In this document: positions 1 through 64,000 of the stretch, in pieces
How positions within the stretch are numbered: position 1 is the first letter of the stretch
Layout of the letters: each line of letters starts with the position of its first letter
Sequence record: MT446422.1
Reading direction: 5' to 3' (one strand)
Length of the DNA: 64,000 bases
Origin: Escherichia virus TH57
Position numbers and translations under genes: made by a program
Notes under the pieces: model-generated
Database searches by the model: none
What the model was told of the DNA's origin: nothing
The model's input: the letters and a program-made list of their open reading frames with translations, nothing else

Positions 1-227
1 TTATTGGTCTGGATATTCTCGATAATCTGATTACTCTTATCCTCAATAGTTTCCGACACAAGTTCGGTGGCTGCTTGTGTATTTGTAAGAGTTGTATTCA
101 GATTAGATAATTCATCATTCTGTTCAGCAGAGAGGGCTTCCGCCCTCCTTTGTGGTGCTAATTCTTCGATAAGCTTTTTATTCGGTCCACCGCGTCTGAA
201 GCTCGTTTGTTCGGAGTTCTTATTCAT
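1..227 (-). CDS. 29: baseplate hub subunit / tail length determinator gp29, N-terminal part only (gene continues past window start)
   Basis: ATG at 227..225 directly after gp28 stop; in-frame translation [18 protein letters not shown]... runs off the window edge; position downstream of 51-27-28 as in T4. Confidence 0.55.
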   Translation of the reverse strand, partial: MNKNSEQTSFRRGGPNKKLIEELAPQRRAEALSAEQNDELSNLNTTLTNTQAATELVSETIEDKSNQIIENIQTN

Positions 228-780
228 TTAGGAGTTCCATTATTTTCAGTAACCCCTTAACAGGACCATTCGGACCCGGGATTGCTAATGTGCTTGTGAT
301 ATCGTCTGCCCACTTAGCAACAAAAGCAGGCATATCCAGAAAGTCTGGAACGTCGTCCCCGAGATAAAGAGTCTCCAGAAGATTGTCAACTGGTCCAAAT
401 TCTTCATACGGTTTATTAGAGCGGAATTTAAATGTCTTTCCTTGATAAGAGAATTCAAGGCGCTGGCAGATATAAACATCATCCAGCTTATATGTAAACC
501 CATTAATCTCGCGTTTGTCTTTTAGCTTACCATTAAATTCCAGGAGGTGTAAAGATACAAAGTCGGATTCAGCTGCTGTAAGATTAGGGAATATCGATTG
601 CATAATCTTTCTTAATGCAGCGTAAGGGTTAGGCTCGTTTTTAATCAGATTGTGATGCTTAAGCCCAAGCTTAGGAACGTGAATCTCTTTATCACCCAGC
701 TGTATTTTCTTCGTCGGCAGAATTAGTTTTAAGTTCATTTTTAACCTTCGGTGGTTCTTCAACTTCGATAGGCTTACCAT
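220..780 (-). CDS. 28: baseplate hub distal subunit gp28
   Basis: 186 aa ORF directly downstream of gp27 in T4 order 51-27-28-29; start may be the internal Met ([11 protein letters not shown]), which would reduce the overlap with gp27. Confidence 0.65.
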
Positions 781-1861
781 TGGTAAACATATAGAGGTTT
801 GTAATTGATGTATTGTTACTCACTTCATGAATAACTTCGTCTACGTAAAAATCATATTTGAATTGGTTTTTTGGGTCATAAAAATTTATCTTATCGCCCG
901 GAGTTAATTCAAAGTTCCCGTATGTTTTGCAATGTGCGTAACCATCATATTGAGACATGGTTATCAATCGCTGTGCTTCCTCGAAACCATTTCGATATGT
1001 ATAATCCGAATAGCCGCCTGAACGAGATACCAGAATGCTGTTTTGTCCTTCACCAAAAGTTATTCTGGTTGCATTCTTGTCAAGGAACGAGTGCGCATAA
1101 ACGGTCGCGTTTTCATATGGTTTTCTCGTGTGCTGGTTCGCCTTTGTTAACCATTCAAAATCGAAGGCCAACGGGGTCTCGAGGTTTTGTACAAACTGCC
1201 CAACCAATCGAGGTTCACCTACCACGAAATTAATCGGCTCTTGTGTAGTTAACCATTCATAATCCTGGATACTTATGCCGTCAATATCTTGCCATACAAA
1301 TACAAATTTATCAGATTCAACAGCAAGCCCAACTTCCCTGATGAATTCCATATACTGGCTCATCGAATCGCACCATGGAACATTAGGAGCATAAACGTTT
1401 ATACCGTTTATCGGAGGGGCAAGCAAAGGTCTGTCCTGATAAATTACCCCGGTCATTTCGACTAATGTTTCTTGTACACTCGGATAAAACATGCGGCTGA
1501 ATTTCAGGTCTTCGATTTCATGAATCGGTGCCAGCTGAATTGTAATTATGTTATCACCCTTTGAATCCACGGAAACAGCAAAGTGTTTACTCCCGTATAT
1601 TCTGGATTGGGTTCGGTCTGAGTTGGCATTCTTAACGGAGACCTGTATAATTTGCTCGCCGTTCATTTTTGTATGTAAGTTCTTTGTGTCGTAGAATTGC
1701 AACAGACCTTCGTTTCTTCCGTAAAGGGAATCGCGCATAGTCATTGTTGTAAATGTTGCAGCTAGTTCTACAAAACGGTGTTCGAGCCAGGCATCATAAT
1801 CTTCGTAAAGGCGTATGCTGATATTAGGAAAGCCTTCACGCTGCATAGATTTAGCTGTCAT
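692..1861 (-). CDS. 27: baseplate hub subunit gp27
   Basis: 389 aa; sequence closely follows remembered T4 gp27 ([16 protein letters not shown]..., [34 protein letters not shown]). Confidence 0.9.
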
Positions 1862-2610
1862 TTTTTCAAGTCCTTCTCAACTAACGATAAAGCAATACCT
1901 CGTTCGATAGGAATCATATGCATGATGCTATCCAGCGAATATTGATTCTTTACCAGCAAGTGGTTAATTTGGTAAAATACAAAGACTTCATCCGGGTTAA
2001 GGATAAGCTTAAAGACGTCAAGCAGGTCGGTGTATTCGGTTTTGTGTTTTTCGCAGCAACCATATGTAAATGGAATATAAACTGAATGCATTTTCTTAAG
2101 GAGCTCTTCGAGACTCTCTATATCAATTGCGTCAATAACCTGCATCTTCGTTTCTTCAGGAAGGTCTTCCCAATTGTATTTTTGTTCTGAGTCTTCGACA
2201 GTCTGGATGGTGTTTAGAACAAGCTCCGACTTATCTTTATATTCCACTTCGGGGAACTTAAATTGTATTTTTATCCCCGCGGTTTCCATTGTTGGATTTG
2301 TCAATGGGCCTTGGCTCATATTAAACAAAGTCTGCTTTGTCTTTTTACATTTTTGACATTCGAACGCTACCGGGACTTTTGTCTTACCGATAGAGGAAGT
2401 GAATACCTTCAAGAATATGTATGGCCTCCATGCTTTCGGATACTCTCCAAAATAATCTTCCAACAGTTCGTCTAATAATTGTTTTTGTTCTTCGACGGGT
2501 TTGTTGTTCATGTCGTTTCGCACAAGCAGTAAATCACGGTAATCAGCGACTGTAAACGGTTTGAAACGATGAACTCCGTCTGGCATTTCGCATCTTACGA
2601 TATTGGCCAT
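1858..2610 (-). CDS. 51: baseplate hub assembly catalyst gp51
   Basis: 250 aa ORF immediately upstream of gp27, same size and position as T4 gp51. Confidence 0.7.
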
Positions 2611-2663
2611 AGAATCCCCTTTTATCTTTATTGATATTTATAAATACAGTAAAGGAGCAAATT

Positions 2664-3287
2664 ATGACTTATGAATTTATTGTCCAAATTAAAAATAAAA
2701 CTATAAATTGTAGGGCTTTTACCTTGCGCGAATACAAAGATTTGCTTCAGGCAAAATTAGAAAAGCGTATGGAACCTGCAATAATTGAACTGCTTAATAA
2801 ATGCACTGATGCTAAAGGGTTAAACAAACAGGAAGCCGAGCTGCTTCTTATTAATCTCTGGGCAAATAGCCTCGGAGCTGTTAACGTCGAGCATACATGG
2901 GTATGTGAGTGCGGAAAGGAACAAGATATTCCTGTGACTATAAGTCGTGCAAGCATCGTGGATGAGTCTGAAGTTATTCGTGATTTCGGGGCATTTAAAA
3001 TTAAATTTCGTTATCCTGGACTGTTTGAAGACGGTGATAAAGGAAAAATGATTGCTTGTTGTATTGAATATATTATCACGGAAGGCGGTGAGCGCATCGT
3101 TGTTGATGACTTAAATGAAGCCGAAATCGAGGACCTGTACAATGCAATTACCCTCGATGATATAAATGCACTAACGGAAGAACTTCTCAAGCCACAGGTC
3201 CAAATGGCTATTCCTATCTCTTGCGAGTGTGGAGCGCATTCTGTCCATGTAATTAAGGGGCTTAAAGAATTCTTTAAGTTTATGTAA
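2664..3287 (+). CDS. 26: baseplate hub subunit gp26
   Basis: ATG at 2664 preceded by AAGGAG; about 207 aa; position between 51 and 25 as in T4. Confidence 0.7.
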   Translation: MTYEFIVQIKNKTINCRAFTLREYKDLLQAKLEKRMEPAIIELLNKCTDAKGLNKQEAELLLINLWANSLGAVNVEHTWVCECGKEQDIPVTISRASIVDESEVIRDFGAFKIKFRYPGLFEDGDKGKMIACCIEYIITEGGERIVVDDLNEAEIEDLYNAITLDDINALTEELLKPQVQMAIPISCECGAHSVHVIKGLKEFFKFM

Positions 3288-3677
3288 ATGAATATAAACA
3301 AAATGTATAGCGATGTGTCTCCTGACTTGTCAATGAGTTGGGATAAAGACGTTGCTAAAGTAACCGGTGCAAGGTCTGTTAAGAACAGTCTTCTGGGTAT
3401 AATCACCACAAGAAAAGGGTCAAGGCCTTTTATGCCTGAATTTGGATGTGATATAAGTAATCAGCTTTTTGAGAATATCACACCATTAATCACAGATACC
3501 ATTAAACGCAACATCGTCTCCGCGGTGCGGAACTTCGAACCAAGGATAAGCAATTTACAGGTTGCAGTTGTCCCTATGTATGATGATAACTCCATTATCG
3601 TAACGGTTCAGTTTAGCATTGTTGATGACCCTGACACCCTCGAACAAATCAGGATTCAGTTAAGTCAAAACGGTTAA
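3288..3677 (+). CDS. 25: baseplate wedge subunit gp25 (gpW/lysozyme-like fold)
   Basis: 129 aa; MNINKMYSDVSPD...SLLGIITTRKGSRPF.PEFGCD matches remembered T4 gp25. Confidence 0.9.
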   Translation: MNINKMYSDVSPDLSMSWDKDVAKVTGARSVKNSLLGIITTRKGSRPFMPEFGCDISNQLFENITPLITDTIKRNIVSAVRNFEPRISNLQVAVVPMYDDNSIIVTVQFSIVDDPDTLEQIRIQLSQNG

Positions 3678-3730
3678 TGCTTTAATTTTATGGCTGTATA
3701 ATGGTTCTAGACCCTTACATTGGATACATT

Positions 3731-4165
3731 ATGAAAACAGAGATTGAATATAAGTTAGAAGTCTTTCAGGATGAGTTAGATGCAGATTTAAAAATTGATG
3801 GTACTCAACTTCAATATGAAACACAAAACAACGTTTTGTTGCATAGCAAATGGTTGAGATTGTATACCAACTGCAAGAAAGAAATAATGCGTCTTGAGAT
3901 TCAGAAGAAAACTGCACTGAAAAAACGGCTAGACCATTATACAGGAAGGGGTGACCCAGGGGAAGAAGTATGCATGGATGTATACGAGAAGTCAGAATTG
4001 AAAACAGTCATGGCCGCAGATTCAAACATACTGAAGATTGATACTTCAATTCAGTATTGGGCACTACTCCAGGACTTCTGTAGCGCTGCATTAGATGGTG
4101 TTAAGTCACGAAGTTTCGCACTTAAACATATGTTAGAAATAAGACAATTCGAGGCAGGCAAGTAA
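3731..4165 (+). CDS. uvsY: recombination mediator UvsY
   Basis: KIDGTQLQYETQNNVLLHSKWL...IQYWALLQDFCSAALDGVKSRSFALKHM matches remembered T4 UvsY; start taken at internal Met MKTEIEYK; MotA-box middle promoter upstream. Confidence 0.9.
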   Translation: MKTEIEYKLEVFQDELDADLKIDGTQLQYETQNNVLLHSKWLRLYTNCKKEIMRLEIQKKTALKKRLDHYTGRGDPGEEVCMDVYEKSELKTVMAADSNILKIDTSIQYWALLQDFCSAALDGVKSRSFALKHMLEIRQFEAGK

Positions 4166-4398
4166 TGCGATATTCTATCGACGATGCGTTTAACCAAGAC
4201 GAAGAGTTCGAAGAAGAAATTAAGTATATGATGAAGGAATGGAAATTGAATCGCGCAGATATTCGTATCTGCGCTGACCACCCTTGTGGTGAAGATGTTA
4301 TCTATGTTAAAGGTAAATTTGCAGGATACATCGATGATGCGTTCTATTCTCACAATATGGGGATAGATACCGGTATGAGATACTTTAAGGAAAATTAA
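4165..4398 (+). CDS. hypothetical protein (position of T4 uvsY.-2)
   Basis: 77 aa ORF overlapping uvsY stop (ATGA junction). Confidence 0.5.
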   Translation: MRYSIDDAFNQDEEFEEEIKYMMKEWKLNRADIRICADHPCGEDVIYVKGKFAGYIDDAFYSHNMGIDTGMRYFKEN

Positions 4399-4509
4399 AT
4401 GAAAAATATTAGTAAGATTCTCGACGAGATGGTTATCTCTGCAAACCGAATAACTGAAATTGTTAATGAGATGAAAGCTCGTGCTGCTATTATGAAGAGC
4501 ACTAAATAG
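4399..4509 (+). CDS. hypothetical small protein (36 aa)
   Basis: ATG immediately after preceding stop; MKNISKILDEMVISANRITEIVNEMKARAAIMKSTK; below ORF-track size cutoff. Confidence 0.3.
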   Translation: MKNISKILDEMVISANRITEIVNEMKARAAIMKSTK

Positions 4510-4537
4510 ATATGTAAGTTTAACTGAGGAGACAATC

Positions 4538-4705
4538 ATGTCAGATAAGATTTGTGTTGTCTGTAAAACTCCAATCGATTCTGCATTGGTTGTGGATACA
4601 GACCAAGGTCCGGTGCATCCGGGCGCCTGTTATAATTATGTTCAGAGTTTGCCAGTTACGGAAAATACAGAAGAGCAACTGAACGAGACCCAACTTTTAA
4701 TTTAG
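4538..4705 (+). CDS. hypothetical small Cys-containing protein (55 aa)
   Basis: GAGGAG 7 nt upstream of ATG; MSDKICVVCKTPIDS...; followed by hairpin terminator. Confidence 0.4.
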   Translation: MSDKICVVCKTPIDSALVVDTDQGPVHPGACYNYVQSLPVTENTEEQLNETQLLI

Positions 4706-4730
4706 CTAGTGTTGTTAACCATTTTTGGTT

Positions 4731-4762
4731 TTGCCCCTTCCTTTTGGTTGGGGCCTTTTTAT
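4731..4762 (+). terminator. rho-independent terminator (GCCCC..GGGGC hairpin + T-run)
   Basis: gccccttccttttggttggggcc followed by tttttattt, at the convergence of the plus uvsY cluster and minus uvsW.1. Confidence 0.55.
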
Positions 4763-4990
4763 TTAGAAATCTTCGTCTTCGTCGTCGTCCATATCCTCAA
4801 GCTCGGCGCGTTTACCGGCAAGAGCATCACGAACACTGATATCATCGGAATCTTTTAGTTCAGCTTCTTTGCTGCGTTTTTTATAATAGCCTTCCAACTC
4901 CTTCAGACCGTCCATGGTCTGACAGGAACCAATCTTAGCCATAAAGCCTTCAATTGATGCTTCGTACATAATTTCTTCAAAGGATTTCAT
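4763..4990 (-). CDS. uvsW.1: UvsW.1 small acidic protein
   Basis: 75 aa ORF immediately downstream of uvsW, acidic C-terminus, same arrangement as T4. Confidence 0.7.
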   Translation of the reverse strand: MKSFEEIMYEASIEGFMAKIGSCQTMDGLKELEGYYKKRSKEAELKDSDDISVRDALAGKRAELEDMDDDEDEDF

Positions 4991-6489
4991 TATATTTCCA
5001 CCTGTTTAATTACATAATTGAATTGTTCGTCTGCATATCGTTGTATGCGTTCAAGACCATGCTTTAGAGCAAAGTTCAAATGAACATATTTCTTTTTAGC
5101 ATTTGCTGATTTAGGTTTAACACCCATATCATCAACGATATCAAAAACGTTTGCGGTCGATTTAGATTCATGTTTTCGAAGCACACGGCCAATTGTCTGG
5201 AGTACAATTACCTTTGATTTGACCGGGTGAGCGAAAATAATATGATGAAGGTTTTTAACGGAAATCCCCGTCGAGAATACACCATATGAAGCTACAACAA
5301 TAATTCCCTTTCCATTCTCTGCCATGACCTTCAGAGCATTACGGGTTTCGGTATCAACTTCCCCGGAAACATAATACACTTTCTCATGACCAGCTTCCTT
5401 AAGCATTTCAAACATCGATTTGCCATGCTCGATATTCTTAAACATCAAAAAGACGTTTTCATCTTTTTTAGCAAGCTTGAGAGCAAGATTTGTTACCCAT
5501 TTATTTCGGCGTGTAGCTTTTGTAATTACCTTAATTTCATCCTGATAAGTTTTACCTTTCATTTTAACGGTAAATTCATCAGGATAACGAAGGAAAATAC
5601 TATTTATTTTAAGGTCAGTAACCTGACCGTCTTCCATCAATTTAGATGTTGATACTGGTTTAAAGATATCACCAAACAGACCCATATATTGCATAAGGTT
5701 GGCTTTGCCGTCACGGAGTGAGCCTGACAGACCAAATTTAAACATACAATTCGTAAGGCCTTCGATAACCGTCGAAATTGATTTACCTGTAGCCATGTGA
5801 CATTCGTCATTCATAAACTGGCCGAACTGTTCAAACCATTCTTTAGGTTGTTTTACAGCCGTCTGATAAGTCGATACATAAATCATCGCATCAGAATCGC
5901 GTTTAGTCCCGGAACGAATACCCAGACAAGCTTCACGAGGGAAAAGCCGATAATCAACAAAGTCATTAATCATCTGGTCAACAAGCGCGGTTGTAGGAAC
6001 AAGGATAAGCACCTTGCCTTCATAGTTCTCGAGATAATATCGCGCCAGAAGCGCCTGGATGAGGCTTTTACCCGCAGACGTAGGTAAGTTCAGAATCTTT
6101 CTTCTGTTGACCAGACCATCATATACGGCGTCAGATTGATACCAATGGGGCGTTATCTTAGTATTGCCTGAATAGATTTCTTTTGACTCGACCCATTTGT
6201 CGAATTCTTCGCGAGAGATTTCTTCTTTCTCGGTGATTTGTGGGTCAATCCAGAATGAATAGCCAAACTGGTCAGCGAACTTTTTAATTTGATTAACCAA
6301 ACCGTATGGTAATTTACGATTGTAATCCAGGAGGCGGATTCGTCCGTCCCAAACTCCCTGCTTGAATTTTGGATTGAAGCGATAGTTTTCAGCTTCGAAG
6401 CTGAAGTAATCACGGAGTTCGTAGAAGATTCCATCTTCACATTCAACATGCACGTGACTAAAATTTAGAAAGTTGATTTTAATATCCAT
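4990..6489 (-). CDS. uvsW: UvsW RNA-DNA / DNA-DNA helicase
   Basis: SF2 helicase motifs (PTSAGKS Walker A, DECH box); about 499 aa from ATG at 6489; ORF-track start at 6528 is non-ATG and was not used. Confidence 0.9.
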   Translation of the reverse strand: MDIKINFLNFSHVHVECEDGIFYELRDYFSFEAENYRFNPKFKQGVWDGRIRLLDYNRKLPYGLVNQIKKFADQFGYSFWIDPQITEKEEISREEFDKWVESKEIYSGNTKITPHWYQSDAVYDGLVNRRKILNLPTSAGKSLIQALLARYYLENYEGKVLILVPTTALVDQMINDFVDYRLFPREACLGIRSGTKRDSDAMIYVSTYQTAVKQPKEWFEQFGQFMNDECHMATGKSISTVIEGLTNCMFKFGLSGSLRDGKANLMQYMGLFGDIFKPVSTSKLMEDGQVTDLKINSIFLRYPDEFTVKMKGKTYQDEIKVITKATRRNKWVTNLALKLAKKDENVFLMFKNIEHGKSMFEMLKEAGHEKVYYVSGEVDTETRNALKVMAENGKGIIVVASYGVFSTGISVKNLHHIIFAHPVKSKVIVLQTIGRVLRKHESKSTANVFDIVDDMGVKPKSANAKKKYVHLNFALKHGLERIQRYADEQFNYVIKQVEI

Positions 6490-6517
6490 GATGATTCCAA
6501 GGTAATAAATATATCTA

Positions 6518-6525
6518 TATTTATA
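6518..6525 (-). promoter_or_regulatory. T4-type late promoter box TATAAATA
   Basis: exact TATAAATA on minus strand about 30 nt upstream of uvsW start. Confidence 0.6.
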
Positions 6526-6543
6526 CACTAACCGAGGTTCATC

Positions 6544-7212
6544 ATGATTGACAAGAACTACATTGAGGAAATTCGTGTCCTCGAGAAAAAAGAAGCCAAA
6601 GAAAAATTAGCCGAATACGCAGCATCACTTGGCGTTGATGTTAAGAAAACAAAAACCTTTGATAATATGTTGGCTGACCTGGAAGCAGGACTTAAAGCAT
6701 TTGCTGACATGCCTATGCCTGATGATAATGAAGGCCTGAGCATCACTGACCTTATCGATGCCGACGATGAATTATCTGGTGCTAAATTCGAAGGGGATGA
6801 GTCCGCTAAAGAAGAAGCCAAACTATTATTTGATGCTCCAACCGAAGTAAAGGTTGAAGTTGTAGAAATCGAAAAACCTGCAACAGTTTTGGTTGAAGAA
6901 GATGTTCCCTTTGTCGAAGAGAAATTCAAAGAGGCTGTAGCCAAGGTTATCGAATCTGAAAAACCTGTATTTGCTCTGCCAAAAAACTTTAGTCCAAATC
7001 TTATGCTTATTGGCAAGAACCCTGGATTCTGTACTGTCCCATGGTGGATTTATCAGTGGATTGCCGAGACTCCAGATTGGAAAGAACGTCCAACTGCTTT
7101 CCCACATCCCACCGCACACCAAACTCTATTCAGTTTGATTTATTACATCAATCGTAATGGGTCTGTTCTAGTAAGAGAAACTCGTAACTCATCTTTTGTC
7201 ACTTTAAAATAA
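6544..7212 (+). CDS. inh: hypothetical protein in the position of T4 inh (prohead protease inhibitor)
   Basis: 222 aa ORF with GAGG RBS, between uvsW and hoc as in T4; assignment is positional only; C-terminal 60 aa look atypical. Confidence 0.4.
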   Translation: MIDKNYIEEIRVLEKKEAKEKLAEYAASLGVDVKKTKTFDNMLADLEAGLKAFADMPMPDDNEGLSITDLIDADDELSGAKFEGDESAKEEAKLLFDAPTEVKVEVVEIEKPATVLVEEDVPFVEEKFKEAVAKVIESEKPVFALPKNFSPNLMLIGKNPGFCTVPWWIYQWIAETPDWKERPTAFPHPTAHQTLFSLIYYINRNGSVLVRETRNSSFVTLK

Positions 7213-7221
7213 GGGTTTATT

Positions 7222-8355
7222 ATGGCTTATACCGTAGATATTGCTCCTTTGGCGGCCACAGCCGTTATTGGAGCAACAACCAATTTCACTGCGACCGGTT
7301 CCGGTGCTGCAGCTGAAGGTACCGAATCATTTGTTTGGACCGTTGATGGCGTTCCTCAATCTTCTGTGACTGCTGCAATGGATTATGTTGCTGTTGGTCC
7401 AGCAGGCAGTAAGACTATTAAAGTTGTTGCAACTACCACTCCGGCAGACGGCGAACCAGAAACTGCTGAGGCTGAGACAACTTTAACTATCCAGAATAAA
7501 ACAATGCCGGCAATCACGCTGACTTTAGACCCAGCCTCTGTTACTAAAGAAATAGGACAATCTCAAGTTGTTACAGCTAATATTAGCGGGCAACCAGATG
7601 GAGCGTCCGCTTCTTATGTATGGAAACGAAATGCTGACGTAATCCCAGGGCAAACTGGTAAAACAATCACCATCACCGAATCGGCTGAAGCAAATTATAC
7701 ATTGAACTGTGAAGTTACTGTTTCAGCAACAGATTATGATAATGGCACCGCAACTAAAAGCGCAGTAGTTACCTTTGTTAAGAAAACTATGTCAGGTGTT
7801 TCTGTTACATTAACCCCAGAATCAATTAATGTTCCGGAAGGTACCCCGGCTTCTTTTAAAGCGGATGTAGTCGGCGCACCTAGTGGAGCTACTTTTGCCT
7901 ATTCTTGGAAGAAAGATGGTTCTCCTGTAGTTGGCACCACGGATACTCTAGCAATCGACACAAGCACCGAAGGTTCCCAGGTTATTGAAGTTTCTGTTGT
8001 GGTTTCGGCGACTGATTATGACCCGGCGACTGTCACAAAAACCGGTAATGTAACAGTCACGGCTAAAGTCGCACCAGTTCCAGATGGCGAATTACCTTAT
8101 GTTCATCCATTGCCGGTACGTAATTCAGCTTATATCTGGTGTGGTTGGTGGGTTATGGATGAAATTCAGAAAATGGCTCTTGCCGGGCAAGACTGGAAAA
8201 CCGATGCCCCAGATAGCCCATATTATTTGCACCGATACACACTTCAAAAAATGATTACCGACTATCCAGAGGTTGATGTACAAGAATCTCGTAATGGTCG
8301 AATTATTCATCGCACCGCTTTAGAAGCTGGTATTATATACGATTACGTTTATTAA
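7222..8355 (+). CDS. hoc: head outer capsid protein Hoc (Ig-like domain repeats)
   Basis: 377 aa; repeated Thr/Val-rich Ig-like segments; size and position match T4 Hoc. Confidence 0.8.
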   Translation: MAYTVDIAPLAATAVIGATTNFTATGSGAAAEGTESFVWTVDGVPQSSVTAAMDYVAVGPAGSKTIKVVATTTPADGEPETAEAETTLTIQNKTMPAITLTLDPASVTKEIGQSQVVTANISGQPDGASASYVWKRNADVIPGQTGKTITITESAEANYTLNCEVTVSATDYDNGTATKSAVVTFVKKTMSGVSVTLTPESINVPEGTPASFKADVVGAPSGATFAYSWKKDGSPVVGTTDTLAIDTSTEGSQVIEVSVVVSATDYDPATVTKTGNVTVTAKVAPVPDGELPYVHPLPVRNSAYIWCGWWVMDEIQKMALAGQDWKTDAPDSPYYLHRYTLQKMITDYPEVDVQESRNGRIIHRTALEAGIIYDYVY

Positions 8356-8361
8356 TTAAAA

Positions 8362-8388
8362 AGGGACCTTCGGGTCCCTTTATTTTTA
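8362..8388 (+). terminator. rho-independent terminator
   Basis: gggaccttcgggtccc hairpin followed by tttattttt directly after hoc. Confidence 0.75.
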
Positions 8389-8471
8389 TGGTACTGAGCA
8401 AACGTTGCCTGGGCCCCTTTCTCCGGTAAGTCCTTGTGGCCACCATAACAATTGTTCATCTGGCATAAAAA

Positions 8472-8506
8472 CATGTTTACAAGTTAAAAATTCCATGTTA
8501 AGATAG
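8472..8506 (+). promoter_or_regulatory. sigma70-type early promoter candidate
   Basis: GTTTAC, 18-nt spacer, TAAGAT, upstream of ORF at 8522. Confidence 0.4.
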
Positions 8507-8521
8507 CTTCACCAACTCAAC

Positions 8522-8725
8522 ATGAGAATCATTATGGATAAGGTTAAAGTACATTTTCTGCATGAATCTGGTATGACATTTATTGAAATCGCCAAGGTAT
8601 TAGGCGGGACTGCTAAAGAGATGGCAAAAGCCTGGGTTGATGTAGAACAAGCCAAAGCTAAATTTAAAGCGAAAGAAAAGATTGTTTATCGTAAACGTTT
8701 GAATAACAAAAAGGTGAAGAAATGA
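8522..8725 (+). CDS. hypothetical small basic protein (position of T4 24.3)
   Basis: 67 aa ORF, Lys-rich C-terminus. Confidence 0.45.
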   Translation: MRIIMDKVKVHFLHESGMTFIEIAKVLGGTAKEMAKAWVDVEQAKAKFKAKEKIVYRKRLNNKKVKK

Positions 8726-8985
8726 CATTTGCAGAAGAACTACGCCAAATAGCCAAAGAGTCACAAGATAAAGTTGCAAATGACTTTATTGCTATATTTC
8801 GCAAAGTGGCTATTGCCGCTGCCGAGAATGGCAAAGATGCTGTTAATATGGCAGTTTCTGAAAAAGAGTATGAAGAAGGAAACCGCGCAAAGATATCTGA
8901 ATTTCTGCGGGCAGAAAAATTTACATCATTTACCTGGAATTATGACTGGCAAGAAGCCAAGCCAATGCTGTATGTAAAATTCTGA
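8722..8985 (+). CDS. hypothetical protein (position of T4 24.2)
   Basis: 87 aa ORF overlapping previous stop. Confidence 0.5.
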   Translation: MTFAEELRQIAKESQDKVANDFIAIFRKVAIAAAENGKDAVNMAVSEKEYEEGNRAKISEFLRAEKFTSFTWNYDWQEAKPMLYVKF

Positions 8986-8990
8986 CCCTT

Positions 8991-9030
8991 TTTGCTTCAA
9001 ATAAAAATGCGGTATAATGGTTCTAGACCC
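8991..9030 (+). promoter_or_regulatory. MotA-dependent middle promoter candidate with conserved downstream palindrome
   Basis: MotA box TGCTTCA (8993..8999), 13-nt spacer, TATAAT (9013..9018), then GGTTCTAGACCC. Confidence 0.55.
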
Positions 9031-9114
9031 TTTGTGACTATTAATTCCTTTCAGAGAAAGAAAGTATAGTGGGTCTAATTTATAATGATATTTATAACAT
9101 CAAAGTGAGAGATT

Positions 9115-10122
9115 ATGTTTAAAAAATACAACAGCCTTGAAAATCACTATAACAACAAGTTCATTGAAAAGATTCGTCTACAAGGCTTCACCAGCGGTGA
9201 ATGGGTAGCTCGTGAAAAGATTCATGGTACCAACTTTTCACTAATCATTGAACAAGACAATGTGACATGTGCGAAACGCACTGGACCTATCCTGCCTGCA
9301 GAAGATTTCTATGGATATGAAATTGTATTAAAGAACTATGCAGATTCTATTAAATCTGTACAGAAACTTTTGCAGGATATTAATTACCAGTCATATCAGA
9401 TTTATGGCGAGTTTGCTGGTACAGGTATTCAGAAGAATGTTGATTACGGTGATAAAGATTTTTATGTATTTGATATCCGCGTTACTAAGGAAGATGGCTC
9501 TGAATCCGTCCTGACTGACACACTTATGGAAGCCTTCTGCATTATTCATAAGTTTAAAGTTGCTCCGCGCCTGGCTACCGGAAGCTTTGAAGACCTTATT
9601 AAGCTCCCTAATGACCTGGATTCTGTGGTCCCTGATTACAATTTTACAGTGGATAACGCAGGATTGACTACAGCAAATACCACTGATTTTGATGCAAAGG
9701 TGGAAGGTAAAGTATTCACTGCTGAAGGATTTGTATTAAAACCTGATGTCCCTGCCTGGTTACCTAACGGCGAGCGTGTAGCGATTAAATGTAAGAACTC
9801 TAAATTCAGTGAAAAGAAAAAGTCTGATAAGCCTATTAAGGCTGCTGTTGTGTTGTCCCAGGAAGACCTGGATATTTTATGGAAGTTCACTGATTATGTG
9901 ACTGTTAACCGCATCAATAATGTTATCAGTAAGATTGGGGAAGTATCGCCGAAGGATTTTGGGAAGGTAATGGGTTTGACTGTCCAGGATATCCTGGAAG
10001 AAGCGGGTCGTGAAGGCCTTGAATTAACCCAGACGGAAAATCCTGTTGAAGTTAAAAAGCAACTTATCGCAAATGTAAGAGAAACATTAAGACATGTTTG
10101 GATTGCATTAATTAGTGAATAA
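9115..10122 (+). CDS. rnlB: RNA ligase 2 (Rnl2)
   Basis: 335 aa; near-identical stretches to remembered T4 Rnl2 ([64 protein letters not shown]). Confidence 0.95.
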
Positions 10123-10125
10123 AAA

Positions 10126-10150
10126 GGGCCGCAAGGCCCTTATTCTTTTT
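10126..10150. terminator. bidirectional hairpin terminator
   Basis: gggccgcaaggccc flanked by A-run and T-run, between convergent rnlB and gene 24 paralog. Confidence 0.7.
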
Positions 10151-11423
10151 CCAGTGGTGGAAGTTTAACACCAAGATAAGAACTCAATTGGCTTTGGTTG
10201 GCCATCTTATCCATATCAGCTCCATCAATAATGCGAGCTTCTTTATCATCTTTAGCAACCGTGTAAGGGTTCGCTGTCAATGCATAACGAGCTAACAGTG
10301 CAACCGTAGGCTGTAAGCTTTCAGGGTCAACAATAACCTTGAATTCCCCAACCGAGGTATCACCCTCATCATCAACTTCGCTAAGCCCTTCCGTATAAGG
10401 CGCATAATACAAAGATGCGACCGTCTGACCCTCGCCCATATCCGCATTTACACCAACAATAACATAATCGCATGGACTATTCATATCTGCATAAAGAGGC
10501 AAACCGTTCTTCAGAACACCATAGGCCAATTCATCCTGGTCTTCCTTTTTCTCAACCCAACCAGAAGCGGCTAAAATAGCTGCACAACGGGAAGAAGCAA
10601 CCGCATATGTACCAGCAAACGAAGTCTGACGTTGAACTGCAGAATTCATTTCACACATATAATAATACAGGGTTCGTGCGCGGTCCTGTGCGTTATCATA
10701 TTTCGGGTCAGTGAGATTCAACACACCTTTTTCAGAAACACCTTGGACCTTGAAGCGGGAACTAACAGTAATAAGGGATTGCAATACATCCTTATTAATT
10801 TCCTCTGCCATTTGAATGCCGAGAATATTATCGATGAAGTCTGTTGCATCGAAACCGTTTGCTTCCAGGTCCTGGGCAAGCTCGACAGTTAAAGAAGTTT
10901 TCAACTTTCTGGATTTAACTTCAGTCTGCCATTTATCGATACGGAAACCAGCTTCAGCAATTTCAGGATGCCCCTTTTCAAATTTATCAGTGAAAGCAGC
11001 ATCTGACATCATTCTTATATGTCCAGCAGCAATGGCTTCAGAAATAACTTCACCTAAATCAGTTTCGAGTGTCCCGGCAAAGGGAGAAGCTTCCAGAACT
11101 TTGAATACAACGCTTTCAAACTGAAACATATCGCCGACTGCATAAGCTTCGTCTTTGTTCGTAAATTCTGGGATATTCTTACGCTCGAACATACCAATCT
11201 GGCCCGCGAATGTTGCTCCACCGAGATAAGTCATTTTATCATCTGGGTTCAGAACACGAACACCATACAGCGCTGCAACAGGCTGGGTAGTTTTCTGTTC
11301 GGCCACGAGTGCTTTAAAAATTCGTTTATTCGTAGCCTGGGTATAAGAAAGCAAATTAGGACGGGCGACCTGGTTGGCCGCCGTTAATGTTGATTCATGA
11401 ATTAGTGCATTAATCTTTTGCAT
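10140..11423 (-). CDS. 24: capsid vertex protein gp24 paralog (second copy)
   Basis: 427 aa; clear similarity to the adjacent gp24 copy and to gp23 fold (C-terminal FKVIVDPESLQP...ANPYTVAKDDKEARIID). Confidence 0.85.
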   Translation of the reverse strand: MQKINALIHESTLTAANQVARPNLLSYTQATNKRIFKALVAEQKTTQPVAALYGVRVLNPDDKMTYLGGATFAGQIGMFERKNIPEFTNKDEAYAVGDMFQFESVVFKVLEASPFAGTLETDLGEVISEAIAAGHIRMMSDAAFTDKFEKGHPEIAEAGFRIDKWQTEVKSRKLKTSLTVELAQDLEANGFDATDFIDNILGIQMAEEINKDVLQSLITVSSRFKVQGVSEKGVLNLTDPKYDNAQDRARTLYYYMCEMNSAVQRQTSFAGTYAVASSRCAAILAASGWVEKKEDQDELAYGVLKNGLPLYADMNSPCDYVIVGVNADMGEGQTVASLYYAPYTEGLSEVDDEGDTSVGEFKVIVDPESLQPTVALLARYALTANPYTVAKDDKEARIIDGADMDKMANQSQLSSYLGVKLPPLEKE

Positions 11424-12704
11424 TTACGCCTCATAAATGATTGGCGGAAGTTTAACACCGAGCAGATAAGACATGTTGCTCTGACCGGCCATTAAATCCA
11501 TATTGGTTGCATCGATAATACGAGCTTCTTTATCGTCTTTAGCAACGGTGTAAGGGTTGGCTGAAAGTGCATATCGAACCATCAAGGAGATAGATGGCTG
11601 CAAGCTGTCTGGGTCCACAATGACCTTAAACGCACCTACGTGTTCTTCATCATCTAAGTCCAGGCCTTCGGTATAAGGAGCATAGAAGATTGAGCCTACG
11701 ACTTCGTTTCCGCCGTAATTTTCTTTAACGCCAACGGTTACATAATCCAATGGACTGTTAACATCACAGAATACAGGGAGGCCATTAATCAAATAACCGT
11801 ACGCTGTTTCAGGAAGCCATTGTTCATCTTCTGGTTTATGTTTCAGCCACCCAGAACCGGCCAGCATAGCAGCAACACGGCTAGAGGCAACAACAAAGGT
11901 ACCGGAATAAGATGTAGTTTTCTGAATTTCGGAGTTCATTTCGCAAACCAGTTCATACAGTTTACGTGCGCCTTCTGGAGCTGCATCATATGTTAAATCG
12001 ATGGTGCCATTGTCAGAAACGCCAGTTACTTTATAACGCTTGGAAACGGTAATAAGAGACTGAAGAACATCTTTGTTAATTTCATCTGCCATAATAGTAG
12101 CAAGCAGGTCTTCCAGGAAAGCAGGAGCATTAAAGCCATTTGCTTCCATATCCTGAGCAAGTTCAACAGTTAATGCAGTTTTCAATTTACGGGATTTAAC
12201 AGGAGCATTCCATTTATTAACCTGGAATACAGCATTGCTAATTTCAACATCACCGGCTTCGAATTTTTCGGTGTGTGCAGCATCAGGAACTAAACGAATA
12301 GTCGATGCAATAAGACCTTCTTGCAGAACATCAGATAACACTGTTTCTGTGGTCGATGCAAATGGATTATCAACCAGAGCTTTATAAACGATATTCTGGA
12401 ATTTAATGTATCCGCCTTTAGCTACGGCCTGAGTTGGGGTTGTAAATTCCGGAATAGTTGTACGGTCTTTTGAACCAACTTCACCACCATAAGTAGCACC
12501 AGTCTGGAAACTGAATTCATTATCAGGAGTAAGATATTTAACACCGTACAGAGCCGCAACTGGCTGGTTAGTACGTTGTTCAGCGATAATATCGCGGTAA
12601 ATCAATTTGGTTGTAGCACGGGTCAAAGCAACAAGATTCGGGCGGCCCAAGGAGTTGCTGGTAGTAATAGTTGACTCGCGCAGTAATTTGTTAATCTTTG
12701 CCAT
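11424..12704 (-). CDS. 24: capsid vertex protein gp24
   Basis: start at MAKINKLLREST matching remembered T4 gp24 N-terminus; about 426 aa. Confidence 0.9.
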   Translation of the reverse strand: MAKINKLLRESTITTSNSLGRPNLVALTRATTKLIYRDIIAEQRTNQPVAALYGVKYLTPDNEFSFQTGATYGGEVGSKDRTTIPEFTTPTQAVAKGGYIKFQNIVYKALVDNPFASTTETVLSDVLQEGLIASTIRLVPDAAHTEKFEAGDVEISNAVFQVNKWNAPVKSRKLKTALTVELAQDMEANGFNAPAFLEDLLATIMADEINKDVLQSLITVSKRYKVTGVSDNGTIDLTYDAAPEGARKLYELVCEMNSEIQKTTSYSGTFVVASSRVAAMLAGSGWLKHKPEDEQWLPETAYGYLINGLPVFCDVNSPLDYVTVGVKENYGGNEVVGSIFYAPYTEGLDLDDEEHVGAFKVIVDPDSLQPSISLMVRYALSANPYTVAKDDKEARIIDATNMDLMAGQSNMSYLLGVKLPPIIYEA

Positions 12705-12743
12705 TTGCGCTTTCCTTTTGTGATATACTTTATTTATTCCCAA

Positions 12744-12768
12744 TAAAAAAGGGACTCCGAAGAGTCCC
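12744..12768 (-). terminator. rho-independent terminator between genes 23 and 24
   Basis: gggactcttcggagtccc hairpin followed by ttttttatt on minus strand. Confidence 0.7.
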
Positions 12769-12784
12769 TGAAATTTATTAAGGA

Positions 12785-14344
12785 TTAAATTCCCTTAACA
12801 TATACACGTCTAAAGTAACCGTTCAAGCCGAGGCTGTTAACGATGTCCGGCATGCCGTTCTGAATGCGCTTGGTCGGAGCCTGAGCAGCAGGGTCAGCAA
12901 ACGGGTTGATACCGATACCGTAACGGGTTTTGAAGCCCATAACCGGCTGGAAGTTTTTCGGGTCAGAGCCACGCAGCGGGGTCAGTGCAACATATGGTGC
13001 GTAGTAGATACCAGCATCCATTTCGTTAGCGCCTTTGTAACCGATGGTGAAATAGTCTGCACGAGCATACTGGTCGATATAGACACGGTATTTGCCACCC
13101 AGAACACCGGCGAACACAGCTTTAGTGGTATCAACGTTGAAACCTTTACCCAGACCCTGAGCAGCATAACTAACAGAAGTATCAACAGCAGCCAGTACGT
13201 TAACTACGTTACGGGAAGCGATGATGAAGTTACCTGCACCACGACCGGTCTGACGAGCGATTTCAGCGGCTTCTTTATCAATCTGGAACAGTAAAGCTTT
13301 GAAGCTTTCACCAGCCCAACGAGCACCACGGATATCAATCGGGTCCTGGAAGTCAAACACACCAGCTTTAGCGCCAACGGTGTTGGTCATACCAGATTTA
13401 CCAACCTGTGCGGAGTAGTTAATCCAATCGATAACTTCACGGTTGATTTCCAACATAATTTCGGTAGCCAGAATACCACTCAATTCGGCATCAGCATCCA
13501 TACCGTGAACAGCACGCAGGTCCTGTGCCAATTCGATAGAGTAGCTTGCTTTCAGCTGGCGAGATTTAGCTTCGATAACTTGTTTATCGATACGGAAGCC
13601 CATTTCGTTCCACGGGTTATCAGAGGAACCGTTAAAACCTTCTTGAAGTTCGGCGATAGAGGTAGCCATACCTTCAGCCAGTTCAGCCAGTTTGCCAGCT
13701 TCGAGCAGTTTGGTAACTTCAGCATCCAGTTTAGCAGCGTCAGTAGCGCCAGCATCAACGGTTACAGCTTCAACAGCCTGGAAGTGCGCGGAACCGGTTG
13801 CTTCGAAGAAGTGAGAATAAATTTTACCAACTTCCAGAACTTTGCTTGCAGCCAGAGCTTCAAAAGTCTGAGCAGCGCCCTGACCAGAGAACATAGCGTT
13901 CGGAGCATACATCGGGTGGAAAGCTTCTTTAGCACCGGCAGCTACAGGGTCTTTACCGTAAACTGCGCGCAGGGCAAATACCTGGCCAGTCGGGTTGTTC
14001 AGAGGCTGTACGCCACAAATATCAAACGCAATCAGATGCGGGATAGCACGACGAACCATGCCCATAACTGCCGGCCCAATCTGAGTTACTGCACCAGAGG
14101 TCTGGCCAGCAGCGATATTGGTAGCATCATAACCATGGTCACCACCGATTTCAGCTTCGGTCAAGAAAGAACCAAATGCTTCGGAGATTTTTTCGTCACG
14201 ATATTCAGGAGCGGTTAGAATATCTTGTTCCTGGTTTTCAAAGATTTTAGCGATGATAGCTTGTTTGGAAGCACCAACGATTTCCGGAAGAGCTTCGTTT
14301 TCCAACAGAGCGGACCATTTTTGAACTAATGCATTCTTTTTCAT
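12785..14344 (-). CDS. 23: major capsid protein gp23
   Basis: 519 aa; strongly matches remembered T4 gp23 (MGMVRRAIP.LIAFDICGVQP, AELQEGFNGSSDNPWNEMGFRIDKQVIEAKSRQLKA). Confidence 0.95.
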   Translation of the reverse strand: MKKNALVQKWSALLENEALPEIVGASKQAIIAKIFENQEQDILTAPEYRDEKISEAFGSFLTEAEIGGDHGYDATNIAAGQTSGAVTQIGPAVMGMVRRAIPHLIAFDICGVQPLNNPTGQVFALRAVYGKDPVAAGAKEAFHPMYAPNAMFSGQGAAQTFEALAASKVLEVGKIYSHFFEATGSAHFQAVEAVTVDAGATDAAKLDAEVTKLLEAGKLAELAEGMATSIAELQEGFNGSSDNPWNEMGFRIDKQVIEAKSRQLKASYSIELAQDLRAVHGMDADAELSGILATEIMLEINREVIDWINYSAQVGKSGMTNTVGAKAGVFDFQDPIDIRGARWAGESFKALLFQIDKEAAEIARQTGRGAGNFIIASRNVVNVLAAVDTSVSYAAQGLGKGFNVDTTKAVFAGVLGGKYRVYIDQYARADYFTIGYKGANEMDAGIYYAPYVALTPLRGSDPKNFQPVMGFKTRYGIGINPFADPAAQAPTKRIQNGMPDIVNSLGLNGYFRRVYVKGI

Positions 14345-14365
14345 GTGTTGTATAACCTTATTAAA

Positions 14366-15184
14366 TTAAGAAATTCGTGATGCTGCGAGAGCAGACAAGT
14401 CCGCAAAGGACAGGGTAGGCTTGGTGCCTTTTTCTTCAACTGCTTCTGAAATGTAATTCAGTGCCGCAGCATCGTCTACATTTTTATTTATAGCGGCTTC
14501 GGTGATTGGTTTGTCGGTGGCTTCTACCTGACCTTTAACCATTTCAACGATAGCGCCAATTTTGGTACCGAATGCATCAGAGTATTCCATGCCTTCTACC
14601 AGAGAACCAACTTTTTCTTTTTGAGATTCAGTCAGGTCTTTAGTCGCTTCAGTCAACGCAACTTCACGTTGGACATAATTGATATAAGCATCACGCTTAG
14701 CAACTTCTTCGAACAGATTAGCGGTTTCTTCTTTCTGTTCAGCCAGTTCTTCCTGCATTTCTGCAACAACATCAACAGATTCTTCTGGAACAACAACGTT
14801 GTGCTCAACGAACAGTTCTTTCATGCCGGTGAACATGGATTCGAACAGGTCGGCTTTAATGCCACGGTCGACAGCCAGTTTATTTTCAGCGAGCCATTCT
14901 TTAGCAACGTGGTCCAGGAATTTAGCTGCAGATTCTTTCAGTTTTTTCTCTGCTTTTTCGTCGGCTTCTTCTTTATTCTTTTCGACTTCTTCTTCAGCTT
15001 TTTCAGCGATGGCGTGAATGTGAGATTCTGCCAGTTTGATGGCGTGTTGCTTGACGGTAGCTTCGAATACAGTGCCGAAGGTAGCTTTCGCTTCCGGGGA
15101 CAAATTAACTGATTCGAAAATACTATCAAGAGCAACGGAAGCATCGATATTCTGAGCTTCAGAAATGAGTTGTTCTTTAAGCAT
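14366..15184 (-). CDS. 22: prohead core scaffold protein gp22
   Basis: 272 aa, acidic coiled-coil-rich, position between 21 and 23. Confidence 0.85.
   Translation of the reverse strand: MLKEQLISEAQNIDASVALDSIFESVNLSPEAKATFGTVFEATVKQHAIKLAESHIHAIAEKAEEEVEKNKEEADEKAEKKLKESAAKFLDHVAKEWLAENKLAVDRGIKADLFESMFTGMKELFVEHNVVVPEESVDVVAEMQEELAEQKEETANLFEEVAKRDAYINYVQREVALTEATKDLTESQKEKVGSLVEGMEYSDAFGTKIGAIVEMVKGQVEATDKPITEAAINKNVDDAAALNYISEAVEEKGTKPTLSFADLSALAASRIS
14485..14492 (-). promoter_or_regulatory. late promoter box TATAAATA (gene 23)
   Basis: exact TATAAATA on minus strand within the 3' end of gene 22, as for T4 P23. Confidence 0.55.
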
Positions 15185-15213
15185 TTTGTAGTCCTGTTGT
15201 TAAGATATACATT

Positions 15214-15221
15214 TATTTATA
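15214..15221 (-). promoter_or_regulatory. late promoter box TATAAATA (gene 22)
   Basis: exact TATAAATA about 30 nt upstream of gene 22 start. Confidence 0.6.
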
Positions 15222-15855
15222 ACGTCTTTAAAGCCTCTGCGAGAGCCATAAAGGCGTCATCGGCACTGGTATCGGCAACTGCCGTTTGTGATTCTGTAAT
15301 CTGCTTTGGTTTGACCCAAGCGTCCGGAGCACTTGGCCCCCATACTGCATCTACTCCAACCGTCAATTTAAAACCTTCATTAACGATGCTATAACCTTTT
15401 GCTGATTTAGTCAGGGAACCAAGTCCACGACTAGATACACCAGGAATCCAACCTGCTCTTATATTCGCAGCAAGTTTATCACCTGGGCCATGGTCGCCTT
15501 CGATAATACGCGCGCGGCCATATACATCATTACCTTTCCACCACATGTCCTCGATAATAATTGCCGCCTGCATAGGGTCAACGTTTGCACGAGGTGGATG
15601 GTTTAATTCTCCAAGAGACTGTTTGGTTTCAACCTGTTCGGCGATATAGTCCGCAACGGCTTTTTCCAAAATATGTTTAGGATAAAGTCGTTTATTACGG
15701 TTAACAACTTCAGCTTGTAGGAAAATACCTTCAATATAAAGTCCTGGCTTTAAACCGCTGCTGGAACCATCATGAGATTCCAACATCGGTACACCATCTT
15801 TAATTTCGCCCGGTTGACCCCAGTGTTCAATTAGTAACTCTGGTTTCTGTTCCAT
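15217..15855 (-). CDS. 21: prohead core protein and protease gp21
   Basis: 212 aa, same length as T4 gp21; position 68-21-22. Confidence 0.85.
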   Translation of the reverse strand: MEQKPELLIEHWGQPGEIKDGVPMLESHDGSSSGLKPGLYIEGIFLQAEVVNRNKRLYPKHILEKAVADYIAEQVETKQSLGELNHPPRANVDPMQAAIIIEDMWWKGNDVYGRARIIEGDHGPGDKLAANIRAGWIPGVSSRGLGSLTKSAKGYSIVNEGFKLTVGVDAVWGPSAPDAWVKPKQITESQTAVADTSADDAFMALAEALKTL

Positions 15856-16283
15856 TAATCAAGTCCGAATGCTTTACGCTTAGCTCGAGCTTTTTTGCGC
15901 TTGCGCTCTGCTCTGATTTGCGTAGATGGGTTTGCTCTTTTCGTTTTAGTAGCCAGACGGGCAATTTGACGACGTTTAGCTTTAGAAAGACCAGTTGTTT
16001 GGAAAGCATTACGCTTACGAGTAGCTAGGTCTTTTGTGCGGGTTAGCTCACCGCGAGACGATACATGTTTAACGATAAATTCGTTAAGCTGAACACCTTC
16101 ATTCAGTGCACCGATAACCGTTGCTTTTTCGTATTCACCGGCTGCAAACATGTTTTCTACAATAATATTTATATCGTCTTTTTCTAAGGCTTCAGATAAT
16201 GAATCAAATTGTCCCTGAGCTTCTTCGGAAACACTTTCGATGTTTTCAAGAGTTAATTCGTAATCATCAGGGATAATAAACAT
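15855..16283 (-). CDS. 68: prohead core protein gp68
   Basis: 142 aa, basic C-terminus; position as in T4. Confidence 0.7.
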
Positions 16284-16543
16284 TATTCATCGTCCTCATC
16301 TTCATCTTCATCATCGTCGCCTTCGTCAGCGTCATCAGATTCTTTTTTGTCTTTCTTTTCTTCTTTGCCTTCGTCCTTGTTTTCATCTTCTTTAGGCTCT
16401 TCACCTTCAATCATGATGGAACGTGCAATTTCAATCTTACGTTCTTCAATCAAACTACCGCATACTGGGCCAATGTTTTCAGCAAAATATTTGCGAACGG
16501 CTACGAGGTCGTTTGATTTAATGGCTTCAAATAAATCATCCAT
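16283..16543 (-). CDS. 67: prohead core protein gp67
   Basis: 86 aa with poly-acidic tail ([11 protein letters not shown]); position as in T4. Confidence 0.7.
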
Positions 16544-18117
16544 TAGAAATCCTCTTCTTCTTCTTCAGGGTTTTGGAAACGAGCCTCTTTGGACTCCAAT
16601 TCAATTTGCTTAGCTTCTTGATTAATTTCTTCATCAGACATCTGGAGGAAATCCTTCATAGCCGTTTGATGCGAAATATATTTACCGATAAACGGTTCAG
16701 CCATCGTTAGCATATTGATTCTGCGTTCCATGATTTCTGCGTCTTTCATTTCGGTGAAATAGCTATCACGGTTGAACGTAACTTTAATATTATTTAGTTC
16801 CTTTTCCCATTCCTCTTCTGAAATAATTTTTTTCAGGATAAGGTTGGTTTTAAGTGGGTCGAGGAAAACTTCTTCAAATTTATTCTGTAGCTGCCTAATC
16901 CATTTAGAGAAATTCAATTCATCGCGAGTAATTGTCGCGCCCGCATCAAACATAACACCACTGTTTTGGTCATTAGGGATACGAGATAATGGAATTCGGA
17001 GAGCTTGATATAGGTTGTTCTTAAACCAACGAACATCGTCCATATCCGACATGCCTTGTGCACCCGGGAGAGTGTCAACTTCGGTGACAGCTTTACCATC
17101 ACGACGTTGCAACCAATAGTCTTCTGTCATTGACATGTTGTGCTGTTGGTTTTTGATTTTACCCGTGGTTGCATCATATACGACACGGTTTTTCATCGTG
17201 TTCATAATATGTTGCATATGCGCTGCTGCTTTACGAGACGGCATATTCCCAGTATCGATATAAAAGACTCGGCGGTCTGGAGCACGAGTTATACGATAAA
17301 TGACTAAAGCATCTTCTAATAGTTTTAATTGGTTTGCAGGTTTAATTGCTCGTTGTAAGTATCCGATGATATTCTTGCCACAGCAATCAAGTAATCCAGA
17401 ATGCGCATATACAATCGCCGCACGAGGAATTTTTATTTTAGTACCTGCTTCATATATACGACCATCGGCACAATAACTTTCATGGCCAGTATCGTATACA
17501 AAATATTCTCTGTAACCGTCGACAATTTTTGTACCATTTTCCATGCGTGTAACGATTTCACGGATGAACTGGATTTGTCTTGGGTCGAGGCGACGAAGTT
17601 CTTGAACTCCATCTTTAAGTTTTGCTGGGTTGATAATTTTGTGGAAGAAAATTCGAGAATCCACATACCAACGTTTAAAGTGGTCAGAACCTTTACGCTC
17701 GAAATTAAGAAGGTTATTAACTTCCGCGAATTCTTCAAGGATTCGGTCTTTAATTTTCTGACTAAATTCGGTAGCATCAAGATTAAGAGCTACAACATCT
17801 TTACCGTCTTCAAAAACGATAGCATCAGACACAATTTCTTGCACCGCGTTATCAACTTCATAATTATTTAGTAAGTTGCGGTAGGTGTCAATTAATTCCC
17901 TGGTATTTTTTACTTCAGGTTCATTACTCCCGAACATCTGTTGCATCAATGCATTATACGGGACGTTTTGTTCTTGTGACTCAATTTCGCGAGCCCCATC
18001 GTCAAACTTCGGCCCGGTCATTGACTCTAAATTATTTTTTTCTTGTTGCTTATATTCTTGTTCATCTTCTTTAGCCCAAGGCTTAAGAAAATTTAGTATT
18101 GTGTTAAAACCTGCCAT
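16543..18117 (-). CDS. 20: portal vertex protein gp20
   Basis: 524 aa, same length as T4 gp20; position upstream of 67/68/21. Confidence 0.9.
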
Positions 18118-18165
18118 TAGAGTCTCCGAAGTTTGGGAAATGAGGCCGAAGCCTCATAATAACTT

Positions 18166-18173
18166 TATTTATA
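18166..18173 (-). promoter_or_regulatory. late promoter box TATAAATA (gene 20)
   Basis: exact TATAAATA about 50 nt upstream of gene 20 start, next to a GAGGC..GCCTC hairpin. Confidence 0.55.
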
Positions 18174-18174
18174 C

Positions 18175-18666
18175 TTATTCCCACCAGTCAATTGCGAACG
18201 TAGTTTCGAATGTCTCAATCTCATTATTCGAATCCCAATCCATCTGGACTTCACCAACGTTAGTTGGCCACATGCCGGTGATAACAACTTCTTTCGTAAC
18301 GGTCTTGCCATCACGATGGAACTGGCGAACAGTAGCGGTTTTCTTATAATCAGCAGGAGCTGCACCGGTAATTTCGTTGGTCATACCGTGACACATATTT
18401 TGCCAATCAACAATTGCTTGACGAACTTTATGGGCATCGTCGTTATAAATCGTAATAGTCCAGTCATCAAATGTACGGTCTCCCGCAACGTTGATTTTAC
18501 GGTTCATGTAACCAACTGGTACTTTTTCTACAATGCCTGCTGGCATCGGTGCAGCTTTGCAATGGAAAGCAAAGTTTTTACCCAGGAATGGGATTTCGAC
18601 TTCGAACAGGTTAGGGCGAGCAAAGTCACCGGATTCGAAAGCGCGTGTGATATCGGTCAACTCCAT
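18175..18666 (-). CDS. 19: tail tube protein gp19
   Basis: start at internal Met MELTDITRAF; 163 aa, same length as T4 gp19. Confidence 0.9.
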   Translation of the reverse strand: MELTDITRAFESGDFARPNLFEVEIPFLGKNFAFHCKAAPMPAGIVEKVPVGYMNRKINVAGDRTFDDWTITIYNDDAHKVRQAIVDWQNMCHGMTNEITGAAPADYKKTATVRQFHRDGKTVTKEVVITGMWPTNVGEVQMDWDSNNEIETFETTFAIDWWE

Positions 18667-18800
18667 TAAGGAATCCTCTTTATAGACACAGGTCGCACGT
18701 ACGCGTCCCTGGTGCATGTATTTATACTAGGTAATATGATTCATCAATAAATGTATTTAGGTCGCTGGGGGAGCTCTGAGGAGTCCGTAGAACCGATGAT

Positions 18801-18845
18801 ATGCTTTTATTTATAGCATTGTATAATGGTTCTACGGTTTACTGC
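18801..18845 (+). promoter_or_regulatory. MotA-box middle promoter-like cassette flanked by 10-bp inverted repeat; antisense to neighbouring genes
   Basis: TGCTTTT, 12-nt spacer, TATAAT (18822..18827), then GGTTCTACGG; CCGTAGAACC at 18786..18795 is its inverted partner; minus-strand TATAAATA at 18808..18815 overlaps. Confidence 0.4.
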
Positions 18846-18861
18846 TTAATTACATTTACTG

Positions 18862-19467
18862 TCAGGATAATATATCCCATAAGTCAATACTATTTGATTT
18901 TCCTTTGGACCTATTAGATTCCCAAGTGACTATTTCTAAATTGTTGAGCGAAGCGATAACAGTCTCTGGTATATGATTATAAAATCCATACGCAATAGAA
19001 ACTTTATGGTCAAGTTGGTATGCACCTTCTTCCCCACATTTTCCTATCTTATCTGCATTTTCCCATGTTGACCAAATATTCTTTAGATGTTTTGCTCTTG
19101 TCAATGCATGAACACGTTGAGCGTACAAATAGAATTCACGCTTATTGCCTTTCCAGCTATGATGTTTTTCACCACGTTGCCATGGTCTTGGCACACCGCC
19201 TTGTGCAATAACATTCTTTTGTCCAATATCTTTTCTTGAACACGCCTTACATAAATGTTTATCAACGCGACGAAGCAACTGAATCCCTCGCTCAAAATGT
19301 ATCCCACATTCATCACAGGAACACTCAATCTTTTTATTACTATTATCTGGCATTTGTTCAACTGGAACAGAAATCACATCATGGTATGTTAGAGGTTTAC
19401 CTAAGTATTCGCTCCACCACTTTGCATGATTTCGTATTTGAACTTCAACAAATTTAGAAATAATCAC
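18862..19467 (-). CDS. free-standing HNH homing endonuclease
   Basis: 201 aa; CxxC...CxxC zinc finger plus HNH core (QLDHKVSIAYGF ... NNLEIVTWESNRSKG); inserted between genes 18 and 19 where T4 has no gene. Confidence 0.75.
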   Translation of the reverse strand: MIISKFVEVQIRNHAKWWSEYLGKPLTYHDVISVPVEQMPDNSNKKIECSCDECGIHFERGIQLLRRVDKHLCKACSRKDIGQKNVIAQGGVPRPWQRGEKHHSWKGNKREFYLYAQRVHALTRAKHLKNIWSTWENADKIGKCGEEGAYQLDHKVSIAYGFYNHIPETVIASLNNLEIVTWESNRSKGKSNSIDLWDILS

Positions 19468-19484
19468 TTGTAAATCCTTGCGCG

Positions 19485-19492
19485 TATTTATA
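19485..19492 (-). promoter_or_regulatory. late promoter box TATAAATA embedded in an 8-bp-stem hairpin (HNH gene)
   Basis: GCGCGTAT-ttatatc-ATACGCGC palindrome 19480..19502 contains TATAAATA on minus strand about 20 nt upstream of HNH start. Confidence 0.5.
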
Positions 19493-19534
19493 TCATACGC
19501 GCATTATAACCCAAGTTAAATCAGAAGTAAAGTC

Positions 19535-21514
19535 TTATTGCACCCCAATCAGCTCATCAAAATCTGCACCAGTGCTAGTGGCTACGAAATTAAGCTGTAT
19601 ATAGTTAATACTGCGAGCGGGTTTATAATAAATGCTAGCAACAAACTCATTTCGGTCAATAACCGATGGGGTGTTGTTAGTAGTATCACAAACCACACGA
19701 CCTTCATAAATGCCACCGAGTGCACGAATACCATCCAAGTATTGAGAAGTTTCCATACGGAATGATGCACGAGTGAAGTTATCGTTAAGCTCAAACAGTT
19801 TATATTTGGATGCGTCACCGATATTTTTCTTCAGCATATTCGTAAGACGACGAACGTTAATATGGTCCATCGGAGATGGAACTTTAGTTGCAGTCTTATC
19901 ACCGTACAGAACAAAACCATCGCCACCTGCGAAACCAACAACCGGGTTGATAGCTTCCTGATACATACGGTCACGTTGGGTCTGACGTGGTTCGATTGCC
20001 AATTTCAGAACGTTCAGAATCTGACCACGGTTATAACCGGCTGGAGACATCCAAGGCTGAGAAATATCATCAGTACGAGCACACAGACCAGCCATATCAG
20101 CTGCCAGAGGAACCCAACGGTTCACGTCGTTATATTTATCATACTGATATTTATAGTTGCCATCAATGGCAGCATAAGTCGTGCTGATATTCATGTTATC
20201 AGTATCGAATGCACCGCTACCTGTACGCCAATCAATCAGGTTATCCACTGCACGGGTCAGAGGAACATTAACCAACAGGCCTTTCGGCGGGGAGATAAAT
20301 GCCAGGCAATCCTGACGTTCGTCAGCGATAGAAACTACGTGCTTCTGAACAGTGGAAGCAGTCGCATCACCTTCACCAGCTACTGCGCCAGCGATAAGCA
20401 GGTTAATATGCAGTGCTTCACGGTCAGCAAACAGGTCCCAACCTTGCATCAAATCACCAGCAGTAACCTGGTCGTTTGCAGAAATACCGCCCATCAGATT
20501 GATGATGCCTGCAAAGCCTTTTGGCCAGTTCAGAGAAGTCGCATAGATGTAATTGGAAGTACCTTTTGCAAAGTAGTCGTCCAGATAAATGTTGTTGCCG
20601 TAAACGTCTTTATCGCCTTCTTTAGTTGACAGAACAACGTTTTCAACGATAGCACCATCACGACGAACGATGATTGCATACTGGTCGTCAGACTGTGGTC
20701 CGTAGTTAAACACCGCACGAGCTACAGAAGCACGGGAACCGCCGCCTGGATAAATATCCAGCATCTTCGAAGCGCCAGCATCATAAGCAGCTTTGGAAAC
20801 GATTTCAACTTCGAGAGTCGAGCCGATTTCACCAGGATAAAGAGCAACAACACCTGGCATTGCATATTTCTGTAGGGAAGCCTGGAATTCCAGAGAGGTA
20901 ATAGCTTCTTCACTATTTTCCGCTTCGGTCAACAGGATACCAGAATCGGTAACAATTTTCCCGAGGGTAATCGTACCAGACACACCTGAAGAAGTGGTTA
21001 GGATTTCAGCAGTCCAAGCCGGGCCTAAAGCAGGATACTGGTTTACAGATTTTGCAAAGGCAATAATTTTGTCAGACGGAATGAAGACCGCAAGGATTTT
21101 CCCGTCAACGTCAACCTTGGTGATACGGCCAGCAGTTTCAACAACAGTCTGGTTGTGTTTAACCTGGATAACGTCACCGACTGCATAGTTAGAACCTGCA
21201 GTAGCGATTGTACTTTCGATGTTCCCTGCTACCGGGGATGCGTTTTTAGCAAATTCACGGTTAACAACACGAACGGTGCGCAGGTCATTACCATATTGAA
21301 GGAAATTCATTCCACTCATAAAGTAGTCAGCCGTAATATTGTTCGGGCCACCAAACAAATCGACAAGTTCCACTTCGTTTGTAATTTGAGTTACCTGGAA
21401 AGCTGGGCCCCACTGGAATTTACCAACCAGCGCCGCACGACCCGTCGCGTTACGAACAACAGTGCTTTGGACCGTTGTTTCTTTGAGCTCAATGCCCGGG
21501 GATAATAAAGCCAT
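19535..21514 (-). CDS. 18: tail sheath protein gp18
   Basis: 659 aa, identical length to T4 gp18; N-terminus MALLSPGIELKETTVQS. Confidence 0.95.
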   Translation of the reverse strand: MALLSPGIELKETTVQSTVVRNATGRAALVGKFQWGPAFQVTQITNEVELVDLFGGPNNITADYFMSGMNFLQYGNDLRTVRVVNREFAKNASPVAGNIESTIATAGSNYAVGDVIQVKHNQTVVETAGRITKVDVDGKILAVFIPSDKIIAFAKSVNQYPALGPAWTAEILTTSSGVSGTITLGKIVTDSGILLTEAENSEEAITSLEFQASLQKYAMPGVVALYPGEIGSTLEVEIVSKAAYDAGASKMLDIYPGGGSRASVARAVFNYGPQSDDQYAIIVRRDGAIVENVVLSTKEGDKDVYGNNIYLDDYFAKGTSNYIYATSLNWPKGFAGIINLMGGISANDQVTAGDLMQGWDLFADREALHINLLIAGAVAGEGDATASTVQKHVVSIADERQDCLAFISPPKGLLVNVPLTRAVDNLIDWRTGSGAFDTDNMNISTTYAAIDGNYKYQYDKYNDVNRWVPLAADMAGLCARTDDISQPWMSPAGYNRGQILNVLKLAIEPRQTQRDRMYQEAINPVVGFAGGDGFVLYGDKTATKVPSPMDHINVRRLTNMLKKNIGDASKYKLFELNDNFTRASFRMETSQYLDGIRALGGIYEGRVVCDTTNNTPSVIDRNEFVASIYYKPARSINYIQLNFVATSTGADFDELIGVQ

Positions 21515-21543
21515 TTTGAGTCCTCTAATAGTTTGCTTTACTT

Positions 21544-23850
<2,307 letters not shown>

Positions 23851-23854
<4 letters not shown>

Positions 23855-24726
23855 AATGATACCCTATTTTTTCTTGGAGCTGGAGGTGCTGGGTCAACCG
23901 GTACAGGAATATCCTGCGAATAGGTTTGAACAGATTCGCCTTGCCAGTCTTCTTGGTCGACGTCTCGTGGAACGGCTTCCGAGTCAACAGATTCGAAATT
24001 ACCTTCCGGTGCAAGCTCTCTGGAATTTGCAAAGAAGTCAAGATAGATAGTACGGATTTCCCCGGCTACTTCCTTGACCGGTGGATATAACCAACCGTTA
24101 ACTTCGAACATAATGGACCATTCGAGTCTACGACGAGTCATTGCATCACCTTCAATTTGCTCATCCATTGCTATGGACTGCAATACAATTCTTATATCAC
24201 GTTCGAACGTAATTTCATTCGTATAAAGTTCTGTGATAGTTGTATTAAAATGTGGCTGGAAGTAAGGCATGATTTGTTCAATAATCTGGAACATATCATC
24301 TTGATGCCTTGTATATATTCCAAGCTCGAAAATCATTTTGACCGGTACAGGAGAATATTGAGATATCTGCTTGCGAGGGTCGTTATTAGCAAATCGCGCC
24401 TGTGTGTGATTCTGGAGAGCCGTTTTATATTGCCCGTTATACATCAAGTCAACCATATGCAGGTTCATACGGGGCAATACGGTCTCGATTTTAGCCTTCT
24501 GAGCAGCACGTTCTTGTGGTGACATGTCAGGAGTCGGTGTATTCTGAATAGCGGTCCATTTTCCAAGCTGCATCATGAATTTTTCTTTTGAAGCATAAGA
24601 AATAGGGACCTTAATATATTTAAGTCCAGTGTCTTCTCTGGTTCTGGCCACTTGTACATGGGAAAATAAATCGCCCATTAAAACGATATAGCGACGCAGA
24701 GACGAATTATAAAAATGCCCAAACAA
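23851..24726 (-). CDS. 15: tail sheath stabilizer / completion protein gp15
   Basis: [13 protein letters not shown]...LMGDLFS matches remembered T4 gp15 N-terminus. Confidence 0.9.
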
Positions 24727-24769
24727 AGTAACCTCCAGACGCCCAGTTCGGGCGCATTAATAAATGTAT

Positions 24770-25555
24770 TTATTCATCAAAGAAACTATCGTCAAAGCTG
24801 TCCTGTTTTGCTTTAGGTGGAGCCTCAAGACCACGACCATTCTGCACAAAATACGGTTTAACATATTCAGCTGCTTCTGCGTTAATCTCATTGGATTCAG
24901 CATAAGGGATATCGCTGATATCTGTAAGACCATCGATATTGTGGATTGGTTGCAAATCGAGCTCACTGAATTCTGGAATATTAATACCTTCATTTCGTTG
25001 CAATTCAGGTTTAAGCTCTTCCCCGGAGTAAATGTATTTGCTCGCAGTGATTTTACGAATGGCGTTTTGGCCTACCTGATAGAATGGGTCATAAGGTTGC
25101 ACCCATGTTATTTCAAACAGGCTGTTATCGAGAGGGAAATAAATCAAATCCCCGGCAATAGGTTCAGTTCCGTTGCATTGATGTTTAAACAGGTTAGGGT
25201 TAATCGATATTGTAATTTCATCGTTCACAGTCATACCGAATTTACTAAAGATAGAACCATCACCCTGATATGCATCAAACGTATCCAGATATCCAGCAAA
25301 TTTCCATGCTTTATCAAATTTACTCTGGAGGTCTTCACCGAATAACAAATCAGGTTTAACGAATTGTCTTGGGATATAATAGAGAGACATCCCACGCATC
25401 TGAATACTTTCAGCAACGATAGCATCAGCTAAAGTCTGGGTATTTTCATGATGCATAAAGTTTACATAAGGGTTCAATATCTCTGTAGCATTAGTATTGT
25501 CATACCCGGTCCCGTCTTCGAGCCGGGCGAATAATCTTGAGTCATAAGTAGCCAT
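24770..25555 (-). CDS. 14: neck protein gp14
   Basis: 261 aa; position 13-14-15. Confidence 0.85.
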
Positions 25556-26493
25556 TAGCCCACCAATATAGGAGTCGGTGCATCCAGCAGGTCAAGTTCT
25601 TCGCGGAGACGTTCTTTTTCCATGCGAGCTTCTTCGATTAAACGGACACCATCAACCGTGGTACCACCTGGCATCATCATCCCTTGGTGTTTAGCCAATA
25701 CGTTGCCGTTAACTTCCTTAACGAGCGCCGTGGCATAGTCTTTCACCCAACGGTTATTGTATGCACCATCTTGAAGACCAAGGTCCTCACCGGCTCTCAT
25801 ACCGCTTATTCTGCGCGCAGGGTTATCCCACTGCGCACCAGCATTCCATGGATTTGAACAATCACCGGAAGCATAGCCGTAACCTGCAGTATTGCTGGCC
25901 ATTGCATCAACACCATTAAAGGATTTGGTGTAAACTTCAATTACAATCACATCTCCCTGACGGAAGTTGCCCATAATTTTAAGTTGTTCAGTATCGTCGT
26001 TATACCAGTAATCGGGAAGCGGAACCATCAAGTCTTGCATCATTGAACGATATTGCATAAGCTGTGTAAAATAACCAAGGTCTGCCCCAAAAGCATTTGG
26101 GCCAAAGCTATTACATGAACTTCCCATCCCACCATTAATTCCGGCGAGTCCCAGAACAAAATCCGTAAACCATGGATATGTTGCTTGACCGTCCATCGAA
26201 GTTAATGAACCGACGTTAGTACGAATAATCTGTGTTACTGCAAAAATATTACGTCCTTTTAAATCGAAAACACCATCACGGAATTTCTGTTGTGAAACTT
26301 CATCATGACCGATATAAAAAGCCTGATATCCTTTGTTATAACCATTATAATGATATTCGCCATATAATTCTAATGCACGCTGGATGCAATCATAAACCTG
26401 TTCGGTCGTGACTTCGATATTCGTGATTGGAGCACCAAGACGACGAAGGATTGCATCTTTTAATTGTTTTGGGTTGTATGATTCAGTTGCCAT
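25555..26493 (-). CDS. 13: neck protein gp13
   Basis: 312 aa; position after fibritin. Confidence 0.85.
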
Positions 26494-26511
26494 ATGTTTT
26501 CCTCTTTACTG

Positions 26512-26519
26512 TATTTATA
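26512..26519 (-). promoter_or_regulatory. late promoter box TATAAATA (gene 13)
   Basis: exact TATAAATA about 20 nt upstream of gene 13 start, directly downstream of the fibritin terminator hairpin. Confidence 0.6.
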
Positions 26520-26522
26520 CGA

Positions 26523-26545
26523 AAAAAGGGCCGAAGCCCTTTTGT
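26523..26545 (-). terminator. rho-independent terminator after fibritin
   Basis: gggcttcggccc hairpin + ttttttc on minus strand. Confidence 0.65.
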
Positions 26546-28122
26546 TATGGTCCAACAGTCACGAATGTCGACAAAAGAACCCATGCATTATCAACGAGCA
26601 CATAAGGGAGTCCGTCAGCCGTAGGAGCAACAGGAGGCCTTTTGGCGAGTTCTGTTTCTAAGGCTAATACTTTACCTTCAAGTTCAGTTATCTTCGTCTC
26701 GGCTTCATCGGTGCGCGTTTCGATACCATCCACACGCAATGTCAGAGCAGATACATCACCACCTACGATTTCGGCCCAAGCACCGTCACGGCGACCATAT
26801 ATCTTCGTATCAGATGGAGCGTCACTAAGCTTAGTCGGCATTTCATTGGCCAGACCTTCGACAGTCGGGAGAATACCTTTTTCAGCAACAGTCGAACCGT
26901 TTGGGTTAGTTCCGTCGATTTGTGATTTAATCGTTAGGATAGAACCTTTGATACCTGACTGATTGTTACCGATTTCAGCCTGAATATCCTGAATGGCCGC
27001 GGCATTTGCGCGACTAGAAGTTTCGACTTCACGCATACGCGGAATCAAGGAAGTTGGTGCAGGGCTATCGCTAATACCTACTGCAACGTTAAGGGCAACA
27101 ACTTGTCCCTGCAAACCGCTGCTTGTATTTTCCCCGATAACAACACGAACACCTGTCATATCGTCGCGCAACGTTTTTAGACGTCCATTAATTGAAGTAG
27201 GTTCGGCATCGGTACCAATATCAGTTTCAACCTTTGACAATCTTGTATTCATACCAGATGTGGTATTTTCTAAATTTGTTGCCTTGGTTTCCAGAGTCCC
27301 GACACGGTTTGCGATACTTTGACCTTGACCAAAACCAATTGCAGTTTTGATATTCCCTATGTCAGTTTCATTGGTTCCGGCTTTAGCTTCAACCGCAGTT
27401 AAACGAGTATAAACAGGAGATTTACCAATACCTTCTGTACGCGGACCTAATTCTTCGCGTATCTCATTTAATTTAATCGTGAGACCACCCACATCAGAAT
27501 CATTGTAATTTTCCTCGAGAATAGTAAGACGACGTTGCGTGGTTGCAATTGCTGTACTGTTATCGATGATAATACGTTTCATCCCGGTGGCATCATTGGT
27601 TTCGCCTTCAGGCAACGGGTCGCCATTGATATCTTGGTTTGCATAATGACCCATTTCACGCTTAATACGGTTAATATTGGCACGAACGGTCAAATATGGT
27701 CCATCTTCCAGCGGGTTATAATAACCAACATCTTCCTGTAATTCACCGAGATTTGTGCCGGTATCAAGTAAAGCAATATCAGTTTCGGCTAAACCAGTTT
27801 GGAGGTCAACAATATTTTTACGGTTGGTTTCAATCTGTTGAATAACGCTTGCATCAGTGGAAATCTCCAGAGCTTCTTTAATCTGGTTAACACTATCGAC
27901 TATTTCGTTTACTTTGTCCTTAGTGGTCGTGTCATTCTTTTCCAGAGTTTCAACGTTGGTCTGTACGCCCAAAGCGGCGGCATTAAGGGCACCATCGTGC
28001 CCGTATTTGGTAGTGGCTGCAGTTAAGCAATCACCGTTGCGAATCCATTCAATTCGTTTCTGGTCAGCTTCTGGTACACCATCGACAAACGGAAGATTTG
28101 CTAATTCTAATTTGTTAATCAT
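26545..28122 (-). CDS. wac: fibritin (whisker antigen control protein) with C-terminal foldon
   Basis: 525 aa, heptad-rich coiled coil; C-terminus DGLPYVLVDNAWVLLSTFV resembles the T4 foldon. Confidence 0.85.
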   Translation of the reverse strand: MINKLELANLPFVDGVPEADQKRIEWIRNGDCLTAATTKYGHDGALNAAALGVQTNVETLEKNDTTTKDKVNEIVDSVNQIKEALEISTDASVIQQIETNRKNIVDLQTGLAETDIALLDTGTNLGELQEDVGYYNPLEDGPYLTVRANINRIKREMGHYANQDINGDPLPEGETNDATGMKRIIIDNSTAIATTQRRLTILEENYNDSDVGGLTIKLNEIREELGPRTEGIGKSPVYTRLTAVEAKAGTNETDIGNIKTAIGFGQGQSIANRVGTLETKATNLENTTSGMNTRLSKVETDIGTDAEPTSINGRLKTLRDDMTGVRVVIGENTSSGLQGQVVALNVAVGISDSPAPTSLIPRMREVETSSRANAAAIQDIQAEIGNNQSGIKGSILTIKSQIDGTNPNGSTVAEKGILPTVEGLANEMPTKLSDAPSDTKIYGRRDGAWAEIVGGDVSALTLRVDGIETRTDEAETKITELEGKVLALETELAKRPPVAPTADGLPYVLVDNAWVLLSTFVTVGP

Positions 28123-28131
28123 TTTTATTCC

Positions 28132-29667
28132 TTATCTGACCTTAATAATAAAAAGAATGGACATGGACCATGGGCGGCTTTCATTACCTATCAGACCTTC
28201 GCTGTTTAATGTAGTTCGAGAATCACGGCTACCAGCGCTATCGATTTCATAACCTTCGTTCGTAAAATAAGAACGGTTATCCCAGTCCAAACCTTTACGA
28301 GTGCCTGCATAGTTTGAACGAACTGTGTTACCAAATGCACCAGCATTATCATGTTCACCAAAACCACCGGCGTGCTTGTGGAAACGGAGTTGTTGCGCCT
28401 GTACTGTACCGTGACCATATGAACCAACACCTTGACCCAATTTAGGTTTTTGTTTGGAATCATTTCCCTTGGCGTTTCTTATATTAATGTTTGTTTCCCA
28501 TTCCTTCATAGCCCCATCGTTAGAACTGTTGGAACCACGAGGAAACAATCCACGAAAATCTGGCTTATTGCCAGTTGCGCCCCATTTACTACCAACGACA
28601 TTTCGGAAACCAGCATCACCGACATTACCACCGTCACAAATTTCCCAACCAGAAGGAATATTACCAGTTTGGCCACCCCACATAATAATAGTTCCGATTG
28701 GCACACTATCTTTTAGTTCGTTACGGGTTACAACATCCTGACCATTTCTGCGTAAAGTTCCATTAACGTTAAGAGTTCCATTAATTGTACCGCCACCAGT
28801 CGAAATGACGTTTGCATTATATGCAAGAGCTGTATTGCCATCACCTGAGCCAACAGTAGTGGTCAGTTTGACAATGCCAAGTCGTCCGGTATTACCAGTT
28901 TTTGCCTGAAGAGCTTGTGGAGTAATTGCTTTTGTTGCATCCGTACCTGTAATTGCTTCAGCACTGGAAGCCAATTGGACCAACCCTCGGCGGGAGGCAT
29001 TTGCAGTCAATGAAATAAGTCCAAGTGGAGAAACTGCCACACCGTTATTCATTGCACCAGCTTGAACCTCGGCCGGGGTTGCAATTTTAACAATCCCCTG
29101 TACAGTGGTTGTTGCTGCGCTATAAGTTGGAAGAGCTGCAGTTGCTGCACCGATGGCCAATGAAACCTTCAAAGGAGTCATGGCCGTTGTATCATCTGTT
29201 CCTGCTAGAGCTGCGGCTTGAGTCGAAATCTTAATTACACCATTACGGTCTTCTGTAGAAGTGCGGGTATTAAATGTATTATCAATAGAAGCTTTAAGAC
29301 TTGATGGAACAATAGCTGCATCGGTTACTGTACCATCAATAGCTTCTGCATCGGTTGCGTAACGGGTAATTCCGACAACAGTCTCTGTGGCCTGGGTTGG
29401 AATACTCAAACGAGCTTTAAGAGTTTCGGGGGTTACCGCAGTGTTATTGCCTATGCCATCAATAACTTCTTGTTCGGTCGCCAGGCGAATAATACCTGGT
29501 ACTGCAACCGTAGATTCTGGGATAAATCCATCAATAGCAATAGGAGCCAAAGCTCCCAATGCTTCCTGAACATTTGTTACTGACGGAGGAAATGAAGTTC
29601 CCGTTGGGTCAAATGTTTTATATTCGGATTTATCGCTAATATGTTTTAGCGTGTTAGTCGTTGTCAT
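28132..29667 (-). CDS. 12: short tail fibre protein gp12
   Basis: 511 aa; N-terminus ...YKTFDPTGTSFPPSVTNVQEALGALAP resembles remembered T4 gp12. Confidence 0.9.
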   Translation of the reverse strand: MTTTNTLKHISDKSEYKTFDPTGTSFPPSVTNVQEALGALAPIAIDGFIPESTVAVPGIIRLATEQEVIDGIGNNTAVTPETLKARLSIPTQATETVVGITRYATDAEAIDGTVTDAAIVPSSLKASIDNTFNTRTSTEDRNGVIKISTQAAALAGTDDTTAMTPLKVSLAIGAATAALPTYSAATTTVQGIVKIATPAEVQAGAMNNGVAVSPLGLISLTANASRRGLVQLASSAEAITGTDATKAITPQALQAKTGNTGRLGIVKLTTTVGSGDGNTALAYNANVISTGGGTINGTLNVNGTLRRNGQDVVTRNELKDSVPIGTIIMWGGQTGNIPSGWEICDGGNVGDAGFRNVVGSKWGATGNKPDFRGLFPRGSNSSNDGAMKEWETNINIRNAKGNDSKQKPKLGQGVGSYGHGTVQAQQLRFHKHAGGFGEHDNAGAFGNTVRSNYAGTRKGLDWDNRSYFTNEGYEIDSAGSRDSRTTLNSEGLIGNESRPWSMSILFIIKVR

Positions 29668-30332
29668 TAGTAGACTCGCTTATAGTAGTAAAGAGATGTT
29701 GGACCATTAACCGAACCACCTTGCAAGGTTACATCTTGTGCGCCAAGATATTCCCATTGTCCATACCCGGCACGTGGTTGTTGAACAATAGTTTGTTCCA
29801 TAACGCAACCATATTGGGATTTGGTTTCAAATATATGATTCTGATAGTCGTTATATGTAATATTTAATATAGACTGGTCCAGTGCATCAATTGATGTTTC
29901 CGCAAGAATAAGACCTTGTGAAATCGCAGTCAAAAGAACATCATTGACCTTCGATGCAACCAGCACGCTTGAGTCACCAACAATAACTTCTACCGGGAAA
30001 CCGAATACTTTAATAAGCACGGTTGCGCCAAGAGTTTCACCAGAAATAGACCCAGTGAACTTAATTTTATCAGACTGACTAATAAATCCAGGGGCGGTAT
30101 TCTCATGACGAGTAATTATCGAACCAACAGGAAGTTCAGCACGAAATGCAATATCATCAATTGCACTTTGGACTGTTGGATAGAATACACCATCATTTGT
30201 CTGGTTAGCAGACGGACCACCGATATAGCGGTTACCCGCTACAGCAGTGGAATCAGTAGTTGTATAATCAAACTGGAGGTAACCAGCATGGCGAGATATT
30301 ACACTCGCCTTTTTATTTGTCAACGTAGTCAT
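29667..30332 (-). CDS. 11: baseplate wedge subunit and tail pin gp11
   Basis: start at internal Met MTTLTNKKASVISR; about 221 aa; resembles T4 gp11. Confidence 0.85.
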   Translation of the reverse strand: MTTLTNKKASVISRHAGYLQFDYTTTDSTAVAGNRYIGGPSANQTNDGVFYPTVQSAIDDIAFRAELPVGSIITRHENTAPGFISQSDKIKFTGSISGETLGATVLIKVFGFPVEVIVGDSSVLVASKVNDVLLTAISQGLILAETSIDALDQSILNITYNDYQNHIFETKSQYGCVMEQTIVQQPRAGYGQWEYLGAQDVTLQGGSVNGPTSLYYYKRVY

Positions 30333-32143
30333 TATGCAATCCTTACCCAACGGTAAACAATCAAATATGGAGGAAGTATATCTATTGGCTGTGCCAGTGG
30401 GTCAAGAGCTTCATTAATAGTCGCATAATCTTCGCGATAGTTCGTATAAGCCGGACCTTGTGCATCTGGGTCAATCTGACAACCACCAACAATAATTGGG
30501 CCAGTTGCATCAGCTACTAATACTTTTTCATCGGTCTGAATTTTAGGAATATTGGTTGGTTTAATGTGAATTTGTACATTACCCCCAGTACCCCCTGCAG
30601 TTGCCTGTGGAACACCAGAAGAATCCAGGTCGTTATTGTTCGTATGGAAGTTCGAGGCTGGGTCAGCAGACCAACCAATCAAAACACGCTCTTCAAGGCG
30701 CTTCCATGTTCCCATACCCATATATGTTGCAGGGTTATTTGGGTTGGTCGTGTTCTCGTAAATTGTGCCAATTGGATGGAACATATTAAAGAGAATCGAA
30801 ACAGCAGATGGTTTAATTTCGCTTGGGTCAACCGGTTCCAGGTTAGGAGCAAATGGATTATCATAATCCGTAATTCTTATATCGCCGGTGATTGAAACTT
30901 CTGGACCTTGAGAAACATAAATGTTATTTGTTTCATCTGTAATTTCGTCAAGAGTCATTGTGGTACCGATATCGTTATTGTACCAAACTATGGACAGAAT
31001 ATCACCATCTTCAAATGTACGAGCAAACTCAAAAGATTCGATGCGGTTATTTTCATCAAAGGTTGTTATATAATCTTCTTTCGATTTGGCCCATTGGCCA
31101 CCATTATCTGTACACTCTTCTGCAGTTTCACCATTAGCACCTTCGCAGGTATAAGCTGGATAGTTTGCAGTTCCTGCTTCGTGTTGTAATATGCTGTTGA
31201 TATAAACTTCACATGCGTTCGGGTTAATCGGACTGCTCGGAGATACCGCCAGTTCAGTAACCATAAATGTGTGCTTAGTAGACAAATCAGCTACAATCAA
31301 AGAACCTTCAACCGGGGTTTCAAGAGTAAATTTCGAATCACGAATTTGAACATCTCGACGGTTATAAGAACTACGATACTGAGCAATACCATCGTTGAAT
31401 GTTCTGACAATGACTGTATCACCAGCAGCACAAGGCATACGTAAACGAATATTGCGACCGTCAAGGGATACAATTTCACCAGCTGCTGCACCAGGCGAAC
31501 CAAATTCAGCATTATCAGGGTCAAAAATATCATCTTTACCATAAAACAGGTCGTTACCACGGTGTTTAACTTCGAGGCTAGCAATGTTATAAGGACGACC
31601 ATTAAACACGTCCAGGAAGTCCGTTTGGCCTTCTGTTGCAATGAATTGCTGAGTCTCAACGGTTGCTACATCGTTATTTGAAATCTTGTCAATCTGTTTG
31701 TTGTCAATATATTCCCAACGACCAGGAGAACAATAAACCAGTTCGATATCCGCTAGGTTACGACGAATAACAACAGGGTCAGGAGAACCTTTCATTGTGT
31801 CACCGACAGCCGGAACAATCGTCACCGGGGAGACTTGCCATGTTGCAAATACATCACGCAAACGAATAACGTAATTATATTCGGCTGGTGTTCCTTTAGG
31901 GAGTTTAACAGTAATCATACCATTTGAGGTATTCACTGCATAGCTACGACCCATAACAGCTTCCAGGGTTGTGCCGTCGGCTACTGACCATGTTTTCCAT
32001 GCACCAGCAGCATGAGGATTTTCCCCATCACCGAGCTGGTAGTAAAGGTCATCAAAGTTATTATTAATTTTTTGACCGCCGAGACGAAGATAATCGCCGG
32101 TGCCATCATCGACCATCACGCCTATTTTTAAATTTTGTTTCAT
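30332..32143 (-). CDS. 10: baseplate wedge subunit and tail pin gp10
   Basis: 603 aa vs T4 gp10 602 aa. Confidence 0.9.
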   Translation of the reverse strand: MKQNLKIGVMVDDGTGDYLRLGGQKINNNFDDLYYQLGDGENPHAAGAWKTWSVADGTTLEAVMGRSYAVNTSNGMITVKLPKGTPAEYNYVIRLRDVFATWQVSPVTIVPAVGDTMKGSPDPVVIRRNLADIELVYCSPGRWEYIDNKQIDKISNNDVATVETQQFIATEGQTDFLDVFNGRPYNIASLEVKHRGNDLFYGKDDIFDPDNAEFGSPGAAAGEIVSLDGRNIRLRMPCAAGDTVIVRTFNDGIAQYRSSYNRRDVQIRDSKFTLETPVEGSLIVADLSTKHTFMVTELAVSPSSPINPNACEVYINSILQHEAGTANYPAYTCEGANGETAEECTDNGGQWAKSKEDYITTFDENNRIESFEFARTFEDGDILSIVWYNNDIGTTMTLDEITDETNNIYVSQGPEVSITGDIRITDYDNPFAPNLEPVDPSEIKPSAVSILFNMFHPIGTIYENTTNPNNPATYMGMGTWKRLEERVLIGWSADPASNFHTNNNDLDSSGVPQATAGGTGGNVQIHIKPTNIPKIQTDEKVLVADATGPIIVGGCQIDPDAQGPAYTNYREDYATINEALDPLAQPIDILPPYLIVYRWVRIA

Positions 32144-33012
32144 TAGATTGCTACCCCAATGGTTTGTGTCTCGGCTACCTTAATGGCGAGCTTCATGGAG
32201 ACTGGTGCGCTTACGGTCGCCGTAACGAAGTTGTCAGCGCCTATTTTAAAGTTAATGGTATATAACTCGTCATCGTCATCCACGTGACCACGACGCAATA
32301 CACCGTATTCTGTGCTATACACTTGGTTAGTCTGAGTGTCTACAAAGAGCATGACCTCTGATGCTTTGTATTTAGTTTCATCGGTAGATATAGCGGTTAA
32401 CAAAAGTTTCATTGTTTTGAAATCACCGCGCAATGCAATGGGAATATCTCTTGCGTTCAGGCCAATATTATAAGTTCGGTCCAAAGGAATGTGTTTTACA
32501 CCAAACATATTTTCGATTGAATAATCCCAGGTACCGACACCGTTTGCATCATCAATACACCAAAGAGTAATCTTTGTATAAGGGCTGGTGAAGCGAATTT
32601 TGTTGGTCGGAGCCGAAACGAAAGTATCTGTGCCTTGTAGTTCGATTTCTAAAGATTGAGTTGGCGATAAAGTCCCATTAGAGTTAATGAAGATAATACC
32701 TTCACCCATTTTACCGCGGGCAATCCTGGCAGTAACAACACCCTTGGAGGTATCAACATCACGGAGAGAACCAAGCGCAACAGGAGTGTTCCATTCGATT
32801 ATGTTTGTTGCTTTTTGATAATAACCAGTAGCATGCAAGACTTGGGAGTTCTGACCATTATCGATTGCATAAAGACGTTGGTCACCGAAGGTATTATAGA
32901 CGTTATTAAAATCTTCGTTAATTTTACGACCACCATCATATAAGATATCGCCGGTGCTGGCGTTACCAATTTCGCCGACATCTATTAAAAGTTTTGGAGT
33001 TTGATTAATCAT
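32143..33012 (-). CDS. 9: baseplate wedge tail fibre connector gp9
   Basis: 289 aa; N-terminus KLLIDVGEIGNASTGDILYDGGRKIN resembles T4 gp9. Confidence 0.9.
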   Translation of the reverse strand: MINQTPKLLIDVGEIGNASTGDILYDGGRKINEDFNNVYNTFGDQRLYAIDNGQNSQVLHATGYYQKATNIIEWNTPVALGSLRDVDTSKGVVTARIARGKMGEGIIFINSNGTLSPTQSLEIELQGTDTFVSAPTNKIRFTSPYTKITLWCIDDANGVGTWDYSIENMFGVKHIPLDRTYNIGLNARDIPIALRGDFKTMKLLLTAISTDETKYKASEVMLFVDTQTNQVYSTEYGVLRRGHVDDDDELYTINFKIGADNFVTATVSAPVSMKLAIKVAETQTIGVAI

Positions 33013-33039
33013 AGGTAAGCCTCATTATTGATATAGTTA

Positions 33040-33047
33040 TATTTATA
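33040..33047 (-). promoter_or_regulatory. late promoter box TATAAATA (gene 9)
   Basis: exact TATAAATA about 28 nt upstream of gene 9 start. Confidence 0.6.
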
Positions 33048-33051
33048 AAAT

Positions 33052-33073
33052 AAAAAAGGGACCCGAAGGTCCC
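33052..33073 (-). terminator. rho-independent terminator after gene 8
   Basis: gggaccttcgggtccc + ttttttatttt on minus strand. Confidence 0.7.
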
Positions 33074-33076
33074 TAG

Positions 33077-34081
33077 TTAGAATTCAAAAATAATATTTAC
33101 TTCTTCAGTTTGGTCCATTGCACGATAAACAGGTGGCCTGTTTTCCATGTAAATCATTTCACCAGAATGACGACTCAAATCAATAGCATCGTAATATTCT
33201 TTTGTTGCTTTGATGTTCGGGTCATTAGGTGCAGCTTTGATTTCCAGAGGGTTGGCGACAATTGAAATCTGTCGAAAACCTTTGTTACCTGGAAGGCTGA
33301 ATTGAGGGAAATAAATCGAATCCATGAAAGCCTTGAAACGAATTGTATTGCCCTTGATACGATAGATTAAACCATAATCATTTTGCTGCCATGTCAGGTT
33401 ATCTTTGTATCCCCAACGTTCCGGGTCTTCTGCAATTTCTTCTGGCCATGGAACAACGATATATTCGTTTGTACAACGGTTAATGGATACATCAGGCGGA
33501 ATCTCATAGAGATATTCCCAGAGATAACCATCACCCATATCAACACGACCTTCGGTGTCACCAGTCCCAGATGGAGCACGACTGGAAGCATAGTCTGACG
33601 TCCATTTGCCGCCAAGCTTAAGACATTCTTGCTTATTGGTGATGGAATAAATCGAACATGTACCAGATTCAGGAATATCCACGCAACGATAAACCATCCA
33701 ACCTTTACCAACATCAGTTCGGTTATATGGAGCTGTATTACTTACGACAATTTCACCAATCTGAAAGTTCAGCGGGTTAGGATAACGAACATCACCCCAA
33801 TCTTTACGAGGAACCACGCAGTCAAGCATGGATTTATAAACCTTGACTGCGCCCATCATATTGGACCAAACATCTTCAACACCTTGAGCATCATCAACCG
33901 GATAAGGTGGAGCAAAGCCCGGGTCGTTTTCGTTTGCGGCCCATGGTTCTGCACGGCCAAACGTGACATACATTGTATTTTCAGTTGCGCCATCTCCGAT
34001 AGCGCTGTAGAAGTTATACATTTTTTCCGTTCTGAATTTTGATGTAACAATTGAACGGTAAACTACGGTAGAGTTATTCAT
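33077..34081 (-). CDS. 8: baseplate wedge subunit gp8
   Basis: 334 aa, same length as T4 gp8. Confidence 0.9.
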   Translation of the reverse strand: MNNSTVVYRSIVTSKFRTEKMYNFYSAIGDGATENTMYVTFGRAEPWAANENDPGFAPPYPVDDAQGVEDVWSNMMGAVKVYKSMLDCVVPRKDWGDVRYPNPLNFQIGEIVVSNTAPYNRTDVGKGWMVYRCVDIPESGTCSIYSITNKQECLKLGGKWTSDYASSRAPSGTGDTEGRVDMGDGYLWEYLYEIPPDVSINRCTNEYIVVPWPEEIAEDPERWGYKDNLTWQQNDYGLIYRIKGNTIRFKAFMDSIYFPQFSLPGNKGFRQISIVANPLEIKAAPNDPNIKATKEYYDAIDLSRHSGEMIYMENRPPVYRAMDQTEEVNIIFEF

Positions 34082-37000
34082 TTACATTTACCTGTGTAGG
34101 ATTAACCGGGTCTCTTGGATTACCAATATCATCTTTAAGACGTTGGTCAACTAATGCTCTCCAATTTGAGAATGTAACAGCCGACTGGTCAAACAGTGGA
34201 CTATATTTTCCACGACGTTGTGACGGTAACAACCCATAGAACATGGAGAAATCATTCTCGGCATCATAATCGGCTGGTAATGGGAATGGTTGACCAGCAT
34301 TAGGAGCGATGTTATATATTGCTTCACCTGTGATAGGGTTTTTCTCAATAGTACCATCAACACCAATCACTGCAACTCGGTCATTCCATTCTGACGGAAT
34401 ACCAGAAGACCATCTATAGTTACTTAATTTATTAATGATTGTCTCGGTGTGTTTAAGAGTCAAACCAACGTTAACAAACATTGTCAGCAACGTAATACCG
34501 ATGAATCCAAATCCAACCGGGTGAACGAATCGCAAAACATCATTACGATAACGAGAGGTTGGAAGGTTTGACTTAATTGTCATTACGTAATAAGAGCGGT
34601 TACGATTAATATAATCGATGTTGTTGCTCAACAACTCTTTACCACGAACACCTTGCACAATCATCCCCTTGAATGAGGTTCTTTCTGATTTAATTTCTTG
34701 CCCAACAATAAAACGTCCCAGGAGGTTATGAATAGTAATACGCCATCTTAATTTACCGTCTTTATAATCGCGCTCCATATAAGTCACATTACTGCGACCA
34801 GTTGCAGTATAAATGGTTTGGCCTACAATGTCTTCACTGATATTATCAGATTCAACTACGATATCATACTCGGTTCCGTTCTTGGATTCGATGTCAATTT
34901 CAACATCTTCATTATACAGCAATTTGAACAGGAATTTATAAGACGCTTCTGTGCCTTTTGTTGCCCAAAAATCAGACTGTCGGGCCTGGAAGAATCGAAC
35001 AGCTTCGTCACGTTTTTCCTTGGAGAGGTAAATGTTGCGTTTGTACATTTCACTCCAGAGGTATTCCCATGCATCTTCCTCGCGTGGATATTGGTTACGA
35101 ATAAGATTCAACAGGTTGTTATAGTATGTACCAGAACCATCACTGATGAACTGCAAATAATATTCACAGAATTTTTCAAATTTACTATCCTGCAAAAGAT
35201 AGCTATCCGGAACCATCTTCGTTAATAATGGCTGCAGGTCAGGGTCTTTTTCCTTATTCTCATTTTCTGGAGTCCATGGAATATCATGTTCCTGGTTTTG
35301 CAGTTCGGCCATAAGCATAATTTCTTTTGGCTTCCAGATGATACGCACTTCATCGCGCACGCGATAGTCAAACTCAAAATAGCCAATTAATTCCCCAGTA
35401 TTTTTATGAAGCATAATCCCGGAGGCATATTTTTTAAAGCCATTGAATTCGATGTTAGGTGCAGTAATCGTTACTTGACCTTTGTTCCAATATTCATGCA
35501 CGATACGTTCCGGGGAAGTTCCACTAAATGTATCGATGATATACTGGTAAAGAACATCGTTATAGACGACCATTGCTCGGTCTGAAGTCGTAATCCAGCA
35601 ACGAGTATCGTCACGTCTTGACCAGTTAAAGAACGGCTCTGCATAGTAAGTCATACGCCCAGGTTTGAACTCTTCAAAGCCAGAATCTTCGCCAGCTCTG
35701 AAACTCATCATCAGGTAATGCTTATCATGTATCCATTGTTCATCGTAAACGTATTTGACTGCTTCGTTAACTTCATCAGGATATTTAAGAGGAAGTTCAG
35801 TATCAGGCTCAACCGAATATTTGAAGTTGCTGGAGCTAAAGAATACTTCGATGCCATCAGTTGACATGCTTGCATAACCATGTTCGATTCGGCGGCGTTC
35901 TTCTTCTGTATTACCAAAAACTCTCGTCCATGTATCAGTAACAGGGTCTAATTTATAAACACCTTTATCCAGAGAGTCAACAACGTTTTCAGGTTTAGTT
36001 GGGTCTTGTCTTTCTTCTTTAACTTCACCTGTAATTAATGCAAACGTATGGCCTTGAACTGAATCCATTTTATAGCAAACTGCTTTAGGGTTCGCCGTAA
36101 TTGTACTGTAACCAGTTTCAAATAGTTTTTCACCAAAAGTCGGAGACCCTGGGGTTGTATCAATCGGCGCATCAGAGGTTTTTGCTTTATATACACGACC
36201 ACGAGCCGCAACATAAATGAACTCATCCGAAACCGTAATAGCTTCTGCTATTTGCGAAATATATGCCGGAAGTCTTGCATAGTTACCGAAGATTTCAATA
36301 TCAAATCCAAGGTTAATATCCGAACCGACTTTAGCAAATGTAATATCTTCAGAACTGAATCGAACATCATCTGCAGACCATCTTATATCGCTTGATTGGC
36401 GACCATAGAATATACGGTCATACCCCAAAACGTAAGTTGTGGTATCAGTCTGGTAATATACAGTTCTTGATACAGGGTTACCGACCCGCTCGTTAAAGAG
36501 TCTTATGTAATACCAGTTCTGGCCTTTGTCATTGGAGACTTTAACCATCGGCTGGAATCGTTCGAACAAATAAAGAACTCCACCGAGTTCAGCAAGCATC
36601 GTGCGGTTTTGGTCAACACAAACTGCTTGAATCGGTCCCTGGATTTCGTGATATTGGTCTTCTTGTAAAACATAGTTCGAGATTGAAGACAAATGAGAAT
36701 ATGCAGAGGTCCATGTAAAGTCTTCGGTCATCAATGAGGCCATAATAGCATCATTGTTAAAGTTGATATATCTCTGATTGTTATTGGTGAATTTTTCTTC
36801 AATGAATTTATTAGCCAAACTAAATTCGCGCATATGTTCAAAAGTATACGCGTTTGTTGCAAAGGTTTCAAATTCTTCGGTGTATTCCCAATCAGACCGT
36901 TCGAAGCCCATTGCCGCAACAGACACGCGCATCTGATAACTTGTTAACGGACGAATATATTCCTGCTCGAACCATTCATTGTCTGCGGTATAACCAAGGT

Positions 37001-37169
37001 CACGCCAAATTAAATCTCTAGTTGGGATGTGTACTCCATTTTCTGTGATTTGCGCAATCTCCACAAAATAGTAAAAGTTGGAGCCTACATCATCCCATTT
37101 AATACTAACTTGGTTGGCAGATAGTTTATCAATCCGCAAGCTAGTAACAGAAGGGGCTTTAACGGTCAT
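34074..37169 (-). CDS. 7: baseplate wedge initiator gp7
   Basis: 1031 aa vs T4 gp7 1032 aa. Confidence 0.9.
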   Translation of the reverse strand: MTVKAPSVTSLRIDKLSANQVSIKWDDVGSNFYYFVEIAQITENGVHIPTRDLIWRDLGYTADNEWFEQEYIRPLTSYQMRVSVAAMGFERSDWEYTEEFETFATNAYTFEHMREFSLANKFIEEKFTNNNQRYINFNNDAIMASLMTEDFTWTSAYSHLSSISNYVLQEDQYHEIQGPIQAVCVDQNRTMLAELGGVLYLFERFQPMVKVSNDKGQNWYYIRLFNERVGNPVSRTVYYQTDTTTYVLGYDRIFYGRQSSDIRWSADDVRFSSEDITFAKVGSDINLGFDIEIFGNYARLPAYISQIAEAITVSDEFIYVAARGRVYKAKTSDAPIDTTPGSPTFGEKLFETGYSTITANPKAVCYKMDSVQGHTFALITGEVKEERQDPTKPENVVDSLDKGVYKLDPVTDTWTRVFGNTEEERRRIEHGYASMSTDGIEVFFSSSNFKYSVEPDTELPLKYPDEVNEAVKYVYDEQWIHDKHYLMMSFRAGEDSGFEEFKPGRMTYYAEPFFNWSRRDDTRCWITTSDRAMVVYNDVLYQYIIDTFSGTSPERIVHEYWNKGQVTITAPNIEFNGFKKYASGIMLHKNTGELIGYFEFDYRVRDEVRIIWKPKEIMLMAELQNQEHDIPWTPENENKEKDPDLQPLLTKMVPDSYLLQDSKFEKFCEYYLQFISDGSGTYYNNLLNLIRNQYPREEDAWEYLWSEMYKRNIYLSKEKRDEAVRFFQARQSDFWATKGTEASYKFLFKLLYNEDVEIDIESKNGTEYDIVVESDNISEDIVGQTIYTATGRSNVTYMERDYKDGKLRWRITIHNLLGRFIVGQEIKSERTSFKGMIVQGVRGKELLSNNIDYINRNRSYYVMTIKSNLPTSRYRNDVLRFVHPVGFGFIGITLLTMFVNVGLTLKHTETIINKLSNYRWSSGIPSEWNDRVAVIGVDGTIEKNPITGEAIYNIAPNAGQPFPLPADYDAENDFSMFYGLLPSQRRGKYSPLFDQSAVTFSNWRALVDQRLKDDIGNPRDPVNPTQVNVNE

Positions 37170-37197
37170 TAAGATTCCTTAAAGCCTCCGAAGAGGC

Positions 37198-39156
37198 TTA
37201 TAATGTAATTGGTTCTAAATTAATAGTCGTATACTGTGGACGAAGGTCATTTTCGAATACGATAAGCGAACCGTCTTTTGTATAGATATTGTCCTGGACT
37301 GGACCTGCATACAATTCGATTGATTGCACTTCAAAACGTTCAGAAGATAAACCAATTGCAGCGATGTCCCAGAAAATATAATCAGACCAATAATCGATTT
37401 CGCCGATTACAAAGTATTGAGTCTGGTCAGCTGGTGCAGCCATCTTATTAAAGTCAGTACCTGTATAAGGTTGAATATTTGTATTAAGCTGAACATCACC
37501 TGGACGGAACGGACCAATGACCATTTTACCATCACCAGATGAGTTGCGGTCAGTCGCTACAATACGGACGTTATATGAGGTAACAGTATCACTTTGGTTA
37601 GTTGGAACAAATTCGAATTCGCTTGATTCCACAGACCTATTAGTATATTGATTATAATATTTAATGCCTGATTCTGGAGTCTTAAAGAAGTTCAAGACTT
37701 CACGAACCATTGTCACCGTTGCAGACGAACCCAAAATACTATGGTCAGTATTATCCACATAAGTGAGCATTTTCGATTTAGCAAAACTGTGGTTAAACAA
37801 TTCAACTTCATCGATATAATAGCGGTCAATCTGGTTAATGATTTGTGCTTGCAACCACTGTTCAGATTCCTGTAATTTATTCAGCGCATAAGACACTTTG
37901 ATATTGTGTTTAAGGAACAAATAATCAGGAGAAATAACTGATGGTGTAATTGTTGATACGTTGAACTCACTAAGGTAGTTTTTGATGTCCTCACGCTGCA
38001 CTGCGGTGAGATACAAGCCCGATTTAGGCTTAACTGATATAAACGCATACCCAGGTTTATTTGCGTCCGTAAACGTCTGTACGGCTTGTACGATTGAGCC
38101 AAATCTTTCTGATACGAAGGTATCATAATCAGTCCCGGTGACAGCACGCATCTGCGCTTCACGTTTAACTACAGCCAGTTCGCGGATTCGTTCAATATCT
38201 TCCGGGTCACCGCCACCATCAGCTCCAACGTAATCTTTATCGTTATTATAGTTTTCGGTAATCTTGTCAACAGTGATATAAGACAAGGAGTCAGCATAGC
38301 TGAAGTCAACTGCACCATTTGCATCAGCCCCTGATGTGCGAAGATATTCGATAACAATTGTTGAATCCTGTACGGGTTTCAGTCCACCAATATAGTTTGC
38401 TTCCAATACGCCACCGGCAACAGATTTGGTCGATTCACCTTCACCGAAGAAGAATTCGGTATTACCATCAACAGTTTCACGCATATAGAAAATAGTGGAC
38501 GTTGAACCAGCATGAACCATTGATTTGTTTGTCCAGTCAGTCCACTCGATGCCGTTCACAAAAAGCTTAACTTCTTTTCGGTCAATATCCGGGTCACGAA
38601 TAAGAATAGGCTGTTTCGGGTCATACAAAAGTTCGGTACGAATAATGCGGCCTTGTGCAAGGGATACAATCGGCAGATATTGGTTATTAATGTCTTTTAC
38701 CGCGATTACATTATCCGTTGTGACAAACATATAAGGGTCAGCTGATGTATCACGAGCATAAGCCAGGAACTTGGTCCCGCGTGGAATTTCAATATTCGAT
38801 GGTTGGAGAGCATGAGAACATGTTAGCATAACCGAAGTCTTTGCGGCCGAACGTGAAGATGGGAGATAACCATTATCCTGTGCAGCCTGAACAACCGAAG
38901 ACCTTAGGTTTGCAGTTCCGATAAATGATTCATAAACTGCTGTATTAGCAAACTGCTGCATATACAATGTATTATATGCAAGCATATCAATCAGGATATT
39001 CATTCGCGAACCTACGAAATCATAATCCTTAAATTCGTCCTGGCTTGATAGCCAGTCTATAATATTCTTTTTAATTTCTTCAAACGTAGCTCCCACAAAT
39101 ACTTTTGGGATAGCGTTAACGGTTCTTGTTAATTGGTAATTCGTAGGAGTAGCCAT
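37198..39156 (-). CDS. 6: baseplate wedge subunit gp6
   Basis: 652 aa vs T4 gp6 660 aa. Confidence 0.9.
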   Translation of the reverse strand: MATPTNYQLTRTVNAIPKVFVGATFEEIKKNIIDWLSSQDEFKDYDFVGSRMNILIDMLAYNTLYMQQFANTAVYESFIGTANLRSSVVQAAQDNGYLPSSRSAAKTSVMLTCSHALQPSNIEIPRGTKFLAYARDTSADPYMFVTTDNVIAVKDINNQYLPIVSLAQGRIIRTELLYDPKQPILIRDPDIDRKEVKLFVNGIEWTDWTNKSMVHAGSTSTIFYMRETVDGNTEFFFGEGESTKSVAGGVLEANYIGGLKPVQDSTIVIEYLRTSGADANGAVDFSYADSLSYITVDKITENYNNDKDYVGADGGGDPEDIERIRELAVVKREAQMRAVTGTDYDTFVSERFGSIVQAVQTFTDANKPGYAFISVKPKSGLYLTAVQREDIKNYLSEFNVSTITPSVISPDYLFLKHNIKVSYALNKLQESEQWLQAQIINQIDRYYIDEVELFNHSFAKSKMLTYVDNTDHSILGSSATVTMVREVLNFFKTPESGIKYYNQYTNRSVESSEFEFVPTNQSDTVTSYNVRIVATDRNSSGDGKMVIGPFRPGDVQLNTNIQPYTGTDFNKMAAPADQTQYFVIGEIDYWSDYIFWDIAAIGLSSERFEVQSIELYAGPVQDNIYTKDGSLIVFENDLRPQYTTINLEPITL

Positions 39157-39164
39157 TTTATTTC

Positions 39165-39458
39165 CTATTTTATAAAGACTTTTGATGAGGCTTGAGCCAC
39201 AGTATCACCACATGAAATCGGGTCTGCCATTTGAACAGCTTTCTTGCCGGTAACGAATACCTTCGGAGTTCTTGGTTGTGTTACTCCGCCGTGGGTTTCA
39301 TATGGTTTTTTAATTTCGGTATGCTCGGTAATAGGGTCTCCGGCAACTAATACCGGAATTCCCCCGGTGAATACTTTACCTTGAGTTGCATTGATTACAG
39401 TCGGTGGCCAGGCTTCGTGACCTGCTGTAACACATTGATTGAAACTTAATCCAGCCAT
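39165..39458 (-). CDS. 5.4: PAAR-repeat baseplate spike tip protein gp5.4
   Basis: 97 aa, Gly/Pro/His-rich PAAR-like sequence, same length as T4 gp5.4. Confidence 0.8.
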
Positions 39459-39979
39459 TAATCCCTCGCGTATACGTATGAACGCAATTTATCTGCCCAT
39501 CTTGACCAGTTACCGACGATAGTTTTTGTGTAAACTTTTGTCATTGTCTTTCTTACTGGAGCAGGAGGTGGGTCGGTCTCATTACCTGTACGGCTATTAC
39601 TGCCACCAGAGTTCCCTGTGTCTCCACCAGAGCTCTCTTCTTGAAAGTCATAGGTTAGGGTTACCGTGTATGAAAAGACCTTCTGGAGGCTCGCTGGGGC
39701 CCTCCAGAGATACAATTGAGTACTCTTATCTGTAGGAAGGTCTTCCCATGAACCGGCAGTTTTGAATTCATCATTAAGCCGATATTTAAGCGCATCATCT
39801 GCAAATCCGAACACGGATTCATAAACACCGTAAAGATGATTACCCTCAACATTAACGCCAGGGGTGGCCTCATATTCAGTTATATTTATTTCGACTAATG
39901 TTTCGTTTGTTTCTAATTGAGCCGTAAACGTAACATCGATTGAGGCTCCTTCCATGGAGTCTCCTAGGTCAGTGCTCAT
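39458..39979 (-). CDS. hypothetical protein (position of T4 5.1)
   Basis: ORF between gp5 and gp5.4; start uncertain (ORF-track start 40039 overlaps gp5 3' end). Confidence 0.45.
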
Positions 39980-39989
39980 TGGAAGTATA

Positions 39990-41732
39990 TTAGCCAATGT
40001 CAATCCTCGAACCATCAATAGTATATTGACCAGATGCAATTGAACTCATTGTTGACATTGTTTCGGACCAATTGCCAGCCACGGTCATATCAACGTTTCC
40101 ATTAACAGACCATTTGACATTACCATTTACCGTATAATCATGGTTACCTTCGACAAGAGTTTTTGCATCACCTTTAACAGTTATTTCAGCATTACCTTCG
40201 ACAAGAATACTTACATTACCTTTGACGATAATTGTACCATCACCTTCGATAGTTTTGGTTTCATTCCCTCTGATATGAATACTTTCGTTTCCATCGGTCT
40301 GGCGACGAACGTTAGCCATATTGTAATAGGTTTCATCACCGCCAACGTTGACTTTATTATTACCACCAACATAAGTACTCGAATCGCCCTGGGTCATATA
40401 ATAACCATCAGCCACAGTCTTCGAAGTTTTACGGCCATCTGGTGCAACTTCCTCATAGGACCCGGTTGGGTGAATCAGTCGATAACGTTCTTGCCCGGGT
40501 GTATTATCGAATTCCTGAATATGACCGCCTTCAGTTTGCATTGTCTGCACGTAAGGATATTCACCCTTGTAACTTGATTCTGGTTCTTTAAATAGAATCC
40601 TCGTATCTTCTGGAGTCCACGGGTCGGCCGGGTCAGAATTTGTAGGGGCTGCAAAGGTTTGAATCATCCTATAAGAACGGCCATTAAATTCTCTTTCTTT
40701 AGGGGCCATAATACCATATGATTCCATATTACCGGTAAGGATAATCATTGATACCCTTGATGCACGCCCTTTAGTTTGGTTAAACCATACTGAATTGCGA
40801 GCTTCCTCAAATGCCTTCTTATAATCGCCTATTAACATTGCACTAAGCATTCCACGGAATTTAGCCAATCCACCTAATCCCATTTGGAAAGCCATGTTTT
40901 CAAGAGCCATTTGTCTCGAACGGTTTTCTTTATTGTAAACCGGACCTACAACACTATGCTTGCCTATATCGTTTTGGACTTTTTTAAGGTCTTCCTGGAA
41001 TAACTTAGAAGCCTCGTCCATTGATATTGCACCAGGGTTACCTTTAACTTCACGGCCTATTTGATTAGATAATATTTTGTTTATCTGATTCATATCTCTA
41101 ATAGGTTGTGGTGCAATTAAGTGCCCTATACCTATAGTAGGATAACCCTCGGTGTCCCAATATACTTTCAAACGAAGACCTTCATCACGGTGAAGCATAT
41201 TTTCAATTGTGAAATTAGGGTTATCATCTGGTTTAACCTGACTCAAATCAAGACCATCCGGGTTAATACCCAAATCAAGGTTTGCATCTTGTATTACGTT
41301 CGAAGTGGCACCATAACCGACTTCGCCTCCACGGTTAAGCGCAGCAGCATCATTACCTACATAAAGCGGATATTGCCCGGTGGGGTCAGAGAAACCTTCG
41401 TTAGGATTTGCTTTTTGTCTTGAGGCTGAACCATATGTGCCAATGACAAGACCGTTGAGCTTCCACTTGTCTAAAAAGTGACCATACACTTGGGTTCCCG
41501 GGACCATACCAGTCATGGCAGTTTGAATTCCAGAAACCGATGCAGATGATGTTGGCATCAATACTGACATCCAAGGAAGGTCTTCAGTTCTGATACCTTT
41601 TACTGGCCCTTGTGCTTTCTCATATGGATGCATACCCCATACGCGAACACGTACACGACCTTGTTGAAGTGGGTCCATTCGGTCTTCAACAACCCCGACG
41701 AACCAACTTACATTATCTGACATATTAATCAT
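39990..41732 (-). CDS. 5: baseplate hub subunit and tail lysozyme gp5
   Basis: 580 aa; OB-fold N-terminus, T4-lysozyme-like domain (YWDTEGYPTIGIGHLI), C-terminal beta-helix VxGxxxxx repeats. Confidence 0.95.
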   Translation of the reverse strand: MINMSDNVSWFVGVVEDRMDPLQQGRVRVRVWGMHPYEKAQGPVKGIRTEDLPWMSVLMPTSSASVSGIQTAMTGMVPGTQVYGHFLDKWKLNGLVIGTYGSASRQKANPNEGFSDPTGQYPLYVGNDAAALNRGGEVGYGATSNVIQDANLDLGINPDGLDLSQVKPDDNPNFTIENMLHRDEGLRLKVYWDTEGYPTIGIGHLIAPQPIRDMNQINKILSNQIGREVKGNPGAISMDEASKLFQEDLKKVQNDIGKHSVVGPVYNKENRSRQMALENMAFQMGLGGLAKFRGMLSAMLIGDYKKAFEEARNSVWFNQTKGRASRVSMIILTGNMESYGIMAPKEREFNGRSYRMIQTFAAPTNSDPADPWTPEDTRILFKEPESSYKGEYPYVQTMQTEGGHIQEFDNTPGQERYRLIHPTGSYEEVAPDGRKTSKTVADGYYMTQGDSSTYVGGNNKVNVGGDETYYNMANVRRQTDGNESIHIRGNETKTIEGDGTIIVKGNVSILVEGNAEITVKGDAKTLVEGNHDYTVNGNVKWSVNGNVDMTVAGNWSETMSTMSSIASGQYTIDGSRIDIG

Positions 41733-42331
41733 AATGCCTTCTCCATTTCACGGATAAGCGCGGAAATAAATGACTCAATGTCTTCCGGGTCAATTATTTT
41801 TATTTCGCGTTTGTATTCATTTTTACGGATAGCATCTTCATAGATATCCACTGCAGCTAATGGACCTTCATACTGCGGGTATAATTTGTTCTTGTCACCT
41901 TTATCGTACCAAGTGTATGGATTATCAGGATAAGAAACAAGGTTCCAGAACTTCTCGCCGTTTTCATTCACATGATAAAGGACCTGGTTACCACCAACAT
42001 TCGAATATTTCTGAATAGATGCCTGGTAAGATGATTCCTGAGAGCCGAGCCAACCATAATAAGGGTCATAGATATCATTGAGCATAAGGAGAACCCAATA
42101 TAGCTGCGTGTTCCCATAGAGCTGATATGCTAATTCTTCAGGTCTCGGAGCTCCTGCGATGTAATAGGTTTTTGGCGTATAATTAGCAGCGACCTTATCG
42201 AAATAAGCACGGTAGTTTCTGAAGATATCAGTCATTGGAATGCTTAAGACGTCTTCTTTCGTCAATGATGCTGAATTTTTTCTGATTGTTTTTGCATCAT
42301 AATCAATTGGGTTAAAAAATGAAAAAAGCAT
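41729..42331 (-). CDS. 53: baseplate wedge subunit gp53
   Basis: about 200 aa from ATG at 42331 preceded by GGAGG; divergent from gene 4 as in T4. Confidence 0.75.
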   Translation of the reverse strand: MLFSFFNPIDYDAKTIRKNSASLTKEDVLSIPMTDIFRNYRAYFDKVAANYTPKTYYIAGAPRPEELAYQLYGNTQLYWVLLMLNDIYDPYYGWLGSQESSYQASIQKYSNVGGNQVLYHVNENGEKFWNLVSYPDNPYTWYDKGDKNKLYPQYEGPLAAVDIYEDAIRKNEYKREIKIIDPEDIESFISALIREMEKAL

Positions 42332-42340
42332 AAAGCCTCC

Positions 42341-42351
42341 ATTTATAAATA
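42341..42351. promoter_or_regulatory. palindromic late promoter region shared by divergent genes 53 and 4
   Basis: ATTTATAAAT palindrome gives TATAAATA on plus strand (42344..42351) and TATAAAT on minus. Confidence 0.5.
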
Positions 42352-42379
42352 AGTATATCAATATTTATTAGGAGGCTAT

Positions 42380-42829
42380 ATGGCATACTCCGGGAAATTT
42401 AAGCCCACTAATATAGAAAAATATAAGGGCGACTGGAAGAAAATACAATACCGGTCAAGCTGGGAGGCTTGGTTGATGAGATGGCTCGACAACCATCCGA
42501 ACGTTGTTCAATGGGGCTCTGAGACTGTGATTATTCCATACTTCTGCAATGCTGAAGGTAAAAAGCGCAGATATTATATGGATTTCTGGGTTAAGTTTGA
42601 TACAGGGCAACAGTTCTTTTTTGAAGTTAAGCCATTAAAAGAAACAAGACCTCCAACCAAACCGGTTAATAATACCGCCGCGAGTAAAAAGAGATTTATT
42701 AACGAGATGTACACTTGGAGCGTTAACTCTGACAAATGGAAAGCTGCACAAGCTACCGCAGATAAAATGGGTATAACGTTCAGGATAATCACTGAAAACT
42801 CACTGAAAAAATTAGGATGGAAAGGATGA
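42380..42829 (+). CDS. 4: head completion protein gp4
   Basis: 149 aa vs T4 gp4 150 aa; RBS AGGAGG. Confidence 0.9.
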
Positions 42830-43650
42830 GTATTTTTACATTTATCAATGAATCTGTAGATAAACCAGGGCCAAAACCCAGTAAATCCGAACAACAATGG
42901 GTTGAGATAGGGGTTGAATTTTATACAGCAAAAGAAAAAGGAATGACCTCGAAGAAGTTTGCTGAAGAGAAAGGAATCAACTATTCGACCTTTACCAAAA
43001 GCATGTCAAGATACAATTCGAGAATTCAGACTGCTTATAAAGTATCCAAACTCAAAAAGAAACCTGCTGGTAAACTTACGAAGGCAGAACGCCAGCTGAT
43101 AATGGTGAATAGTTTTAGGAAGAGCATAAGAGATAAGATTGCCAACGAAGGCGCTGCAAGCAACACCAAATCTGCCAGATGGTTCGCAGAGACAATTAAG
43201 AAATCAGTTCGCGGACACGTAACGGCTAAACCTCAACCAGGTAAACTTTATGCTTATATCTATGATGCAAAGCATAAGGATACTCTTCCATACTGGGACA
43301 AATATCCGTTAATTATTTATCTTGGTCTAGGTAAGCATAATTTGATGTACGGTTTGAACTTGCACTATATTCCACCGAAGGCACGTCAAGAGTTCCTTGA
43401 GGAACTTCTTAAGCAATATGCTAATACTCCTACGATTACAAACAAGACTCATCTGAAGATTGATTGGTCAAAGGTGAAGGGATTTAAAGGGGCTGACCAG
43501 ATGATTAAAGCATATATACCTGGCAATATAAAAGGTACTATCACTGAAATCAAGCCCAGCGACTGGGCAAACGTTGTTATGCTTCCGTTGCAACAATTTA
43601 TGTCGAAAGGCAAAAGATTCTCTTCCCAGAAAGTATGGAGAAATTCATAA
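42826..43650 (+). CDS. 2: DNA end protector protein gp2
   Basis: start at [10 protein letters not shown] gives 274 aa, same as T4 gp2. Confidence 0.85.
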
Positions 43651-43685
43651 TCTATTATCGGTCAGTGTTATTGGTAAGGACAAAA

Positions 43686-43725
43686 GGTCTAGAACCATTA
43701 TAACACTGATTGTTTTAAAGCAAAC
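43686..43725 (-). promoter_or_regulatory. MotA-box middle promoter-like cassette in antisense orientation to gene 2
   Basis: minus strand reads TGCTTTA, 13-nt spacer, TATAAT, GGTTCTAGACC; same cassette as upstream of uvsY and rnlB. Confidence 0.4.
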
Positions 43726-43735
43726 AAGGTGCACT

Positions 43736-44335
43736 ATGTCAGGTTTATATAATCAAACTAACACGACTAACTTTATATTAGAGGTAAGCGATTCAAACCT
43801 CACACAGACCTTTAAACTCAACGTTCAAGACGTTACCCTCCCTGGAGTTCACATCCCTGTGACAGATGTCCCTGGGGGAACACAAGGTATAAATCGCTCC
43901 AGTCTTCCTGGTAGTACAATAGAATTCGACCCACTGATTGTCAACTTTCTGTGTGACAAAGACCTAAGAGCGTGGCTTGACATCTATAAATGGATGCTCT
44001 CGCTCAACAACTACATCACACACGAATCAAAAGCATGGCATCCGAAGGGTCGTCCCGAAGCGGTCACGCTTCATATCTTAGATAACAACAAGGACAAAAT
44101 TGTCATGTCAATCCATTACTATGGAGCATGGCCGTCCGACCTGTCAGAGATTCAGTATTCATATAAAGAAGATTCTGACCCTGCCATCAACGCAACAGCA
44201 ACTTTCAACTTCAAGTCTTTTGCTGTAGAAATTGATGGTATAATAATAGAAGGTAGACCACAGATTGATAGCAATGCAGCAATGCAACAGGAAATCAGGT
44301 CTAAGTCAATGCATCCATCTATGAGAAACATATGA
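43736..44335 (+). CDS. 3: tail completion and sheath stabilizer protein gp3
   Basis: position between 2 and 1 as in T4; about 199 aa from first ATG, start uncertain. Confidence 0.7.
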   Translation: MSGLYNQTNTTNFILEVSDSNLTQTFKLNVQDVTLPGVHIPVTDVPGGTQGINRSSLPGSTIEFDPLIVNFLCDKDLRAWLDIYKWMLSLNNYITHESKAWHPKGRPEAVTLHILDNNKDKIVMSIHYYGAWPSDLSEIQYSYKEDSDPAINATATFNFKSFAVEIDGIIIEGRPQIDSNAAMQQEIRSKSMHPSMRNI

Positions 44336-45008
44336 AATTAATTGCGATTGTGGGTAAAAAACGCAGTGGTAAAGATACGACTGCTGATTATGTTATTAGT
44401 CAAAACGGAACAAAGTGGCAGCTTGCGGGTCCGATTAAAGAAGCGCTTTATAAAGCGTGGATTCGTCAAGACCTACCACACAATTTGACCCTGGAAAATT
44501 TTGATGGACAAGGTTATGACCGTGAAAAAACCTTAATAATGAACAACACCGAAGCTTATATTCTTCTGGTTGATGCTCTTGAATGGTTGAAACAACAATA
44601 CAATCTTGACCTTCCGAATCCAGATATGGTTCGTAAAATCATTGAATTTCACACACTAAATAATGTTGAGCCCTGGACAGTTAGACGTTTCATGCAGACC
44701 CTTGGAACTGACATTGTTTGTACAGAGTTCGACAGCATGTTTTGGATTAAAACTTTTGCATGCGACTATCTTGACAACCTCTATTCTGGATATAAATATT
44801 ACGTTGTCCCAGATGTTCGCCAAAAGAACGAACTTGATTCGCTTCGGGCGATGGGTGCTACAATAATTTTTGTAGAACGCGATGAAGCAAATCATTCTAC
44901 TGATACACACATTACGGAAGCTGGACTTCCACCACTAGCTAGTGACATTGTTATTAAAAACAATGGCACACTCGAAGAACTTTTTGATAAAATTAATAAG
45001 GTAATATA

Positions 45009-45009
<1 letters not shown>
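44332..45009 (+). CDS. 1: deoxynucleoside monophosphate kinase gp1
   Basis: 225 aa; P-loop GKKRSGKDT; position as in T4. Confidence 0.9.
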
Positions 45010-45693
<684 letters not shown>

Positions 45694-45694
<1 letters not shown>

Positions 45695-45723
45695 TGTACA
45701 AATGAGTGTAGGTGCAGTAATAT
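45694..45723 (+). promoter_or_regulatory. early promoter cassette (GTGTAC -35-like, TAATAT -10 inside inverted repeat)
   Basis: gtgtac, 18-nt spacer, taatat; -10 sits in the loop of AGTGTAGG/CCTACACT. Confidence 0.5.
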
Positions 45724-45758
45724 GTTCCTACACTAACGAATGAACAAACGGAGTTAAA

Positions 45759-46091
45759 ATGAACATCAAGACTTACAACGAGTTTTTAGCCGAATCCGCC
45801 ATCAATGAGACCAAATCAATTGATGATAGTGAAGGCTCTCTGAAATTTGGTTTAACCAAAAATGCAGATGGTGTTTTCTTTCAGATTGGTAATGAACGTT
45901 TTCAAACGTCCAAATATTCCAAAGCTGCAGTTGAAGCTGTCCTGAAATCTGGTGGCAAGTGGAAAGGCAAAGAAGGTACTAAAGAAATTGGTATCGCTGT
46001 TGACGGCGGTATGGCTTATTTTAAAATTGGCGATGAACAATTTATTATGTCTGCTCGCGGACGTAAAGAACTGGCAAAACTTTATAAATAA
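45759..46091 (+). CDS. internal head protein-like protein with capsid targeting sequence
   Basis: N-terminus MNIKTYNEFLAE resembles the T4 IP capsid targeting sequence MKTYQEFIAE with (L/I)xE gp21 cleavage motif. Confidence 0.65.
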   Translation: MNIKTYNEFLAESAINETKSIDDSEGSLKFGLTKNADGVFFQIGNERFQTSKYSKAAVEAVLKSGGKWKGKEGTKEIGIAVDGGMAYFKIGDEQFIMSARGRKELAKLYK

Positions 46092-46099
46092 GGTTTCTT

Positions 46100-46372
46100 A
46101 TGAAAACTTTCAATGAATTTTTCAACGAGTCCCAACTGAATGAAGAAGTAAAAATTAGTAAAGCAGTCAAAGCTATGATTGACAATATCAATCACCTGTA
46201 TAGCATTGACTTGACTGACCATATAACAATTGGTAACAAACGCAACTTTTTCGCGTTTGACATTTCAGAACTTGACCAGAACCAAATTAATAACATTGAG
46301 CGTTTTGCCAATGACAAGGGTCTCCGCCATGAGACAGCTGGTTATAAAAAATATGCAATTTATCTAAAATAG
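46100..46372 (+). CDS. internal head protein-like protein (CTS-bearing)
   Basis: N-terminus MKTFNEFFNE. Confidence 0.65.
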   Translation: MKTFNEFFNESQLNEEVKISKAVKAMIDNINHLYSIDLTDHITIGNKRNFFAFDISELDQNQINNIERFANDKGLRHETAGYKKYAIYLK

Positions 46373-46380
46373 GATTTCAA

Positions 46381-46680
46381 ATGCAAACTTTTCATGAATT
46401 TTTGGTAGAAAATAATTACCTGGCAGAAGCAAAAACCTGGCCTCTGGGCCTTCAGAAGAAAAACACCTACAAATGGGTTGACTTCAAAGACAAAGGCGAC
46501 GCTGAAGACTTTGACCAGCTGCGTAAAAATGGTTATACTTTCCTTGACTCAAACTATAACAAAATTACCTCATTTAGTCAGAAATCCAGCATCGCATATA
46601 TTGAAACTGGTAAAAACACCCCTAAGAACATCACTGACGACTTCGCAGCTTATGGCGTGATTCGCGGTTCAAAAATGTAA
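46381..46680 (+). CDS. internal head protein-like protein (CTS-bearing)
   Basis: N-terminus MQTFHEFLVE; paralogous to 59410..59673 (DAEDF...KNGY.F motif). Confidence 0.65.
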   Translation: MQTFHEFLVENNYLAEAKTWPLGLQKKNTYKWVDFKDKGDAEDFDQLRKNGYTFLDSNYNKITSFSQKSSIAYIETGKNTPKNITDDFAAYGVIRGSKM

Positions 46681-46709
46681 TGTACATGATGGGATAGTTG
46701 CAGTATAAT
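46680..46709 (+). promoter_or_regulatory. early promoter cassette
   Basis: tgtaca, 17-nt spacer, tataat flanked by gggatag/atctca imperfect inverted repeat, then conserved catcaactactggag leader. Confidence 0.5.
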
Positions 46710-46735
46710 TATCTCATCAACTACTGGAGCTACTA

Positions 46736-47014
46736 ATGAAAACTTATCAAGAATTTATTAACGAATCAATTAGTCACCCGGATATGCTGGAAGACCTGAA
46801 AGGACATCTGATGGTTAAGGCCAAACCGGTTGATGGTGGCGCATTTGAGTTGTTTCTTGTTAAAGGCGAAAACGGTCCTGATAACAAGAAAGTTTCAGCA
46901 ATGATGTTGACTAAAGGTTACAAAGTCAGTTCTTCCTGGAATGCTCCATTCACTTACGCGGTAAGCCCTCGTGAACTGAAAAAAGTTAAAGCTGGACAAT
47001 ATACAAAAATTTAG
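46736..47014 (+). CDS. internal head protein-like protein (CTS-bearing)
   Basis: N-terminus MKTYQEFINE. Confidence 0.7.
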   Translation: MKTYQEFINESISHPDMLEDLKGHLMVKAKPVDGGAFELFLVKGENGPDNKKVSAMMLTKGYKVSSSWNAPFTYAVSPRELKKVKAGQYTKI

Positions 47015-47043
47015 TGTACGTGATGAGATAGTTGTAGTATAAT
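47014..47043 (+). promoter_or_regulatory. early promoter cassette
   Basis: gtgtac, 18-nt spacer, tataat, conserved leader tatcccatcaactactggag. Confidence 0.5.
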
Positions 47044-47068
47044 TATCCCATCAACTACTGGAGACAAC

Positions 47069-47302
47069 ATGAAAACTTATCAAGAATTTATTAATGAAAC
47101 TGCTGATGTTAAAGTGCAATTCATTTACACCGGCAAGAAAGATAAAATGGGCGAAATGCCTTATGGAACTCTCCGCGACGCCTTAGATAATTACGGTCAG
47201 CTCGGCGGTGAAGAGTTTGGGGACTATTTTGTTATCCAGGGTCCAGCAGAAGTTATCGAGAAATGGGCTAAACAGTATAAATCAATTTTCCGTAAAAAAT
47301 AA
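47069..47302 (+). CDS. internal head protein-like protein (CTS-bearing)
   Basis: N-terminus MKTYQEFINE. Confidence 0.7.
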   Translation: MKTYQEFINETADVKVQFIYTGKKDKMGEMPYGTLRDALDNYGQLGGEEFGDYFVIQGPAEVIEKWAKQYKSIFRKK

Positions 47303-47333
47303 GTGTACTTTTAGATATGGGATAGTGTATAAT
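47303..47333 (+). promoter_or_regulatory. early promoter cassette
   Basis: gtgtac ... GGGATAgtgTATAATtATCCC (inverted repeat enclosing -10), conserved leader. Confidence 0.5.
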
Positions 47334-47361
47334 TATCCCATCAACTACTGAGGAGAATAAA

Positions 47362-47547
47362 ATGAAACGTTGCGAATTAATTAGAAATGTTACTGCCCTT
47401 GTTGCTGTTTCCGCTTTCGGTTTTAGCATGTTTGCTGGCTTTATGTTGAATATGCTTTCAACTTCTGAGAATACAATCTCTTTAGTAGTTGCATTTTTAA
47501 TTGGTTCAATCTCTTTCGTTATGGATAAAATCTCCAAAGGTGAGTAA
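47362..47547 (+). CDS. hypothetical small membrane protein
   Basis: 61 aa, two hydrophobic segments; RBS GAGGAG. Confidence 0.45.
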   Translation: MKRCELIRNVTALVAVSAFGFSMFAGFMLNMLSTSENTISLVVAFLIGSISFVMDKISKGE

Positions 47548-47548
47548 A

Positions 47549-47938
47549 ATGTATAAAGTGTATGCGGATTATCAGGCAAATCCATCTGAAAAACCAGAAT
47601 GTCAAATTGGGTGGGCACATGACACCCTGCTTGAAGCGGTAGATAATGCCCAGAAATTAGGATATAGTTACGTAGATATTGTTCAACCATCTGGAACAGT
47701 TATTACTCTTGAAGAATTCAAGAATATCAAAACAAACTTTTTGCTCTTTGCTGGTGATAGCTATTATCCTCGCGGCGGTTATGCTGACTTAATTGCAAAA
47801 GCTGCGACTGAAGATGAACTGCGTGATATCATTAAAGAAAACGAGAAGAAGCCTTGTTATGGTTCCAACCGTTTTGACTGGTGGCAGATTGTTAATGCCA
47901 ATACGCATACTATTGTTGATGAAGGAACATGCGAATGA
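47549..47938 (+). CDS. hypothetical protein
   Basis: 129 aa from ATG at 47549; stop overlaps next start (ATGA). Confidence 0.5.
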   Translation: MYKVYADYQANPSEKPECQIGWAHDTLLEAVDNAQKLGYSYVDIVQPSGTVITLEEFKNIKTNFLLFAGDSYYPRGGYADLIAKAATEDELRDIIKENEKKPCYGSNRFDWWQIVNANTHTIVDEGTCE

Positions 47939-48408
47939 ATATCAAATTTGGTCAGACCATCCCTAAAGGTTATGTGATTGAAATTGAAACCTGGGAAAAT
48001 GATGGTGACAACTATAAAACCCAGACTGTATTTGGTGTAGAAGAACAAGAAATTCAACAGTACAAATATATCCTGGAACTTTTCCATGGTTCGCATTGCA
48101 ACAACCGCAATAAATGTGGTAATTCAGAATGGGATGTGGTTAAACACTTGGTTATCGCCCACATTGAATCTGGTGTAAAATCTGGTCAGTTAACCCATGA
48201 ATTTTTAAGTAAGGTTCTGGGTGTAGAAGATTTAGATGCATTGCTAAATGGCGATGAAGAATACTACCTGAATGAAGCCCTGACCGAACTTTTAGGTATG
48301 GCTTGTGAATATGATGGTGATTTCATGCGTGTAATTTCTTATGTTAAGCTATATATAATCGAAGAAGAAATCCAAATCCCATCTGTTAAAGCGCTTGATA
48401 TGCTTTAA
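47935..48408 (+). CDS. hypothetical protein
   Basis: 157 aa, start chosen at ATGA overlap with upstream stop. Confidence 0.5.
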   Translation: MNIKFGQTIPKGYVIEIETWENDGDNYKTQTVFGVEEQEIQQYKYILELFHGSHCNNRNKCGNSEWDVVKHLVIAHIESGVKSGQLTHEFLSKVLGVEDLDALLNGDEEYYLNEALTELLGMACEYDGDFMRVISYVKLYIIEEEIQIPSVKALDML

Positions 48409-48485
48409 TAAAAACGCGTTATTATTAATAAGTACCCTCTATTACCAAAGGTTCTTCCCTCAAAGAGCCTTTCATAATAGAATTA

Positions 48486-48560
48486 GGCCCTTTAGCTCAA
48501 TGGGAGAGCTGTCAGCTCATAACTGATAGGTAGCTGGATCGAAACCAGCAAGGGCCACCA
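48486..48560 (+). tRNA. tRNA with anticodon CAT (Met, or Ile if lysidine-modified)
   Basis: hand-folded cloverleaf: acceptor GGCCCTT/AAGGGCC, D stem GCTC/GAGC, anticodon stem GTCAG/CTGAT with loop CTCATAA, T stem GCTGG/CCAGC, encoded CCA. Confidence 0.8.
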
Positions 48561-48564
48561 AACG

Positions 48565-48641
48565 CGGGGTGTAGCTCAATTGTATAGAGCAACGGTCTTC
48601 TAAACCGTAGGTTGTGGGTTAGAATCCCACCACCCCGACCA
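48565..48641 (+). tRNA. tRNA-Arg (anticodon TCT)
   Basis: hand-folded cloverleaf: acceptor CGGGGTG/CACCCCG, anticodon stem ACGGT/ACCGT with loop CTTCTAA, T arm GTGGG-TTAGAAT-CCCAC, encoded CCA; T4 also carries tRNA-Arg(UCU) here. Confidence 0.8.
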
Positions 48642-48656
48642 ATTACCGAGGATATT

Positions 48657-48896
48657 ATGGTTATTAGTGAATCATATGCAGTTATGGATATAACCAACAA
48701 CGAGCTGGTTTATAGCTTTGATGAGTTTGATGAAAATGATAAACAAGTCCCATGGTTTGCATTAACTGCTCCACCTGAGCATAATAAATATCTAAGTTTC
48801 CCGACTCGCAGATTAGCAACAAATTTTATGGAATTCAATGACCTTGATTCCAATTATAAGGTTGTTAAAGTCAAATTAGCTATTACAATTGAATGA
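48657..48896 (+). CDS. hypothetical protein
   Basis: 79 aa from ATG at 48657 with GAGGA RBS immediately after tRNA-Arg. Confidence 0.45.
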   Translation: MVISESYAVMDITNNELVYSFDEFDENDKQVPWFALTAPPEHNKYLSFPTRRLATNFMEFNDLDSNYKVVKVKLAITIE

Positions 48897-49083
48897 GAAA
48901 CCGGGTCGCTACCGGTAAGTCGTCGGACTGATGTTCCCTGTTTAAGGACTGACATTAATAAATCTTTACGATTTGTTGATGTCCCCTTATATCACAGCTG
49001 AAACGGCGCACCGAATTATCGATTCGAGGAAATATCTTTGCCGTAAGCCGAGTAGCGTTTTTGACGGAACGTTCGGATATGGT

Positions 49084-49227
49084 CGAGATATGGCCTTTTA
49101 AAAATATTGAGTAGCGTCAACTGCTTAATAACCGGGTTCGAATCCCGGCGTTTCGTACAAACACTTGCCTTGCAGGTGGAACCCCGACAAGGTATAGCCC
49201 CTCCCGAAAGGTTGGGGCTTTTTTATA
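49084..49227 (+). ncRNA. candidate small stable RNA with tRNA-like T-arm and 3' terminator
   Basis: CCGGG-TTCGAAT-CCCGG T-arm-like element (49132..49148) that does not complete a cloverleaf, then GC hairpin + TTTTTTAT (49197..49227); T4 has species 1 and 2 stable RNAs in its tRNA region. Confidence 0.25.
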
Positions 49228-49262
49228 CCCCGAATAAATTTGAAATTTTCTTCAAAAAGTAG

Positions 49263-49291
49263 TGTACATCCGAATTGACCGGGTGCATAAT
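49263..49291 (+). promoter_or_regulatory. early promoter cassette
   Basis: gtgtac, 17-nt spacer, cataat, conserved leader gattccatactgagttac. Confidence 0.45.
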
Positions 49292-49342
49292 GATTCCATA
49301 CTGAGTTACACACTGAATCAAACAAAACTTTGGAGAAATAAA

Positions 49343-49768
49343 ATGAACTTTCTGACCCTGACCTCTGCATTCTCTGTTACCCGCATCACTAACAAAATGG
49401 TTGCTGACGAAGTATGTGAAATCTGCATTCGTGAAGATGCACTTATCCATCTGACTTCAACCCAGATTGTTGCCATCGCCAAGTCCCTTAATTCTGAACT
49501 GAAGGTAAACACCAAACAGTCAAAAGAGTCCATCATTGAATTAATCCAAGCTGAAATGATTGAATTCCCAATTGAAGAAGTTAAAGAAGAAAAAATCCAG
49601 TCCAAATCTGGTAATGCTCGTGACATTTGCTTCCAGGCATTTGCAGAAATTGATATGGCAGATGGTGCAGCTCGTCGCGCTCTGATTGATGTTCTGGTTA
49701 ACACCCATGATATCAAAAAGACTGTTGTTCAGTCCTATGCTTCTAACTTCCGCAAAGCTCAAAAATAA
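49343..49768 (+). CDS. hypothetical protein with conserved C-terminal domain (GAARRA.ID...SVQSYASNFRK)
   Basis: 141 aa from ATG at 49343 (RBS GGAGA); C-terminal 45 aa paralogous to 50222..50665. Confidence 0.55.
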   Translation: MNFLTLTSAFSVTRITNKMVADEVCEICIREDALIHLTSTQIVAIAKSLNSELKVNTKQSKESIIELIQAEMIEFPIEEVKEEKIQSKSGNARDICFQAFAEIDMADGAARRALIDVLVNTHDIKKTVVQSYASNFRKAQK

Positions 49769-49780
49769 TTGAGAAAAGTG

Positions 49781-49809
49781 TTTTACTTCCAGGTGGGATA
49801 GTGTATAAT
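49781..49809 (+). promoter_or_regulatory. early promoter cassette
   Basis: ttttac, 17-nt spacer, tataat inside GGGATA/TATCCC inverted repeat. Confidence 0.5.
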
Positions 49810-49851
49810 TATCCCATACTGAGTTAACAAATAAAACACTGGAGAATAAAA

Positions 49852-50148
49852 ATGTTTAACGCACCTGCATGGCACGCTACCCAAGCTCAAGAAGAAAACA
49901 AAGCAATCATTTCTGCTAAAATTGAAGCTCAACTGAATGAATTGTGCGAAACTGCTTCTGAAGAAGTTGTTGCAATCATCAAACAGTATCCTGCATCCAA
50001 CTATTCCCTGGCATGCATCAAAACAGAAATGGTTAACTTGTGGCGCAAGAATAAGAAAACTTTCTTAGGTATGCAGTACCAGGCAATCGCGTCTGCGGTA
50101 GTAAACATGTATGACTTTGAAGTTTATTTCCCAACTTCTGAAAATTAA
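49852..50148 (+). CDS. hypothetical protein
   Basis: 98 aa, RBS GGAGA. Confidence 0.5.
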   Translation: MFNAPAWHATQAQEENKAIISAKIEAQLNELCETASEEVVAIIKQYPASNYSLACIKTEMVNLWRKNKKTFLGMQYQAIASAVVNMYDFEVYFPTSEN

Positions 50149-50149
50149 T

Positions 50150-50179
50150 GTGTACTTTGGAATTTAACTAAGACATAAT
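50150..50179 (+). promoter_or_regulatory. early promoter cassette
   Basis: gtgtac, 18-nt spacer, cataat, conserved leader gattccatactgagttacc. Confidence 0.45.
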
Positions 50180-50221
50180 GATTCCATACTGAGTTACCAA
50201 ATAAACAAACGGGATAATAAA

Positions 50222-50665
50222 ATGAAAACTTCAAAACTGGTTAAGTACATTAAACTGGCATTAAACAACTCTTCTGAAGCTGAAGCACAATCCGCAGCAC
50301 GTATGTTCTTCAAACGTCTGACAGCTGAAGGTATTTCATTTAACCCGGCAGTATTTGGTATCACTCGTGGCGAAGCTGCTAAACTGGCAACGCTGGCAGG
50401 TAAAATTTTTAAAGGTCTGAATGATGGACAGGTTAAACCAGAAGTTAAACCTACTCCTAAAGCTGAACCAAAAGCTGAACGTAAGGCACCTAAACGCTCC
50501 GGCATGAGCAACAAAGATTTATGCTATGATATGTTCAAAACTGTTAATATGTCTAATGGTGCTGCCCGTAGAGCTGTTATTGATATGATTGTGCGTGAGT
50601 TTGGATTCAACAAAGCATCAGTTCAGTCTTATGCTTCCAACTTCCGCAAAGAATTTGAAATTTAA
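50222..50665 (+). CDS. hypothetical protein with conserved C-terminal domain (GAARRA.ID...SVQSYASNFRK)
   Basis: 147 aa; Lys/Pro-rich linker; C-terminal domain paralogous to 49343..49768. Confidence 0.55.
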   Translation: MKTSKLVKYIKLALNNSSEAEAQSAARMFFKRLTAEGISFNPAVFGITRGEAAKLATLAGKIFKGLNDGQVKPEVKPTPKAEPKAERKAPKRSGMSNKDLCYDMFKTVNMSNGAARRAVIDMIVREFGFNKASVQSYASNFRKEFEI

Positions 50666-50747
50666 TTAAAAAGGGGGTATACAAGCCCCCTGCTTTAAGG
50701 CATAATGATTCCATACTGAGTTACCAAATAAAACACTGGAGAATAAA

Positions 50748-51053
50748 ATGAAATTCATCATCAACCTGGCACTTGTTGACTTTGATAAAACTGGTAATTT
50801 CGCATCTGCTGAAAATATGATTCGTAACACCAAGTTCAAAGTGCAAGTCCAACAGGCGGTAGCAAAAGAGTTCTTTACTGATAAATTAACTAACATTGTT
50901 AATCACCTGAATGTACAAGTTAAATTCACTCGTGAAGCGGAAACTACTGTTGCATTTGATTTTGACTGCCAATACCATGATGAATATGTTCGCCGCATCC
51001 TGGATATTGTGTCTGATGAACTTTACTATGGTGTGCAGGAAAACAAAATCTAA
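50748..51053 (+). CDS. hypothetical protein
   Basis: 101 aa, RBS GGAGA. Confidence 0.5.
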   Translation: MKFIINLALVDFDKTGNFASAENMIRNTKFKVQVQQAVAKEFFTDKLTNIVNHLNVQVKFTREAETTVAFDFDCQYHDEYVRRILDIVSDELYYGVQENKI

Positions 51054-51057
51054 ATTA

Positions 51058-51083
51058 GTGCTTTAATGGGAACATGATAGTAT
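51058..51083 (+). promoter_or_regulatory. MotA-box middle promoter candidate
   Basis: TGCTTTA, 12-nt spacer, TAGTAT; -10 lies inside GGGAACAT/ATGTTCCC inverted repeat. Confidence 0.45.
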
Positions 51084-51125
51084 GTTCCCTGGATAATAAA
51101 ACATTAACCAACTGAAGGAAATACC

Positions 51126-51719
51126 ATGAATACTTTAAAGAAACTTGTTGAATTCATCCGCTCCAAACTGGGTACTGCAATGGCAAAAAACCTGTCTATT
51201 GAAGACCAATATACTCAAGCGGCGTCTACCCTAATTGACAAGATTACTGAGCTCCAGACTGCCCACGTTAAGTCTGTTAATGAAGAAAAACGCATCCGCG
51301 AGTTAGCGAATGAAAAAGACCAACTCGCCGCTTCAAAAGAGCGTGAAATCCGCAAACTGATTGCTGATGGTGCAGATGTCCAGGTCCATGCTAAACTGGG
51401 TCTCCTGTATCGCCGCACTGCTAAACAACTTCGTAAGAAGGCAGATGATTATGTTGAAATGCGTAATGAAATTAAATTGAAAGTTAAAGAGCTAGATGAC
51501 TCTCGTCAGGAACTAGCTGTTAAACTGGAATACATCCGCGAAACCCGTAAAGTATCTGCCCTAGGTATTGCGACTGCAGATGATGTTGTTGAAATTGCTG
51601 CATTGACTAAGATTGATATTGAAGACACTCTGATGCGTGTTGAAACCTTCAAAGGCCCACAGGTTGGTGTGGATACCACGTCCGCTGACATTGAAGAATA
51701 CATCAATTCACTTAAGTAA
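51126..51719 (+). CDS. hypothetical coiled-coil protein
   Basis: 197 aa, long charged heptad-like helices. Confidence 0.5.
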
Positions 51720-51762
51720 GATAAAAGGGGGCTTTGCCCCCTAATTGGGAGAGGAGAAAATT

Positions 51763-52317
51763 ATGAGCTTATATACTGACCTTATATCAAATGTAGACTG
51801 GTTTGGCGGTAGTGGCCTTGCTACCGAAACTAATACAGTTCTTTATAGAATCCGTGGCGACTTGGGTTATTCCAATGATTTCTTAAGAAGAACAACAAGT
51901 CGCGGTGATACTACAAAATTGCCTTTTATTTTTGCTTTAGCTGAAGACCTTTCTTTCGCAGATGCCTTGGAAATTATTGATGTAAATCTGGGTATTCAAC
52001 GAGTGGAATTCGCTGGACTACGTTATTCAGTATATGCTTTAAACGAGAGCGATGATTGTATACTTCTTAATATGGCAGATGATGATTACCATTTAGTATG
52101 TTATGTGGCGCTAGAAAATGGTGATGTATTTGGAATGGTTGACCGTCGGCCAGCTTATACTGATATTAAAAATTATGATAAAGCTGAGCTTCTTGATTTG
52201 ACGGCTGAGTACACATTAGAAAGTCATAAACAAAAACGAAAGCTTAATCGTTTTATTGCTGAATGTCGTGAATATGCTAAGGGGGTTCAAAATGCGAACG
52301 TTATATCTGCCAAGTAA
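51763..52317 (+). CDS. hypothetical protein
   Basis: 184 aa from ATG at 51763 (RBS GGAGAGGAG). Confidence 0.5.
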   Translation: MSLYTDLISNVDWFGGSGLATETNTVLYRIRGDLGYSNDFLRRTTSRGDTTKLPFIFALAEDLSFADALEIIDVNLGIQRVEFAGLRYSVYALNESDDCILLNMADDDYHLVCYVALENGDVFGMVDRRPAYTDIKNYDKAELLDLTAEYTLESHKQKRKLNRFIAECREYAKGVQNANVISAK

Positions 52318-52651
52318 ACCAGAAAAATTTGTATACGCAGACAAGATTGATAAAGACCTTATGCCTCCATTTGGAGCTTTGTCCATGTGCATCGTTGGGG
52401 TTATAATGATGGTGCTTTGTGGGGATATGGATATCATTAGTGTCGGAGTCGCCTGGGCACTAATAATCGCAGCTCCTTTTATTACCGTCCTGAGCATGAT
52501 ATTGATAAATGTGTGGCATCAAAATCATATGAATAAAGGATATCGTGGTCGAGTTAAAGAGTGGGAACAAAAATGTGTTTCCCTACAAGAAGAGCACAAA
52601 ATTAAATGTGCCGAAGAATTTATTAAGGAGGTTCGTAATGGAACGGCCTAG
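52292..52651 (+). CDS. hypothetical membrane protein
   Basis: 119 aa from ATG at 52292; two predicted TM helices; C-terminus ...EEFIKEVRNG. Confidence 0.5.
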   Translation: MRTLYLPSKPEKFVYADKIDKDLMPPFGALSMCIVGVIMMVLCGDMDIISVGVAWALIIAAPFITVLSMILINVWHQNHMNKGYRGRVKEWEQKCVSLQEEHKIKCAEEFIKEVRNGTA

Positions 52652-52991
52652 TCTTGCCTCACATGTTTATCAATTGGCTGAATATGATATTGGTGGCAAT
52701 TTATTATTAGGGATTGTCACCGCCATGCTTGGTGGTTTGGTTGGTCTGGTAATGACCACGGTTATGGCTGCAATCGAGGGAGTCATGCCTATTGAGATGG
52801 GGTTCTTTATGATAATCGCTCCGGCTGTTGTGGCTTATTTTATCCCTGTTGTGTATGATATCTGTCACACAAACGCCGTGAATGCTCCTAGTCGGAAGAG
52901 ATATGCTTCAGCAATGGCTGAGTATAATAAGTTCCTAGACAAAACAAAACGTAATGACCTTGAAACCTTTATTAAGGAATGTAAATCATGA
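52638..52991 (+). CDS. hypothetical membrane protein (paralog of preceding gene)
   Basis: 117 aa from ATG at 52638 (RBS AAGGAGG); TM helices; C-terminus ...ETFIKECKS. Confidence 0.5.
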   Translation: MERPSLASHVYQLAEYDIGGNLLLGIVTAMLGGLVGLVMTTVMAAIEGVMPIEMGFFMIIAPAVVAYFIPVVYDICHTNAVNAPSRKRYASAMAEYNKFLDKTKRNDLETFIKECKS

Positions 52992-53278
52992 ATAAAATTG
53001 AAATTGCTATCCCCAAGTATTATGATGAGAAATCTGCAGAAAAAGCTATCTATTCTCTTCTAAATAAGACCTCTGAAATTGAAAAACACTGTGAAGAAAT
53101 CGCAGATGAATATGGCATCGAATTCAGCACTGGCGATTACGGCACCGGCCGTACATATCACCCAGTCGGTTATGAATGTTCCGAATGGTTCGCTCACCAT
53201 ATTGAAAACAACGGCGGACAAGTTGAAAACGGCATTGTTACTGTTGGTGCCTGGGTTTCCTCTTCTGAGGTGTGCTAA
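52988..53278 (+). CDS. small protein, member 1 of tandem W-x-S-S-x-x-C tail family
   Basis: 96 aa ending GAWVSSSEVC; internal EEIADEYG motif. Confidence 0.6.
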   Translation: MNKIEIAIPKYYDEKSAEKAIYSLLNKTSEIEKHCEEIADEYGIEFSTGDYGTGRTYHPVGYECSEWFAHHIENNGGQVENGIVTVGAWVSSSEVC

Positions 53279-53279
53279 T

Positions 53280-53561
53280 ATGATGAATGATTACCGTAAA
53301 AATAAAGAACTGGCTAACGCAGTAAATGATATCCATAAAGCTATTCGTCGTGCCGAGGAAATTGCAGACAAATATGAGACTCATTTTAATATATACCCTG
53401 CTCGCGGTATGGGCGGTGACTATTATTCTCCTGGCGCCTTGAAAGCCGACCTTGCTCATTGGGAAGAACATGGTCATCCTGAATGGGCTATTGTTAATAC
53501 TCATGACTATACAACTGACCTGGAAAATGGTGGTTGGGTGTCCTCTTCTGTTGAATGTTAA
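53280..53561 (+). CDS. small protein, member 2 of tandem W-x-S-S-x-x-C tail family
   Basis: 93 aa ending GGWVSSSVEC; EEIADKYE motif. Confidence 0.6.
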   Translation: MMNDYRKNKELANAVNDIHKAIRRAEEIADKYETHFNIYPARGMGGDYYSPGALKADLAHWEEHGHPEWAIVNTHDYTTDLENGGWVSSSVEC

Positions 53562-53570
53562 GGAATTATT

Positions 53571-53768
53571 ATGTCTCGTGAATTAGATTGTGCAATCCGT
53601 ACTGCCGCGGCAGCTATTGAAAACGTTATCCAGATTTGTAAAGAAGAACGTGAAGAAGCCGACATCTATATCGAAGGTGAAAACCATCTGGACCGTCATA
53701 TCACGATTTACAATGGCTGTATTACAATTACGGGTGGCTCCTGGGTGTCCTCCTCTTACGAATGCTAA
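53571..53768 (+). CDS. small protein, member 3 of tandem W-x-S-S-x-x-C tail family
   Basis: 65 aa ending GSWVSSSYEC. Confidence 0.6.
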   Translation: MSRELDCAIRTAAAAIENVIQICKEEREEADIYIEGENHLDRHITIYNGCITITGGSWVSSSYEC

Positions 53769-53777
53769 GGAAATAAA

Positions 53778-54005
53778 ATGACTGCTAAAACTGTTAAAGA
53801 AATTGAAGACCAAATCCGTGCACTAATCTGTGAAGGTGAACAACTGGCCGATAAAACTGGTGAATACTTTCATGTGTATGCTGACAGTCTTCAACGATAT
53901 ATTCCTGCGGGTTGTCCAGAATACGAAGAGTATGACTGGATTCGCGGTGATTATGGTATCCCAGATGGTAAAGGTTTCTGGTTTAACTCCTCTATGTCTT
54001 GCTAA
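53778..54005 (+). CDS. small protein, member 4 of tandem W-x-S-S-x-x-C tail family
   Basis: 75 aa ending GFWFNSSMSC. Confidence 0.55.
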   Translation: MTAKTVKEIEDQIRALICEGEQLADKTGEYFHVYADSLQRYIPAGCPEYEEYDWIRGDYGIPDGKGFWFNSSMSC

Positions 54006-54014
54006 GGTGATAAA

Positions 54015-54248
54015 ATGACTACTGCTGTTGAATATGCTGAATTAGAAAAAGCTGCCCTTGAATTGGCTGCGCTGTATAAGAAAGTAAAAGATATGGCGTC
54101 TGCTCAAGATTTCGGTGTTGAGCTTGATGATTATGACGGCGAAGTCCGTCTTGAAGACTGGTTGAACAGCTCTTGTTATGGTGAAGAAGCGGGCCGTACC
54201 TTCGTTGCTCGTGCCGATGGTAAAATCTGGTACCCGAGCAGCTGCTAA
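54015..54248 (+). CDS. small protein, member 5 (divergent) of tandem W-x-S-S-x-x-C tail family
   Basis: 77 aa ending KIWYPSSC, with an internal WLNSSCYGEE. Confidence 0.5.
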   Translation: MTTAVEYAELEKAALELAALYKKVKDMASAQDFGVELDDYDGEVRLEDWLNSSCYGEEAGRTFVARADGKIWYPSSC

Positions 54249-54278
54249 AATTATCACAAGGATGTGATAGGAGGACTT

Positions 54279-54608
54279 ATGCACAGAGATTCAGTATTTA
54301 AATATCTTTTAAAAACAGATAAAGAATTTTATATGGATGGACAAGCATTCTTGTTCGTTCGCGGTAAGCGTGAAATGTTTTATAAATGCGACCTCTCCAT
54401 GCATCATCACATGTACCATACCCATGGCGAGTCCATACTAGGGTTCTCTGGTGATGAGACTAAACATATAGCTATGTATTATGACCATTTCAAGCTCAAT
54501 GATTGTGGTGATAATGCTTTGGTCTGGAATCCATCTTGGTGCCGGTGGGATACAATAGACAACAATAAATTATTTTTAGAATATTGCAGAAGTAGTATAC
54601 AACTCTAG
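54279..54608 (+). CDS. hypothetical His/Cys-rich protein
   Basis: 109 aa from ATG at 54279 (RBS AGGAGG); HHHMYHTHGE motif suggests metal binding. Confidence 0.5.
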   Translation: MHRDSVFKYLLKTDKEFYMDGQAFLFVRGKREMFYKCDLSMHHHMYHTHGESILGFSGDETKHIAMYYDHFKLNDCGDNALVWNPSWCRWDTIDNNKLFLEYCRSSIQL

Positions 54609-54672
54609 AAAATCGTGTTACTATTCTCTTATCAACTGATGACAATCACGTTATCAGAACAGGAGAATAAAA

Positions 54673-54873
54673 ATGTCTATCGCAAACGAATTAATCAAAG
54701 TTCTGAACGAAGCCAAAGCCAACCAACTGGAGGTTAATCTCCAGGAAGTTTCAGATGGCATTAAAGTAACCATCAGCGGCGATGGCGTTCCAGGCACTAC
54801 AGAGGTTTACGATTCTTTGGAAGAAGTGGTTTCTTGCATTAAAAGAGCCGTTTACTTATATGGTATAATTTGA
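54673..54873 (+). CDS. hypothetical small protein
   Basis: 66 aa, RBS AGGAGA. Confidence 0.5.
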   Translation: MSIANELIKVLNEAKANQLEVNLQEVSDGIKVTISGDGVPGTTEVYDSLEEVVSCIKRAVYLYGII

Positions 54874-54883
54874 GGAAAATATT

Positions 54884-55051
54884 ATGTATAATGTTCTTAT
54901 TGTTTTTGTCACTCACCCGCAAGGTGGAGTAAGACAGAATACTTCTCAAGTGGTTCAATTTTCTTCACTAGAGGCCGCCAATCTTGCTGCCTCACGAATT
55001 GAAGCGAAAAAATCGGCACTTGGAAAATATGAAGTAACTCGTCTTTACTAA
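54884..55051 (+). CDS. hypothetical small protein (55 aa)
   Basis: ATG preceded by conserved TGAGGAAAATATT initiation region; below ORF-track cutoff. Confidence 0.4.
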   Translation: MYNVLIVFVTHPQGGVRQNTSQVVQFSSLEAANLAASRIEAKKSALGKYEVTRLY

Positions 55052-55064
55052 TGAGGAAAATATT

Positions 55065-56024
55065 ATGATGTTAGTTATTGGCTCTCGCGCATTGCATAAC
55101 GCCGGTCTGATTGAAAGTAAGAAAATTGAAAACTCTGATTGGGACTTTATAGCAGACCAAGGTTCCTGGAACAACTTTAAAACCCAGATGATGGGGCAGC
55201 ACGTGCATGTGGATAACCCAGATGTTCAAGCTTTTAAATGTATGCACAATGGCAAAGAAACCTATTTTGAAGCATACATCGTCCGGGCACTGACAAGTGT
55301 TCGTGAACTGACTGATGAGTTACAAGAGGAAGATTTTACCTCTAGTTATCGTCTGCTCAAATATGCGAAGGCGAATATTCAGAAAGACCGTCTATCTGGT
55401 TTTTACTGGGCGACTCCTGATATTTGTCTGGCAATTAAACTGTCTCATCGTTACCTGAAGAACAATCCATTCTTCCTGAAGACCATGAGTCATATTAATT
55501 ACCTTCGCAATAAGGGTGTTGTTCTTAATGATGAACTGCAGAAAATTATGCAACAACGCCAGGCAGAAACACTGTCATATAGTCACCCTAAACTAGATGT
55601 GGGCAAGAAAACTTTCTTTAATGATACAATCTATACCCTTGACCATGACTCCATCCACGAGGCTGTGGCGCTTGCTGATAAGCCTGCATATAAGTTCTAT
55701 ATGAAGGATGATTCAGAAGTCATGACCTCGCGTGAAAAATTTGAAGCACTCCCTGAGATTATTAAACTGGCTGGGGTTTATGAAGAAGCATGTGTACTTG
55801 CTCTGGAGCGTTCGCAGGTTCCCAATGAGTTCAATATCTCTCCATCCGTGAGCTTCCATATTGCTCTGGAAAAAGTCTGCACCTCCATTACTTCTGGATG
55901 GTTCCGCGAGTATGCCTGGGAACATTACCAGGAAGTGGTTAATATGTACAACACCCTGGGTCACGAAGACTATGTTAAACGTTTCAAAGCTAACCAGCAT
56001 TTAATTCGCCCTTTCGAAAAATAA
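55065..56024 (+). CDS. putative nucleotidyltransferase-fold protein
   Basis: 319 aa; N-terminal IGSRALHNAGLIESKKIENSDWDF fits the Pol-beta-type NTase signature G[GS]x(9-15)DxD; remainder unassigned. Confidence 0.45.
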   Translation: MMLVIGSRALHNAGLIESKKIENSDWDFIADQGSWNNFKTQMMGQHVHVDNPDVQAFKCMHNGKETYFEAYIVRALTSVRELTDELQEEDFTSSYRLLKYAKANIQKDRLSGFYWATPDICLAIKLSHRYLKNNPFFLKTMSHINYLRNKGVVLNDELQKIMQQRQAETLSYSHPKLDVGKKTFFNDTIYTLDHDSIHEAVALADKPAYKFYMKDDSEVMTSREKFEALPEIIKLAGVYEEACVLALERSQVPNEFNISPSVSFHIALEKVCTSITSGWFREYAWEHYQEVVNMYNTLGHEDYVKRFKANQHLIRPFEK

Positions 56025-56026
56025 TT

Positions 56027-56060
56027 GTGTACATCCAAGTGGGACTATGACACAATAGTC
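56027..56060 (+). promoter_or_regulatory. early promoter-like cassette with 10-bp inverted repeat
   Basis: gtgtac followed by GTGGGACTAT-gacaca-ATAGTCCCAC; -10 assignment uncertain. Confidence 0.35.
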
Positions 56061-56083
56061 CCACAATCAATGAGGAAAATATT

Positions 56084-56770
56084 ATGAACGGTCCAAAAAC
56101 TTTTAATTCTCAAGCTCATGCAGTAGGCAGTTTCGCTGGTAAAATTTCTAATGATAAAATCAAAAACGAAACTATGTTCTTCAACAGCTCATTGGCTTTC
56201 GCTTTTGACAATGGCGGTCCTATTACTCGTAGCTTTATCATGAGTCTGCCGGATGATTGGAACACTGACCAGGTTGTATTTGATTCTCGGGTTCATATGC
56301 TGATGCCTGGTTGGTATCCCGCTATCCCAGGTTATCACCATGATGATGTACCACGCCCGGATATTCCGGTTGGTCAACACTTTATTACTGCAGGGCAACC
56401 TGATTATGATAATCCTCGTTACCATTCTGAACATATTCTTGGTCTTGTTAACGCTGATGTGTGTCCTACTTATTTTGCAACCGGAACTGCAGAATTCAGT
56501 CAGATTCCTGAAGGCGAACTTATCTATCGCCAGTGGCATAAAGAAGTTCTGGAAAAAATTGAGTCCAATGAATTAACCAAGTGGGATGCTCCTGACCGCA
56601 CGTTGCTCCAGTTTGATTGGCAGACATGGCATACAGGTTCTCGTGCAGTAAGTAACGGTTGGCGCTGGTTTGGTCGTGTGTCTCGTAATACCGACCGTGT
56701 TAAAAAGATTACAAATGAAATCCGCGTTAATGCTCAAGTATATCTGGAATTCCCTATGGAGGGCTGGTAA
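56084..56770 (+). CDS. hypothetical protein, His-rich (possible metal-dependent enzyme)
   Basis: 228 aa; YHHDD and RYHSEH motifs; no confident family assignment. Confidence 0.5.
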   Translation: MNGPKTFNSQAHAVGSFAGKISNDKIKNETMFFNSSLAFAFDNGGPITRSFIMSLPDDWNTDQVVFDSRVHMLMPGWYPAIPGYHHDDVPRPDIPVGQHFITAGQPDYDNPRYHSEHILGLVNADVCPTYFATGTAEFSQIPEGELIYRQWHKEVLEKIESNELTKWDAPDRTLLQFDWQTWHTGSRAVSNGWRWFGRVSRNTDRVKKITNEIRVNAQVYLEFPMEGW

Positions 56771-57357
56771 TGGCCCTTTATGAACCTGGCTGTATGGGTG
56801 TTGATGTAAACTTCATCCGACGGGCAGAAAATGCAGGTATAATTGTATCAAGAGACGAATTTATGATTACCAAAAAATATTGGGCAAACCTTGATGATGG
56901 TGATGAAGGAATCAAGGTTGAAAACGTTGATTGGTCGCGATGCAATCGTCATGTGAAAGAGCTTTTAATTAAGGAATATAAAATGGGATATATTGTTAAT
57001 GGGTATCAACCGGAACCACTCAAAGAACAGACACCCGACCCATTAATTTCTTATAGCAAGAAATATGGATTTCGTACCTGGAAAGATGAATTTGATAAGT
57101 TAATTTGTTCCAGGTTTTATGTGTGGGCTGGAATCTTATTTTTACCAATCCTGTTGTTTTTCTTGACAGGTAAAAATGAAGCGCCTGTGGCTGTAATGGG
57201 CGCGTGCATTTCTTCTGCTGCTGTTGGACTTATTGCATCATTTTTATGGACTATGGTTATTGAAGTACCTTTTCGTATTTCTAAAGTTAAAAAGGTATAT
57301 GACGATATCACTAAGAAAAATACATTGAACTCTTTTATTGAGGAATGCCGTAAATGA
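56770..57357 (+). CDS. hypothetical membrane protein
   Basis: 195 aa; two TM helices in C-terminal half; C-terminus ...NSFIEECRK resembles 52292..52991 paralogs. Confidence 0.5.
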   Translation: MALYEPGCMGVDVNFIRRAENAGIIVSRDEFMITKKYWANLDDGDEGIKVENVDWSRCNRHVKELLIKEYKMGYIVNGYQPEPLKEQTPDPLISYSKKYGFRTWKDEFDKLICSRFYVWAGILFLPILLFFLTGKNEAPVAVMGACISSAAVGLIASFLWTMVIEVPFRISKVKKVYDDITKKNTLNSFIEECRK

Positions 57358-57590
57358 GTATTGCAATTTATATTAAATCAGAGTCGTGTGATTCTTATCT
57401 GTATTCCTATGACACTGGAACATCAGAAGAGAAAATCAAAGATGATTTAGAAACCGACTTGGATATGTTCCGACCTATTTCTGAATACAGAATTCAAATT
57501 TCTGATAGTGAATCCCCTTCATTGGAAAATAGACTTGAATTTTTAATGAGTGATATTTTTAACCAATCCTGGGAACGTGACGATGAGTAA
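57354..57590 (+). CDS. hypothetical small acidic protein
   Basis: 78 aa. Confidence 0.45.
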   Translation: MSIAIYIKSESCDSYLYSYDTGTSEEKIKDDLETDLDMFRPISEYRIQISDSESPSLENRLEFLMSDIFNQSWERDDE

Positions 57591-58041
57591 GAAAAACAAG
57601 GTGAAAGAATTATCTGCTGGCATTATTTTCATGACTGAAGATAAAGAGTTATTCATGGGTCGTGTGACCGGTTCTCGTAAACCAGGTATGCCTGCACACA
57701 AATGGGACATCCCTAAGGGTCATGTTGAAGCTGATGAATCCCCGATTGAAGCTGCTATCCGTGAAACTGAAGAAGAAACTGGGTTTACCCAATATGACCC
57801 AGCATTCTTAAAGGACCTGGGTGAATTTCGTTATTCAGATAATAAAAACCTTCACCTGTTTTTGTACACGGTTCCGGTCGAGCATGAGCAGTTCAGACAT
57901 AGTAAATGCTCTGCCTATCATACCTTCCCGGATGGTAGTTCAGTCCCCGAGTTTGATGCATTTGCTCTGATTAAACCGAGCCAATGGCAATACGTAATGG
58001 GTAAATCGATGTACAAGGTAATGACTCAAATTTTCGGATAA
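57583..58041 (+). CDS. nudE: Nudix hydrolase NudE
   Basis: Nudix box GHVEADESPIEAAIRETEEETGF; about 152 aa; adjacent to lysozyme as T4 e.1. Confidence 0.85.
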   Translation: MSKKNKVKELSAGIIFMTEDKELFMGRVTGSRKPGMPAHKWDIPKGHVEADESPIEAAIRETEEETGFTQYDPAFLKDLGEFRYSDNKNLHLFLYTVPVEHEQFRHSKCSAYHTFPDGSSVPEFDAFALIKPSQWQYVMGKSMYKVMTQIFG

Positions 58042-58068
58042 TAAATACCCCTATATAAGGGGGGTATT

Positions 58069-58560
58069 ATGAATATATTCGAAATGTTACGCATAGATGA
58101 AGGTTGTAAGTTGGATTTGTACCGTGACACCGAAGGCTTTTGGACCATCGGCATCGGTCAATTGATAACTAAGAACCCATCGAAAGACGTTGCTCGCGCT
58201 GAGCTGGACAAATTAATGGGTCGTGTTTGCAACGGTAGGATTACCCAGATTGAAGCTGAAACCTTGTTTAACCGTTCAGTGGAAAAAGCTAAAGCCGGAA
58301 TCTTGAAACATCCTGTCTTAAAACCTGTTTATGATGTACTGGATGAAGTTCGTCGTTGCGCACTCATTAATATGGTATTCCAAATGGGTGTAGCTGGTGT
58401 AGCTGGTTTTCCTAAGGGGCTGCGATTGCTCAAGGCTAAATCATGGGAAGCTGCTGCTAAGGAACTGGCTGACTCAAGATGGTATAAAGTCCAGACTCCG
58501 AACCGGGCCAAACGAGTTATTGAAACTTTCCGTACTGGAACTTTTGACGCATACAAATGA
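58069..58560 (+). CDS. e: endolysin (T4 lysozyme, gene e)
   Basis: 163 aa; [12 protein letters not shown]...DTEG..TIGIG...[13 protein letters not shown]...NRAKRVI.TFRTGT.DAYK matches T4 lysozyme with Glu11, Asp20, Thr26. Confidence 0.95.
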
Positions 58561-58616
58561 GTTTACATCTCCAAATGATAGGGTTATAATGACCCTATCA
58601 ACTACGGAGAACAAAC

Positions 58617-59033
58617 ATGACTCGCATTAATTTAACCCTGGTATCTGAACTCGCTGACCAACATCTTATGGCTGAATATCGTGAACTTCCTCGCGTGTTT
58701 GGTGCTGTTCGTAAGCATGTGCAAAATGGTAAAAAGGTGTCTGACTTTAAAATCCCATCATCTTTTCTTTTAGGGACTGGCCATGTCACCTTCTTTTATG
58801 ATAAGCTTTTGTTCCTTAAAAACAGGCATCAAGAACTTATTGCGGAATGTTTAAAGCGAGGGTTTAACATAAAAGATATTTCTACCCAAGATTTAAATGA
58901 TATTCCTGATGAATGGAAGAATGATTATCAACCATCAATCTGGTCAATTGAAATCAGTCAAGCCAGACTGAATGAGAAAATTTCTCAAAAGCCTACCTGG
59001 TACAAATACTATGGGAAAGCTGTGTACGCTTAA
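58617..59033 (+). CDS. denV: endonuclease V (pyrimidine dimer DNA glycosylase/AP lyase, DenV)
   Basis: 138 aa; [35 protein letters not shown] matches remembered T4 DenV. Confidence 0.95.
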
Positions 59034-59081
59034 CTAAAAAGGTTGTATAATGATTTTATCAACCAAACAATGGAATATAAA

Positions 59082-59396
59082 ATGAAAACTTATCAAGAAT
59101 TTATTACTGAATCTACCCAAAAACGTGTTGAAGGCGGTTATGTCTGGATTGAACAATTAACCCCACCAAGTGAAACGAGCACGGGTTCGTGGAAAATTAC
59201 TGTTGATGGCCCTGGTGGAAAACGTAAGACTATTAAAGAAATTAAAGGCTATTATGATGAAGCCAAATCATGGGCTGGTAGTCATGTAATGCAGATTAAA
59301 ATTGCAAACCCGGATAACGTTCATGCGGCAAAAGCATTCCGTCGCATTGGTAATAAACTTTATGATGCGTTTTTGCGTGATTTCCCTAAAGAGTAA
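59082..59396 (+). CDS. internal head protein-like protein (CTS-bearing)
   Basis: N-terminus MKTYQEFITE from ATG at 59082. Confidence 0.65.
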   Translation: MKTYQEFITESTQKRVEGGYVWIEQLTPPSETSTGSWKITVDGPGGKRKTIKEIKGYYDEAKSWAGSHVMQIKIANPDNVHAAKAFRRIGNKLYDAFLRDFPKE

Positions 59397-59409
59397 TTAA
59401 AGAGACATT

Positions 59410-59673
59410 ATGAAAACTTATCAAGAATTTATTACTGAATCTGCTAAAGCTCCTACCGGTGCTTTTAAAGTCCGCGCCTTCGCTGGTGATGCTGAAGACT
59501 TTGGCACCATGAAGCGCAATGGTTATTCTTTCTTTGGTGGCGATGGTAAAGAAATTGTTACCTATGCAAAACGCCGCGAAATCGCATTCGTGGTTGCTGG
59601 TAAGAAAGTTGATGTTGACGATATTGAATGGGATTTTGATACCTTTGGTATTGTTTCTGGCGGTAAAGCATAA
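59410..59673 (+). CDS. internal head protein-like protein (CTS-bearing)
   Basis: N-terminus MKTYQEFITE; paralog of 46381..46680. Confidence 0.7.
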   Translation: MKTYQEFITESAKAPTGAFKVRAFAGDAEDFGTMKRNGYSFFGGDGKEIVTYAKRREIAFVVAGKKVDVDDIEWDFDTFGIVSGGKA

Positions 59674-59675
59674 CT

Positions 59676-59704
59676 GTTTACTTTATGATGGGATAGTGTA
59701 TAAT
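59676..59704 (+). promoter_or_regulatory. sigma70-type early promoter (best match in window)
   Basis: GTTTAC, 17-nt spacer, TATAAT; -10 inside GGGATA/TATCCC inverted repeat; conserved leader. Confidence 0.65.
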
Positions 59705-59729
59705 TATCCCATCAACTTGGAGCGAATAA

Positions 59730-60029
59730 ATGAAAACTTATCAAGAATTTATTACTGAAGCCAAAGCTCCTAAAGCATTTCAAATTGGGGTTCAGGGTAA
59801 TTTAGACCAACAATACGTTGATGCTATTGTAGCAAGCCTCGGCAAGCAGGGTGTACAAGTGGATTTGGTTGATTTTACTAAAGGTAATACTTTTAATATT
59901 GTCACATCTAAAGGTTCTTTAGCTAAAGTTAAAAAGGCCTTTGGCGTAGCACAAGCATATGAAATCGACCATTCCGAATTGGAAAATAAAGGTCGCCAGA
60001 ACACAATTAAAGGCTCTGGTTCTTTCTAA
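59730..60029 (+). CDS. internal head protein-like protein (CTS-bearing)
   Basis: N-terminus MKTYQEFITE. Confidence 0.7.
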   Translation: MKTYQEFITEAKAPKAFQIGVQGNLDQQYVDAIVASLGKQGVQVDLVDFTKGNTFNIVTSKGSLAKVKKAFGVAQAYEIDHSELENKGRQNTIKGSGSF

Positions 60030-60190
60030 TAAAGGCAAGCCGGCCCTCTCCTCATGAACGTCGCGTCCTCTGAGTGATGGACCTTTCCCTACCTGTAATA
60101 AGGTCGAGCCCGAGTGCGGTAAGGGGTTTACATTCGGATACATGGACGAATTAATGTGCCAAGGAATGGCCCTACAACTAAGAGACAACT

Positions 60191-60718
60191 ATGAAATTTT
60201 TAACTCCAATTTATCTAACCTTAATGCACGCCTTCGCTGAACGCGCCATTGAACGCTTAGATTCAGACCAATACACCTGGTATGAACCCGCTTCAAGAAT
60301 GCAAGAGTTTGGTACTCTTCGACTTGATGGTGGTCGTCAAACAGGTAAAACAAGTGCCCTTGCACAGTTCGCTGCGGATTGGGTTTCCAAGGGTAATGAT
60401 GTGATTGTTATGTCGAGTTCTTCACATCGCTCCCGAGAAATCTGTGATATAATAAAGCGGGTTTCTAAGGCGCAACCACATCTTAATGTTGAGCGACCTG
60501 GTTTTGTTGTATATGATACTGTTCGTTCATTTTTAGACGAAGATAATTTCCATAAGTACCGTGGATTGCGTTTTACGCGTCTTTTAATCATTATTGAAGA
60601 ACCTATTCGCCTCCCTACAATGGATAAGTTCTATGAAGCTTATCAGGTAATGATGAATAAATTTATGTGTCAAGGTGATAAGCCTTTGCCGTTATTCTTT
60701 GTGATAGGAATGCAATAA
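60191..60718 (+). CDS. hypothetical P-loop NTPase-like protein
   Basis: 175 aa; Walker A-like GGRQTGKTS and hydrophobic strand + acidic residues (LLIIIEEP) consistent with Walker B. Confidence 0.5.
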   Translation: MKFLTPIYLTLMHAFAERAIERLDSDQYTWYEPASRMQEFGTLRLDGGRQTGKTSALAQFAADWVSKGNDVIVMSSSSHRSREICDIIKRVSKAQPHLNVERPGFVVYDTVRSFLDEDNFHKYRGLRFTRLLIIIEEPIRLPTMDKFYEAYQVMMNKFMCQGDKPLPLFFVIGMQ

Positions 60719-61014
60719 TGACTCATGAAGAGCTTTTTGACCAAATCTATTTTATTCCAAAGGTTAGGTCTGAAGATTTCGTAAAGAATTTTGAAATCTT
60801 TAATAAAGCAAATTTCTTTGAGTACGTGTTTTTGTCTGGACCTTTTATTGGGTCCAGATTTCGTTGCACTGCTCCGAGTATTCGCTTAATGAAGCTGGTT
60901 CCTTACTTTACTCTGGAATTTATTTCTGGACCATGTAAGGGTATTATAACTCGTAGCCTCCTGACATATGACCAGGATGTGCGATTAATTAGTGACTGGA
61001 AAAAATATGTCTAA
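60718..61014 (+). CDS. hypothetical protein
   Basis: 98 aa, ATGA overlap with upstream gene. Confidence 0.5.
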   Translation: MTHEELFDQIYFIPKVRSEDFVKNFEIFNKANFFEYVFLSGPFIGSRFRCTAPSIRLMKLVPYFTLEFISGPCKGIITRSLLTYDQDVRLISDWKKYV

Positions 61015-61221
61015 ATTGACTATTGAAGGTTCTGAAGAAGCTCTGAAGATGTTTGTTGACTGGTTCCACGGTCAAGGCGAACAGGACTTTATGGAATGTT
61101 GGGACGGTGGCCAATGGAACGGTAAAGAAATTGTTTATCCGAGCACATATATCTCTGTTCGCGGCGGATATGATGGCCTTCGTTTGGTAGAATATGATAT
61201 TGCATCTGATGAGGAAGTGAA

Positions 61222-61225
<4 letters not shown>
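61007..61225 (+). CDS. hypothetical protein
   Basis: 72 aa from ATG at 61007. Confidence 0.45.
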
Positions 61226-61804
<579 letters not shown>

Positions 61805-61805
<1 letters not shown>

Positions 61806-61833
61806 TGTACAAGCAGATTGAAATGAGTTATGA
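61805..61833 (+). promoter_or_regulatory. early promoter cassette
   Basis: gtgtac, 17-nt spacer, ttatga, leader ttatcccatcaa. Confidence 0.4.
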
Positions 61834-61860
61834 TTATCCCATCAAACAAAAGGAGATAAT

Positions 61861-62320
61861 CATGACTACTATCGATTCAAGTGTTTACATTCGCCGCAAT
61901 AAACTTCGTCGCATTTTTGAAACGGAGTTCCTCAAAATTAATAATGCTATCAACAAGGCTTGTAAAGAAGCAGGTCTTGAAGCATTCTTCATTAAGTACA
62001 GTCCGCACCTGTTGGACCGTGCAATCCAACGTGAAATTGACGAACAATATGTTTTTGACTTGTTTGGAAAAATCACACCACATGTAAAAGAAATCGTTGA
62101 ATTCTTGGAGATGAAACCACTCCCGGAAGTTGAAGCACAAATTGACCCGAATGTGAACTACCGTCCACTTCGTCTGGAAATCACAGACAAGAACCTGTGG
62201 TTAGGAATGACAGTTAACCCCGCTATTCCTGGGAAGTCTCCAACCATGTGTTGCCGTATGGCGTTTGTTAACTCTAATCGTCTGGAAGGAAAAATTAGCA
62301 CAAAAGTGATTTATATCTAA
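61861..62320 (+). CDS. regB: RegB site-specific endoribonuclease
   Basis: 153 aa; VYIRRNKLRR.FETEF..INN...KYS.HLLDRAIQREIDE.YVF.LF...RPLRLEITD.NLWLG matches remembered T4 RegB. Confidence 0.9.
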
Positions 62321-62330
62321 TGGGGAATTC

Positions 62331-62873
62331 ATGAAAAAAGTAATCGCCACCTTACTATTGACAGTTAGTATGTCTGCCCATAGCGTAGAGCCTACTTTCA
62401 GTAATGAACAAATGGAGAATCTCCAATATGCTTATGCATTTGGAGAACAGTTCCAGAAAAATGGTAAGTACAAAGAAAATCCGCACCAACATAATGGTTT
62501 GGGATATATCATGGCTGGTTTAACCTGGCAGGAAAGTTCTGCTGGCGTTAATACAGGATTAAATAAAGATAAGCATCATGCATATGGTATATTCCAAAAT
62601 TATCTTCCAACCGTGCGCGAGCGCGTAAAACAGGTTGGGTGGACAATGACAGATAAAGAAATAATCAAGATGATAAGCAAGAGAGAGAACAGTGCACGCT
62701 GGGCTTATATTGAGCTTTCATACTGGTTGAATATTCATAAGGGGGATATAAGAAAAACGCTATCATCATATAACGCAGGGTGGAATGTGAAAGCTGGAAA
62801 TACGTATGCTTCACAGGTTCTAGAAAAAGCTAACTACTTAAAATCACGAGGCCTATTAAAAACGGTGGATTAA
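62331..62873 (+). CDS. secreted protein with N-terminal signal peptide (possible lytic transglycosylase-like)
   Basis: 180 aa; signal peptide MKKVIATLLLTVSMSAHS; enzymatic assignment is speculative. Confidence 0.5.
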   Translation: MKKVIATLLLTVSMSAHSVEPTFSNEQMENLQYAYAFGEQFQKNGKYKENPHQHNGLGYIMAGLTWQESSAGVNTGLNKDKHHAYGIFQNYLPTVRERVKQVGWTMTDKEIIKMISKRENSARWAYIELSYWLNIHKGDIRKTLSSYNAGWNVKAGNTYASQVLEKANYLKSRGLLKTVD

Positions 62874-62875
62874 AA

Positions 62876-63235
62876 ATGGTAAGAGTTATCACTTTAGCCA
62901 TAGGGTTAGTATTCAGCATGGGAGGAATAGCTTCAGTACAGAGCGACGACAACAACAGCATCGTAGAATATGCAACGAGGACGGCTAAAGATTATTGCGC
63001 ATCAAGCAATGTGGATTGTGTAATCCGGTTCAGTGCCAAGCTCACAGCAGCCTATAAAGATGGTCAAAATGATGTTGAACATACGCTTTTGAAAAAGAAT
63101 GTATTATCCAACAAATATGAAAAGAAATTATTTGAAATGGATTGCATTCTATCAAGTGCAAAATATAAAGCGGCCTGCACCAGTATGGTTGACAGGTTAG
63201 TGGATTCATATAATAGAGGATTGAACTCTAAATGA
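62876..63235 (+). CDS. secreted/periplasmic hypothetical protein
   Basis: 119 aa; signal peptide MVRVITLAIGLVFSMGGIASV; four Cys. Confidence 0.5.
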   Translation: MVRVITLAIGLVFSMGGIASVQSDDNNSIVEYATRTAKDYCASSNVDCVIRFSAKLTAAYKDGQNDVEHTLLKKNVLSNKYEKKLFEMDCILSSAKYKAACTSMVDRLVDSYNRGLNSK

Positions 63236-63705
63236 TTACCCAGTATATTAAGGGCGATATCGTCGCCCTCTTTCTTCAAGGCAATATTATTGCGCATGGT
63301 TGCAACTGCTTTCACACAATGGGTTCTGGCGTAGCTGGACAGTTGGCGAAGGCTTATCCAAAAGTTTTAGAAATAGATAAAACCACTACTGAATATGGTT
63401 CTCGTAATAAATTAGGCGATATGTCTATCGTTTTTAAACATAATCCAACTGGATTTGGTATGTGCTATAATTTGTATACGCAATACGAACCAGGCCCTAA
63501 TCTTGATTATGGTGCTTTAGTAAATTGTATGATAGAATTAAATCTACAAGCAGAAACCCTTTTGTTTAAACCTGTAATTTATATTCCTCGTATTGGTTGT
63601 GGTATTGCAGGTGGAGATTGGGAAAAGGTTTCTAAATTAATCGACATGTTTACTCCTGACATTGATTTGATAGTGGTGGATTATGAGCCAAGTCCGAATT
63701 CTTAA
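63232..63705 (+). CDS. macro domain protein (putative ADP-ribose binding / hydrolase)
   Basis: 157 aa; IAHGCNCFHTMGSGVAGQLAKAYP resembles the macro-domain N-terminal signature (h.h.vNc...MGaGiA). Confidence 0.55.
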   Translation: MITQYIKGDIVALFLQGNIIAHGCNCFHTMGSGVAGQLAKAYPKVLEIDKTTTEYGSRNKLGDMSIVFKHNPTGFGMCYNLYTQYEPGPNLDYGALVNCMIELNLQAETLLFKPVIYIPRIGCGIAGGDWEKVSKLIDMFTPDIDLIVVDYEPSPNS

Positions 63706-63889
63706 AACGGCCAAATGTGAAAAATGCGAATGGCCAGTAATCGCAGCTTTATGCAACGATGAAATGAATTGCGAATATGATTACTGGTGGTACTGTTCTA
63801 ATAAAGGATGTTCTAATCATAAGGGTGAAGGTTTTCATTCTGGTTATTGCGAACATCCTAAATTTGTGCGATATGGTGAACCGAAATGA
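63683..63889 (+). CDS. hypothetical Cys-rich zinc-ribbon-like small protein
   Basis: 68 aa with about 10 Cys/His in CxxC-type spacing; start uncertain. Confidence 0.4.
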   Translation: MSQVRILKTAKCEKCEWPVIAALCNDEMNCEYDYWWYCSNKGCSNHKGEGFHSGYCEHPKFVRYGEPK

Positions 63890-64000
63890 GTTTAAGCATT
63901 AGTCAGAAAAGTAGATTATTTGAGCTTATCCATGAGCTTTTGGATGAGCATACGGAAGCAAACGCCTTTTATGATGAATATGGCCCGATAGATGCCGACC
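63887..64000 (+). CDS. hypothetical protein, N-terminal part (runs off window end)
   Basis: ATG at 63887 overlapping upstream stop; MSLSISQKSRLFELIHELLDEHTEANAFYDEYGPIDAD... Confidence 0.4.

Follow-up and report, generated by a model that had tools for sequence, protein, structure and literature searches.

Predicted middle promoters with a constrained start region at conserved positions in a T4-like phage, and their possible relation to R-loop origins

Middle promoters, origins and promoter cassettes of T4-type phages

Middle promoters of phage T4 are defined by a MotA box, (a/t)(a/t)(a/t)TGCTT(t/c)A, near -30, with 12 +/- 1 bp separating it from a -10 element TAtaaT (PMC2988021). The 58 that have been mapped mostly carry A/T-rich discriminators, with a mean GC of 0.32 over the 6 nt after the -10 hexamer. 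The start of PuvsY was mapped at 115371 (PMC2988021 Table 1), that is 7 nt after its -10 hexamer. Two T4 origins, oriF and oriG, combine a middle-mode promoter with an A+T-rich unwinding element (DUE) and are primed by an R-loop (PMC3016281); the T4 record NC_000866 annotates oriF (rep_origin) at 115321 and oriG at 152947. The classic plasmid screen for T4 origins yielded only ori(uvsY) and ori(34), oriE has no middle-mode promoter nearby and is served by an early promoter, and oriC requires late transcription (PMC3016281). Cassettes consisting of a promoter and a stem-loop, which mediate shuffling, are also known in T4-type phages, including a middle-promoter version (PmSL) in vibriophage nt-1 (PMC2839356, PMC4122927). 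The PeSLs contain mostly early promoters with the stem-loop upstream, and are found in hyperplastic regions by variable ORFs (PMC4122927).

The DNA analysed here, a 64-kb stretch referred to as the window, belongs to a T4-like phage of the genus Gaprivervirus and is about 96% identical to TH22 and UPEC07. An earlier note on this DNA had described four copies of a middle-promoter element, two in sense orientation upstream of uvsY and rnlB and two orphans directed against their neighbouring genes. All four elements were found where the note had placed them, in these orientations, and each has the complete anatomy of a MotA-dependent middle promoter, i.e. box, 12-13 nt spacing and TATAAT.

Anatomy of the four copies

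Site 1 (3678..3713, plus strand) lies upstream of uvsY (ATG 3731) and is formed by the MotA box TGCTTTA at 3678-3684, a 12-nt spacer, TATAAT at 3697-3702 and GGTTCTAGACC at 3703-3713, the last being its conserved -6..+5 block; the predicted start is A 3709. Site 2 (8993..9029, plus strand), upstream of rnlB (ATG 9115), has TGCTTCA at 8993-8999, a 13-nt spacer, TATAAT at 9013-9018 and GGTTCTAGACC at 9019-9029, with a predicted start at A 9025. The first orphan, site 3 (18802..18837, plus strand), occupies the gap between gp19 on one side and an HNH-like ORF and gp18 on the other, all of which are on the minus strand; it is composed of TGCTTTT at 18802-18808, a 13-nt spacer, TATAAT at 18822-18827 and GGTTCTACGG at 18828-18837, and its predicted start is A 18834. 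Its MotA box ends in T and not in A, which is within the tolerated variation (PMC2988021). The second orphan, site 4 (43686..43722, minus strand, predicted start A 43690), has TGCTTTA at 43722..43716, a 13-nt spacer, TATAAT at 43702..43697 and GGTTCTAGACC at 43696..43686. It had been described as pointing into the 3' end of gene 2; it does point towards gene 2, but sits outside that gene, in the 85 nt that separate the stop codon of gene 2 (43648-43650) from the ATG of gene 3 (43736).

The core TATAATGGTTCTA has four exact matches in the window, against 0.00 expected from 100 dinucleotide-preserving shuffles, and eight matches with up to two mismatches, against 2.76 expected. A MotA box stands 12-13 nt upstream of every exact copy. 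By contrast, GGTTCTAGACC alone is not enriched at up to two mismatches (11 matches vs 9.4 expected). Three copies continue with GACC after the core, and the gp18/gp19 copy (site 3) with CGG. Identity among the four is confined to -12..+8: it amounts to 100% for the -10 hexamer and for -6..-1, to 60% for +1..+8, and falls to 40% in the spacers, which are unlike each other, and to about 30% in the flanks. Between +9 and +50 the A+T content is 67-74%, compared with a window mean of 59% (sd 8%; 90th percentile 69%), although intergenic DNA is generally A+T-rich.

A subclass of middle promoters

Judged by their sequence, the four copies belong to a conserved subclass of predicted MotA/AsiA-dependent middle promoters, and their positions are conserved. 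Its consensus is a MotA box, N12/13, TATAAT, G(G/A)NYYY, then A(+1) and (A)GGTCYTT, and what sets it apart from ordinary T4 middle promoters is the constrained block from -6 to about +9, G(G/A)NYYY followed by A(A)GGTCYTT, which in the Gaprivervirus genus reads GGTTCT and then AGACC(C)TT. MotA box, spacing and the sigma-70 -10 element are shared with the 58 mapped T4 promoters (PMC2988021), but most of these have no conserved initial transcribed sequence, and they face genes, whereas about half of the subclass members are orphans that face against their neighbours, with no conserved ORF downstream.

In the T4 genome the pattern TA[TC]AATG[GA].[TC][CT][TC]A, a definition tuned after P34i had been seen, has five matches, all five with a correctly spaced MotA box: 11885 (+), antisense at srd/modA; 53337 (-), PnrdC.7; 75988 (+), antisense at gp2/gp3; 115383 (-), PuvsY (oriF); and 153023 (-), P34i (oriG). 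Two of these are antisense twins of the T4 uvsY promoter, one located between genes 2 and 3 and one between srd and modA, and the list of 58 mapped promoters includes neither (PMC2988021). The gp2/gp3 twin is identical to PuvsY at 30 of 44 positions (-34 to +10). A literature search found no transcription-start or antisense map of T4 and no transcription, R-loop or replication data on these two twins, and a search with the sequence string returned nothing relevant. VR20, a phage of the same genus with the same four sites, has six MotA-type members, four of them antisense orphans, including an ortholog of oriG inside gene 34; it encodes motA and asiA, neither of which is in the 64-kb window.

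Conservation of position across genera

The positions of all four sites are conserved in other T4-like genera. Orthologs of the rnlB promoter occur in other genera; the gp2/gp3 orphan is present in T4, JS98-like phages, CAU_ECP01 and an Acinetobacter Lazarusvirus, and the gp18/gp19 orphan in one further lineage besides the JS98-like phages. In Jiaodavirus and Tegunavirus, whose genes 2 and 3 directly adjoin, the gp2/gp3 orphan is lacking; it is therefore dispensable. An IMG/VR scan with the pattern GCTT-N13-16-TATAATGRNYCTA gave, among the matches listed, mostly unrelated contigs, and the T4-like ones were used. For annotation purposes, MotA promoters that lie 'antisense' within late-gene clusters of T4-like phages thus count as conserved features and not as noise.

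This conservation bears on the suggestion, made in the earlier note, that the orphans might be remnants of cassette-mediated rearrangement. In such an account the copies would be mobile regulatory cassettes of the PeSL/PmSL type, or remnants of them, spread by recombination, and the orphans would be functionless leftovers. Shuffling cassettes of this kind are documented in T4-type phages (PMC2839356, PMC4122927), insertions of endonuclease genes adjoin two of the sites, and the window likewise has a short conserved promoter module in several intergenic regions, with stem-loops at two copies. However, both orphans hold the same intergenic positions in the conserved core of other genera, T4 included, the copies are fixed in this core and not placed in hyperplastic regions at indel boundaries, and identity stops short of spacers and flanks. 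Positional conservation, identity confined to -12..+8 and differing spacers together indicate constraint and not recent duplication. Unlike PeSLs, the window copies are middle-type promoters. No stem-loop accompanies sites 1 and 2, and the inverted repeats of sites 3 and 4 do not precede the promoter core on its own strand but surround it, and belong to late RNA of the opposite strand. The mobile-cassette account is largely refuted by positional conservation and is regarded as highly unlikely.

Endonuclease genes adjoin sites 3 and 4 in some genomes. The cassette is intact and stays in place with or without such a neighbour, and the idea that it is the target or a hitchhiker of a homing endonuclease was discarded, as T4 and relatives lacking those genes also have the complete cassette in the corresponding places. 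The 'HNH gene' proposed next to site 3 exists as an ORF (18862..19467, minus strand), but has no Pfam match and falls in a PHROG of unknown function; it shows weak matches to endonuclease VII and homing-endonuclease families.

The start region

The near-palindrome after the -10 element had been put forward as the conserved part of the cassette, acting as a shared protein-binding site or RNA 5'-end structure. It is not conserved among the orthologous uvsY and rnlB promoters of relatives, which the earlier note had itself named as evidence against the claim, and is not kept at site 3 within the window either. The corresponding sequences are GAATCTAAGTCC at T4 uvsY, GGTCCTATGG at JS98 uvsY and GGGTCTAGGTCC at JS98 rnlB; what the relatives do share is a discriminator rich in G, a run of pyrimidines, A at +1 and (A)GGTCYTT. 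Among the promoters compared, the TCTAGA palindrome is genus-specific and is not the conserved feature; its non-conservation and the weak dyad tendency ruled it out as such.

A related explanation is that GGTTCTAGACC is an operator, on which a phage-encoded dimeric DNA-binding protein would sit at the start site and switch this promoter subset off (or on) as a group. The block is near-palindromic and centred on +1 in Gaprivervirus, and copies within one genome are closer to each other than to their orthologs (T4 TCTAAGTCC, JS98-like CCTAGGTC, Gaprivervirus TCTAGACC), a likeness compatible with their having co-evolved with a genome-specific factor. Around +1, dyad symmetry slightly exceeds the null (3.03 vs 2.57 complementary pairs out of 5), but the sequences are interrelated, which exaggerates its significance; most relatives, and site 3, have lost the palindromy, and no candidate protein was identified. 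An operator is considered quite improbable.

As for an RNA 5'-end structure, the uvsY leader is without structure and the one predicted for the rnlB leader is not significant: a 5'-terminal hairpin, in which AGACCC pairs with GGGUCU (9071-9077), is part of the minimum free energy structure, with a z of -0.22 relative to shuffled sequences, and was rejected.

RNA structures and antisense transcripts at the orphan sites

Both orphan cores lie inside strong hairpins of the late-sense RNA. At site 3 the hairpin (18788..18837, minus strand; -19.2 kcal/mol, z -6.35) has 10-bp arms, CCGTAGAACC (18788-18797) and GGTTCTACGG (18828-18837), between which lie the core of the orphan promoter and, on the minus strand, TATAAATA (18815..18808). 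At site 4 it covers 43659..43712 (plus strand; -23.9 kcal/mol, z -4.13) and encloses the -10 hexamer and start; its arms differ between genera yet still pair, the pair at columns 23-71 being AU, GU or GC. A conserved ATAATCTATTATC (43647..43659, plus strand) stands directly after the gene 2 stop codon and immediately 5' of this hairpin, and in JS98-like phages the motif also follows the gp18 stop codon. Since the conserved hairpins need sequence upstream of the promoter start, they belong to the RNA of the opposite strand.

Selection might act on a late-mRNA element, an AU-rich motif with a stable hairpin that serves as a processing or stability signal between late genes, the likeness to a promoter of the other strand being incidental. 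The covarying arms fit this, as do ATAAUCUAUUAUC preceding the hairpin in several genera and further late intergenic regions of the window with hairpins around TATAAATA. In T4, however, the whole hairpin follows the promoter, and MotA box, spacing, TATAAT and the -6..+6 block are kept nonetheless; hairpin selection cannot yield exact 13-mer identity with the uvsY and rnlB promoters, and the srd/modA and gene-34 orphans are without such a late-RNA context. This explanation, like the operator, seems a rather remote one.

The orphans could instead drive cis-antisense regulatory RNAs against gene 2/4 and gp18 (and, in the window, the HNH-like ORF), made at middle times and pairing with the sense RNA, which would delay or trim late or homing-endonuclease expression and have no role in replication. 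They do point into late genes, the site 3 transcript would span the whole HNH-like ORF in the window, and the site 4 promoter has a homing-endonuclease gene directly downstream in UPEC07, VR25 and a JS98-like phage. A terminator-like hairpin (43568..43554) follows the start of site 4 at a distance of about 125 nt, but it is not conserved in JS98-like phages, and no terminator for a site 4 antisense RNA is kept across genera. Sense late RNA is scarce at the time when middle promoters work, the same promoter module is kept by the srd/modA and gene-34 orphans although their targets are quite different, and endonuclease genes are missing from most genomes that keep the orphan. Marks of a cis-antisense small RNA were lacking as well: an Rfam search over the window gave two tRNAs only and no orphan RNA family, and no structure of the antisense RNA is conserved. 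Regulation by antisense RNA is considered unlikely. The transcripts would also be non-coding, no conserved ORF being present downstream of sites 3 and 4; a small ORF after site 3 (44 aa, from the UPEC07 annotation) runs antisense to the C-terminal end of gp18, and neither the JS98-like phages nor the window have an equivalent.

A possible link to R-loop origins

The preferred explanation, put tentatively at slightly less than an even chance, but with good support for its promoter part, is that all four copies are active middle promoters, that the uvsY copy is the ortholog of oriF, and that the orphans most likely make non-coding primer or R-loop transcripts like oriG. MotA would bind its box, TGCTT(T/C)A, near -30 and region 2 of sigma-70 would read TATAAT, with transcription starting at the A seven bases downstream of TATAAT, the start position found for PuvsY in T4; by analogy with E. 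coli promoters, GG at -6/-5 should confer a long-lived open complex via sigma region 1.2. Two copies would express uvsY and rnlB, middle genes stranded inside late-gene clusters, and the two orphans would make non-coding transcripts against late genes. The orphan transcripts, and that of the uvsY copy as a second job, might stay annealed in the A+T-rich DNA just downstream, and the resulting R-loop could prime leading-strand DNA synthesis. Promoter anatomy, the subclass and positional conservation are seen in the sequences, whereas transcription, R-loop formation and origin activity at the four sites are what we infer. R-loop priming is regarded as the most likely job of the orphans because, by its position, the uvsY copy corresponds to oriF and the oriG promoter P34i is a similar orphan.

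Like T4 oriF, site 1 is located between gp25 and uvsY, has the MotA box, 12-13 nt spacer, TATAAT, a G-starting discriminator, a TCT run and an A start, and is followed by A+T-rich DNA. It differs in its leader, 22 nt here and 44 nt in T4, so that part of the uvsY coding sequence would fall within any unwinding element, and in its initial transcribed sequence, AGACCC instead of AAGTCC. The window orphans resemble P34i in being orphan MotA-dependent promoters antisense to a late gene, with no ORF to express; P34i likewise carries TATAATGG and is conserved across genera. Unlike them, P34i is inside the coding DNA of gene 34, whereas the window orphans are intergenic and enclosed by late-RNA hairpins, and its downstream block GGTCCCAGAG fits the class loosely. 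The two molecularly defined R-loop origin promoters of T4 are both in the subclass, PuvsY clearly and P34i as its loosest member, its sequence being confounded by a conserved gp34 peptide, LWDHYT, on the other strand. With both defined origin promoters and the conserved orphans, the subclass offers a short and concrete list of sites for testing, some of them in T4, and its block from -6 to +9 is a specific target for mutagenesis. As the plasmid screen yielded only ori(uvsY) and ori(34), fragments with the gp2/gp3 and srd/modA twins evidently did not score.

A stronger version, judged fairly unlikely, would make the -6..+9 module (GG, pyrimidine run, A at +1, GGTCYTT) the determinant that separates R-loop-forming from ordinary middle promoters, and the orphans, at ~76.0 kb (gp2/gp3) and ~11.9 kb (srd/modA) in T4 and at 43690 (-) and 18834 (+) in the window, the MotA-dependent primers of oriE and oriA, two loosely mapped origins. 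If so, orphan hybrids would put a primer-template junction on the non-transcribed strand of late genes, with the polarity needed by the gp45 clamp to activate late promoters, and the orphan elements could couple early replication starts to late transcription. No multi-copy repeat family resembling the oriE iterons was found near gene 5 in the window.

For the preferred explanation, the distances to T4 origins point both ways. Against it count the early promoter used by oriE, the dependence of oriC on late RNA synthesis, and PnrdC.7, which faces away from oriC. In its favour, the three T4 members other than PuvsY and P34i lie 3.4-5.7 kb from oriE (79355), oriA (16763; soc) and oriC (near rI.-1), and, with origin coordinates that are only kb-accurate, the chance of three random points each falling so near a different one of these origins is ~0.002.

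Four members of a middle-promoter subclass

The four elements reported by the earlier note are borne out by the sequence at the coordinates given there. Two lie on the plus strand before uvsY (3678..3713) and rnlB (8993..9029), and two are orphans, that is, promoters of the class that face against the neighbouring genes: one in the gp18/gp19 gap (18802..18837, plus strand) and one in the gp2/gp3 gap (43686..43722, minus strand). The latter, described before as pointing into the 3' end of gene 2, lies outside that gene: genes 2 and 3 are 85 nt apart here (gene 2 stop codon at 43648-43650, gene 3 start at 43736), and the element fills the space between them. The core TATAATGGTTCTA is present as four exact copies in the window, against 0.00 expected from shuffles, and every copy stands 12 or 13 nt 3' of TGCTT(T/C)(A/T), in agreement with the proposed middle-promoter anatomy; in T4, MotA-dependent middle promoters have been described as having the MotA box 12 +/- 1 bp from TAtaaT (PMC2988021). 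By every sequence criterion the copies are members of this promoter family, and there is a strong case from sequence that all four are promoters. The genes uvsY and rnlB are middle genes isolated among late genes, without an early promoter upstream, and the role of their copies is the expression of those genes.

Identity between copies is 100% at -12 to -1 and drops to 60% at +1 to +8; the spacer reaches 40% and the flanks about 30%. Being limited to so short a stretch, the shared block is a constrained core and does not stem from recent duplication of a longer segment. Three of the four copies are extended by GACC(C)TT and carry the palindrome that the earlier note ascribed to all; the third (18828-18837) runs on as CGGTTT and lacks it for that reason. 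The A+T content at +9 to +50 is 67-74% after all four copies, compared with 59 +/- 8% for the window; intergenic DNA is A+T-rich in general. The copies fall outside the definition of the PeSL/PmSL shuffling cassettes (PMC4122927): no stem-loop lies upstream of them, and the regions that hold them are not hyperplastic.

The subclass in T4 and VR20

A whole-genome search of T4 for the -10 hexamer and downstream block (TA[TC]AATG[GA].[TC][CT][TC]A, a class pattern widened after P34i had been seen) returned five matches, each with a correctly spaced MotA box. These are 11885(+), in the srd/modA gap and antisense to all surrounding genes; 53337(-), which is PnrdC.7 and is directed at its own gene; 75988(+), antisense in the gene 2/3 gap; 115383(-), which is PuvsY, at the origin oriF; and 153023(-), which is P34i, at the origin oriG, antisense inside gene 34. 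P34i is a loose fit to the class, and the coding strand there specifies a conserved peptide, LWDHYT, that confounds the match. The srd/modA and gp2/gp3 elements are near-twins of PuvsY: the gp2/gp3 twin (ATGCTTTA...GTGGTATAATGGGTCTAAGTCCCTTCC) and PuvsY (ATGCTTCA...GTGGTATAATGAATCTAAGTCCATCC) agree at 30 of the 44 positions between -34 and +10. Neither twin is among the 58 mapped T4 middle promoters (table in PMC2988021), most of which have A/T-rich discriminators and which share no common initial transcribed sequence; nor are the twins annotated in NC_000866 or AF158101, or mentioned in the accessible T4 reviews.

The complete genome of VR20, from the genus of the window, has six MotA-type members. 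Those at srd/modA, gp2/gp3, gp18/gp19 and inside gene 34 are antisense, the last being clearly orthologous to T4 P34i, and the remaining ones precede rnlB and uvsY. Over sites and genera the consensus reads MotA box, N12/13, TATAAT, G(G/A)NYYY, A(+1), (A)GGTCYTT, of which AGACC(C)TT in the window is the genus version. Judged by the accessible literature, three points appear to be new: the subclass with a constrained -6 to +9 block, the finding that about half of it consists of conserved orphans, and the two unlisted PuvsY twins in T4 itself.

The remaining VR20 matches to the pattern belong to early promoters, whose -35 element is GTGTACA and which carry TATAATGAYYYYA. Early-type promoters with this downstream module are found in VR20 at 6483, 10964, 19296, 36861, 166272, 167429 and 167851, and in the window (GTGTACA at -35, plus strand) at 58585 and 59046; leaders such as TCAACTACTGGAG follow the module. 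It follows that these genomes habitually use cassettes of promoter plus leader. A further MotA-type match in the window, TGCTTCA-N12-TATAAT at 52904-52928 (plus strand), lies within an ORF (52545..52991) and just 5' of another (52988..53278). The AAGTTCCTAGAC that follows it resembles the class block apart from its AA discriminator; an ordinary internal middle promoter is the probable reading of this match.

Conservation of position across genera

Escherichia phages TH22 and UPEC07 match the window at about 96% identity, and SP18 and VR20 are related to it as well; all four are T4-like phages of the genus Gaprivervirus. The late region of the window takes in, in order, the baseplate hub genes, uvsY, uvsW, hoc, rnlB, head and tail genes, and genes 4-2-3-1; beyond it, small early and middle genes form a block. 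Two adjoining tRNA genes at 48486-48638 (plus strand) are the sole Rfam gathering-threshold matches in the window.

Orthologous regions were compared across many T4-like genomes. The design of the uvsY promoter is kept in other genera, as TATAAT GAATCT AAGTCC in T4, TATAAT GGTCCT ATGG in JS98-like phages, and GGGTCT ATGGG, GGGTCC ATGGG or GGTTCT AGTTCC in further lineages. That of the rnlB promoter is likewise kept (TATAAT GGGTCT AGGTCC in JS98-like phages; GACTCT AGGTCTC, GTCTCT AGATCTC or GGTTTC AAGG in others). Among the orphans, the one at srd/modA recurs in four or more lineages, adjoining the early srd promoter in back-to-back orientation. The gp18/gp19 orphan is absent from T4, but is antisense in VR20 and VR25, both without the HNH-like ORF, and occurs in JS98-like phages (TATAAT GGTTTT AGGTTC) and one further lineage. 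The gp2/gp3 orphan is antisense in T4, JS98-like phages, CAU_ECP01 and at least three other IMG/VR lineages, and also in an Acinetobacter Lazarusvirus, where it reads TGCTTTAC-N12-TATAAT GGTTCT ACCGG. The four-copy feature is thus real and conserved, and because positions are fixed across genera, the suggestion that the orphans are remnants of rearrangement is ruled out.

On the other hand, the gp2/gp3 orphan is absent from Jiaodavirus and Tegunavirus, where genes 2 and 3 abut, and from Krischvirus, Pseudotevenvirus and Tulanevirus; it is dispensable in some genera. A rival possibility is that the copies are strong promoters and the orphans mere survivors. In phT4A (Slopekvirus), a long A+T-rich gap upstream of gene 3 holds repeated GATCTATAAT motifs and two sigma-70-type promoters antisense to gene 3 (e.g. 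CTTGACC-N17-TATAAT), which may be a counterpart of the orphan built on another promoter type.

The start-site palindrome

The palindrome had been proposed as a conserved element, but TCTAGA proved to be genus-specific, its place being taken by TCTAAGTCC in T4 and by CCTAGGTC or CCTATGG in JS98-like phages. Dyad symmetry around +1 averages 3.03 of 5 complementary pairs in 31 members, against 2.57 +/- 0.11 after shuffling, an excess that is weak and inflated by the relatedness of the members. Alternatively, the block might be a start-site operator. Class copies are more alike within one genome than to their own orthologs, a pattern that a genome-specific partner or micro-conversion could explain.

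Possible function of the orphans

Of the orphans of this kind, only P34i has a known role: its transcript forms an R-loop that primes replication at oriG, as does that of PuvsY at oriF, and each of these origins combines a middle-mode promoter with an A+T-rich unwinding element within ~100 bp (PMC3016281). The uvsY copy is the positional ortholog of oriF, and the orphans of the window can be likened to P34i. By this analogy the orphans would make primer or R-loop transcripts, and the uvsY copy would do so besides expressing uvsY. In T4, the gp2/gp3 member is 3.4 kb from oriE (79355), the srd/modA member is 4.9 kb from oriA (16763) and 3.4 kb from soc, and PnrdC.7 is ~5.5 kb from rI.-1, by which oriC is marked (PMC3016281). 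By our own arithmetic on approximate origin positions, three random points would each fall within 5.7 kb of a different one of these origins with a probability of 6 x (11.4/168.9)^3, or ~0.002. The two orphans are directed towards oriE and oriA, and PnrdC.7 away from oriC.

The P34i and PuvsY precedent, the orthology at uvsY, the A+T-rich downstream sequence and the proximity to T4 origins together favour the primer or R-loop reading. We nevertheless rate it at under even odds. Plasmid screens in T4 recovered no origin besides ori(uvsY) and ori(34), and a review states that oriE lacks a middle promoter in its vicinity and that late transcription is needed for oriC (PMC3016281); further reasons are the loose and confounded fit of P34i, the later widening of the pattern and the dispensability of the gp2/gp3 orphan in some genera. 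An explicitly open question on T4 origins is turned into a short list of testable sites.

The orphans might instead be antisense regulators; downstream of them there is no conserved ORF, no match to an Rfam family and no terminator conserved across genera. A terminator-like hairpin (GCCCAG TCG CTGGGC, then TTGATTT) lies antisense in gene 2 at 43568..43554 (minus strand), ~125 nt 3' of the gp2/gp3 orphan start; the same codons form a different hairpin in T4 and none in JS98-like phages.

Late-mRNA hairpins and inserted genes

Inverted repeats enclose both orphan cores. Folded as late mRNA, the gp2/gp3 site reaches -23.9 kcal/mol (z -4.1) and the gp18/gp19 site -19.2 kcal/mol (z -6.35). The arms differ among genera with pairing kept (window UCAGUGUUAU/AUAACACUGA, JS98-like AGCCAGU/ACUGGCU), one pair being seen as AU, GU and GC. 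The hairpin is impossible in the orphan's own transcript, since its upstream arm is 5' of the orphan start. In T4 it lies wholly 3' of the gp2/gp3 promoter, which is still fully kept, so that hairpin and promoter are two overlapping features packed in a small gap; the promoter-likeness of the orphans is no by-product of the hairpin.

A conserved near-palindromic ATAATCTATTATC (43647-43659) follows the gene 2 stop directly 5' of the strong hairpin, and JS98-like phages repeat this arrangement in the gp18/gp19 gap, where the motif stands ahead of the hairpin that follows the gp18 stop. Found with a hairpin after a late-gene stop at two intergenic sites in several genera, ATAATCTATTATC may act in late mRNA as a signal for RNA processing or stability. 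Three genomes of two genera (UPEC07, 44384-45058; VR25; a JS98-like phage) have a homing-endonuclease gene in one shared spot, between gene 2 and ATAATCTATTATC, with the orphan cassette downstream intact.

Relative to VR20 and UPEC07, the window has a ~640-bp insertion (18862-19530, minus strand) between the gp18 stop codon and the gp18/gp19 cassette. Its 201-aa ORF (18862..19467, minus strand), named HNH in the earlier note, has no Pfam match; it carries a DH...N...N motif, its PHROG matches to endonuclease families are only weak, and it matches PHROG 5104 (unknown function). Just 5' of it is its own TATAAATA, the late-promoter consensus, within a GCGCGTA/TACGCGC hairpin (19492..19485). The same consensus occurs at 18815..18808 (minus strand), opposite the spacer of the gp18/gp19 orphan and in the loop of a 10-bp hairpin, and again nearer gp19 at 18726..18719. 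Alignment with relatives suggests that the true gp19 start is ~16 codons 3' of the first ATG. Finally, TATAAATA is antisense in the rnlB leader (9096..9089, minus strand), where the predicted late promoter would transcribe back over the rnlB promoter and small upstream ORFs.

Follow-up and report, generated by a model that had tools for sequence, protein, structure and literature searches.

The capsid vertex protein gp24 is encoded by a single gene 24 in T4, whereas Escherichia virus TH57 carries two genes of this type. This locus raises the questions of when the two genes separated and what a second vertex protein might do. We analyzed a window of 64,000 nucleotides from sequence record MT446422.1, which belongs to a Gaprivervirus (VR7/VR20/CJ20 type). 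The head genes of TH57 follow the order g21-g22-g23-g24-I-g24-II and converge with rnlB (Table 1); we hereafter designate g24-I and g24-II as copy 1 and copy 2. The gp23 protein is 98% identical to those of VR7 and CJ20, and RnlB, which is annotated at the same position in VR7, JS98, and T4, is 69% identical to T4 RnlB. The gene pair itself is already known, having been present for years in the deposited annotations of relatives under the labels 24a/24b (JS98), 24b (IME08), 24(1)/24(2) (VR7), and "capsid vertex protein I/II" (VR5, VR20, VR25, VR26, and CJ20).

Table 1. Features of the g23–rnlB region of TH57, in positions of the window.
Feature	Coordinates	Strand	Basis and remarks
g23, major capsid protein	12785..14344	-	519-aa ORF; PF07068 409 bits; upstream context gene
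Terminator-like hairpin 3' of g23	12750..12769	-	AGGGACTC-TTCG-GAGTCCCT then TTTTTATT; terminator scan and sequence
Late-promoter-like box AATAAATA	12731..12738	-	1 mismatch to T4 late consensus TATAAATA; function inferred
AGGA Shine-Dalgarno, copy 1	12713..12716	-	From sequence
g24 copy 1 (g24-I)	11424..12704	-	426 aa and stop; ortholog of T4 g24, JS98 24a, VR7 24(1)
GAGG Shine-Dalgarno, copy 2	11429..11432	-	Within final codons of copy 1; sequence GAGGcgTAAATG
g24 copy 2 (g24-II)	10140..11423	-	427 aa and stop; ortholog of JS98 24b, VR7 24(2), "capsid vertex protein II"
G+C-rich hairpin, T-runs on both strands	10124..10141	.	Terminator scan, called on both strands
rnlB, RNA ligase 2	9115..10122	+	335-aa ORF; convergent downstream neighbor, as in T4

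The initial annotation had described two adjoining minus-strand ORFs of about 426 and 427 residues, and both are indeed present, head to tail and at full length. Of the span that it assigned to them, 10140–12743, the lower end holds, but position 12743 is an upstream in-frame TTG that merely lengthens the mechanical ORF. Copy 1 starts from the ATG at 12704, which has an AGGA Shine-Dalgarno sequence (12716–12713). Copy 1 begins with MAKINKLLREST and, as had been supposed, is close to T4 gp24 from the N-terminus; it is the T4 g24 ortholog (69.6% identity) and is 95.8% and 89.2% identical to VR7 24(1) and JS98 24a, respectively. Copy 2 is a diverged paralog (98.6%, 95.8%, and 55.5% identity with VR7 24(2), JS98 24b, and T4 gp24, respectively), and the long identical stretches reported for it, FKVIVDP.SLQP and ANPYTVAKDDKEARIID, were confirmed in the alignment. 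The two copies are 57% identical to each other over the full length (E = 1e-176).

Both proteins match PF07068 (Pfam Gp23), with 328.3 bits for copy 1 and 327.6 bits for copy 2 against a cut-off of 24.4 bits, and both match phrog_138 (E = 7e-131 and 3e-123, respectively). They are nearer to gp24 than to gp23. Each copy is only 28–29% identical to TH57 gp23 but matches T4 gp24 across the full length, and residues 1–424 of copy 2 align with residues 1–423 of the T4 gp24 structure 1YUE (E = 2e-148). Both are gp24-sized (about 427 aa) without the 65-residue propeptide of gp23, and both genes follow g23 directly in the run of late head genes. A candidate gp21 site, recognized as a sequence motif, lies at residue 10, reading LLRE/ST in copy 1 and LIHE/ST in copy 2 (the slash marks the cut). 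In T4, the prohead protease gp21 cuts gp24 at this place, within LLRE/ST. The (L/I)-x-E/S pattern is conserved in both copies of every lineage (26/26 aligned paired sequences). The gp21 motif, the site after g23, and the convergent rnlB are thus common to TH57 and T4 (gp24, PDB 1YUE, 5VF3, and 7VS5), and we infer that both copies are vertex (penton) subunits.

As initially noted, copy 2 directly abuts copy 1 and lacks a promoter of its own: the TAA of copy 1 (11426–11424) is followed by the ATG of copy 2 (11423–11421) with a 0-nt spacer. In the 13 pairs for which both ends were read, this junction ranges from a 4-nt overlap to a 1-nt spacer, while the order and strand are constant. Translation of copy 2, which has its own GAGG, would be coupled to that of copy 1 through the abutting stop and start codons. 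No exact TATAAATA is present within 10140–12800; relatives show this consensus at the aligned position where TH57 has the imperfect box. The segment AAGGAAAGCGC upstream of the copy 1 ATG is conserved in CJ20, VR7, and JS98. The terminator between g23 and g24 had been considered to be retained. A hairpin does exist at 12769–12750, but its sequence is not that of the terminator of close relatives, and it differs from the hairpins at this place in CJ20, VR7, and JS98. The g23–g24 spacer is remodeled compared with close relatives, and TH57 is without about 360 bp of their g23–g24 region, including a small opposite-strand ORF. The pair may be transcribed late as one unit, starting at the weakened late-promoter box that precedes copy 1, by read-through from g23, or both. 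At its other end, the hairpin at 10124–10141 appears terminator-like for the g24 pair as well as for the convergent rnlB. The Dhakavirus and Gaprivervirus pairs are like that of TH57 in their genes, in their order between g23 and rnlB, and in the abutting junction, and their proteins are 89–97% (copy 1) and 96–99.5% (copy 2) identical to those of TH57.

Apart from the lack of its own promoter, nothing suggests that copy 2 is a duplicate in decay or without function, or that it arose as an artefact of annotation, and we give this explanation practically no credence. Copy 2 has its own Shine-Dalgarno sequence, its ORF is intact and full length in every genome and contig sampled, and orthologs occur in about 106 of the 1,417 gp24-bearing phage records (roughly 8%). 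Its dN/dS ratio is 0.02–0.05, compared with 0.05–0.07 for copy 1. Both copies are under strong purifying selection and, as far as their sequences tell, look functional; the intact ORFs and the dN/dS values rule out decay or pseudogene status for either of them. Of the two copies, copy 2 is the better conserved in the core clade, and copy 1 in the FBB1 group. The within-genome identity between the copies is 52–57% in all eight lineages compared, and the synonymous sites between the paralogs are near saturation (dS of about 1.7). Gene conversion was rejected as a source of the identical peptides, with a sliding-window pS of 0.45–0.84 throughout and no tract of low dS. The identical stretches instead reflect constraint, because the same stretches are also conserved in T4 gp24.

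By describing the locus as a tandem duplication, the initial annotation was correct in that two intact paralogs lie in tandem. A recent duplication of a single, T4-like gene 24 within one lineage, followed by fast divergence of the downstream copy, would suit two abutting genes on the same strand, but it is rejected by the trees, the polarized sites, and the likelihoods. The trees were obtained by neighbor-joining and by a custom likelihood calculation for 22 taxa with an approximate rate matrix. Alignment and phylogeny against gp24 and gp23 confirmed that both copies are of the gp24 type, but they are not each other's nearest kin. Copy 1 groups with the gp24s of T4, Moon, Karamvirus, and PEi20, leaving copy 2 outside (100% bootstrap). 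The copy-2 clade and the copy-1 superclade are supported at 100% and 96%, respectively, and the four single-gene types are nested inside the latter (93%). Monophyly of copy 1 plus copy 2 received 0% bootstrap at full length and no more than 1.5% when the thirds of the alignment were taken separately. The ancient-split topologies have the best likelihood, with alternatives 20 to 254 lnL units worse. Placing copy 2 as the sister of core copy 1 changes lnL by −60 to −73 (RELL support 0; KH p = 2–5e-4, the KH test being liberal when the best tree is picked afterwards), and placing it just inside the FBB1-group copy 1 is marginally rejected by the same test (p = 0.02–0.03).

Individual positions point in the same direction. 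Copy 2 has the derived state common to core copy 1 and the T4 group at 0/7 positions, and it holds the ancestral residue at five positions where these two share a derived one. The deeply diverged FBB1 group has the pair in the same order and with the same junction, which also argues against a recent event, as does the high paralog dS. The stem of copy 2 is long (24 group-specific fixed differences, compared with 7 for copy 1) and could in principle produce a long-branch artefact; however, the placement held in the per-third trees, the polarized sites, the trees with stem-breaking added sequences, and the likelihood tests, so that long-branch attraction was rejected. We consider a recent duplication very improbable. 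Two independent duplications, in the FBB1 and core groups, were rejected by more than 225 lnL units. Judged from these sequences, copy 1 and copy 2 had separated before T4 gp24 and copy 1 last shared an ancestor.

The two-gene module is carried by Dhaka-, Gapriver-, Gelderland-, and Marfaviruses, some Kanagawaviruses, and the Erwinia FBB1 group. TH57 fits this module and has one member in each paralog clade, both with 100% support: copy 1 belongs to the core copy-1 clade, and copy 2 to the copy-2 clade. Copy 2 always directly follows a copy-1-type gene, including in the seven most divergent cases (7/7), and no copy-2-type gene was found alone among the 1,417 phage records or in a search of 5.8 billion proteins. 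Because the split predates the T4 gp24 lineage and copy 2 was never found alone, the single gene 24 of T4 is probably a derived state resulting from loss of the second copy. The single-gene T4, Moon, Karamvirus, and PEi20 most likely hold a copy-1-type gene whose partner was lost. A crossover chimera was rejected as the origin of these genes: in their C-terminal third, too, the T4-type genes group with copy 1 (0.865). For the T4-type lineages, lateral transfer of copy 2, or of the entire module, would fit the data as well as loss does.

In one form of such spread, copy 2 would be a xenolog that had served a diverged T4-like lineage as its only vertex gene. Recombination during co-infection would have placed it beside the resident g24, from where it passed laterally to other phages, by itself or together with copy 1, and T4 would never have had it. 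As this explanation would predict, copy 2 falls outside the clade formed by copy 1 and the T4-type gp24s and close to the gp24s of JD18, Tegunavirus, and Serratia phages, which have a single gene; the bootstrap for this proximity is 40–49%, and likelihood does not separate the placements of these gp24s relative to the split. Both copy-2 subclades have 13 synapomorphies in common, of which the JD18 group has none (0/13), and there is no evidence that its gene is a crossover chimera. The g24 tree conflicts with those of both flanking genes (gp23 and rnlB), the nearest relatives of JS98 differ between copy 1 and copy 2, and homing endonuclease genes adjoin g24 in several phages, all of which would also suit capture. 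On the other hand, the searches described above yielded no genome or contig with copy 2 only, and the division into the FBB1 group and the core recurs in both the copy-1 and the copy-2 subtree, with the T4-type genes nested between them on the copy-1 side. Such mirrored subtrees make one early origin followed by losses simpler than repeated insertions at an identical junction. Therefore, we regard capture of copy 2 as unlikely, although it deserves more weight than a recent duplication. The conflict between the trees does indicate that the vertex module has a history different from both flanking genes.

We favor, with a probability of about 0.7, a two-gene vertex module in which the split is ancient, both products are penton subunits, the T4-type single gene arose by loss, and the module is exchanged between genera. 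In this module, g24-II would be an old, separately conserved paralog family, with the pair inherited as a unit, and the whole module would move between genera by recombination. As a best guess, both products would enter the prohead as penton subunits and undergo trimming by gp21, and between them they would make up the 11 non-portal vertices, as either two kinds of homopentamer or mixed pentamers. A literature search found no proteomic, genetic, or structural data on either product in any pair-bearing phage. The heteromeric or specialized vertex proposed initially is plausible. Sixteen positions are conserved within each type yet differ between types, and eight of them fall in residues 25–57. 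Residues that discriminate the types include 34 (L/R), 57 (Y/V), 244 (P/Q), and 415 (L/Y) in T4 numbering. In T4 gp24, residues 11–20 extend to the adjacent gp23 hexamer, and the N-terminal segment pairs with the neighboring gp24 subunit at residues 26–29 (PMC9546572). Since the type-specific positions cluster in or just after this partner-contact segment, what distinguishes the two gp24 types is probably their partner contacts and not their fold. More tentatively, the two penton proteins could occupy defined vertices (e.g., the apical or cap vertices versus the portal-adjacent ring) or defined places within a pentamer, an arrangement that would be ancestral for much of the Tevenvirinae and of which the one-penton capsid of T4 would be a secondary simplification. 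All 55 gp24* subunits of T4 are structurally alike (PMC9546572), so there is no obvious need for a specialized vertex.

Copy 2 might alternatively not be a permanent vertex subunit, acting only in assembly (vertex nucleation or triggering of gp21) or serving as a conditional alternative according to temperature or host. VR5, VR7, and VR20 have been described as low-temperature phages, which would suit a conditional role, although the pair also occurs in gut and clinical phages such as JS98 and Marfavirus. In T4, the copy-1-type protein alone serves all vertices, and the protease is believed to be activated when gp24 attaches at the vertices of the prohead (PMC9958956), which makes an assembly function conceivable. 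For codon bias towards g23 usage, copy 2 scores 0.40 and copy 1 scores 0.49, a weak difference as a proxy for expression. However, copy 2 retains the complete architecture of gp24 together with the protease site, and it shares C-terminal blocks with T4 gp24; its constraint in the core clade equals or exceeds that of copy 1; and the tight predicted translational coupling suggests joint rather than conditional expression. We judge such a role improbable, and more so than capture from another lineage. A function as a defense decoy, considered with regard to the T6 A380V escape from Thoeris, was rejected: both copies retain A380, and wild-type gp24 supplied in trans restores immunity (PMC13243611), so that a second copy would leave the Thoeris trigger exposed.

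Paralogous vertex proteins encoded by adjacent genes are also found in the alpha-carboxysome, where CsoS4A and CsoS4B form the pentameric vertices of an icosahedral shell. To our knowledge, the reason why alpha-carboxysomes need two vertex paralogs is still unclear. This is a resemblance only, because the fold and the system are unrelated to those of the g24 pair. Nearer at hand, the gp23/gp24 pair likewise represents an HK97-fold capsid gene that was duplicated in tandem with specialization of a copy, and the origin of gp24 by duplication of the major capsid gene is the accepted view (PMC9958956, PMC10580926). That split is far older (28–29% identity) than that between g24-I and g24-II, and it gave the division of labor between hexamers and pentamers.

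As a genome feature, the g24 pair is ordinary. With an ancient two-gene vertex module as the favored reading, the usual polarity is reversed: the split is older than the T4 gp24 lineage, and the single gene of T4 is probably a loss. The vertex module would be a cassette that can be exchanged and that exists in a one-gene and a two-gene form. These points bear on studies that regard gp24 as the trigger of a defense system, type IV Thoeris (PMC13243611), or as determining stability (PMC10580926). Highly constrained and long co-inherited, the second vertex protein poses a question that is clean and can be tested, in a capsid system that has been studied very well.

The initial annotation proposed two adjacent gp24-like ORFs on the minus strand, and both are in the ORF list. 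For the upstream gene (copy 1, the T4 g24 orthologue), the start that makes biological sense is the ATG at 12704, and 12743 is only the mechanical ORF limit. Protein alignment of copy 1 with the downstream paralogue (copy 2) gave 57% identity end to end (E 1e-176), and each scores about 328 bits against Pfam PF07068. The copy 2 alignment covers residues 1-423 of the T4 gp24 crystal structure 1YUE (E 2e-148), and gp23 is 28-29% identical to each copy. DNA identity of the 2.9-kb region is 92-97% with Gaprivervirus (CJ20, VR20, VR7 and other genomes) and about 81% with Dhakavirus (JS98, Bp7, IME281). The pair is labelled 24(1)/24(2) in VR7, 24a/24b in JS98 and "capsid vertex protein I/II" in VR20 and CJ20, and the duplication was reportedly noted in the JS98 genome papers. 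The two-gene vertex module is already annotated and is not itself new.

Features of the g24 locus in the window and in comparison sequences
Feature	Position	Strand	Remarks
Repeat-rich ORF, 377 aa	7222-8355	plus	hoc position of T4 and JS98
rnlB	9115-10122		RNA ligase 2
Second hairpin, T-runs on both strands	10141-10124	both	closes pair and convergent rnlB; terminator scan
Copy 2 ORF	10140-11423	minus	427 aa; ORF list
Copy 2 ATG	11423	minus	immediately after copy 1 TAA; GAGG five bases upstream
Copy 1 stop TAA	11426-11424	minus	sequence
Copy 1 mechanical ORF	11424-12743	minus	439 aa from TTG; ORF list
Copy 1 start, ATG	12704	minus	426 aa, MAKINKLLREST...; AGGA precedes ATG
Late-promoter-like box AATAAATA	12738-12731	minus	between g23 hairpin and AGGA/ATG of copy 1
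Hairpin and T-run after g23	12769-12750	minus	terminator scan
g23	12785-14344		adjoins copy 1; encodes gp23
gp23, CF-SP2	L005 562-2121
g24 pair, CF-SP2	L005 2218-4781
Homing endonuclease, T4 segD	L003 1739-2410		g23-g24 gap
Homing endonuclease, JK45	L017 468-1127		g23-g24 gap
Homing endonuclease, UP19	L020 4588-5247		g23-g24 gap
Homing endonuclease, fHe-Yen9-01	L009 1-1420		upstream of g24
Homing endonuclease, AM101	L011 1-1401		upstream of g24
Extra genes, FBB1 group	L023 4890-6427; L025 2676-4506; L027 2634-4140; L028 4326-5841; L029 1469-3482		after copy 2

The g23-g24 spacer of the window (12705-12784) is only 80 bp. CJ20, VR7 and JS98 have an additional segment of about 360 bp, missing from the window, with a different terminator and a small ORF in opposite orientation (VR7ORF190c / JS98 orf173). 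A hairpin with a T-run does follow g23 in the window, as expected from the initial description of a retained terminator, but it is not the one found in these relatives. The spacer junction alters the first base of the promoter box, from the T4 late-promoter consensus TATAAATA, present at the aligned position in CJ20, VR7 and JS98, to AATAAATA. Copy 2 abuts gene 24 with a 0-nt junction and has no obvious promoter of its own, as previously described; no exact TATAAATA lies between 10140 and 12800. Exact boxes number 19 in the whole window (5.4 expected by chance), most of them on the minus strand (mainly 14-33 kb) ahead of head and tail genes, and neither g24 copy is preceded by one. The spacing between the copies ranges from a 4-nt overlap to a 1-nt spacer in 13/13 pairs with both ends readable. 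Judging from the sequence, the pair may be co-transcribed and translationally coupled. The codon bias of copy 1 (0.49 versus 0.40 for copy 2) hints at its somewhat higher expression.

Both copies are intact in all genomes sampled; copy 1 has a within-clade dN/dS of 0.05-0.07 and copy 2 one of 0.02-0.05, and copy 2 is not the pseudogene that had been considered. Copy 2 is better conserved than copy 1 across the core genera (Dhakavirus, Gaprivervirus and allied pair-bearing genera), with identities of 95.8% versus 89.2% to JS98 and 80.2% versus 72.5% to F48, whereas this order is reversed in the FBB1 group (the deeply diverged Erwinia phage FBB1 and metagenomic contigs). The prohead protease gp21 removes the first 10 residues of T4 gp24 (PMC9958956), and its cleavage motif is found in all lineages, as LLRE↓ST in copy 1 and LI[HQYR]E↓ST or LLRE↓ST in copy 2. 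The long identical stretches noticed initially are present, and T4 gp24 has them too. Because synonymous sites of the two copies have diverged almost to saturation (dS about 1.7), with no low-divergence tract between them, these stretches reflect constraint, and recent gene conversion was rejected as their source. The within-genome identity of the copies is 52-57% in 8/8 lineages compared.

In a translated search, gp24 homologues turned up in 1,417 phage records (1,535 matching places), and 106 of these records match copy 2 at ≥80% identity; every record listed among the latter has two matching places. The pair occurs in at least 22 Marfavirus records, in Salmonella phage CF-SP2 and other Gelderlandvirus-labelled phages, and in Erwinia phage FBB1 and related metagenomic contigs. 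Kanagawavirus holds both states, CIP9 and Kosakonia phage 305 being paired and PEi20 single. A large protein database search added copy-2-like proteins at 66-69% identity, and all seven with context examined lie directly downstream of a copy-1-like gene. Copy 2 alone was never found among the phage records and contigs examined.

Copy 1 is closer to T4 gp24 (about 70% identity) than to copy 2, which is only 55.5% identical to T4 gp24. The proposed alignment and phylogeny against gp24 and gp23 point to an old split. In neighbour-joining trees (200 bootstraps), a copy-2 clade and a clade of copy 1 with T4, JK45, Moon, KM16, Entb_43 and PEi20 were each supported at 100%. Adding the deep FBB1-type pairs produced two mirrored clades, (FBB1 group, core group) for copy 2 (100%) and (FBB1-group copy 1, ((T4, Moon, Karamvirus), (PEi20, core copy 1))) for the copy-1 superclade (96%; inner group 93%). 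Because the T4 group lies inside this superclade, single-copy T4-type genes are nested among the copy-1 genes of pair-bearing phages. The polarised site patterns agree with the trees. At seven positions, core copy 1 and the T4 group have a common state that neither FBB1-group copy 1 nor the JD18 group shows, and copy 2 has this derived state at 0/7. At outgroup-polarised positions both copy-2 subclades have the ancestral residue (5/5), and they share 13 copy-2-specific substitutions.

The initial annotation's "tandem duplication", taken as a recent event, does not fit these data. Monophyly of the two copies received 0% bootstrap support. Our own likelihood calculation covered 22 taxa and 420 sites, with gamma rates and two substitution models. 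Its best-scoring topologies have an ancient split, and copy 2 as sister to core copy 1 scores worse by 60 to 73 log-likelihood units (KH p 2-5e-4), with an approximate rate matrix and a liberal KH test. Under the same limits, the differences were -20 to -26 (p 0.02-0.03) for copy 2 just inside FBB1-group copy 1, -41 to -53 (p 0.001-0.0025) for copy 2 as sister to (PEi20, core copy 1), and -227 to -254 (p <1e-13) for two independent duplications. The trees and likelihoods do not fix the placement of the JD18, Tegunavirus and Serratia single genes relative to the split.

The gp23 tree groups PEi20 with Dhaka/Gapriver (98%), and the RnlB tree groups T4/JK45 with Dhaka/Gapriver (100%). In the g24 tree, T4 joins Moon and Karamvirus (100%), and the copy-1 genes of all pair-bearing phages form one group (100%). 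Because it conflicts with both flanks and sorts by one-gene or two-gene status, we interpret this locus as a vertex module that is open to exchange and exists in two forms. We take the gene of the one-gene form to descend from the copy-1 side of the pair, most simply through loss of copy 2. No copy 2 remnant was found in T4 or PEi20, where the g24-rnlB gap is only 29-34 bp, and lateral spread is a possible alternative explanation for the distribution of the two forms. In CF-SP2, gp23 groups with Moon/KM16 (100%) and the g24 pair with Dhaka/Gapriver, which implies that recombination joined the two between g23 and g24. JS98 has a copy 1 that clusters with UP19 copy 1 (100%) and a copy 2 that clusters with Gaprivervirus copy 2 (97-98%), suggesting a breakpoint inside or between the two genes. 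The rnlB gene is mosaic within Gaprivervirus; RnlB identity to that of the window is 98.8% in CJ20, 86.5% in JS98 and only 71% in VR7. Homing endonuclease genes, which promote local gene conversion, recur just upstream of g24 in different T4-like genera and could plausibly drive such conversion and exchange of the module.

Copy 2 of the FBB1 group is followed by two further genes on its strand, which lie ahead of rnlB in contigs long enough to include it and are absent from the window. One encodes about 330-420 aa, with faint collagen-repeat matches in two cases; the second gene encodes about 165 aa in most contigs and more in L025 and L029. The repeat-rich ORF at the hoc position of the window carries ESRNG, the capsid-binding motif described for Hoc (PMC10385173); in VR7, a collagen-repeat ORF is encoded near this position on the other strand.

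The two full-length gp24-type proteins are constrained, keep the protease motif and are always encoded adjacently with an almost gapless junction. On sequence grounds, both proteins would enter the prohead as subunits of the pentons and be cut by gp21. At sixteen positions each type has its own conserved residue, and eight of these positions lie in residues 25-57. In T4 gp24 (PMC9546572), the segment 11-20 extends onto the gp23 hexamer next to it, and residues 26-29 form a pairing with the I-domain linker of the gp24 subunit beside it in the pentamer. From these contact roles and the discriminating residues, the two types probably differ in partner contacts, which would fit homopentamers of two kinds as well as defined heteropentamers. 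All 55 gp24* subunits are alike in T4 (PMC9546572), which counts against a need for vertex specialisation. A literature search found no experimental data on the second gp24 protein.

The two gp24-type paralogues of the initial annotation are confirmed and its interpretation holds in part, with the recent duplication that it implies replaced by an old split; the analysis adds that the paralogues are old and the module is mobile. The single gene 24 of T4 is probably the derived state. The vertex protein matters, as type IV Thoeris needs T6 gp24 as its trigger and the A380V substitution allows escape (PMC13243611); A380 is kept in both copies of the window. The function of the second vertex protein is a directly testable question in pair-bearing phages.

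Follow-up and report, generated by a model that had tools for sequence, protein, structure and literature searches.

Homing without an intron has been described for the T4 endonucleases SegF, SegG and MobE (PMC2993671; PMC2988022). Expression control by a promoter placed within a hairpin is known for I-TevI, I-TevII, I-TevIII, segB and Aeh1 mobE, and in seg43(25) of Aeromonas phage 25 a hairpin abuts the ribosome-binding site; early promoters were not noted among the T4 endonuclease genes (PMC2988022). T6 is listed with three mob-like genes (PMC2993671). Besides, the IPA-HNH family (Barth, Dunham and Seed 2023), whose members carry HNH at the N-terminus and AP2 at the C-terminus, was stated to be absent from T4 (PMC10055350). 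A further T6 gene, ORF19.1, was deposited in 1994 and sits between genes 18 and 19. In the literature searched, we found no functional or experimental study of the T6 ORF19.1 family, and its members in T6 and VR7 are annotated as hypothetical.

In the present study, we analysed a 64,000-nt stretch of the Escherichia virus TH57 genome (MT446422.1; hereafter, the window) with a focus on the junction between the tail sheath and tail tube genes, where a homologue of T6 ORF19.1 is encoded. We consider it likely that this ORF is a free-standing homing endonuclease gene and belongs to an HNH-type family that has so far escaped curation (T6 ORF19.1/PHROG 5104).

An inserted ORF at the sheath/tube junction

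TH57 is a VR7-like T4-type phage (Gaprivervirus). The region under study is 97.7% identical to that of Escherichia phage vB_EcoM_VR7 over 1.8 kb and ~96% identical to those of phages RZ and DK-13, and the minus strand carries every gene in it (Table 1). The start codon that we assign to gp19 is the second Met, in agreement with the start annotated in relatives (VR7, VR25, VR26). Between the sheath and tube genes, the translation holds what a preliminary description of this DNA had reported from the sequence, namely an ORF of 201 aa with a CxxC...CxxC finger and an HNH core. On alignment, the ORF is a homologue of T6 ORF19.1 (59% identical over the full length) and of VR7 gp19.1 (a protein 99.5% identical and annotated as 'hypothetical protein, similar to T6 gp19.1'), as well as a member of PHROG 5104 ('unknown function'), which it matches at E = 6e-77.

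Table 1. Features at and around the TH57 sheath/tube junction, with positions counted in the window.
Feature	Position	Strand	Remarks
gp17 terminase	21547-23379	(-)	
gp18 tail sheath	19535-21514	(-)	five Pfam sheath domains; annotated gp18 in VR7, RZ, DK-13
gp18 stop codon	19535-19537	(-)	5' boundary of the insert
Inserted cassette	18872-19534	(-)	~663 bp; 5' UTR and nearly the whole ORF; from alignment with insert-free VR25
Candidate sigma-70/T4-early-like promoter	19503-19531	(-)	-35 TTTACT (19526-19531), 17-nt spacer, -10 TATAAT (19503-19508)
Cassette stem-loop	arms 19479-19487 / 19495-19503	(-)	9-bp stem TGCGCGTAT/ATACGCGCA, 7-nt loop
TATAAATA (T4 late-promoter consensus)	19485-19492	(-)	in hairpin loop and 3' arm; 17 nt upstream of GTG
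Putative nuclease ORF	18862-19467	(-)	201 aa, GTG start; AAGGA 7 nt upstream
Cys4 zinc finger	residues 51-76 (19240-19317)	(-)	C51xxC54...C73xxC76 in translation
HNH-like core	residues 150-188 (18904-19020)	(-)	YQLDHK...NNLEIVTWESNRSKG; D153, H154, N176, N185
Native sheath/tube intergenic region	18667-18861	(-)	homologous to the 202-bp spacer of insert-free VR25
Downstream 10-bp inverted repeat	18785-18794 / 18828-18837	(-)	CCGTAGAACC/GGTTCTACGG, arms 33 nt apart
TATAAATA inside downstream repeat	18808-18815	(-)	
Diverged patch	18744-18779	(-)	35 nt; ~35% identity between carriers and insert-free genomes; near-identical DNA on both sides
Second TATAAATA ahead of gp19	18719-18726	(-)	within the native intergenic region
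gp19 tail tube	18175-18666	(-)	Pfam PF06841 (Phage_T4_gp19); start at 18666 preceded by AAGAGGA
gp20 portal	16543-18117	(-)	

Only VR7, RZ and DK-13 carry the TH57 allele. In most of the records ranked next after the carriers (among them VR25, VR20, SP18, UPEC01 and the TH phages), the insert is absent, and the megablast span accordingly falls from 1801 bp to ~1137 bp (62% of the query, with ~664 bp missing). In the alignment with VR25, no base separates the insert from the gp18 stop codon, and its other end falls among the final codons of the ORF, at a position that is ambiguous by a few nt in ATTATC (18866-18871). The Tequatrovirus side gives a parallel picture. T4 had been said to have no gene at this junction, which we confirmed and found to hold for T2 as well: both have 365 bp where T6 has 1001 bp. 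Compared with T4, T6 contains ~640 bp inserted right after the gp18 TAA, with 8 nt replaced and the downstream DNA identical. The T6 allele occurs in 70 of 655 Tequatrovirus-type records, some records hold a different allele (RB9, RB10, pSs-1), and the site is empty in most of the others sampled, T4 and T2 included. Comparison with insert-free relatives, as suggested in the preliminary description, hence returned a presence/absence polymorphism among close relatives with precise and reproducible boundaries in both Gaprivervirus (VR25) and Tequatrovirus (T6 versus T4).

To view the junction more broadly, we surveyed 79 diverse T4-like loci from IMG/VR, in 77 of which gp18 could be placed (one of these being excluded as non-comparable). 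The distance between gp18 and gp19 was bimodal, with a gap of 648-893 nt in the eight of the 77 loci that hold a family member between the two genes and of just 24-204 nt, i.e. an empty site, in 68; no family member was found outside this gap in the surveyed loci. The gene is, then, not a fixture of this position in all relatives, a case that the preliminary description had set against its own reading. Because 68 of the 77 diverse lineages have so short a spacer, the empty state, being the commoner one, is probably ancestral.

Every family member that we examined is flanked by the sheath gene and the tube gene, in phages as distant as those of enterobacteria and one of Sinorhizobium. This locus was seen in 16 annotated phages of at least 10 genera, namely VR7, RZ, DK-13, VR26, PSD9, T6, RB9, S16, Acj61 (Acinetobacter), phiM7 (Sinorhizobium), Nispero (Klebsiella), Eco005, X20 (Serratia), VmeM-32 (Vibrio), Ci1 (Citrobacter) and Thanatos-2 (Shewanella), and in about 10-11 metagenomic contigs. 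A tblastn search (E <= 1e-5) located the family at 236 places in 235 phage records, amounting to one per genome, and at least 80% of the ORF is kept in 219 of these 235 records. A pattern of this kind is what one typically sees when a homing endonuclease lineage is bound to a single conserved target, and fidelity to one locus together with an empty majority argues against simple vertical descent.

Identity matrices further revealed that the putative nucleases and the genes of their host phages are strongly discordant. TH57 and VR26 have tube proteins that are 100% identical and nucleases that are 30% identical; the corresponding values are 100% and 37% for PSD9 and Eco005, 99% and 53% for T6 and RB9, and 71% and 59% for TH57 and T6. 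Within the protein, the N-terminal region is variable and mosaic, and the nuclease domain is conserved. By length, we distinguished subtypes of ~201 aa (TH57, T6), ~206 aa (PSD9, RB9, S16, Nispero) and 227 aa (VR26, Eco005, X20), the last of which abuts the gp19 start and not the gp18 stop. As to their database entries, members are labelled as hypothetical, as 'head morphogenesis protein' or as 'type II restriction endonuclease', and the gene is truncated in S16 and missed in RB9.

The gp18 side of the junction behaves differently from the insert. While the ORF and the leader of TH57 are 99.8% and 100% identical to those of VR7, the last 100 nt of gp18 are just 80% identical; VR7 and VR26, in turn, have in common a heavily recoded synonymous haplotype at the gp18 3' end. 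Since the same cassette resides on different gp18 3'-end haplotypes, it would seem to have been copied into new genomes, this being the footprint expected of such copying. An old resident accessory gene (e.g. a DNA-binding or nuclease helper of morphogenesis or packaging), passed on by vertical descent with repeated loss and ordinary recombination, might likewise be met at one locus in very distant phages, provided that many losses were combined with allelic exchange. We regard this as quite improbable, given the empty 24-204 nt spacer in most of the diverse lineages, the combination of tube proteins that are 100% identical with nucleases that are 30-37% identical or absent, a cassette that is more conserved than its flanks, and phages such as T4 and T2 that do without the gene. 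A role in packaging is also difficult to reconcile with a gene that is not adjacent to the terminase gene, and T4-type headful packaging has no need of a cos-cutting HNH enzyme.

A Cys4 zinc finger and an HNH-like core

An HMM search, by which the preliminary description had hoped to name the HNH family, did not do so: Pfam returned no family for the ORF product at E values of up to 10, and NCBIfam yielded no HNH model and nothing relevant. Profile searches of PDB sequences with alignments of 23 and 112 sequences retrieved zinc fingers only (treble-clef or C2H2-like) and no HNH, and a Pfam scan of ten distant relatives gave DUF7487 alone, in five of the ten, again with no HNH. In the alignment of 112 family relatives, which are 24-46% identical to the TH57 ORF, D153, H154, N176 and N185 are the only invariant columns, and C51, C54, C73, C76, L177 and K188 are nearly invariant. 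Judged from this alignment, the conserved nuclease residues represent the DH...N...N form of the HNH motif, which is accompanied by a Cys4 zinc finger; a loss of the HNH residues among relatives, named beforehand as evidence that would count against the nuclease, is thus not what the family displays.

An AlphaFold model of the ORF product (mean pLDDT 83.7) predicts a strand at residues 150-154, a second strand at 177-181 and a helix at 182-188. The DH pair ends the first strand, N176 precedes the second and N185 is placed on the helix, i.e. in a beta-beta-alpha arrangement. When this model was compared with the PDB using Foldseek, the top five matches were all Cas9 HNH domains, although weak ones (E = 0.17-0.75). 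Likewise, hhalign against the HNH segment of SpCas9 aligned DH with DH and NR.K with NR.K in a weak match (P = 0.004, probability 8%). Among the PHROGs, families named 'endonuclease VII' and 'homing endonuclease' were matched weakly, and a BFVD structure search returned mostly uncharacterised homologues, a few of which are named HNH or homing endonuclease. Because the motif, the predicted fold and the weak structural matches concur, we are fairly confident that the ORF product is an HNH-type nuclease, from a family absent from curated models. This family is large: an exhaustive profile search recovered 3,882 cluster representatives at E <= 0.001 and 771 at E <= 1e-10, compared with just 22 clusters by a word-indexed search. 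As it escapes the Pfam and NCBIfam HNH models, surveys of phage homing endonucleases undercount it.

The failure of Pfam to recognise the ORF as HNH, and an Asn in place of His as the second metal ligand, could also be read as signs of an inactive relic, in which the nuclease has decayed and the ORF is kept for embedded regulatory signals of its neighbours. For T4, essential-gene promoters inside some endonuclease genes have been described to favour retention of the latter (PMC2988022). Here, however, most records keep the bulk of the ORF (see above), the invariance of four catalytic positions over 112 such divergent sequences implies purifying selection on the active site, and gp19 has TATAAATA boxes of its own outside the cassette. 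Moreover, the H-N-N variant occurs in active HNH enzymes such as Cas9. We therefore hold a relic to be most unlikely.

The leader and the downstream flank

Between positions 18600 and 19600 we detected two inverted repeats only, one upstream and one downstream of the ORF. The upstream stem-loop overlaps by a single base with the candidate -10 box at its 5' end and with the Shine-Dalgarno sequence at its 3' end (z = -3.2 in a 101-nt context). The candidate promoter itself agrees with the consensus at 10 of 12 positions, and TTTAC-N18-TATAAT occurs twice in the window compared with 0.09 expected occurrences, the other copy lying in a block of small plus-strand ORFs. Across eight cassette variants, the promoter hexamers are invariant while the spacers differ. 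Related cassettes from other genera and from metagenomes (PSD9, Nispero, L020, L025, L027 and L019) have a leader of the same plan, composed of (G)TTTAC(A/T), 17 nt, TATAAT, a stem-loop that opens where the -10 box ends, AAGGA and GTG, with TTGTAC-N18-TACAAT as the Nispero variant of the hexamer pair. In the leader alignment, invariant positions are concentrated in both hexamers, at the foot of the stem, in the Shine-Dalgarno sequence and around the start, and the spacer and the loop vary.

The stem, in addition, covaries among the variants, from GCGCGTA/TACGCGC to GCACGTA/TACGTGC (L027) and GCACATA/TATGTGC (Nispero), whereas L019 possesses a different and longer stem of 14 bp with three G-U pairs. 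With such G-U pairs, the element is more readily explained as an RNA structure than as a DNA operator. The upstream hairpin is part of the cassette. In other lineages (T6, S16, L022, Ci1, phiM7, Thanatos-2, 92A1), a short GC hairpin with a T-run comes next to the gp18 stop instead, and the Shine-Dalgarno sequence lies beyond it.

An upstream palindrome that holds the gene's own late promoter had been proposed in the preliminary description. Indeed, TATAAATA lies in the hairpin, whose stem measures 9 bp. The window holds 19 copies of this motif where chance would give 5.4; of the 19 copies, 15 are on the minus strand, and most immediately precede late genes. However, the loop TATAAATA is restricted to the VR7 group (VR7, RZ, DK-13) and absent from the six other cassettes listed above, which keep the hairpin; what is kept instead is TTTAC(A/T)-N17-TATAAT. 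The early-type promoter and the late box are both candidates by consensus match.

Predicted accessibility of the Shine-Dalgarno and start region was 0.48-0.66 in promoter-initiated RNA versus 0.30-0.47 in read-through RNA, with the same direction in seven of seven variants. The predicted difference is modest, and the stem leaves the Shine-Dalgarno sequence uncovered. A strong translational switch through sequestration of the ribosome-binding site was considered and rejected on these two grounds. A consensus scan for intrinsic terminators did not call the TH57 hairpin.

A possible early-type promoter would fit a nuclease that attacks competitors early, and the family might accordingly be viewed as a competition or defence nuclease that cuts the DNA of co-infecting relatives, the host or satellites, resulting in marker exclusion or degradation with no efficient copying of the gene itself. 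An invariant catalytic motif is in line with this, as is a mosaic N-terminal region next to a conserved nuclease domain, which is expected when diversifying pressure acts on target specificity. We nevertheless think this unlikely, since a strict insertion site with precise boundaries is the outcome of gene conversion where a cut has been made, and since the cassette on different gp18 3'-end haplotypes bears the footprint of copying. In T4, besides, exclusion and homing are two outcomes of one and the same cut (PMC2993671).

The second inverted repeat, downstream of the ORF, had been taken as part of the signature of the mobile cassette. The repeat is present, with TATAAATA inside, but it does not mark the cassette: insert-free VR25 and VR20 have the same arms and the same TATAAATA in their 202-bp spacer, and in T4 a hairpin and then TATAAATA follow gene 18. 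On this comparison, the 10-bp inverted repeat is a native element of the sheath/tube intergenic region. Carriers do have a distinct allele over the ~135 nt downstream of the ORF. The diverged patch within the native spacer (Table 1) is 98-100% identical among the four insert-carrying Gapriverviruses and probably travels with the cassette; it is a candidate for a co-converted or immunity segment and for a possible target position in insert-free genomes. The likely cleavage site, which junction comparison had been expected to define, could not be read from the nucleotide differences between carriers and non-carriers, as neither the last gp18 codons nor the recoded block of VR7 and VR26 sort by insert presence.

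A proposed homing cycle and its described counterparts

The core of the preliminary description, a mobile HNH homing endonuclease cassette between tail genes, is upheld by the insert-free relatives, the precise boundaries and the invariant catalytic residues. The 663-bp cassette is very probably a selfish homing endonuclease gene, and as such an ordinary kind of element in T4-like phages. We infer its DNA cleavage, target site, homing, promoter activity and hairpin function along the following lines. The N-terminal Cys4 zinc-finger module would bind DNA and recognise its site in an insert-free genome, either at the sheath/tube junction or close to it, and the C-terminal beta-beta-alpha-metal domain, with D153-H154, N176 and N185 as its catalytic residues, would cut or nick the DNA there in a mixed infection. 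Repair from the carrier genome would then copy the 663-bp cassette, along with variable stretches of flanking DNA, to the site directly after the gp18 stop, and carrier genomes would be immune through a site that is split or recoded.

For its expression, the cassette would supply its own 5' region, consisting of the sigma-70/T4-early-like promoter, the stem-loop, a Shine-Dalgarno sequence and a weak GTG, as well as the late box in the VR7 lineage; the GTG start fits low expression of the nuclease. Transcripts are predicted to start near 19496, ~7 nt past the -10 box, or near 19479, ~6 nt past the late box. As these starts are inside or beyond the 5' arm, promoter-initiated transcripts would lack the hairpin, and the abundant late read-through RNA from gp18 would be the sole transcript to form it. 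Given that the hairpin would be confined to gp18 read-through RNA, its most likely role is that of an insulator, which may serve as a 3' hairpin for the gp18 mRNA and as a mild damper of nuclease translation. The cassette hairpin would in this way take the place of the native gp18 3' hairpin that the insertion displaced.

A more far-reaching view, which we put forward tentatively and consider somewhat doubtful as a whole, is that the T4-like phages harbour a branch of a large uncurated HNH family that specialises in one target, the sheath/tube junction, in phage lineages from Enterobacteria to Sinorhizobium, is organised as a self-contained, early-expressed unit with its own early-type promoter and a covarying insulator hairpin, and swaps its N-terminal recognition modules between alleles. 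If true, the cassette would be expressed early, in contrast to T4 endonuclease genes, for which middle or late expression has been described.

The TH57 ORF adds an uncharacterised member to an already known kind of element, and in this sense we are dealing with routine selfish DNA in a T4-like phage, albeit with many database annotations to be corrected. The case is modestly interesting for the size of the family and its missing curated models, for fidelity to one junction over a wide range of phages, and for its mosaic alleles and its conserved early-type promoter and hairpin. Strict adherence to one junction across very distant phages should offer a clean system for the tracking of a target and the swapping of recognition domains, and the leader, with its promoter-like pair and covarying hairpin, a testable case of a selfish gene insulated from a late structural gene with very high expression.

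Among described relatives, T6 ORF19.1 and VR7 gp19.1 are the closest, as they have the same length, GTG start, MIISK N-terminus, Cys4 finger and DH...N...N core as the TH57 ORF, with the difference that T6 has the short GC hairpin and T-run where TH57 has the promoter-plus-hairpin leader. With respect to structure, the best, though weak, matches are small HNH nucleases of solved structure (Gme HNH 4h9d, GVE2 HNH 5h0o, the Cas9 HNH domains and McrA), with which the predicted TH57 protein would have in common the beta-beta-alpha-metal core, the DH pair as general base and the helix with its Asn. The IPA-HNH homing endonucleases of ICP1-like phages resemble the TH57 gene as atypical HNH genes that reside beside essential phage genes and undergo domain shuffling (PMC10055350). 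We rejected membership in that family, as the domain order is reversed in TH57 and the AP2 domain is lacking.

The free-standing HNH genes of T-even phages (MobA-E) and the intron-encoded I-TevIII provide the nearest parallel in lifestyle, each being a small HNH gene in or between essential genes, in the orientation of its neighbours and with a patchy distribution (PMC2988022, PMC2993671). No homology to mob genes was detectable by tblastn (E <= 1e-5), which found one place per genome even in T6. In contrast to MobA-E, the TH57 protein has its nuclease domain at the C-terminus and a zinc finger at the N-terminus, and its target locus, the sheath/tube junction, is a different one. Hairpin and promoter arrangements control the expression of MobA-E and I-TevIII (PMC2988022), and the TH57 cassette has a comparable arrangement. 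As in the promoter-in-hairpin systems, a stable hairpin is located just upstream of the endonuclease start and transcripts are predicted to lack its 5' arm; the geometry is that of seg43(25), where the stem ends at the ribosome-binding site without covering it, and the logic is akin to that of I-TevI, segB and mobE. What sets TH57 apart is that its conserved promoter looks sigma-70/early-type, as opposed to middle or late in those systems, while its late box is specific to one lineage.

Mosaic nuclease alleles and the 3' end of gp18

Comparisons of T6 with RB9 and of the homologous protein P0007 with the 201-aa putative HNH nuclease encoded between the sheath (gp18) and tube (gp19) genes of TH57 revealed the nuclease alleles to be mosaics. 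The T6 and RB9 alleles have their leader, first ∼45 nt and last ∼250 nt (the HNH domain) in common and diverge across the N-terminal and zinc-finger region, while P0007 joins a PSD9-like N-terminus to a C-terminus almost identical to that of the TH57 protein. Judging from these mosaic sequences, this suggests that the recognition module is swapped between alleles.

Relative to TH57, VR7 and VR26 have in common a densely recoded synonymous stretch at the 3' end of gp18 (last 100 nt; window 19535-19634). There, 20 of the 100 nucleotides differ, with Arg CGC replaced by AGG and Ser AGT by TCG among the changes, and only one amino acid is changed. This recoding may reflect selection against a nuclease site or, alternatively, import from a distant donor. 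It did not sort with the presence or absence of the nuclease gene.

Several homologue records are database annotation errors. The RB9 nuclease ORF (L007 1501-2118) is entirely unannotated and that of Salmonella phage S16 (L008 1501-2121) is annotated over its last 107 codons only, as gp100.1; both ORFs are intact and full-length, with GTG starts. Homologues elsewhere are labelled 'head morphogenesis protein' or 'type II restriction endonuclease'.

Probable promoter comparator and gp19 start

Besides the cassette promoter candidate, the window contains a single exact TTTAC-N18-TATAAT copy, which likewise has GGGTTATAAT at its end. Since it is located among small plus-strand ORFs, this predicted element is probably a genuine phage early promoter, and it provides a useful comparator for the cassette promoter candidate.

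The start codon of the longer gp19 ORF directly adjoins TATAAATA (18719-18726). This ORF is probably spurious, because relatives are annotated to start at 18666, where there is a good AAGAGGA Shine-Dalgarno sequence.

Coordinates of features in the window, related loci and homologous proteins
Feature	Location	Strand	Details
17-codon gp19 extension	window 18667-18717		ATG at 18717; mechanical ORF list
Second TTTAC-N18-TATAAT copy	window 58562-58590	+	exact pattern match
Second endonuclease-like ORF	L019 1908-2480		between gp19 and gp20
Second endonuclease-like ORF	L022 1615-2211		between gp19 and gp20
Second endonuclease-like ORF	L023 1332-1928		between gp19 and gp20
Second endonuclease-like ORF	L015 2447-3028		between gp19 and gp20
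Second endonuclease-like ORF	L027 2468 onward		between gp19 and gp20
DUF7487 + C-terminal nuclease domain	P0104, P0119, P0139, P0155, P0164		distant relatives from profile search

Neighbouring junction and distant relatives

The gap between gp19 and the portal gene gp20, only 57 nt in TH57, holds an additional endonuclease-like ORF of 190-198 aa in several relatives. One of these ORFs gave a faint NUMOD3 match, and one is annotated as 'HNH endonuclease'. Endonuclease-like genes seem to have a hot spot in the sheath-tube-portal block. In some distant relatives, the C-terminal nuclease domain of the family is fused to DUF7487, a Pfam domain of unknown function, which may represent another DNA-binding module of homing endonucleases.

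What the first reader, a model, noticed from the sequence alone, without database searches (positions are those of the whole stretch)
45759..47302. Expanded cluster of five internal-protein-like genes carrying the capsid targeting sequence, at the ipI position next to 57B
Five consecutive ORFs (77-110 aa) begin with MNIKTYNEFLAE, MKTFNEFFNE, MQTFHEFLVE, MKTYQEFINE and MKTYQEFINE. This matches the T4 internal-protein capsid targeting sequence (MKTYQEFIAE), which is cleaved by the gp21 prohead protease after (L/I)xE. Downstream sequences are unrelated to each other. T4 has one gene (ipI) at this locus; here there are five, each predicted to be packaged and injected with the DNA. In T4, IPI* is an injected inhibitor of a type IV restriction system, so each of these is a candidate injected anti-defence effector.
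Basis: partly seen in the sequence, partly recalled or inferred. Interest (0 to 1): 0.75.

Follow-up and report, generated by a model that had tools for sequence, protein, structure and literature searches.

The report
Five injected-protein genes in T4-like phage
A T4-like phage carries five small genes in a row, each starting with the address tag that loads proteins into the phage head for injection with the DNA; this is real and probably an anti-restriction arsenal, but the locus and most of these genes are already described.

Summary
Five consecutive + strand ORFs (45759-47302) start with the T4 capsid targeting sequence (CTS); no match appeared in 100 shuffles. They lie between 57B/Acb1 and trna.4, where T4 has only ipI. 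The window also encodes the gp21 prohead protease and gp22 scaffold that the CTS pathway needs.

The window is a Gaprivervirus (VR7/VR20/SP18-like; 97.5% identical to VR20). All five proteins are exact matches to public sequences. Three are already annotated as internal head proteins: Ip9, an unnumbered one, and Ip6. Variable ip loci have been known since 1994, and T4 Ip1-3 were each shown in 2025 to inhibit a different GmrSD type IV restriction enzyme.

Orf5 (Ip6) is 78% identical to Bas37_0260, shown by knockout in a 2025 preprint to inhibit McrBC.

Additions from this work:
- orf1 (predicted Whirly/PUR-like fold) and orf4 (found only in this genus) carry the CTS but are annotated "hypothetical" in the records examined.
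- A second cluster of three CTS genes lies at 59082-60029.
- Gene gain and loss breakpoints fall in repeated promoter/stem-loop plus CTS cassettes.
- The Ip9 body occurs without a CTS in a siphophage.
- The genus lacks the known hmC and glucosylation genes.

The parts
45239..45694 (+). 57B = Acb1 anti-CBASS nuclease; upstream flank of the ip locus
   Evidence: Pfam Acb1 PF23474, E 1.9e-59. It is syntenic with T4 57B. RefSeq labels it 'RNA ligase'.
45695..45758 (+). Promoter/stem-loop cassette (divergent PeSL-like) plus SD, upstream of orf1
   Evidence: GTGTAC, then a GTGTAGG...CCTACAC hairpin around TAATAT. RNA fold -16.2 kcal/mol, z -2.8. It aligns with the other cassettes and with the T4 sequence upstream of ipI.
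45759..46091 (+). orf1: CTS-bearing protein, 110 aa, motif shifted by 2 residues (MN-IKTYNEFLAE). Predicted Whirly/PUR-like (beta4-alpha)x2 body. Labelled 'hypothetical' in every annotated record listed except one ('profilin').
46083..46090 (+). T4 late-promoter consensus TATAAATA overlapping the orf1 stop, 9 nt before the orf2 ATG
   Evidence: Exact match. Conserved in the VR20/25/26-like loci. Function not shown.
46100..46372 (+). orf2 = Ip9 family internal head protein, 90 aa
   Evidence: phrog_7673, internal head protein, 1.7e-56. 79% identical to RB15 Ip9, Q38376. 198 phage records. Annotated ip9 in VR20. AF2 pLDDT 77.4, generic alpha/beta fold.
46381..46680 (+). orf3: internal head protein, 99 aa, with two (L/I)xE sites (LVE-10, LAE-16). 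Paralogue of the ORF at 59410.
   Evidence: phrog_2667, 4.2e-20. BLASTP against the 59410 ORF body gives E 8e-13. 193 phage records. RefSeq calls it 'internal head protein' in VR20.
46681..46735 (+). PeSL cassette (early promoter, hairpin enclosing the -10, SD) upstream of orf4
   Evidence: TGTACA-N17-TATAAT. 14-bp hairpin, -16.5 kcal/mol, z -3.1. Repeat families D3/D4. Aligns with T4 early promoter regions.
46736..47014 (+). orf4: CTS-bearing ORFan restricted to this genus, 92 aa, labelled 'hypothetical' wherever annotated
   Evidence: phrog_15565, unknown function. Only 17 phage records, all at least 97.6% identical. One 90% cluster among 5.8e9 proteins. phmmer against 1.8e9 representatives gave only spurious hits to Ig-repeat proteins. 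Absent from the VR25-like locus, with breakpoints inside the flanking repeats.
47015..47068 (+). PeSL cassette upstream of orf5
   Evidence: With the next 30 nt of CTS codons it forms a repeat about 88% identical to 46670-46765. Hairpin -14.4 kcal/mol.
47069..47302 (+). orf5 = Ip6/IpVI family, 77 aa; orthologue of Bas37_0260 (McrBC inhibitor)
   Evidence: phrog_8111, internal virion protein, 2.5e-51. 230 phage records. 78% identity over all 77 aa to Bas37_0260, E 2e-46. The knockout phenotype is in bioRxiv 10.1101/2025.11.20.689424.
47303..47361 (+). PeSL cassette upstream of the trna.4-like gene; right boundary of the ip array
   Evidence: Repeat D3. Near-identical to the T4 sequence upstream of trna.4. 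Hairpin.
47362..47547 (+). trna.4-like small membrane protein; downstream flank
   Evidence: phrog_1692. VR20 annotation 'similar to T4 TRNA.4'.
44791..44798 (+). Late promoter consensus inside gene 1, upstream of 57A-57B-ip; probable source of late read-through transcription
   Evidence: Exact TATAAATA. T4 has one at the equivalent place in gene 1.
15217..15855 (-). gp21 prohead protease, the enzyme that removes the CTS
   Evidence: Pfam Peptidase_S77, E 6.5e-102.
14366..15184 (-). gp22 scaffolding core protein; the CTS targets cargo to this core
   Evidence: Pfam T4_CASP, E 4.7e-91.
59082..60029 (+). Second ip locus: three more CTS genes. 59082-59396 is Ip10, 59410-59673 is an orf3 paralogue, 59730-60029 is Ip7.
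   Evidence: CTS scan. ORFs. PHROGs. Source names Ip10 and Ip7. Sits after e and denV, corresponding to the T4 ipII/ipIII locus.

Best explanation
This is the hyperplastic ipI locus of a Gaprivervirus (VR7/VR20/SP18-like T4-type phage), holding five internal-protein (Ip) genes.

Proposed mechanism:
- Each product carries the roughly 10-residue capsid targeting sequence (CTS). The CTS binds the gp22 scaffolding core, so the protein is built into the prohead.
- The gp21 prohead protease then cuts after the (L/I)xE motif and releases the mature 67-98 aa body inside the head.
- The mature protein is ejected with the DNA at the next infection, so it acts before any phage gene is expressed.

Most likely role: each body inhibits a particular host nuclease-type defence, above all type IV (modification-dependent) restriction enzymes. 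Orf5 (Ip6) is most probably a McrBC inhibitor.

How the array grows and shrinks: homologous recombination between repeated cassettes, each made of an early promoter, a stem-loop, an SD and the CTS codons, placed in front of the genes.

Shown here: the ORFs, the CTS, synteny, the presence of the protease and scaffold genes, family memberships, recombination breakpoints, and orf5 orthology.

Inferred: packaging, cleavage, injection, and the targets of orf1 to orf4.
For: - CTS: present in all five ORFs, and 0 of 100 shuffles gave any match.
- Selection on the tag: CTS residues are invariant across orf1 homologues down to 52% identity.
- Cleavage motifs are present.
- Machinery: gp21, gp22, gp67, gp68, gp20 and gp23 are all in the window.
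- Position: the same as T4 ipI.
- Families: orf2, orf3 and orf5 fall in PHROG/RefSeq internal head/virion protein families.
- CTS sufficiency: the CTS alone packages foreign proteins (PMC3012670 and PMC9026906).
- Function in T4: Ip1, Ip2 and Ip3 each block a distinct GmrSD enzyme (PMC12373910).
- Orf5: 78% identical to the McrBC inhibitor Bas37_0260.
- Recombination, VR25-like locus: it lacks exactly the orf4 body, and the junction lies inside the 97-nt repeat.
- Recombination, VR26-like locus: it aligns (91% identity) up to the last CTS codon of orf3, then carries a different body.
- Cassettes: they fold as hairpins enclosing the -10 element and align with the T4 sequences upstream of ipI and trna.4.
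Against: - No virion proteomics or N-terminal mapping was available to me for any Gaprivervirus.
- The orf1 CTS is displaced by two residues, and orf2 has F rather than L/I at P3.
- The only promoters directly in front of the genes look early. Late expression depends on read-through from TATAAATA sites at 44791 and 46083.
- None of the five bodies resembles T4 IPI, IPII or IPIII.
- Ip4-10 gave no reproducible inhibition of 15 GmrSD groups.
- The genus lacks gene 42 and the glucosyltransferases. The canonical target, enzymes that cut glucosyl-hmC DNA, may therefore not apply.
- The predicted Whirly/PUR-like fold of orf1 points to nucleic-acid binding rather than enzyme inhibition.
Confidence: 0.8

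Rival explanations
1. The proteins are packaged through the CTS, but they serve mainly as bulk internal head proteins. They would neutralise DNA charge, help condense or eject the DNA, or fill the core, rather than act as specific anti-defence effectors.
For: Three of the five mature bodies are basic (pI 9.1-9.6). The orf1 model has a Whirly/PUR-like fold, typical of single-stranded nucleic-acid binders. T4 heads hold about 1000 DNA-embedded internal protein molecules (PMC3012670). Ip4-10 showed no reproducible anti-GmrSD activity.
Against: A generic role does not explain five unrelated bodies, rapid presence/absence turnover between close relatives, or the genus-restricted orf4. All three T4 Ips, long assumed to be structural, proved to be specific restriction inhibitors, and so did the orf5 orthologue. 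Two mature bodies are near neutral (pI 6.8 and 7.8).
Confidence: 0.12
2. Some of the five are not virion cargo. The conserved 30-nt CTS-coding stretch together with the promoter cassette would persist mainly as a recombination and translation-initiation module. The proteins would then act as ordinary early cytoplasmic accessory proteins, or be decaying passengers.
For: Early-type promoters stand directly in front of orf1, orf4 and orf5. Recombination breakpoints coincide with the cassette and with the end of the CTS. The Ip9 body exists without any CTS as a free-standing 72-aa ORF in a Kagunavirus siphophage, so it can work without head delivery. The orf1 CTS is shifted and the orf2 CTS deviates from consensus.
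Against: The CTS is conserved at the amino-acid level, including the residues known to matter (4 and 7 for targeting, 8 and 10 for processing), even where the DNA has diverged. T4 ipI has the same early-promoter cassette and is still packaged. All ORFs are intact in every record that holds them.
Confidence: 0.07
3. The shared N-termini are a chance or annotation artefact and the ORFs are not real genes.
For: None beyond small size. Pfam has no family for any of them.
Against: 0 hits in 100 shuffles against 8 observed. Each has an SD. All five are exact matches to proteins called in many independent genomes. All five have PHROG families.
Confidence: 0.01

Closest known systems
T4 internal proteins IPI, IPII and IPIII (Ip1-3), and the polymorphic ip loci of T-even phages with Ip4-Ip10 (Repoila et al. 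1994, cited)
   Same: N-terminal CTS followed by a gp21 cleavage motif. Small, mutually unrelated mature bodies. The same two genomic positions (57B-trna.4, and next to e/denV). The same early promoter/stem-loop cassette upstream. Orf2 is Ip9 and orf5 is Ip6. The second cluster holds Ip10 and Ip7.
   Different: Five genes where T4 has one, and eight in the two loci against T4's three. None of the bodies is homologous to IPI, IPII or IPIII. Orf1 and orf4 are not annotated as Ips in any record I examined. The host phage genus lacks the hmC and glucosylation genes that define the known Ip targets.
Bas37_0260 of phage KarlGJung: injected McrBC inhibitor at the ipI locus (HIDEN-SEQ preprint, bioRxiv 10.1101/2025.11.20.689424)
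   Same: Orf5 is 78% identical over the full 77 aa, has the same CTS, and holds the same position as the last ip gene before trna.4.
   Different: 22% divergence, and a different phage genus with different DNA chemistry. Inhibition of McrBC by the window's version is untested.
PeSL (promoter-early stem-loop) mobile regulatory cassettes of T4-type phages (Arbiol et al. 2010, PMC2839356; Comeau et al. 2014, PMC4122927)
   Same: A sigma70-like -35/-10 pair with 17-nt spacing. A hairpin encloses the -10 element. The cassettes lie between variable small ORFs in a hyperplastic region, and indel breakpoints between close relatives fall inside them.
   Different: Here the repeat continues through the SD into the 30 nt that encode the CTS. 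The homology tract is therefore about 97 nt, and part of it is coding sequence.
Whirly / PUR-alpha / MRP1-MRP2 fold (single-stranded nucleic-acid binders); applies to orf1 only
   Different: 8-13% sequence identity. The model has only moderate confidence (pLDDT 77, pTM 0.64). Foldseek E-values are no better than 4e-3. Nucleic-acid binding is untested, and SsgA, a protein-binding relative of the fold, scores similarly.

Membership tests
T4-type internal (head) proteins, i.e. CTS cargo | N-terminal capsid targeting sequence of about 10 residues (consensus MKTYQEFIxE). Aromatic residues at positions 4 and 7 are needed for targeting. | tested here: met
   All five carry it. Position 4 is Y or F and position 7 is F in each. 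In orf1 the motif starts at residue 3. The residue roles come from PMC9026906.
T4-type internal (head) proteins, i.e. CTS cargo | gp21 cleavage motif (L/I)xE at the end of the CTS | tested here: met
   The motifs are LAE, LVE, INE and INE in orf1, orf3, orf4 and orf5. Orf2 has FNE at 8-10 and a canonical LNE at 13-15. gp21 also cuts non-canonical xxE more weakly (PMC12991175). Actual cleavage was not tested.
T4-type internal (head) proteins, i.e. CTS cargo | Encoded by a phage that has the gp21 prohead protease and the gp22 scaffolding core | tested here: met
   Peptidase_S77, 6.5e-102, at 15217-15855(-). T4_CASP, 4.7e-91, at 14366-15184(-). gp67, gp20 and gp23 are also present.
T4-type internal (head) proteins, i.e. 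CTS cargo | Located at one of the two conserved ip loci | tested here: met
   The genes lie between 57B and trna.4, exactly where T4 ipI lies.
T4-type internal (head) proteins, i.e. CTS cargo | Physically present in mature virions in processed form and ejected with the DNA | not testable with these tools
   This needs virion mass spectrometry and N-terminal mapping. I found no Gaprivervirus proteomics in the library.
Ip-type inhibitors of type IV restriction enzymes (Ip1-3 of T4; Bas37_0260) | Sequence homology of the mature body to a characterised inhibitor | tested here: inconclusive
   Met for orf5 only: 78% identity to Bas37_0260, E 2e-46. Not met for orf1 to orf4 against IPI, IPII or IPIII, where only the CTS aligns.
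Ip-type inhibitors of type IV restriction enzymes (Ip1-3 of T4; Bas37_0260) | Demonstrated relief of restriction by a specific GmrSD, McrBC or other type IV enzyme | not testable with these tools
   This is experimental. Published tests of ip4-10 against 15 GmrSD groups found nothing reproducible.
PeSL mobile regulatory cassettes | An early-type promoter combined with a stem-loop, repeated between variable ORFs and coinciding with indel breakpoints between close relatives | tested here: met
   Repeats D3/D4 and I1. Promoter scan. Hairpins with z -2.0 to -5.6. Breakpoints. Comparison with T4. Published description.
Whirly/PUR-like nucleic-acid-binding fold (orf1) | Two beta4-alpha repeats forming the Whirly/PUR domain | tested here: inconclusive

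The most novel reading that the evidence does not exclude
Gaprivervirus phages have no dCMP hydroxymethylase or glucosyltransferase but keep dCTPase, alc and denB, so their DNA probably carries an unidentified cytosine modification. They also carry the largest Ip set I saw: eight CTS genes across the two loci.

The most novel reading not excluded is that part of this set is not aimed at the glucosyl-hmC-specific GmrSD enzymes known from T4. It would instead target defences matched to the unknown base, or a different class of defence.

Two candidates stand out. Orf1 may be an injected Whirly/PUR-like single-stranded nucleic-acid binder that shields entering DNA or blocks a nucleic-acid sensor. 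Orf4, which is restricted to the genus, may be an inhibitor specific to an enzyme that recognises the genus's own modification.
Probability: 0.2. Interest if true: 0.55.

Novelty: already known. Interest (0 to 1): 0.25.

Why it matters
Injected Ip proteins are the phage's first line of counter-defence, because they act before any phage gene is transcribed. Recent work shows that each one is a highly specific inhibitor of a type IV restriction enzyme, and most Ips still have no known target.

This window gives a compact set of eight candidates. One has a probable target (McrBC, for orf5). Two, orf1 and orf4, are not annotated as Ips in any record I examined. All come from a genus whose DNA modification is itself unknown, which makes it a reasonable starting set for de-orphaning screens and for host-range engineering of therapeutic T4-like phages.

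It does not change current understanding. It is a well-populated example of a known phenomenon.

Tried and rejected
- **Pfam on all five:** no family.
- **PDB sequence search on all five:** nothing below E 0.5.
- **Homology of the bodies to T4 IPI, IPII or IPIII:** only the CTS aligns. An apparent orf1-IPIII BLASTP hit (E 1.6e-5) disappeared once the CTS was removed (E 0.063), and hhalign aligned only 11 CTS residues.
- **orf1 versus Ip10, which share phrog_3966:** hhalign aligns only the CTS. That PHROG grouping appears to be driven by the tag.
- **Exhaustive phmmer of the orf4 body against 1.8e9 representatives:** apart from its own cluster, only three large Ig-repeat or repetitive proteins. 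I judged these spurious.
- **Dedicated late promoters in front of each gene:** only TATAAATA at 44791 and 46083 on the + strand.
- **A looser CTS pattern:** it also flagged the ORF at 4763-4990(-), which is the UvsW.1-like protein (phrog_1143), and trna.3 (MYKVY...). Both are false positives.
- **The Repoila 1994 paper and the VR7 genome papers:** not available in the library.
- **The 2026 NAR paper on glycosylated 5-hydroxycytosine:** it does not mention Gaprivervirus.
Full report
**1. Observation**

- orf1, 45759-46091, 110 aa, MNIKTYNEFLAE
- orf2, 46100-46372, 90 aa, MKTFNEFFNE
- orf3, 46381-46680, 99 aa, MQTFHEFLVE
- orf4, 46736-47014, 92 aa, MKTYQEFINE
- orf5, 47069-47302, 77 aa, MKTYQEFINE

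Each has an SD-like GGAG or AGG 5-9 nt upstream. A strict N-terminal CTS pattern finds eight ORFs in the 64-kb window and none in 100 shuffles.

The three extra hits form a second cluster at 59082-60029. It lies just after the lysozyme gene e and denV, which corresponds to the T4 ipII/ipIII locus.

T4 IPII and IPIII both begin MKTYQEFIAE. T4 IPI, the gene at this locus, begins MKTFKEFTSTTTPVSTITE. The quoted consensus is therefore the IPII/IPIII tag.

**2. Context and identity**

The gene order upstream is gp2, gp3, gp1 (dNMP kinase), 57A and 57B, and downstream trna.4-like and trna.3-like genes. In T4 the only gene between 57B and trna.4 is ipI.

57B is the anti-CBASS nuclease Acb1 (Pfam 1.9e-59), so the array sits beside another counter-defence gene.

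The window is a Gaprivervirus: 97.5% identical over 45000-48000 to phage VR20 and 96% to VR7. Sixteen records cover at least 80% of that stretch.

VR20 has the same five genes. RefSeq names orf2 "ip9, internal head protein", orf3 "internal head protein" and orf5 "ip6, internal virion protein". It calls orf1 and orf4 "hypothetical".

All eight CTS proteins of the window are exact matches to sequences already in public collections. The second cluster carries the source names Ip10 and Ip7.

**3. The machinery is present**

The window encodes the following:
- gp23 major capsid protein
- gp22 scaffold (T4_CASP, 4.7e-91)
- gp21 prohead protease (Peptidase_S77, 6.5e-102)
- gp67
- an ORF in the gp68 position (no Pfam match)
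- gp20 portal

According to the literature:
- The first 10 residues of IPIII suffice to package foreign proteins.
- Residues 4 and 7 matter for targeting, and residues 8 and 10 for cleavage (PMC9026906; PMC3012670).
- gp21 prefers I/LxE but also cuts xxE weakly (PMC12991175).

In the window, position 4 is Y or F and position 7 is F in all five. An (L/I)xE motif closes the tag in orf1, orf3, orf4 and orf5. It ends at residue 10 in orf3, orf4 and orf5, and at residue 12 in orf1 because of the two-residue shift. Orf2 has FNE followed by LNE at 13-15, and orf1 and orf3 each have a second site.

In the orf1 family the CTS residues K, T, Y, F and E are invariant in homologues down to 52% identity. 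This argues for selection on the tag itself.

**4. The five bodies**

Without the CTS they are not similar to each other (best E 0.036). None resembles T4 IPI, IPII or IPIII.

- **Orf2** is Ip9. It is 79% identical to the original RB15 Ip9 and occurs in 198 phage records. Its AF2 model (pLDDT 77) is a generic alpha/beta sandwich with no informative neighbour. The same body occurs without any CTS as a 72-aa ORF in a Kagunavirus siphophage (L031 1507-1725). It also occurs as the C-terminus of a 756-aa Kuttervirus protein. The tag therefore looks like an add-on to a pre-existing accessory domain.
- **Orf3** (phrog_2667, 193 records) has a paralogue at 59410 (E about 1e-12).
- **Orf5** is Ip6/IpVI, found in 230 records. 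It is 78% identical over its full length to Bas37_0260 of phage KarlGJung. A 2025 preprint shows by knockout that this CTS-bearing gene at the ipI locus is needed specifically to overcome McrBC. This is the only one of the five with an experimentally characterised orthologue.
- **Orf4** is an ORFan. It occurs in 17 phage records, all at least 97.6% identical, and forms one cluster among 5.8 billion proteins. An exhaustive phmmer search found no credible remote relative.

**5. How the array is built**

Repeated cassettes stand in front of orf4, orf5 and trna.4, with a more divergent one in front of orf1. Each has a -35-like (G/A)TGTAC, a 17-nt spacer, TATAAT, a hairpin enclosing the -10 element, and then CAACTACTGGAG (the SD). 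The hairpins fold at -14 to -21 kcal/mol, with z scores of -2.0 to -5.6.

The cassettes align with the T4 sequences upstream of ipI and trna.4. They fit the published PeSL elements, which mediate modular shuffling in hyperplastic regions (PMC4122927).

The repeat runs on through the 30 nt that encode the CTS. The tracts 46670-46765 and 47004-47098 are about 88% identical, and the orf4 and orf5 CTS codons are 97% identical.

Comparison with close relatives shows the cassettes in action:
- The VR25-like locus lacks exactly the orf4 body, and its single cassette aligns to both window copies.
- The VR26-like locus aligns (91% identity) up to window position 46410, the last CTS codon of orf3. It then carries a different 80-aa body.

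Across 28 IMG/VR loci that contain 57B, the number of CTS ORFs directly after it ranges from 0 to 5. Only the VR20/25/26 group has 4 or 5.

**6. Expression**

The cassettes are early-type promoters. The only + strand late-promoter consensus sites nearby are at 44791 and 46083. The first is inside gene 1, and T4 has one at the equivalent place. The second overlaps the orf1 stop codon. T4 ipI has the same arrangement and is nevertheless packaged, so this does not argue against packaging. Late supply is still inferred rather than shown.

**7. Mechanism and rivals**

The best-supported account is the classical one. The CTS targets the protein to the scaffolding core, gp21 processes it, and it is ejected with the DNA. 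Each body then acts as a narrow-spectrum inhibitor of a host nuclease defence.

Silas et al. 2025 showed that T4 Ip1, Ip2 and Ip3 each inhibit a different GmrSD enzyme. They proposed that both ip loci are dedicated to this enzyme family. They also found no reproducible target for ip4-10 (PMC12373910).

The rivals are given with their evidence in the Rival explanations section. They are a bulk DNA-associated role and loss of packaging in some members.

One caveat is specific to this genus. Two papers report that Gaprivervirus lacks the hmC-forming enzyme while keeping dCTPase, alc and denB, which implies an unknown base (PMC8056088; PMC12115623).

I confirmed part of this in VR20:
- Only a 167-aa ORF with no Pfam match lies between uvsX and imm, where T4 has segA, b-gt and gene 42.
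- There is no a-gt gene between genes 47 and 55.
- gp56 is present.
- T4 gp42 and b-gt give no tblastn hit in VR20 1-50 kb or in the window.

The relevant host enzymes may therefore differ from those studied in T4.

**8. Comparison with what is known, and verdict**

The finding is a true and correctly interpreted example of the polymorphic ip locus of T-even phages. That locus has been known since Repoila et al. 1994 (cited). The identical gene set is in GenBank (VR7, HM563683, and relatives), and three of the five genes are already named as internal proteins.

I rate it "already known" and of modest interest.
- two CTS proteins (orf1, orf4) not annotated as internal proteins in any record I examined
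- a probable McrBC-inhibitor assignment for orf5
- a Whirly/PUR-like fold prediction for orf1
- CTS-less relatives of the Ip9 body
- breakpoint evidence that the cassette plus the CTS codons is the unit of recombination
- the mismatch between a large Ip arsenal and a genus without known hmC or glucosyl chemistry

Noticed in passing
window 59082-60029 (+): A second cluster of three CTS genes lies after e (58069-58560) and denV (58617-59033). The genes are Ip10 (104 aa), an 87-aa paralogue of orf3, and Ip7 (99 aa), all starting MKTYQEFITE. A strong PeSL hairpin lies at 59671-59729 (-21.5 kcal/mol, z -5.6). The gene order differs from T4, which has e-ipIII-ipII-denV.
   Followed up: partly
L031 1507-1725 (Kagunavirus OQ696342) and L032 (Kuttervirus MT074474, aagejoakim_85): The mature Ip9 domain occurs without a CTS as a free-standing 72-aa ORF in a siphophage (about 50% identity). 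It also forms the C-terminal end of a 756-aa Ackermannviridae protein (about 32% identity). This suggests the CTS was added to a pre-existing accessory domain. The siphophage record is flagged UNVERIFIED_ORG.
   Followed up: partly
window 45759-45767; L005 6484-6849: Orf1 homologues in other genera start directly with MKTY. In Gaprivervirus the corresponding Met is Ile and the start lies two codons upstream (MN-IKTY). Several public records call a 121-aa version from an upstream ATG that is closed by a stop codon in this window.
   Followed up: partly
L035 22916-23419 (VR20 AVV68_gp044) and VR20 1-50 kb: Where T4 has segA, b-gt and gene 42 (dCMP hydroxymethylase), VR20 has a single 167-aa ORF with no Pfam match. 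There is no a-gt between genes 47 and 55, and no dam hit. gp56 dCTPase is present at 68% identity. This fits published remarks that Gaprivervirus DNA carries an unidentified base. The 167-aa ORF is an untested candidate.
   Followed up: partly
window 45239-45694: 57B is clearly Acb1 (anti-CBASS, Pfam 1.9e-59), but RefSeq labels it 'RNA ligase' in VR20, VR7, SP18 and T4. This is a propagated misannotation.
   Followed up: no
window 46083-46090: An exact T4 late-promoter consensus TATAAATA is formed by the last codons and stop of orf1 (..LYK*), only 9 nt before the orf2 ATG. It is conserved in the VR20/25/26-like loci. A transcript starting there would have almost no leader for orf2 but could serve orf3 onward.
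   Followed up: no
window 4763-4990 (-): The 75-aa UvsW.1-like protein starts MKSFEEIMYE, which loosely resembles the CTS. It belongs to phrog_1143 ('DNA helicase') and has an acidic tail. I treat the resemblance as chance.
   Followed up: yes
PHROGs phrog_3966 and phrog_2667: These PHROG families group Ip proteins whose bodies show no profile-level similarity; orf1 and Ip10 align only over the 11 CTS residues. The shared tag seems to drive the clustering, so membership of a family called 'internal head protein' says little about the body.
   Followed up: partly
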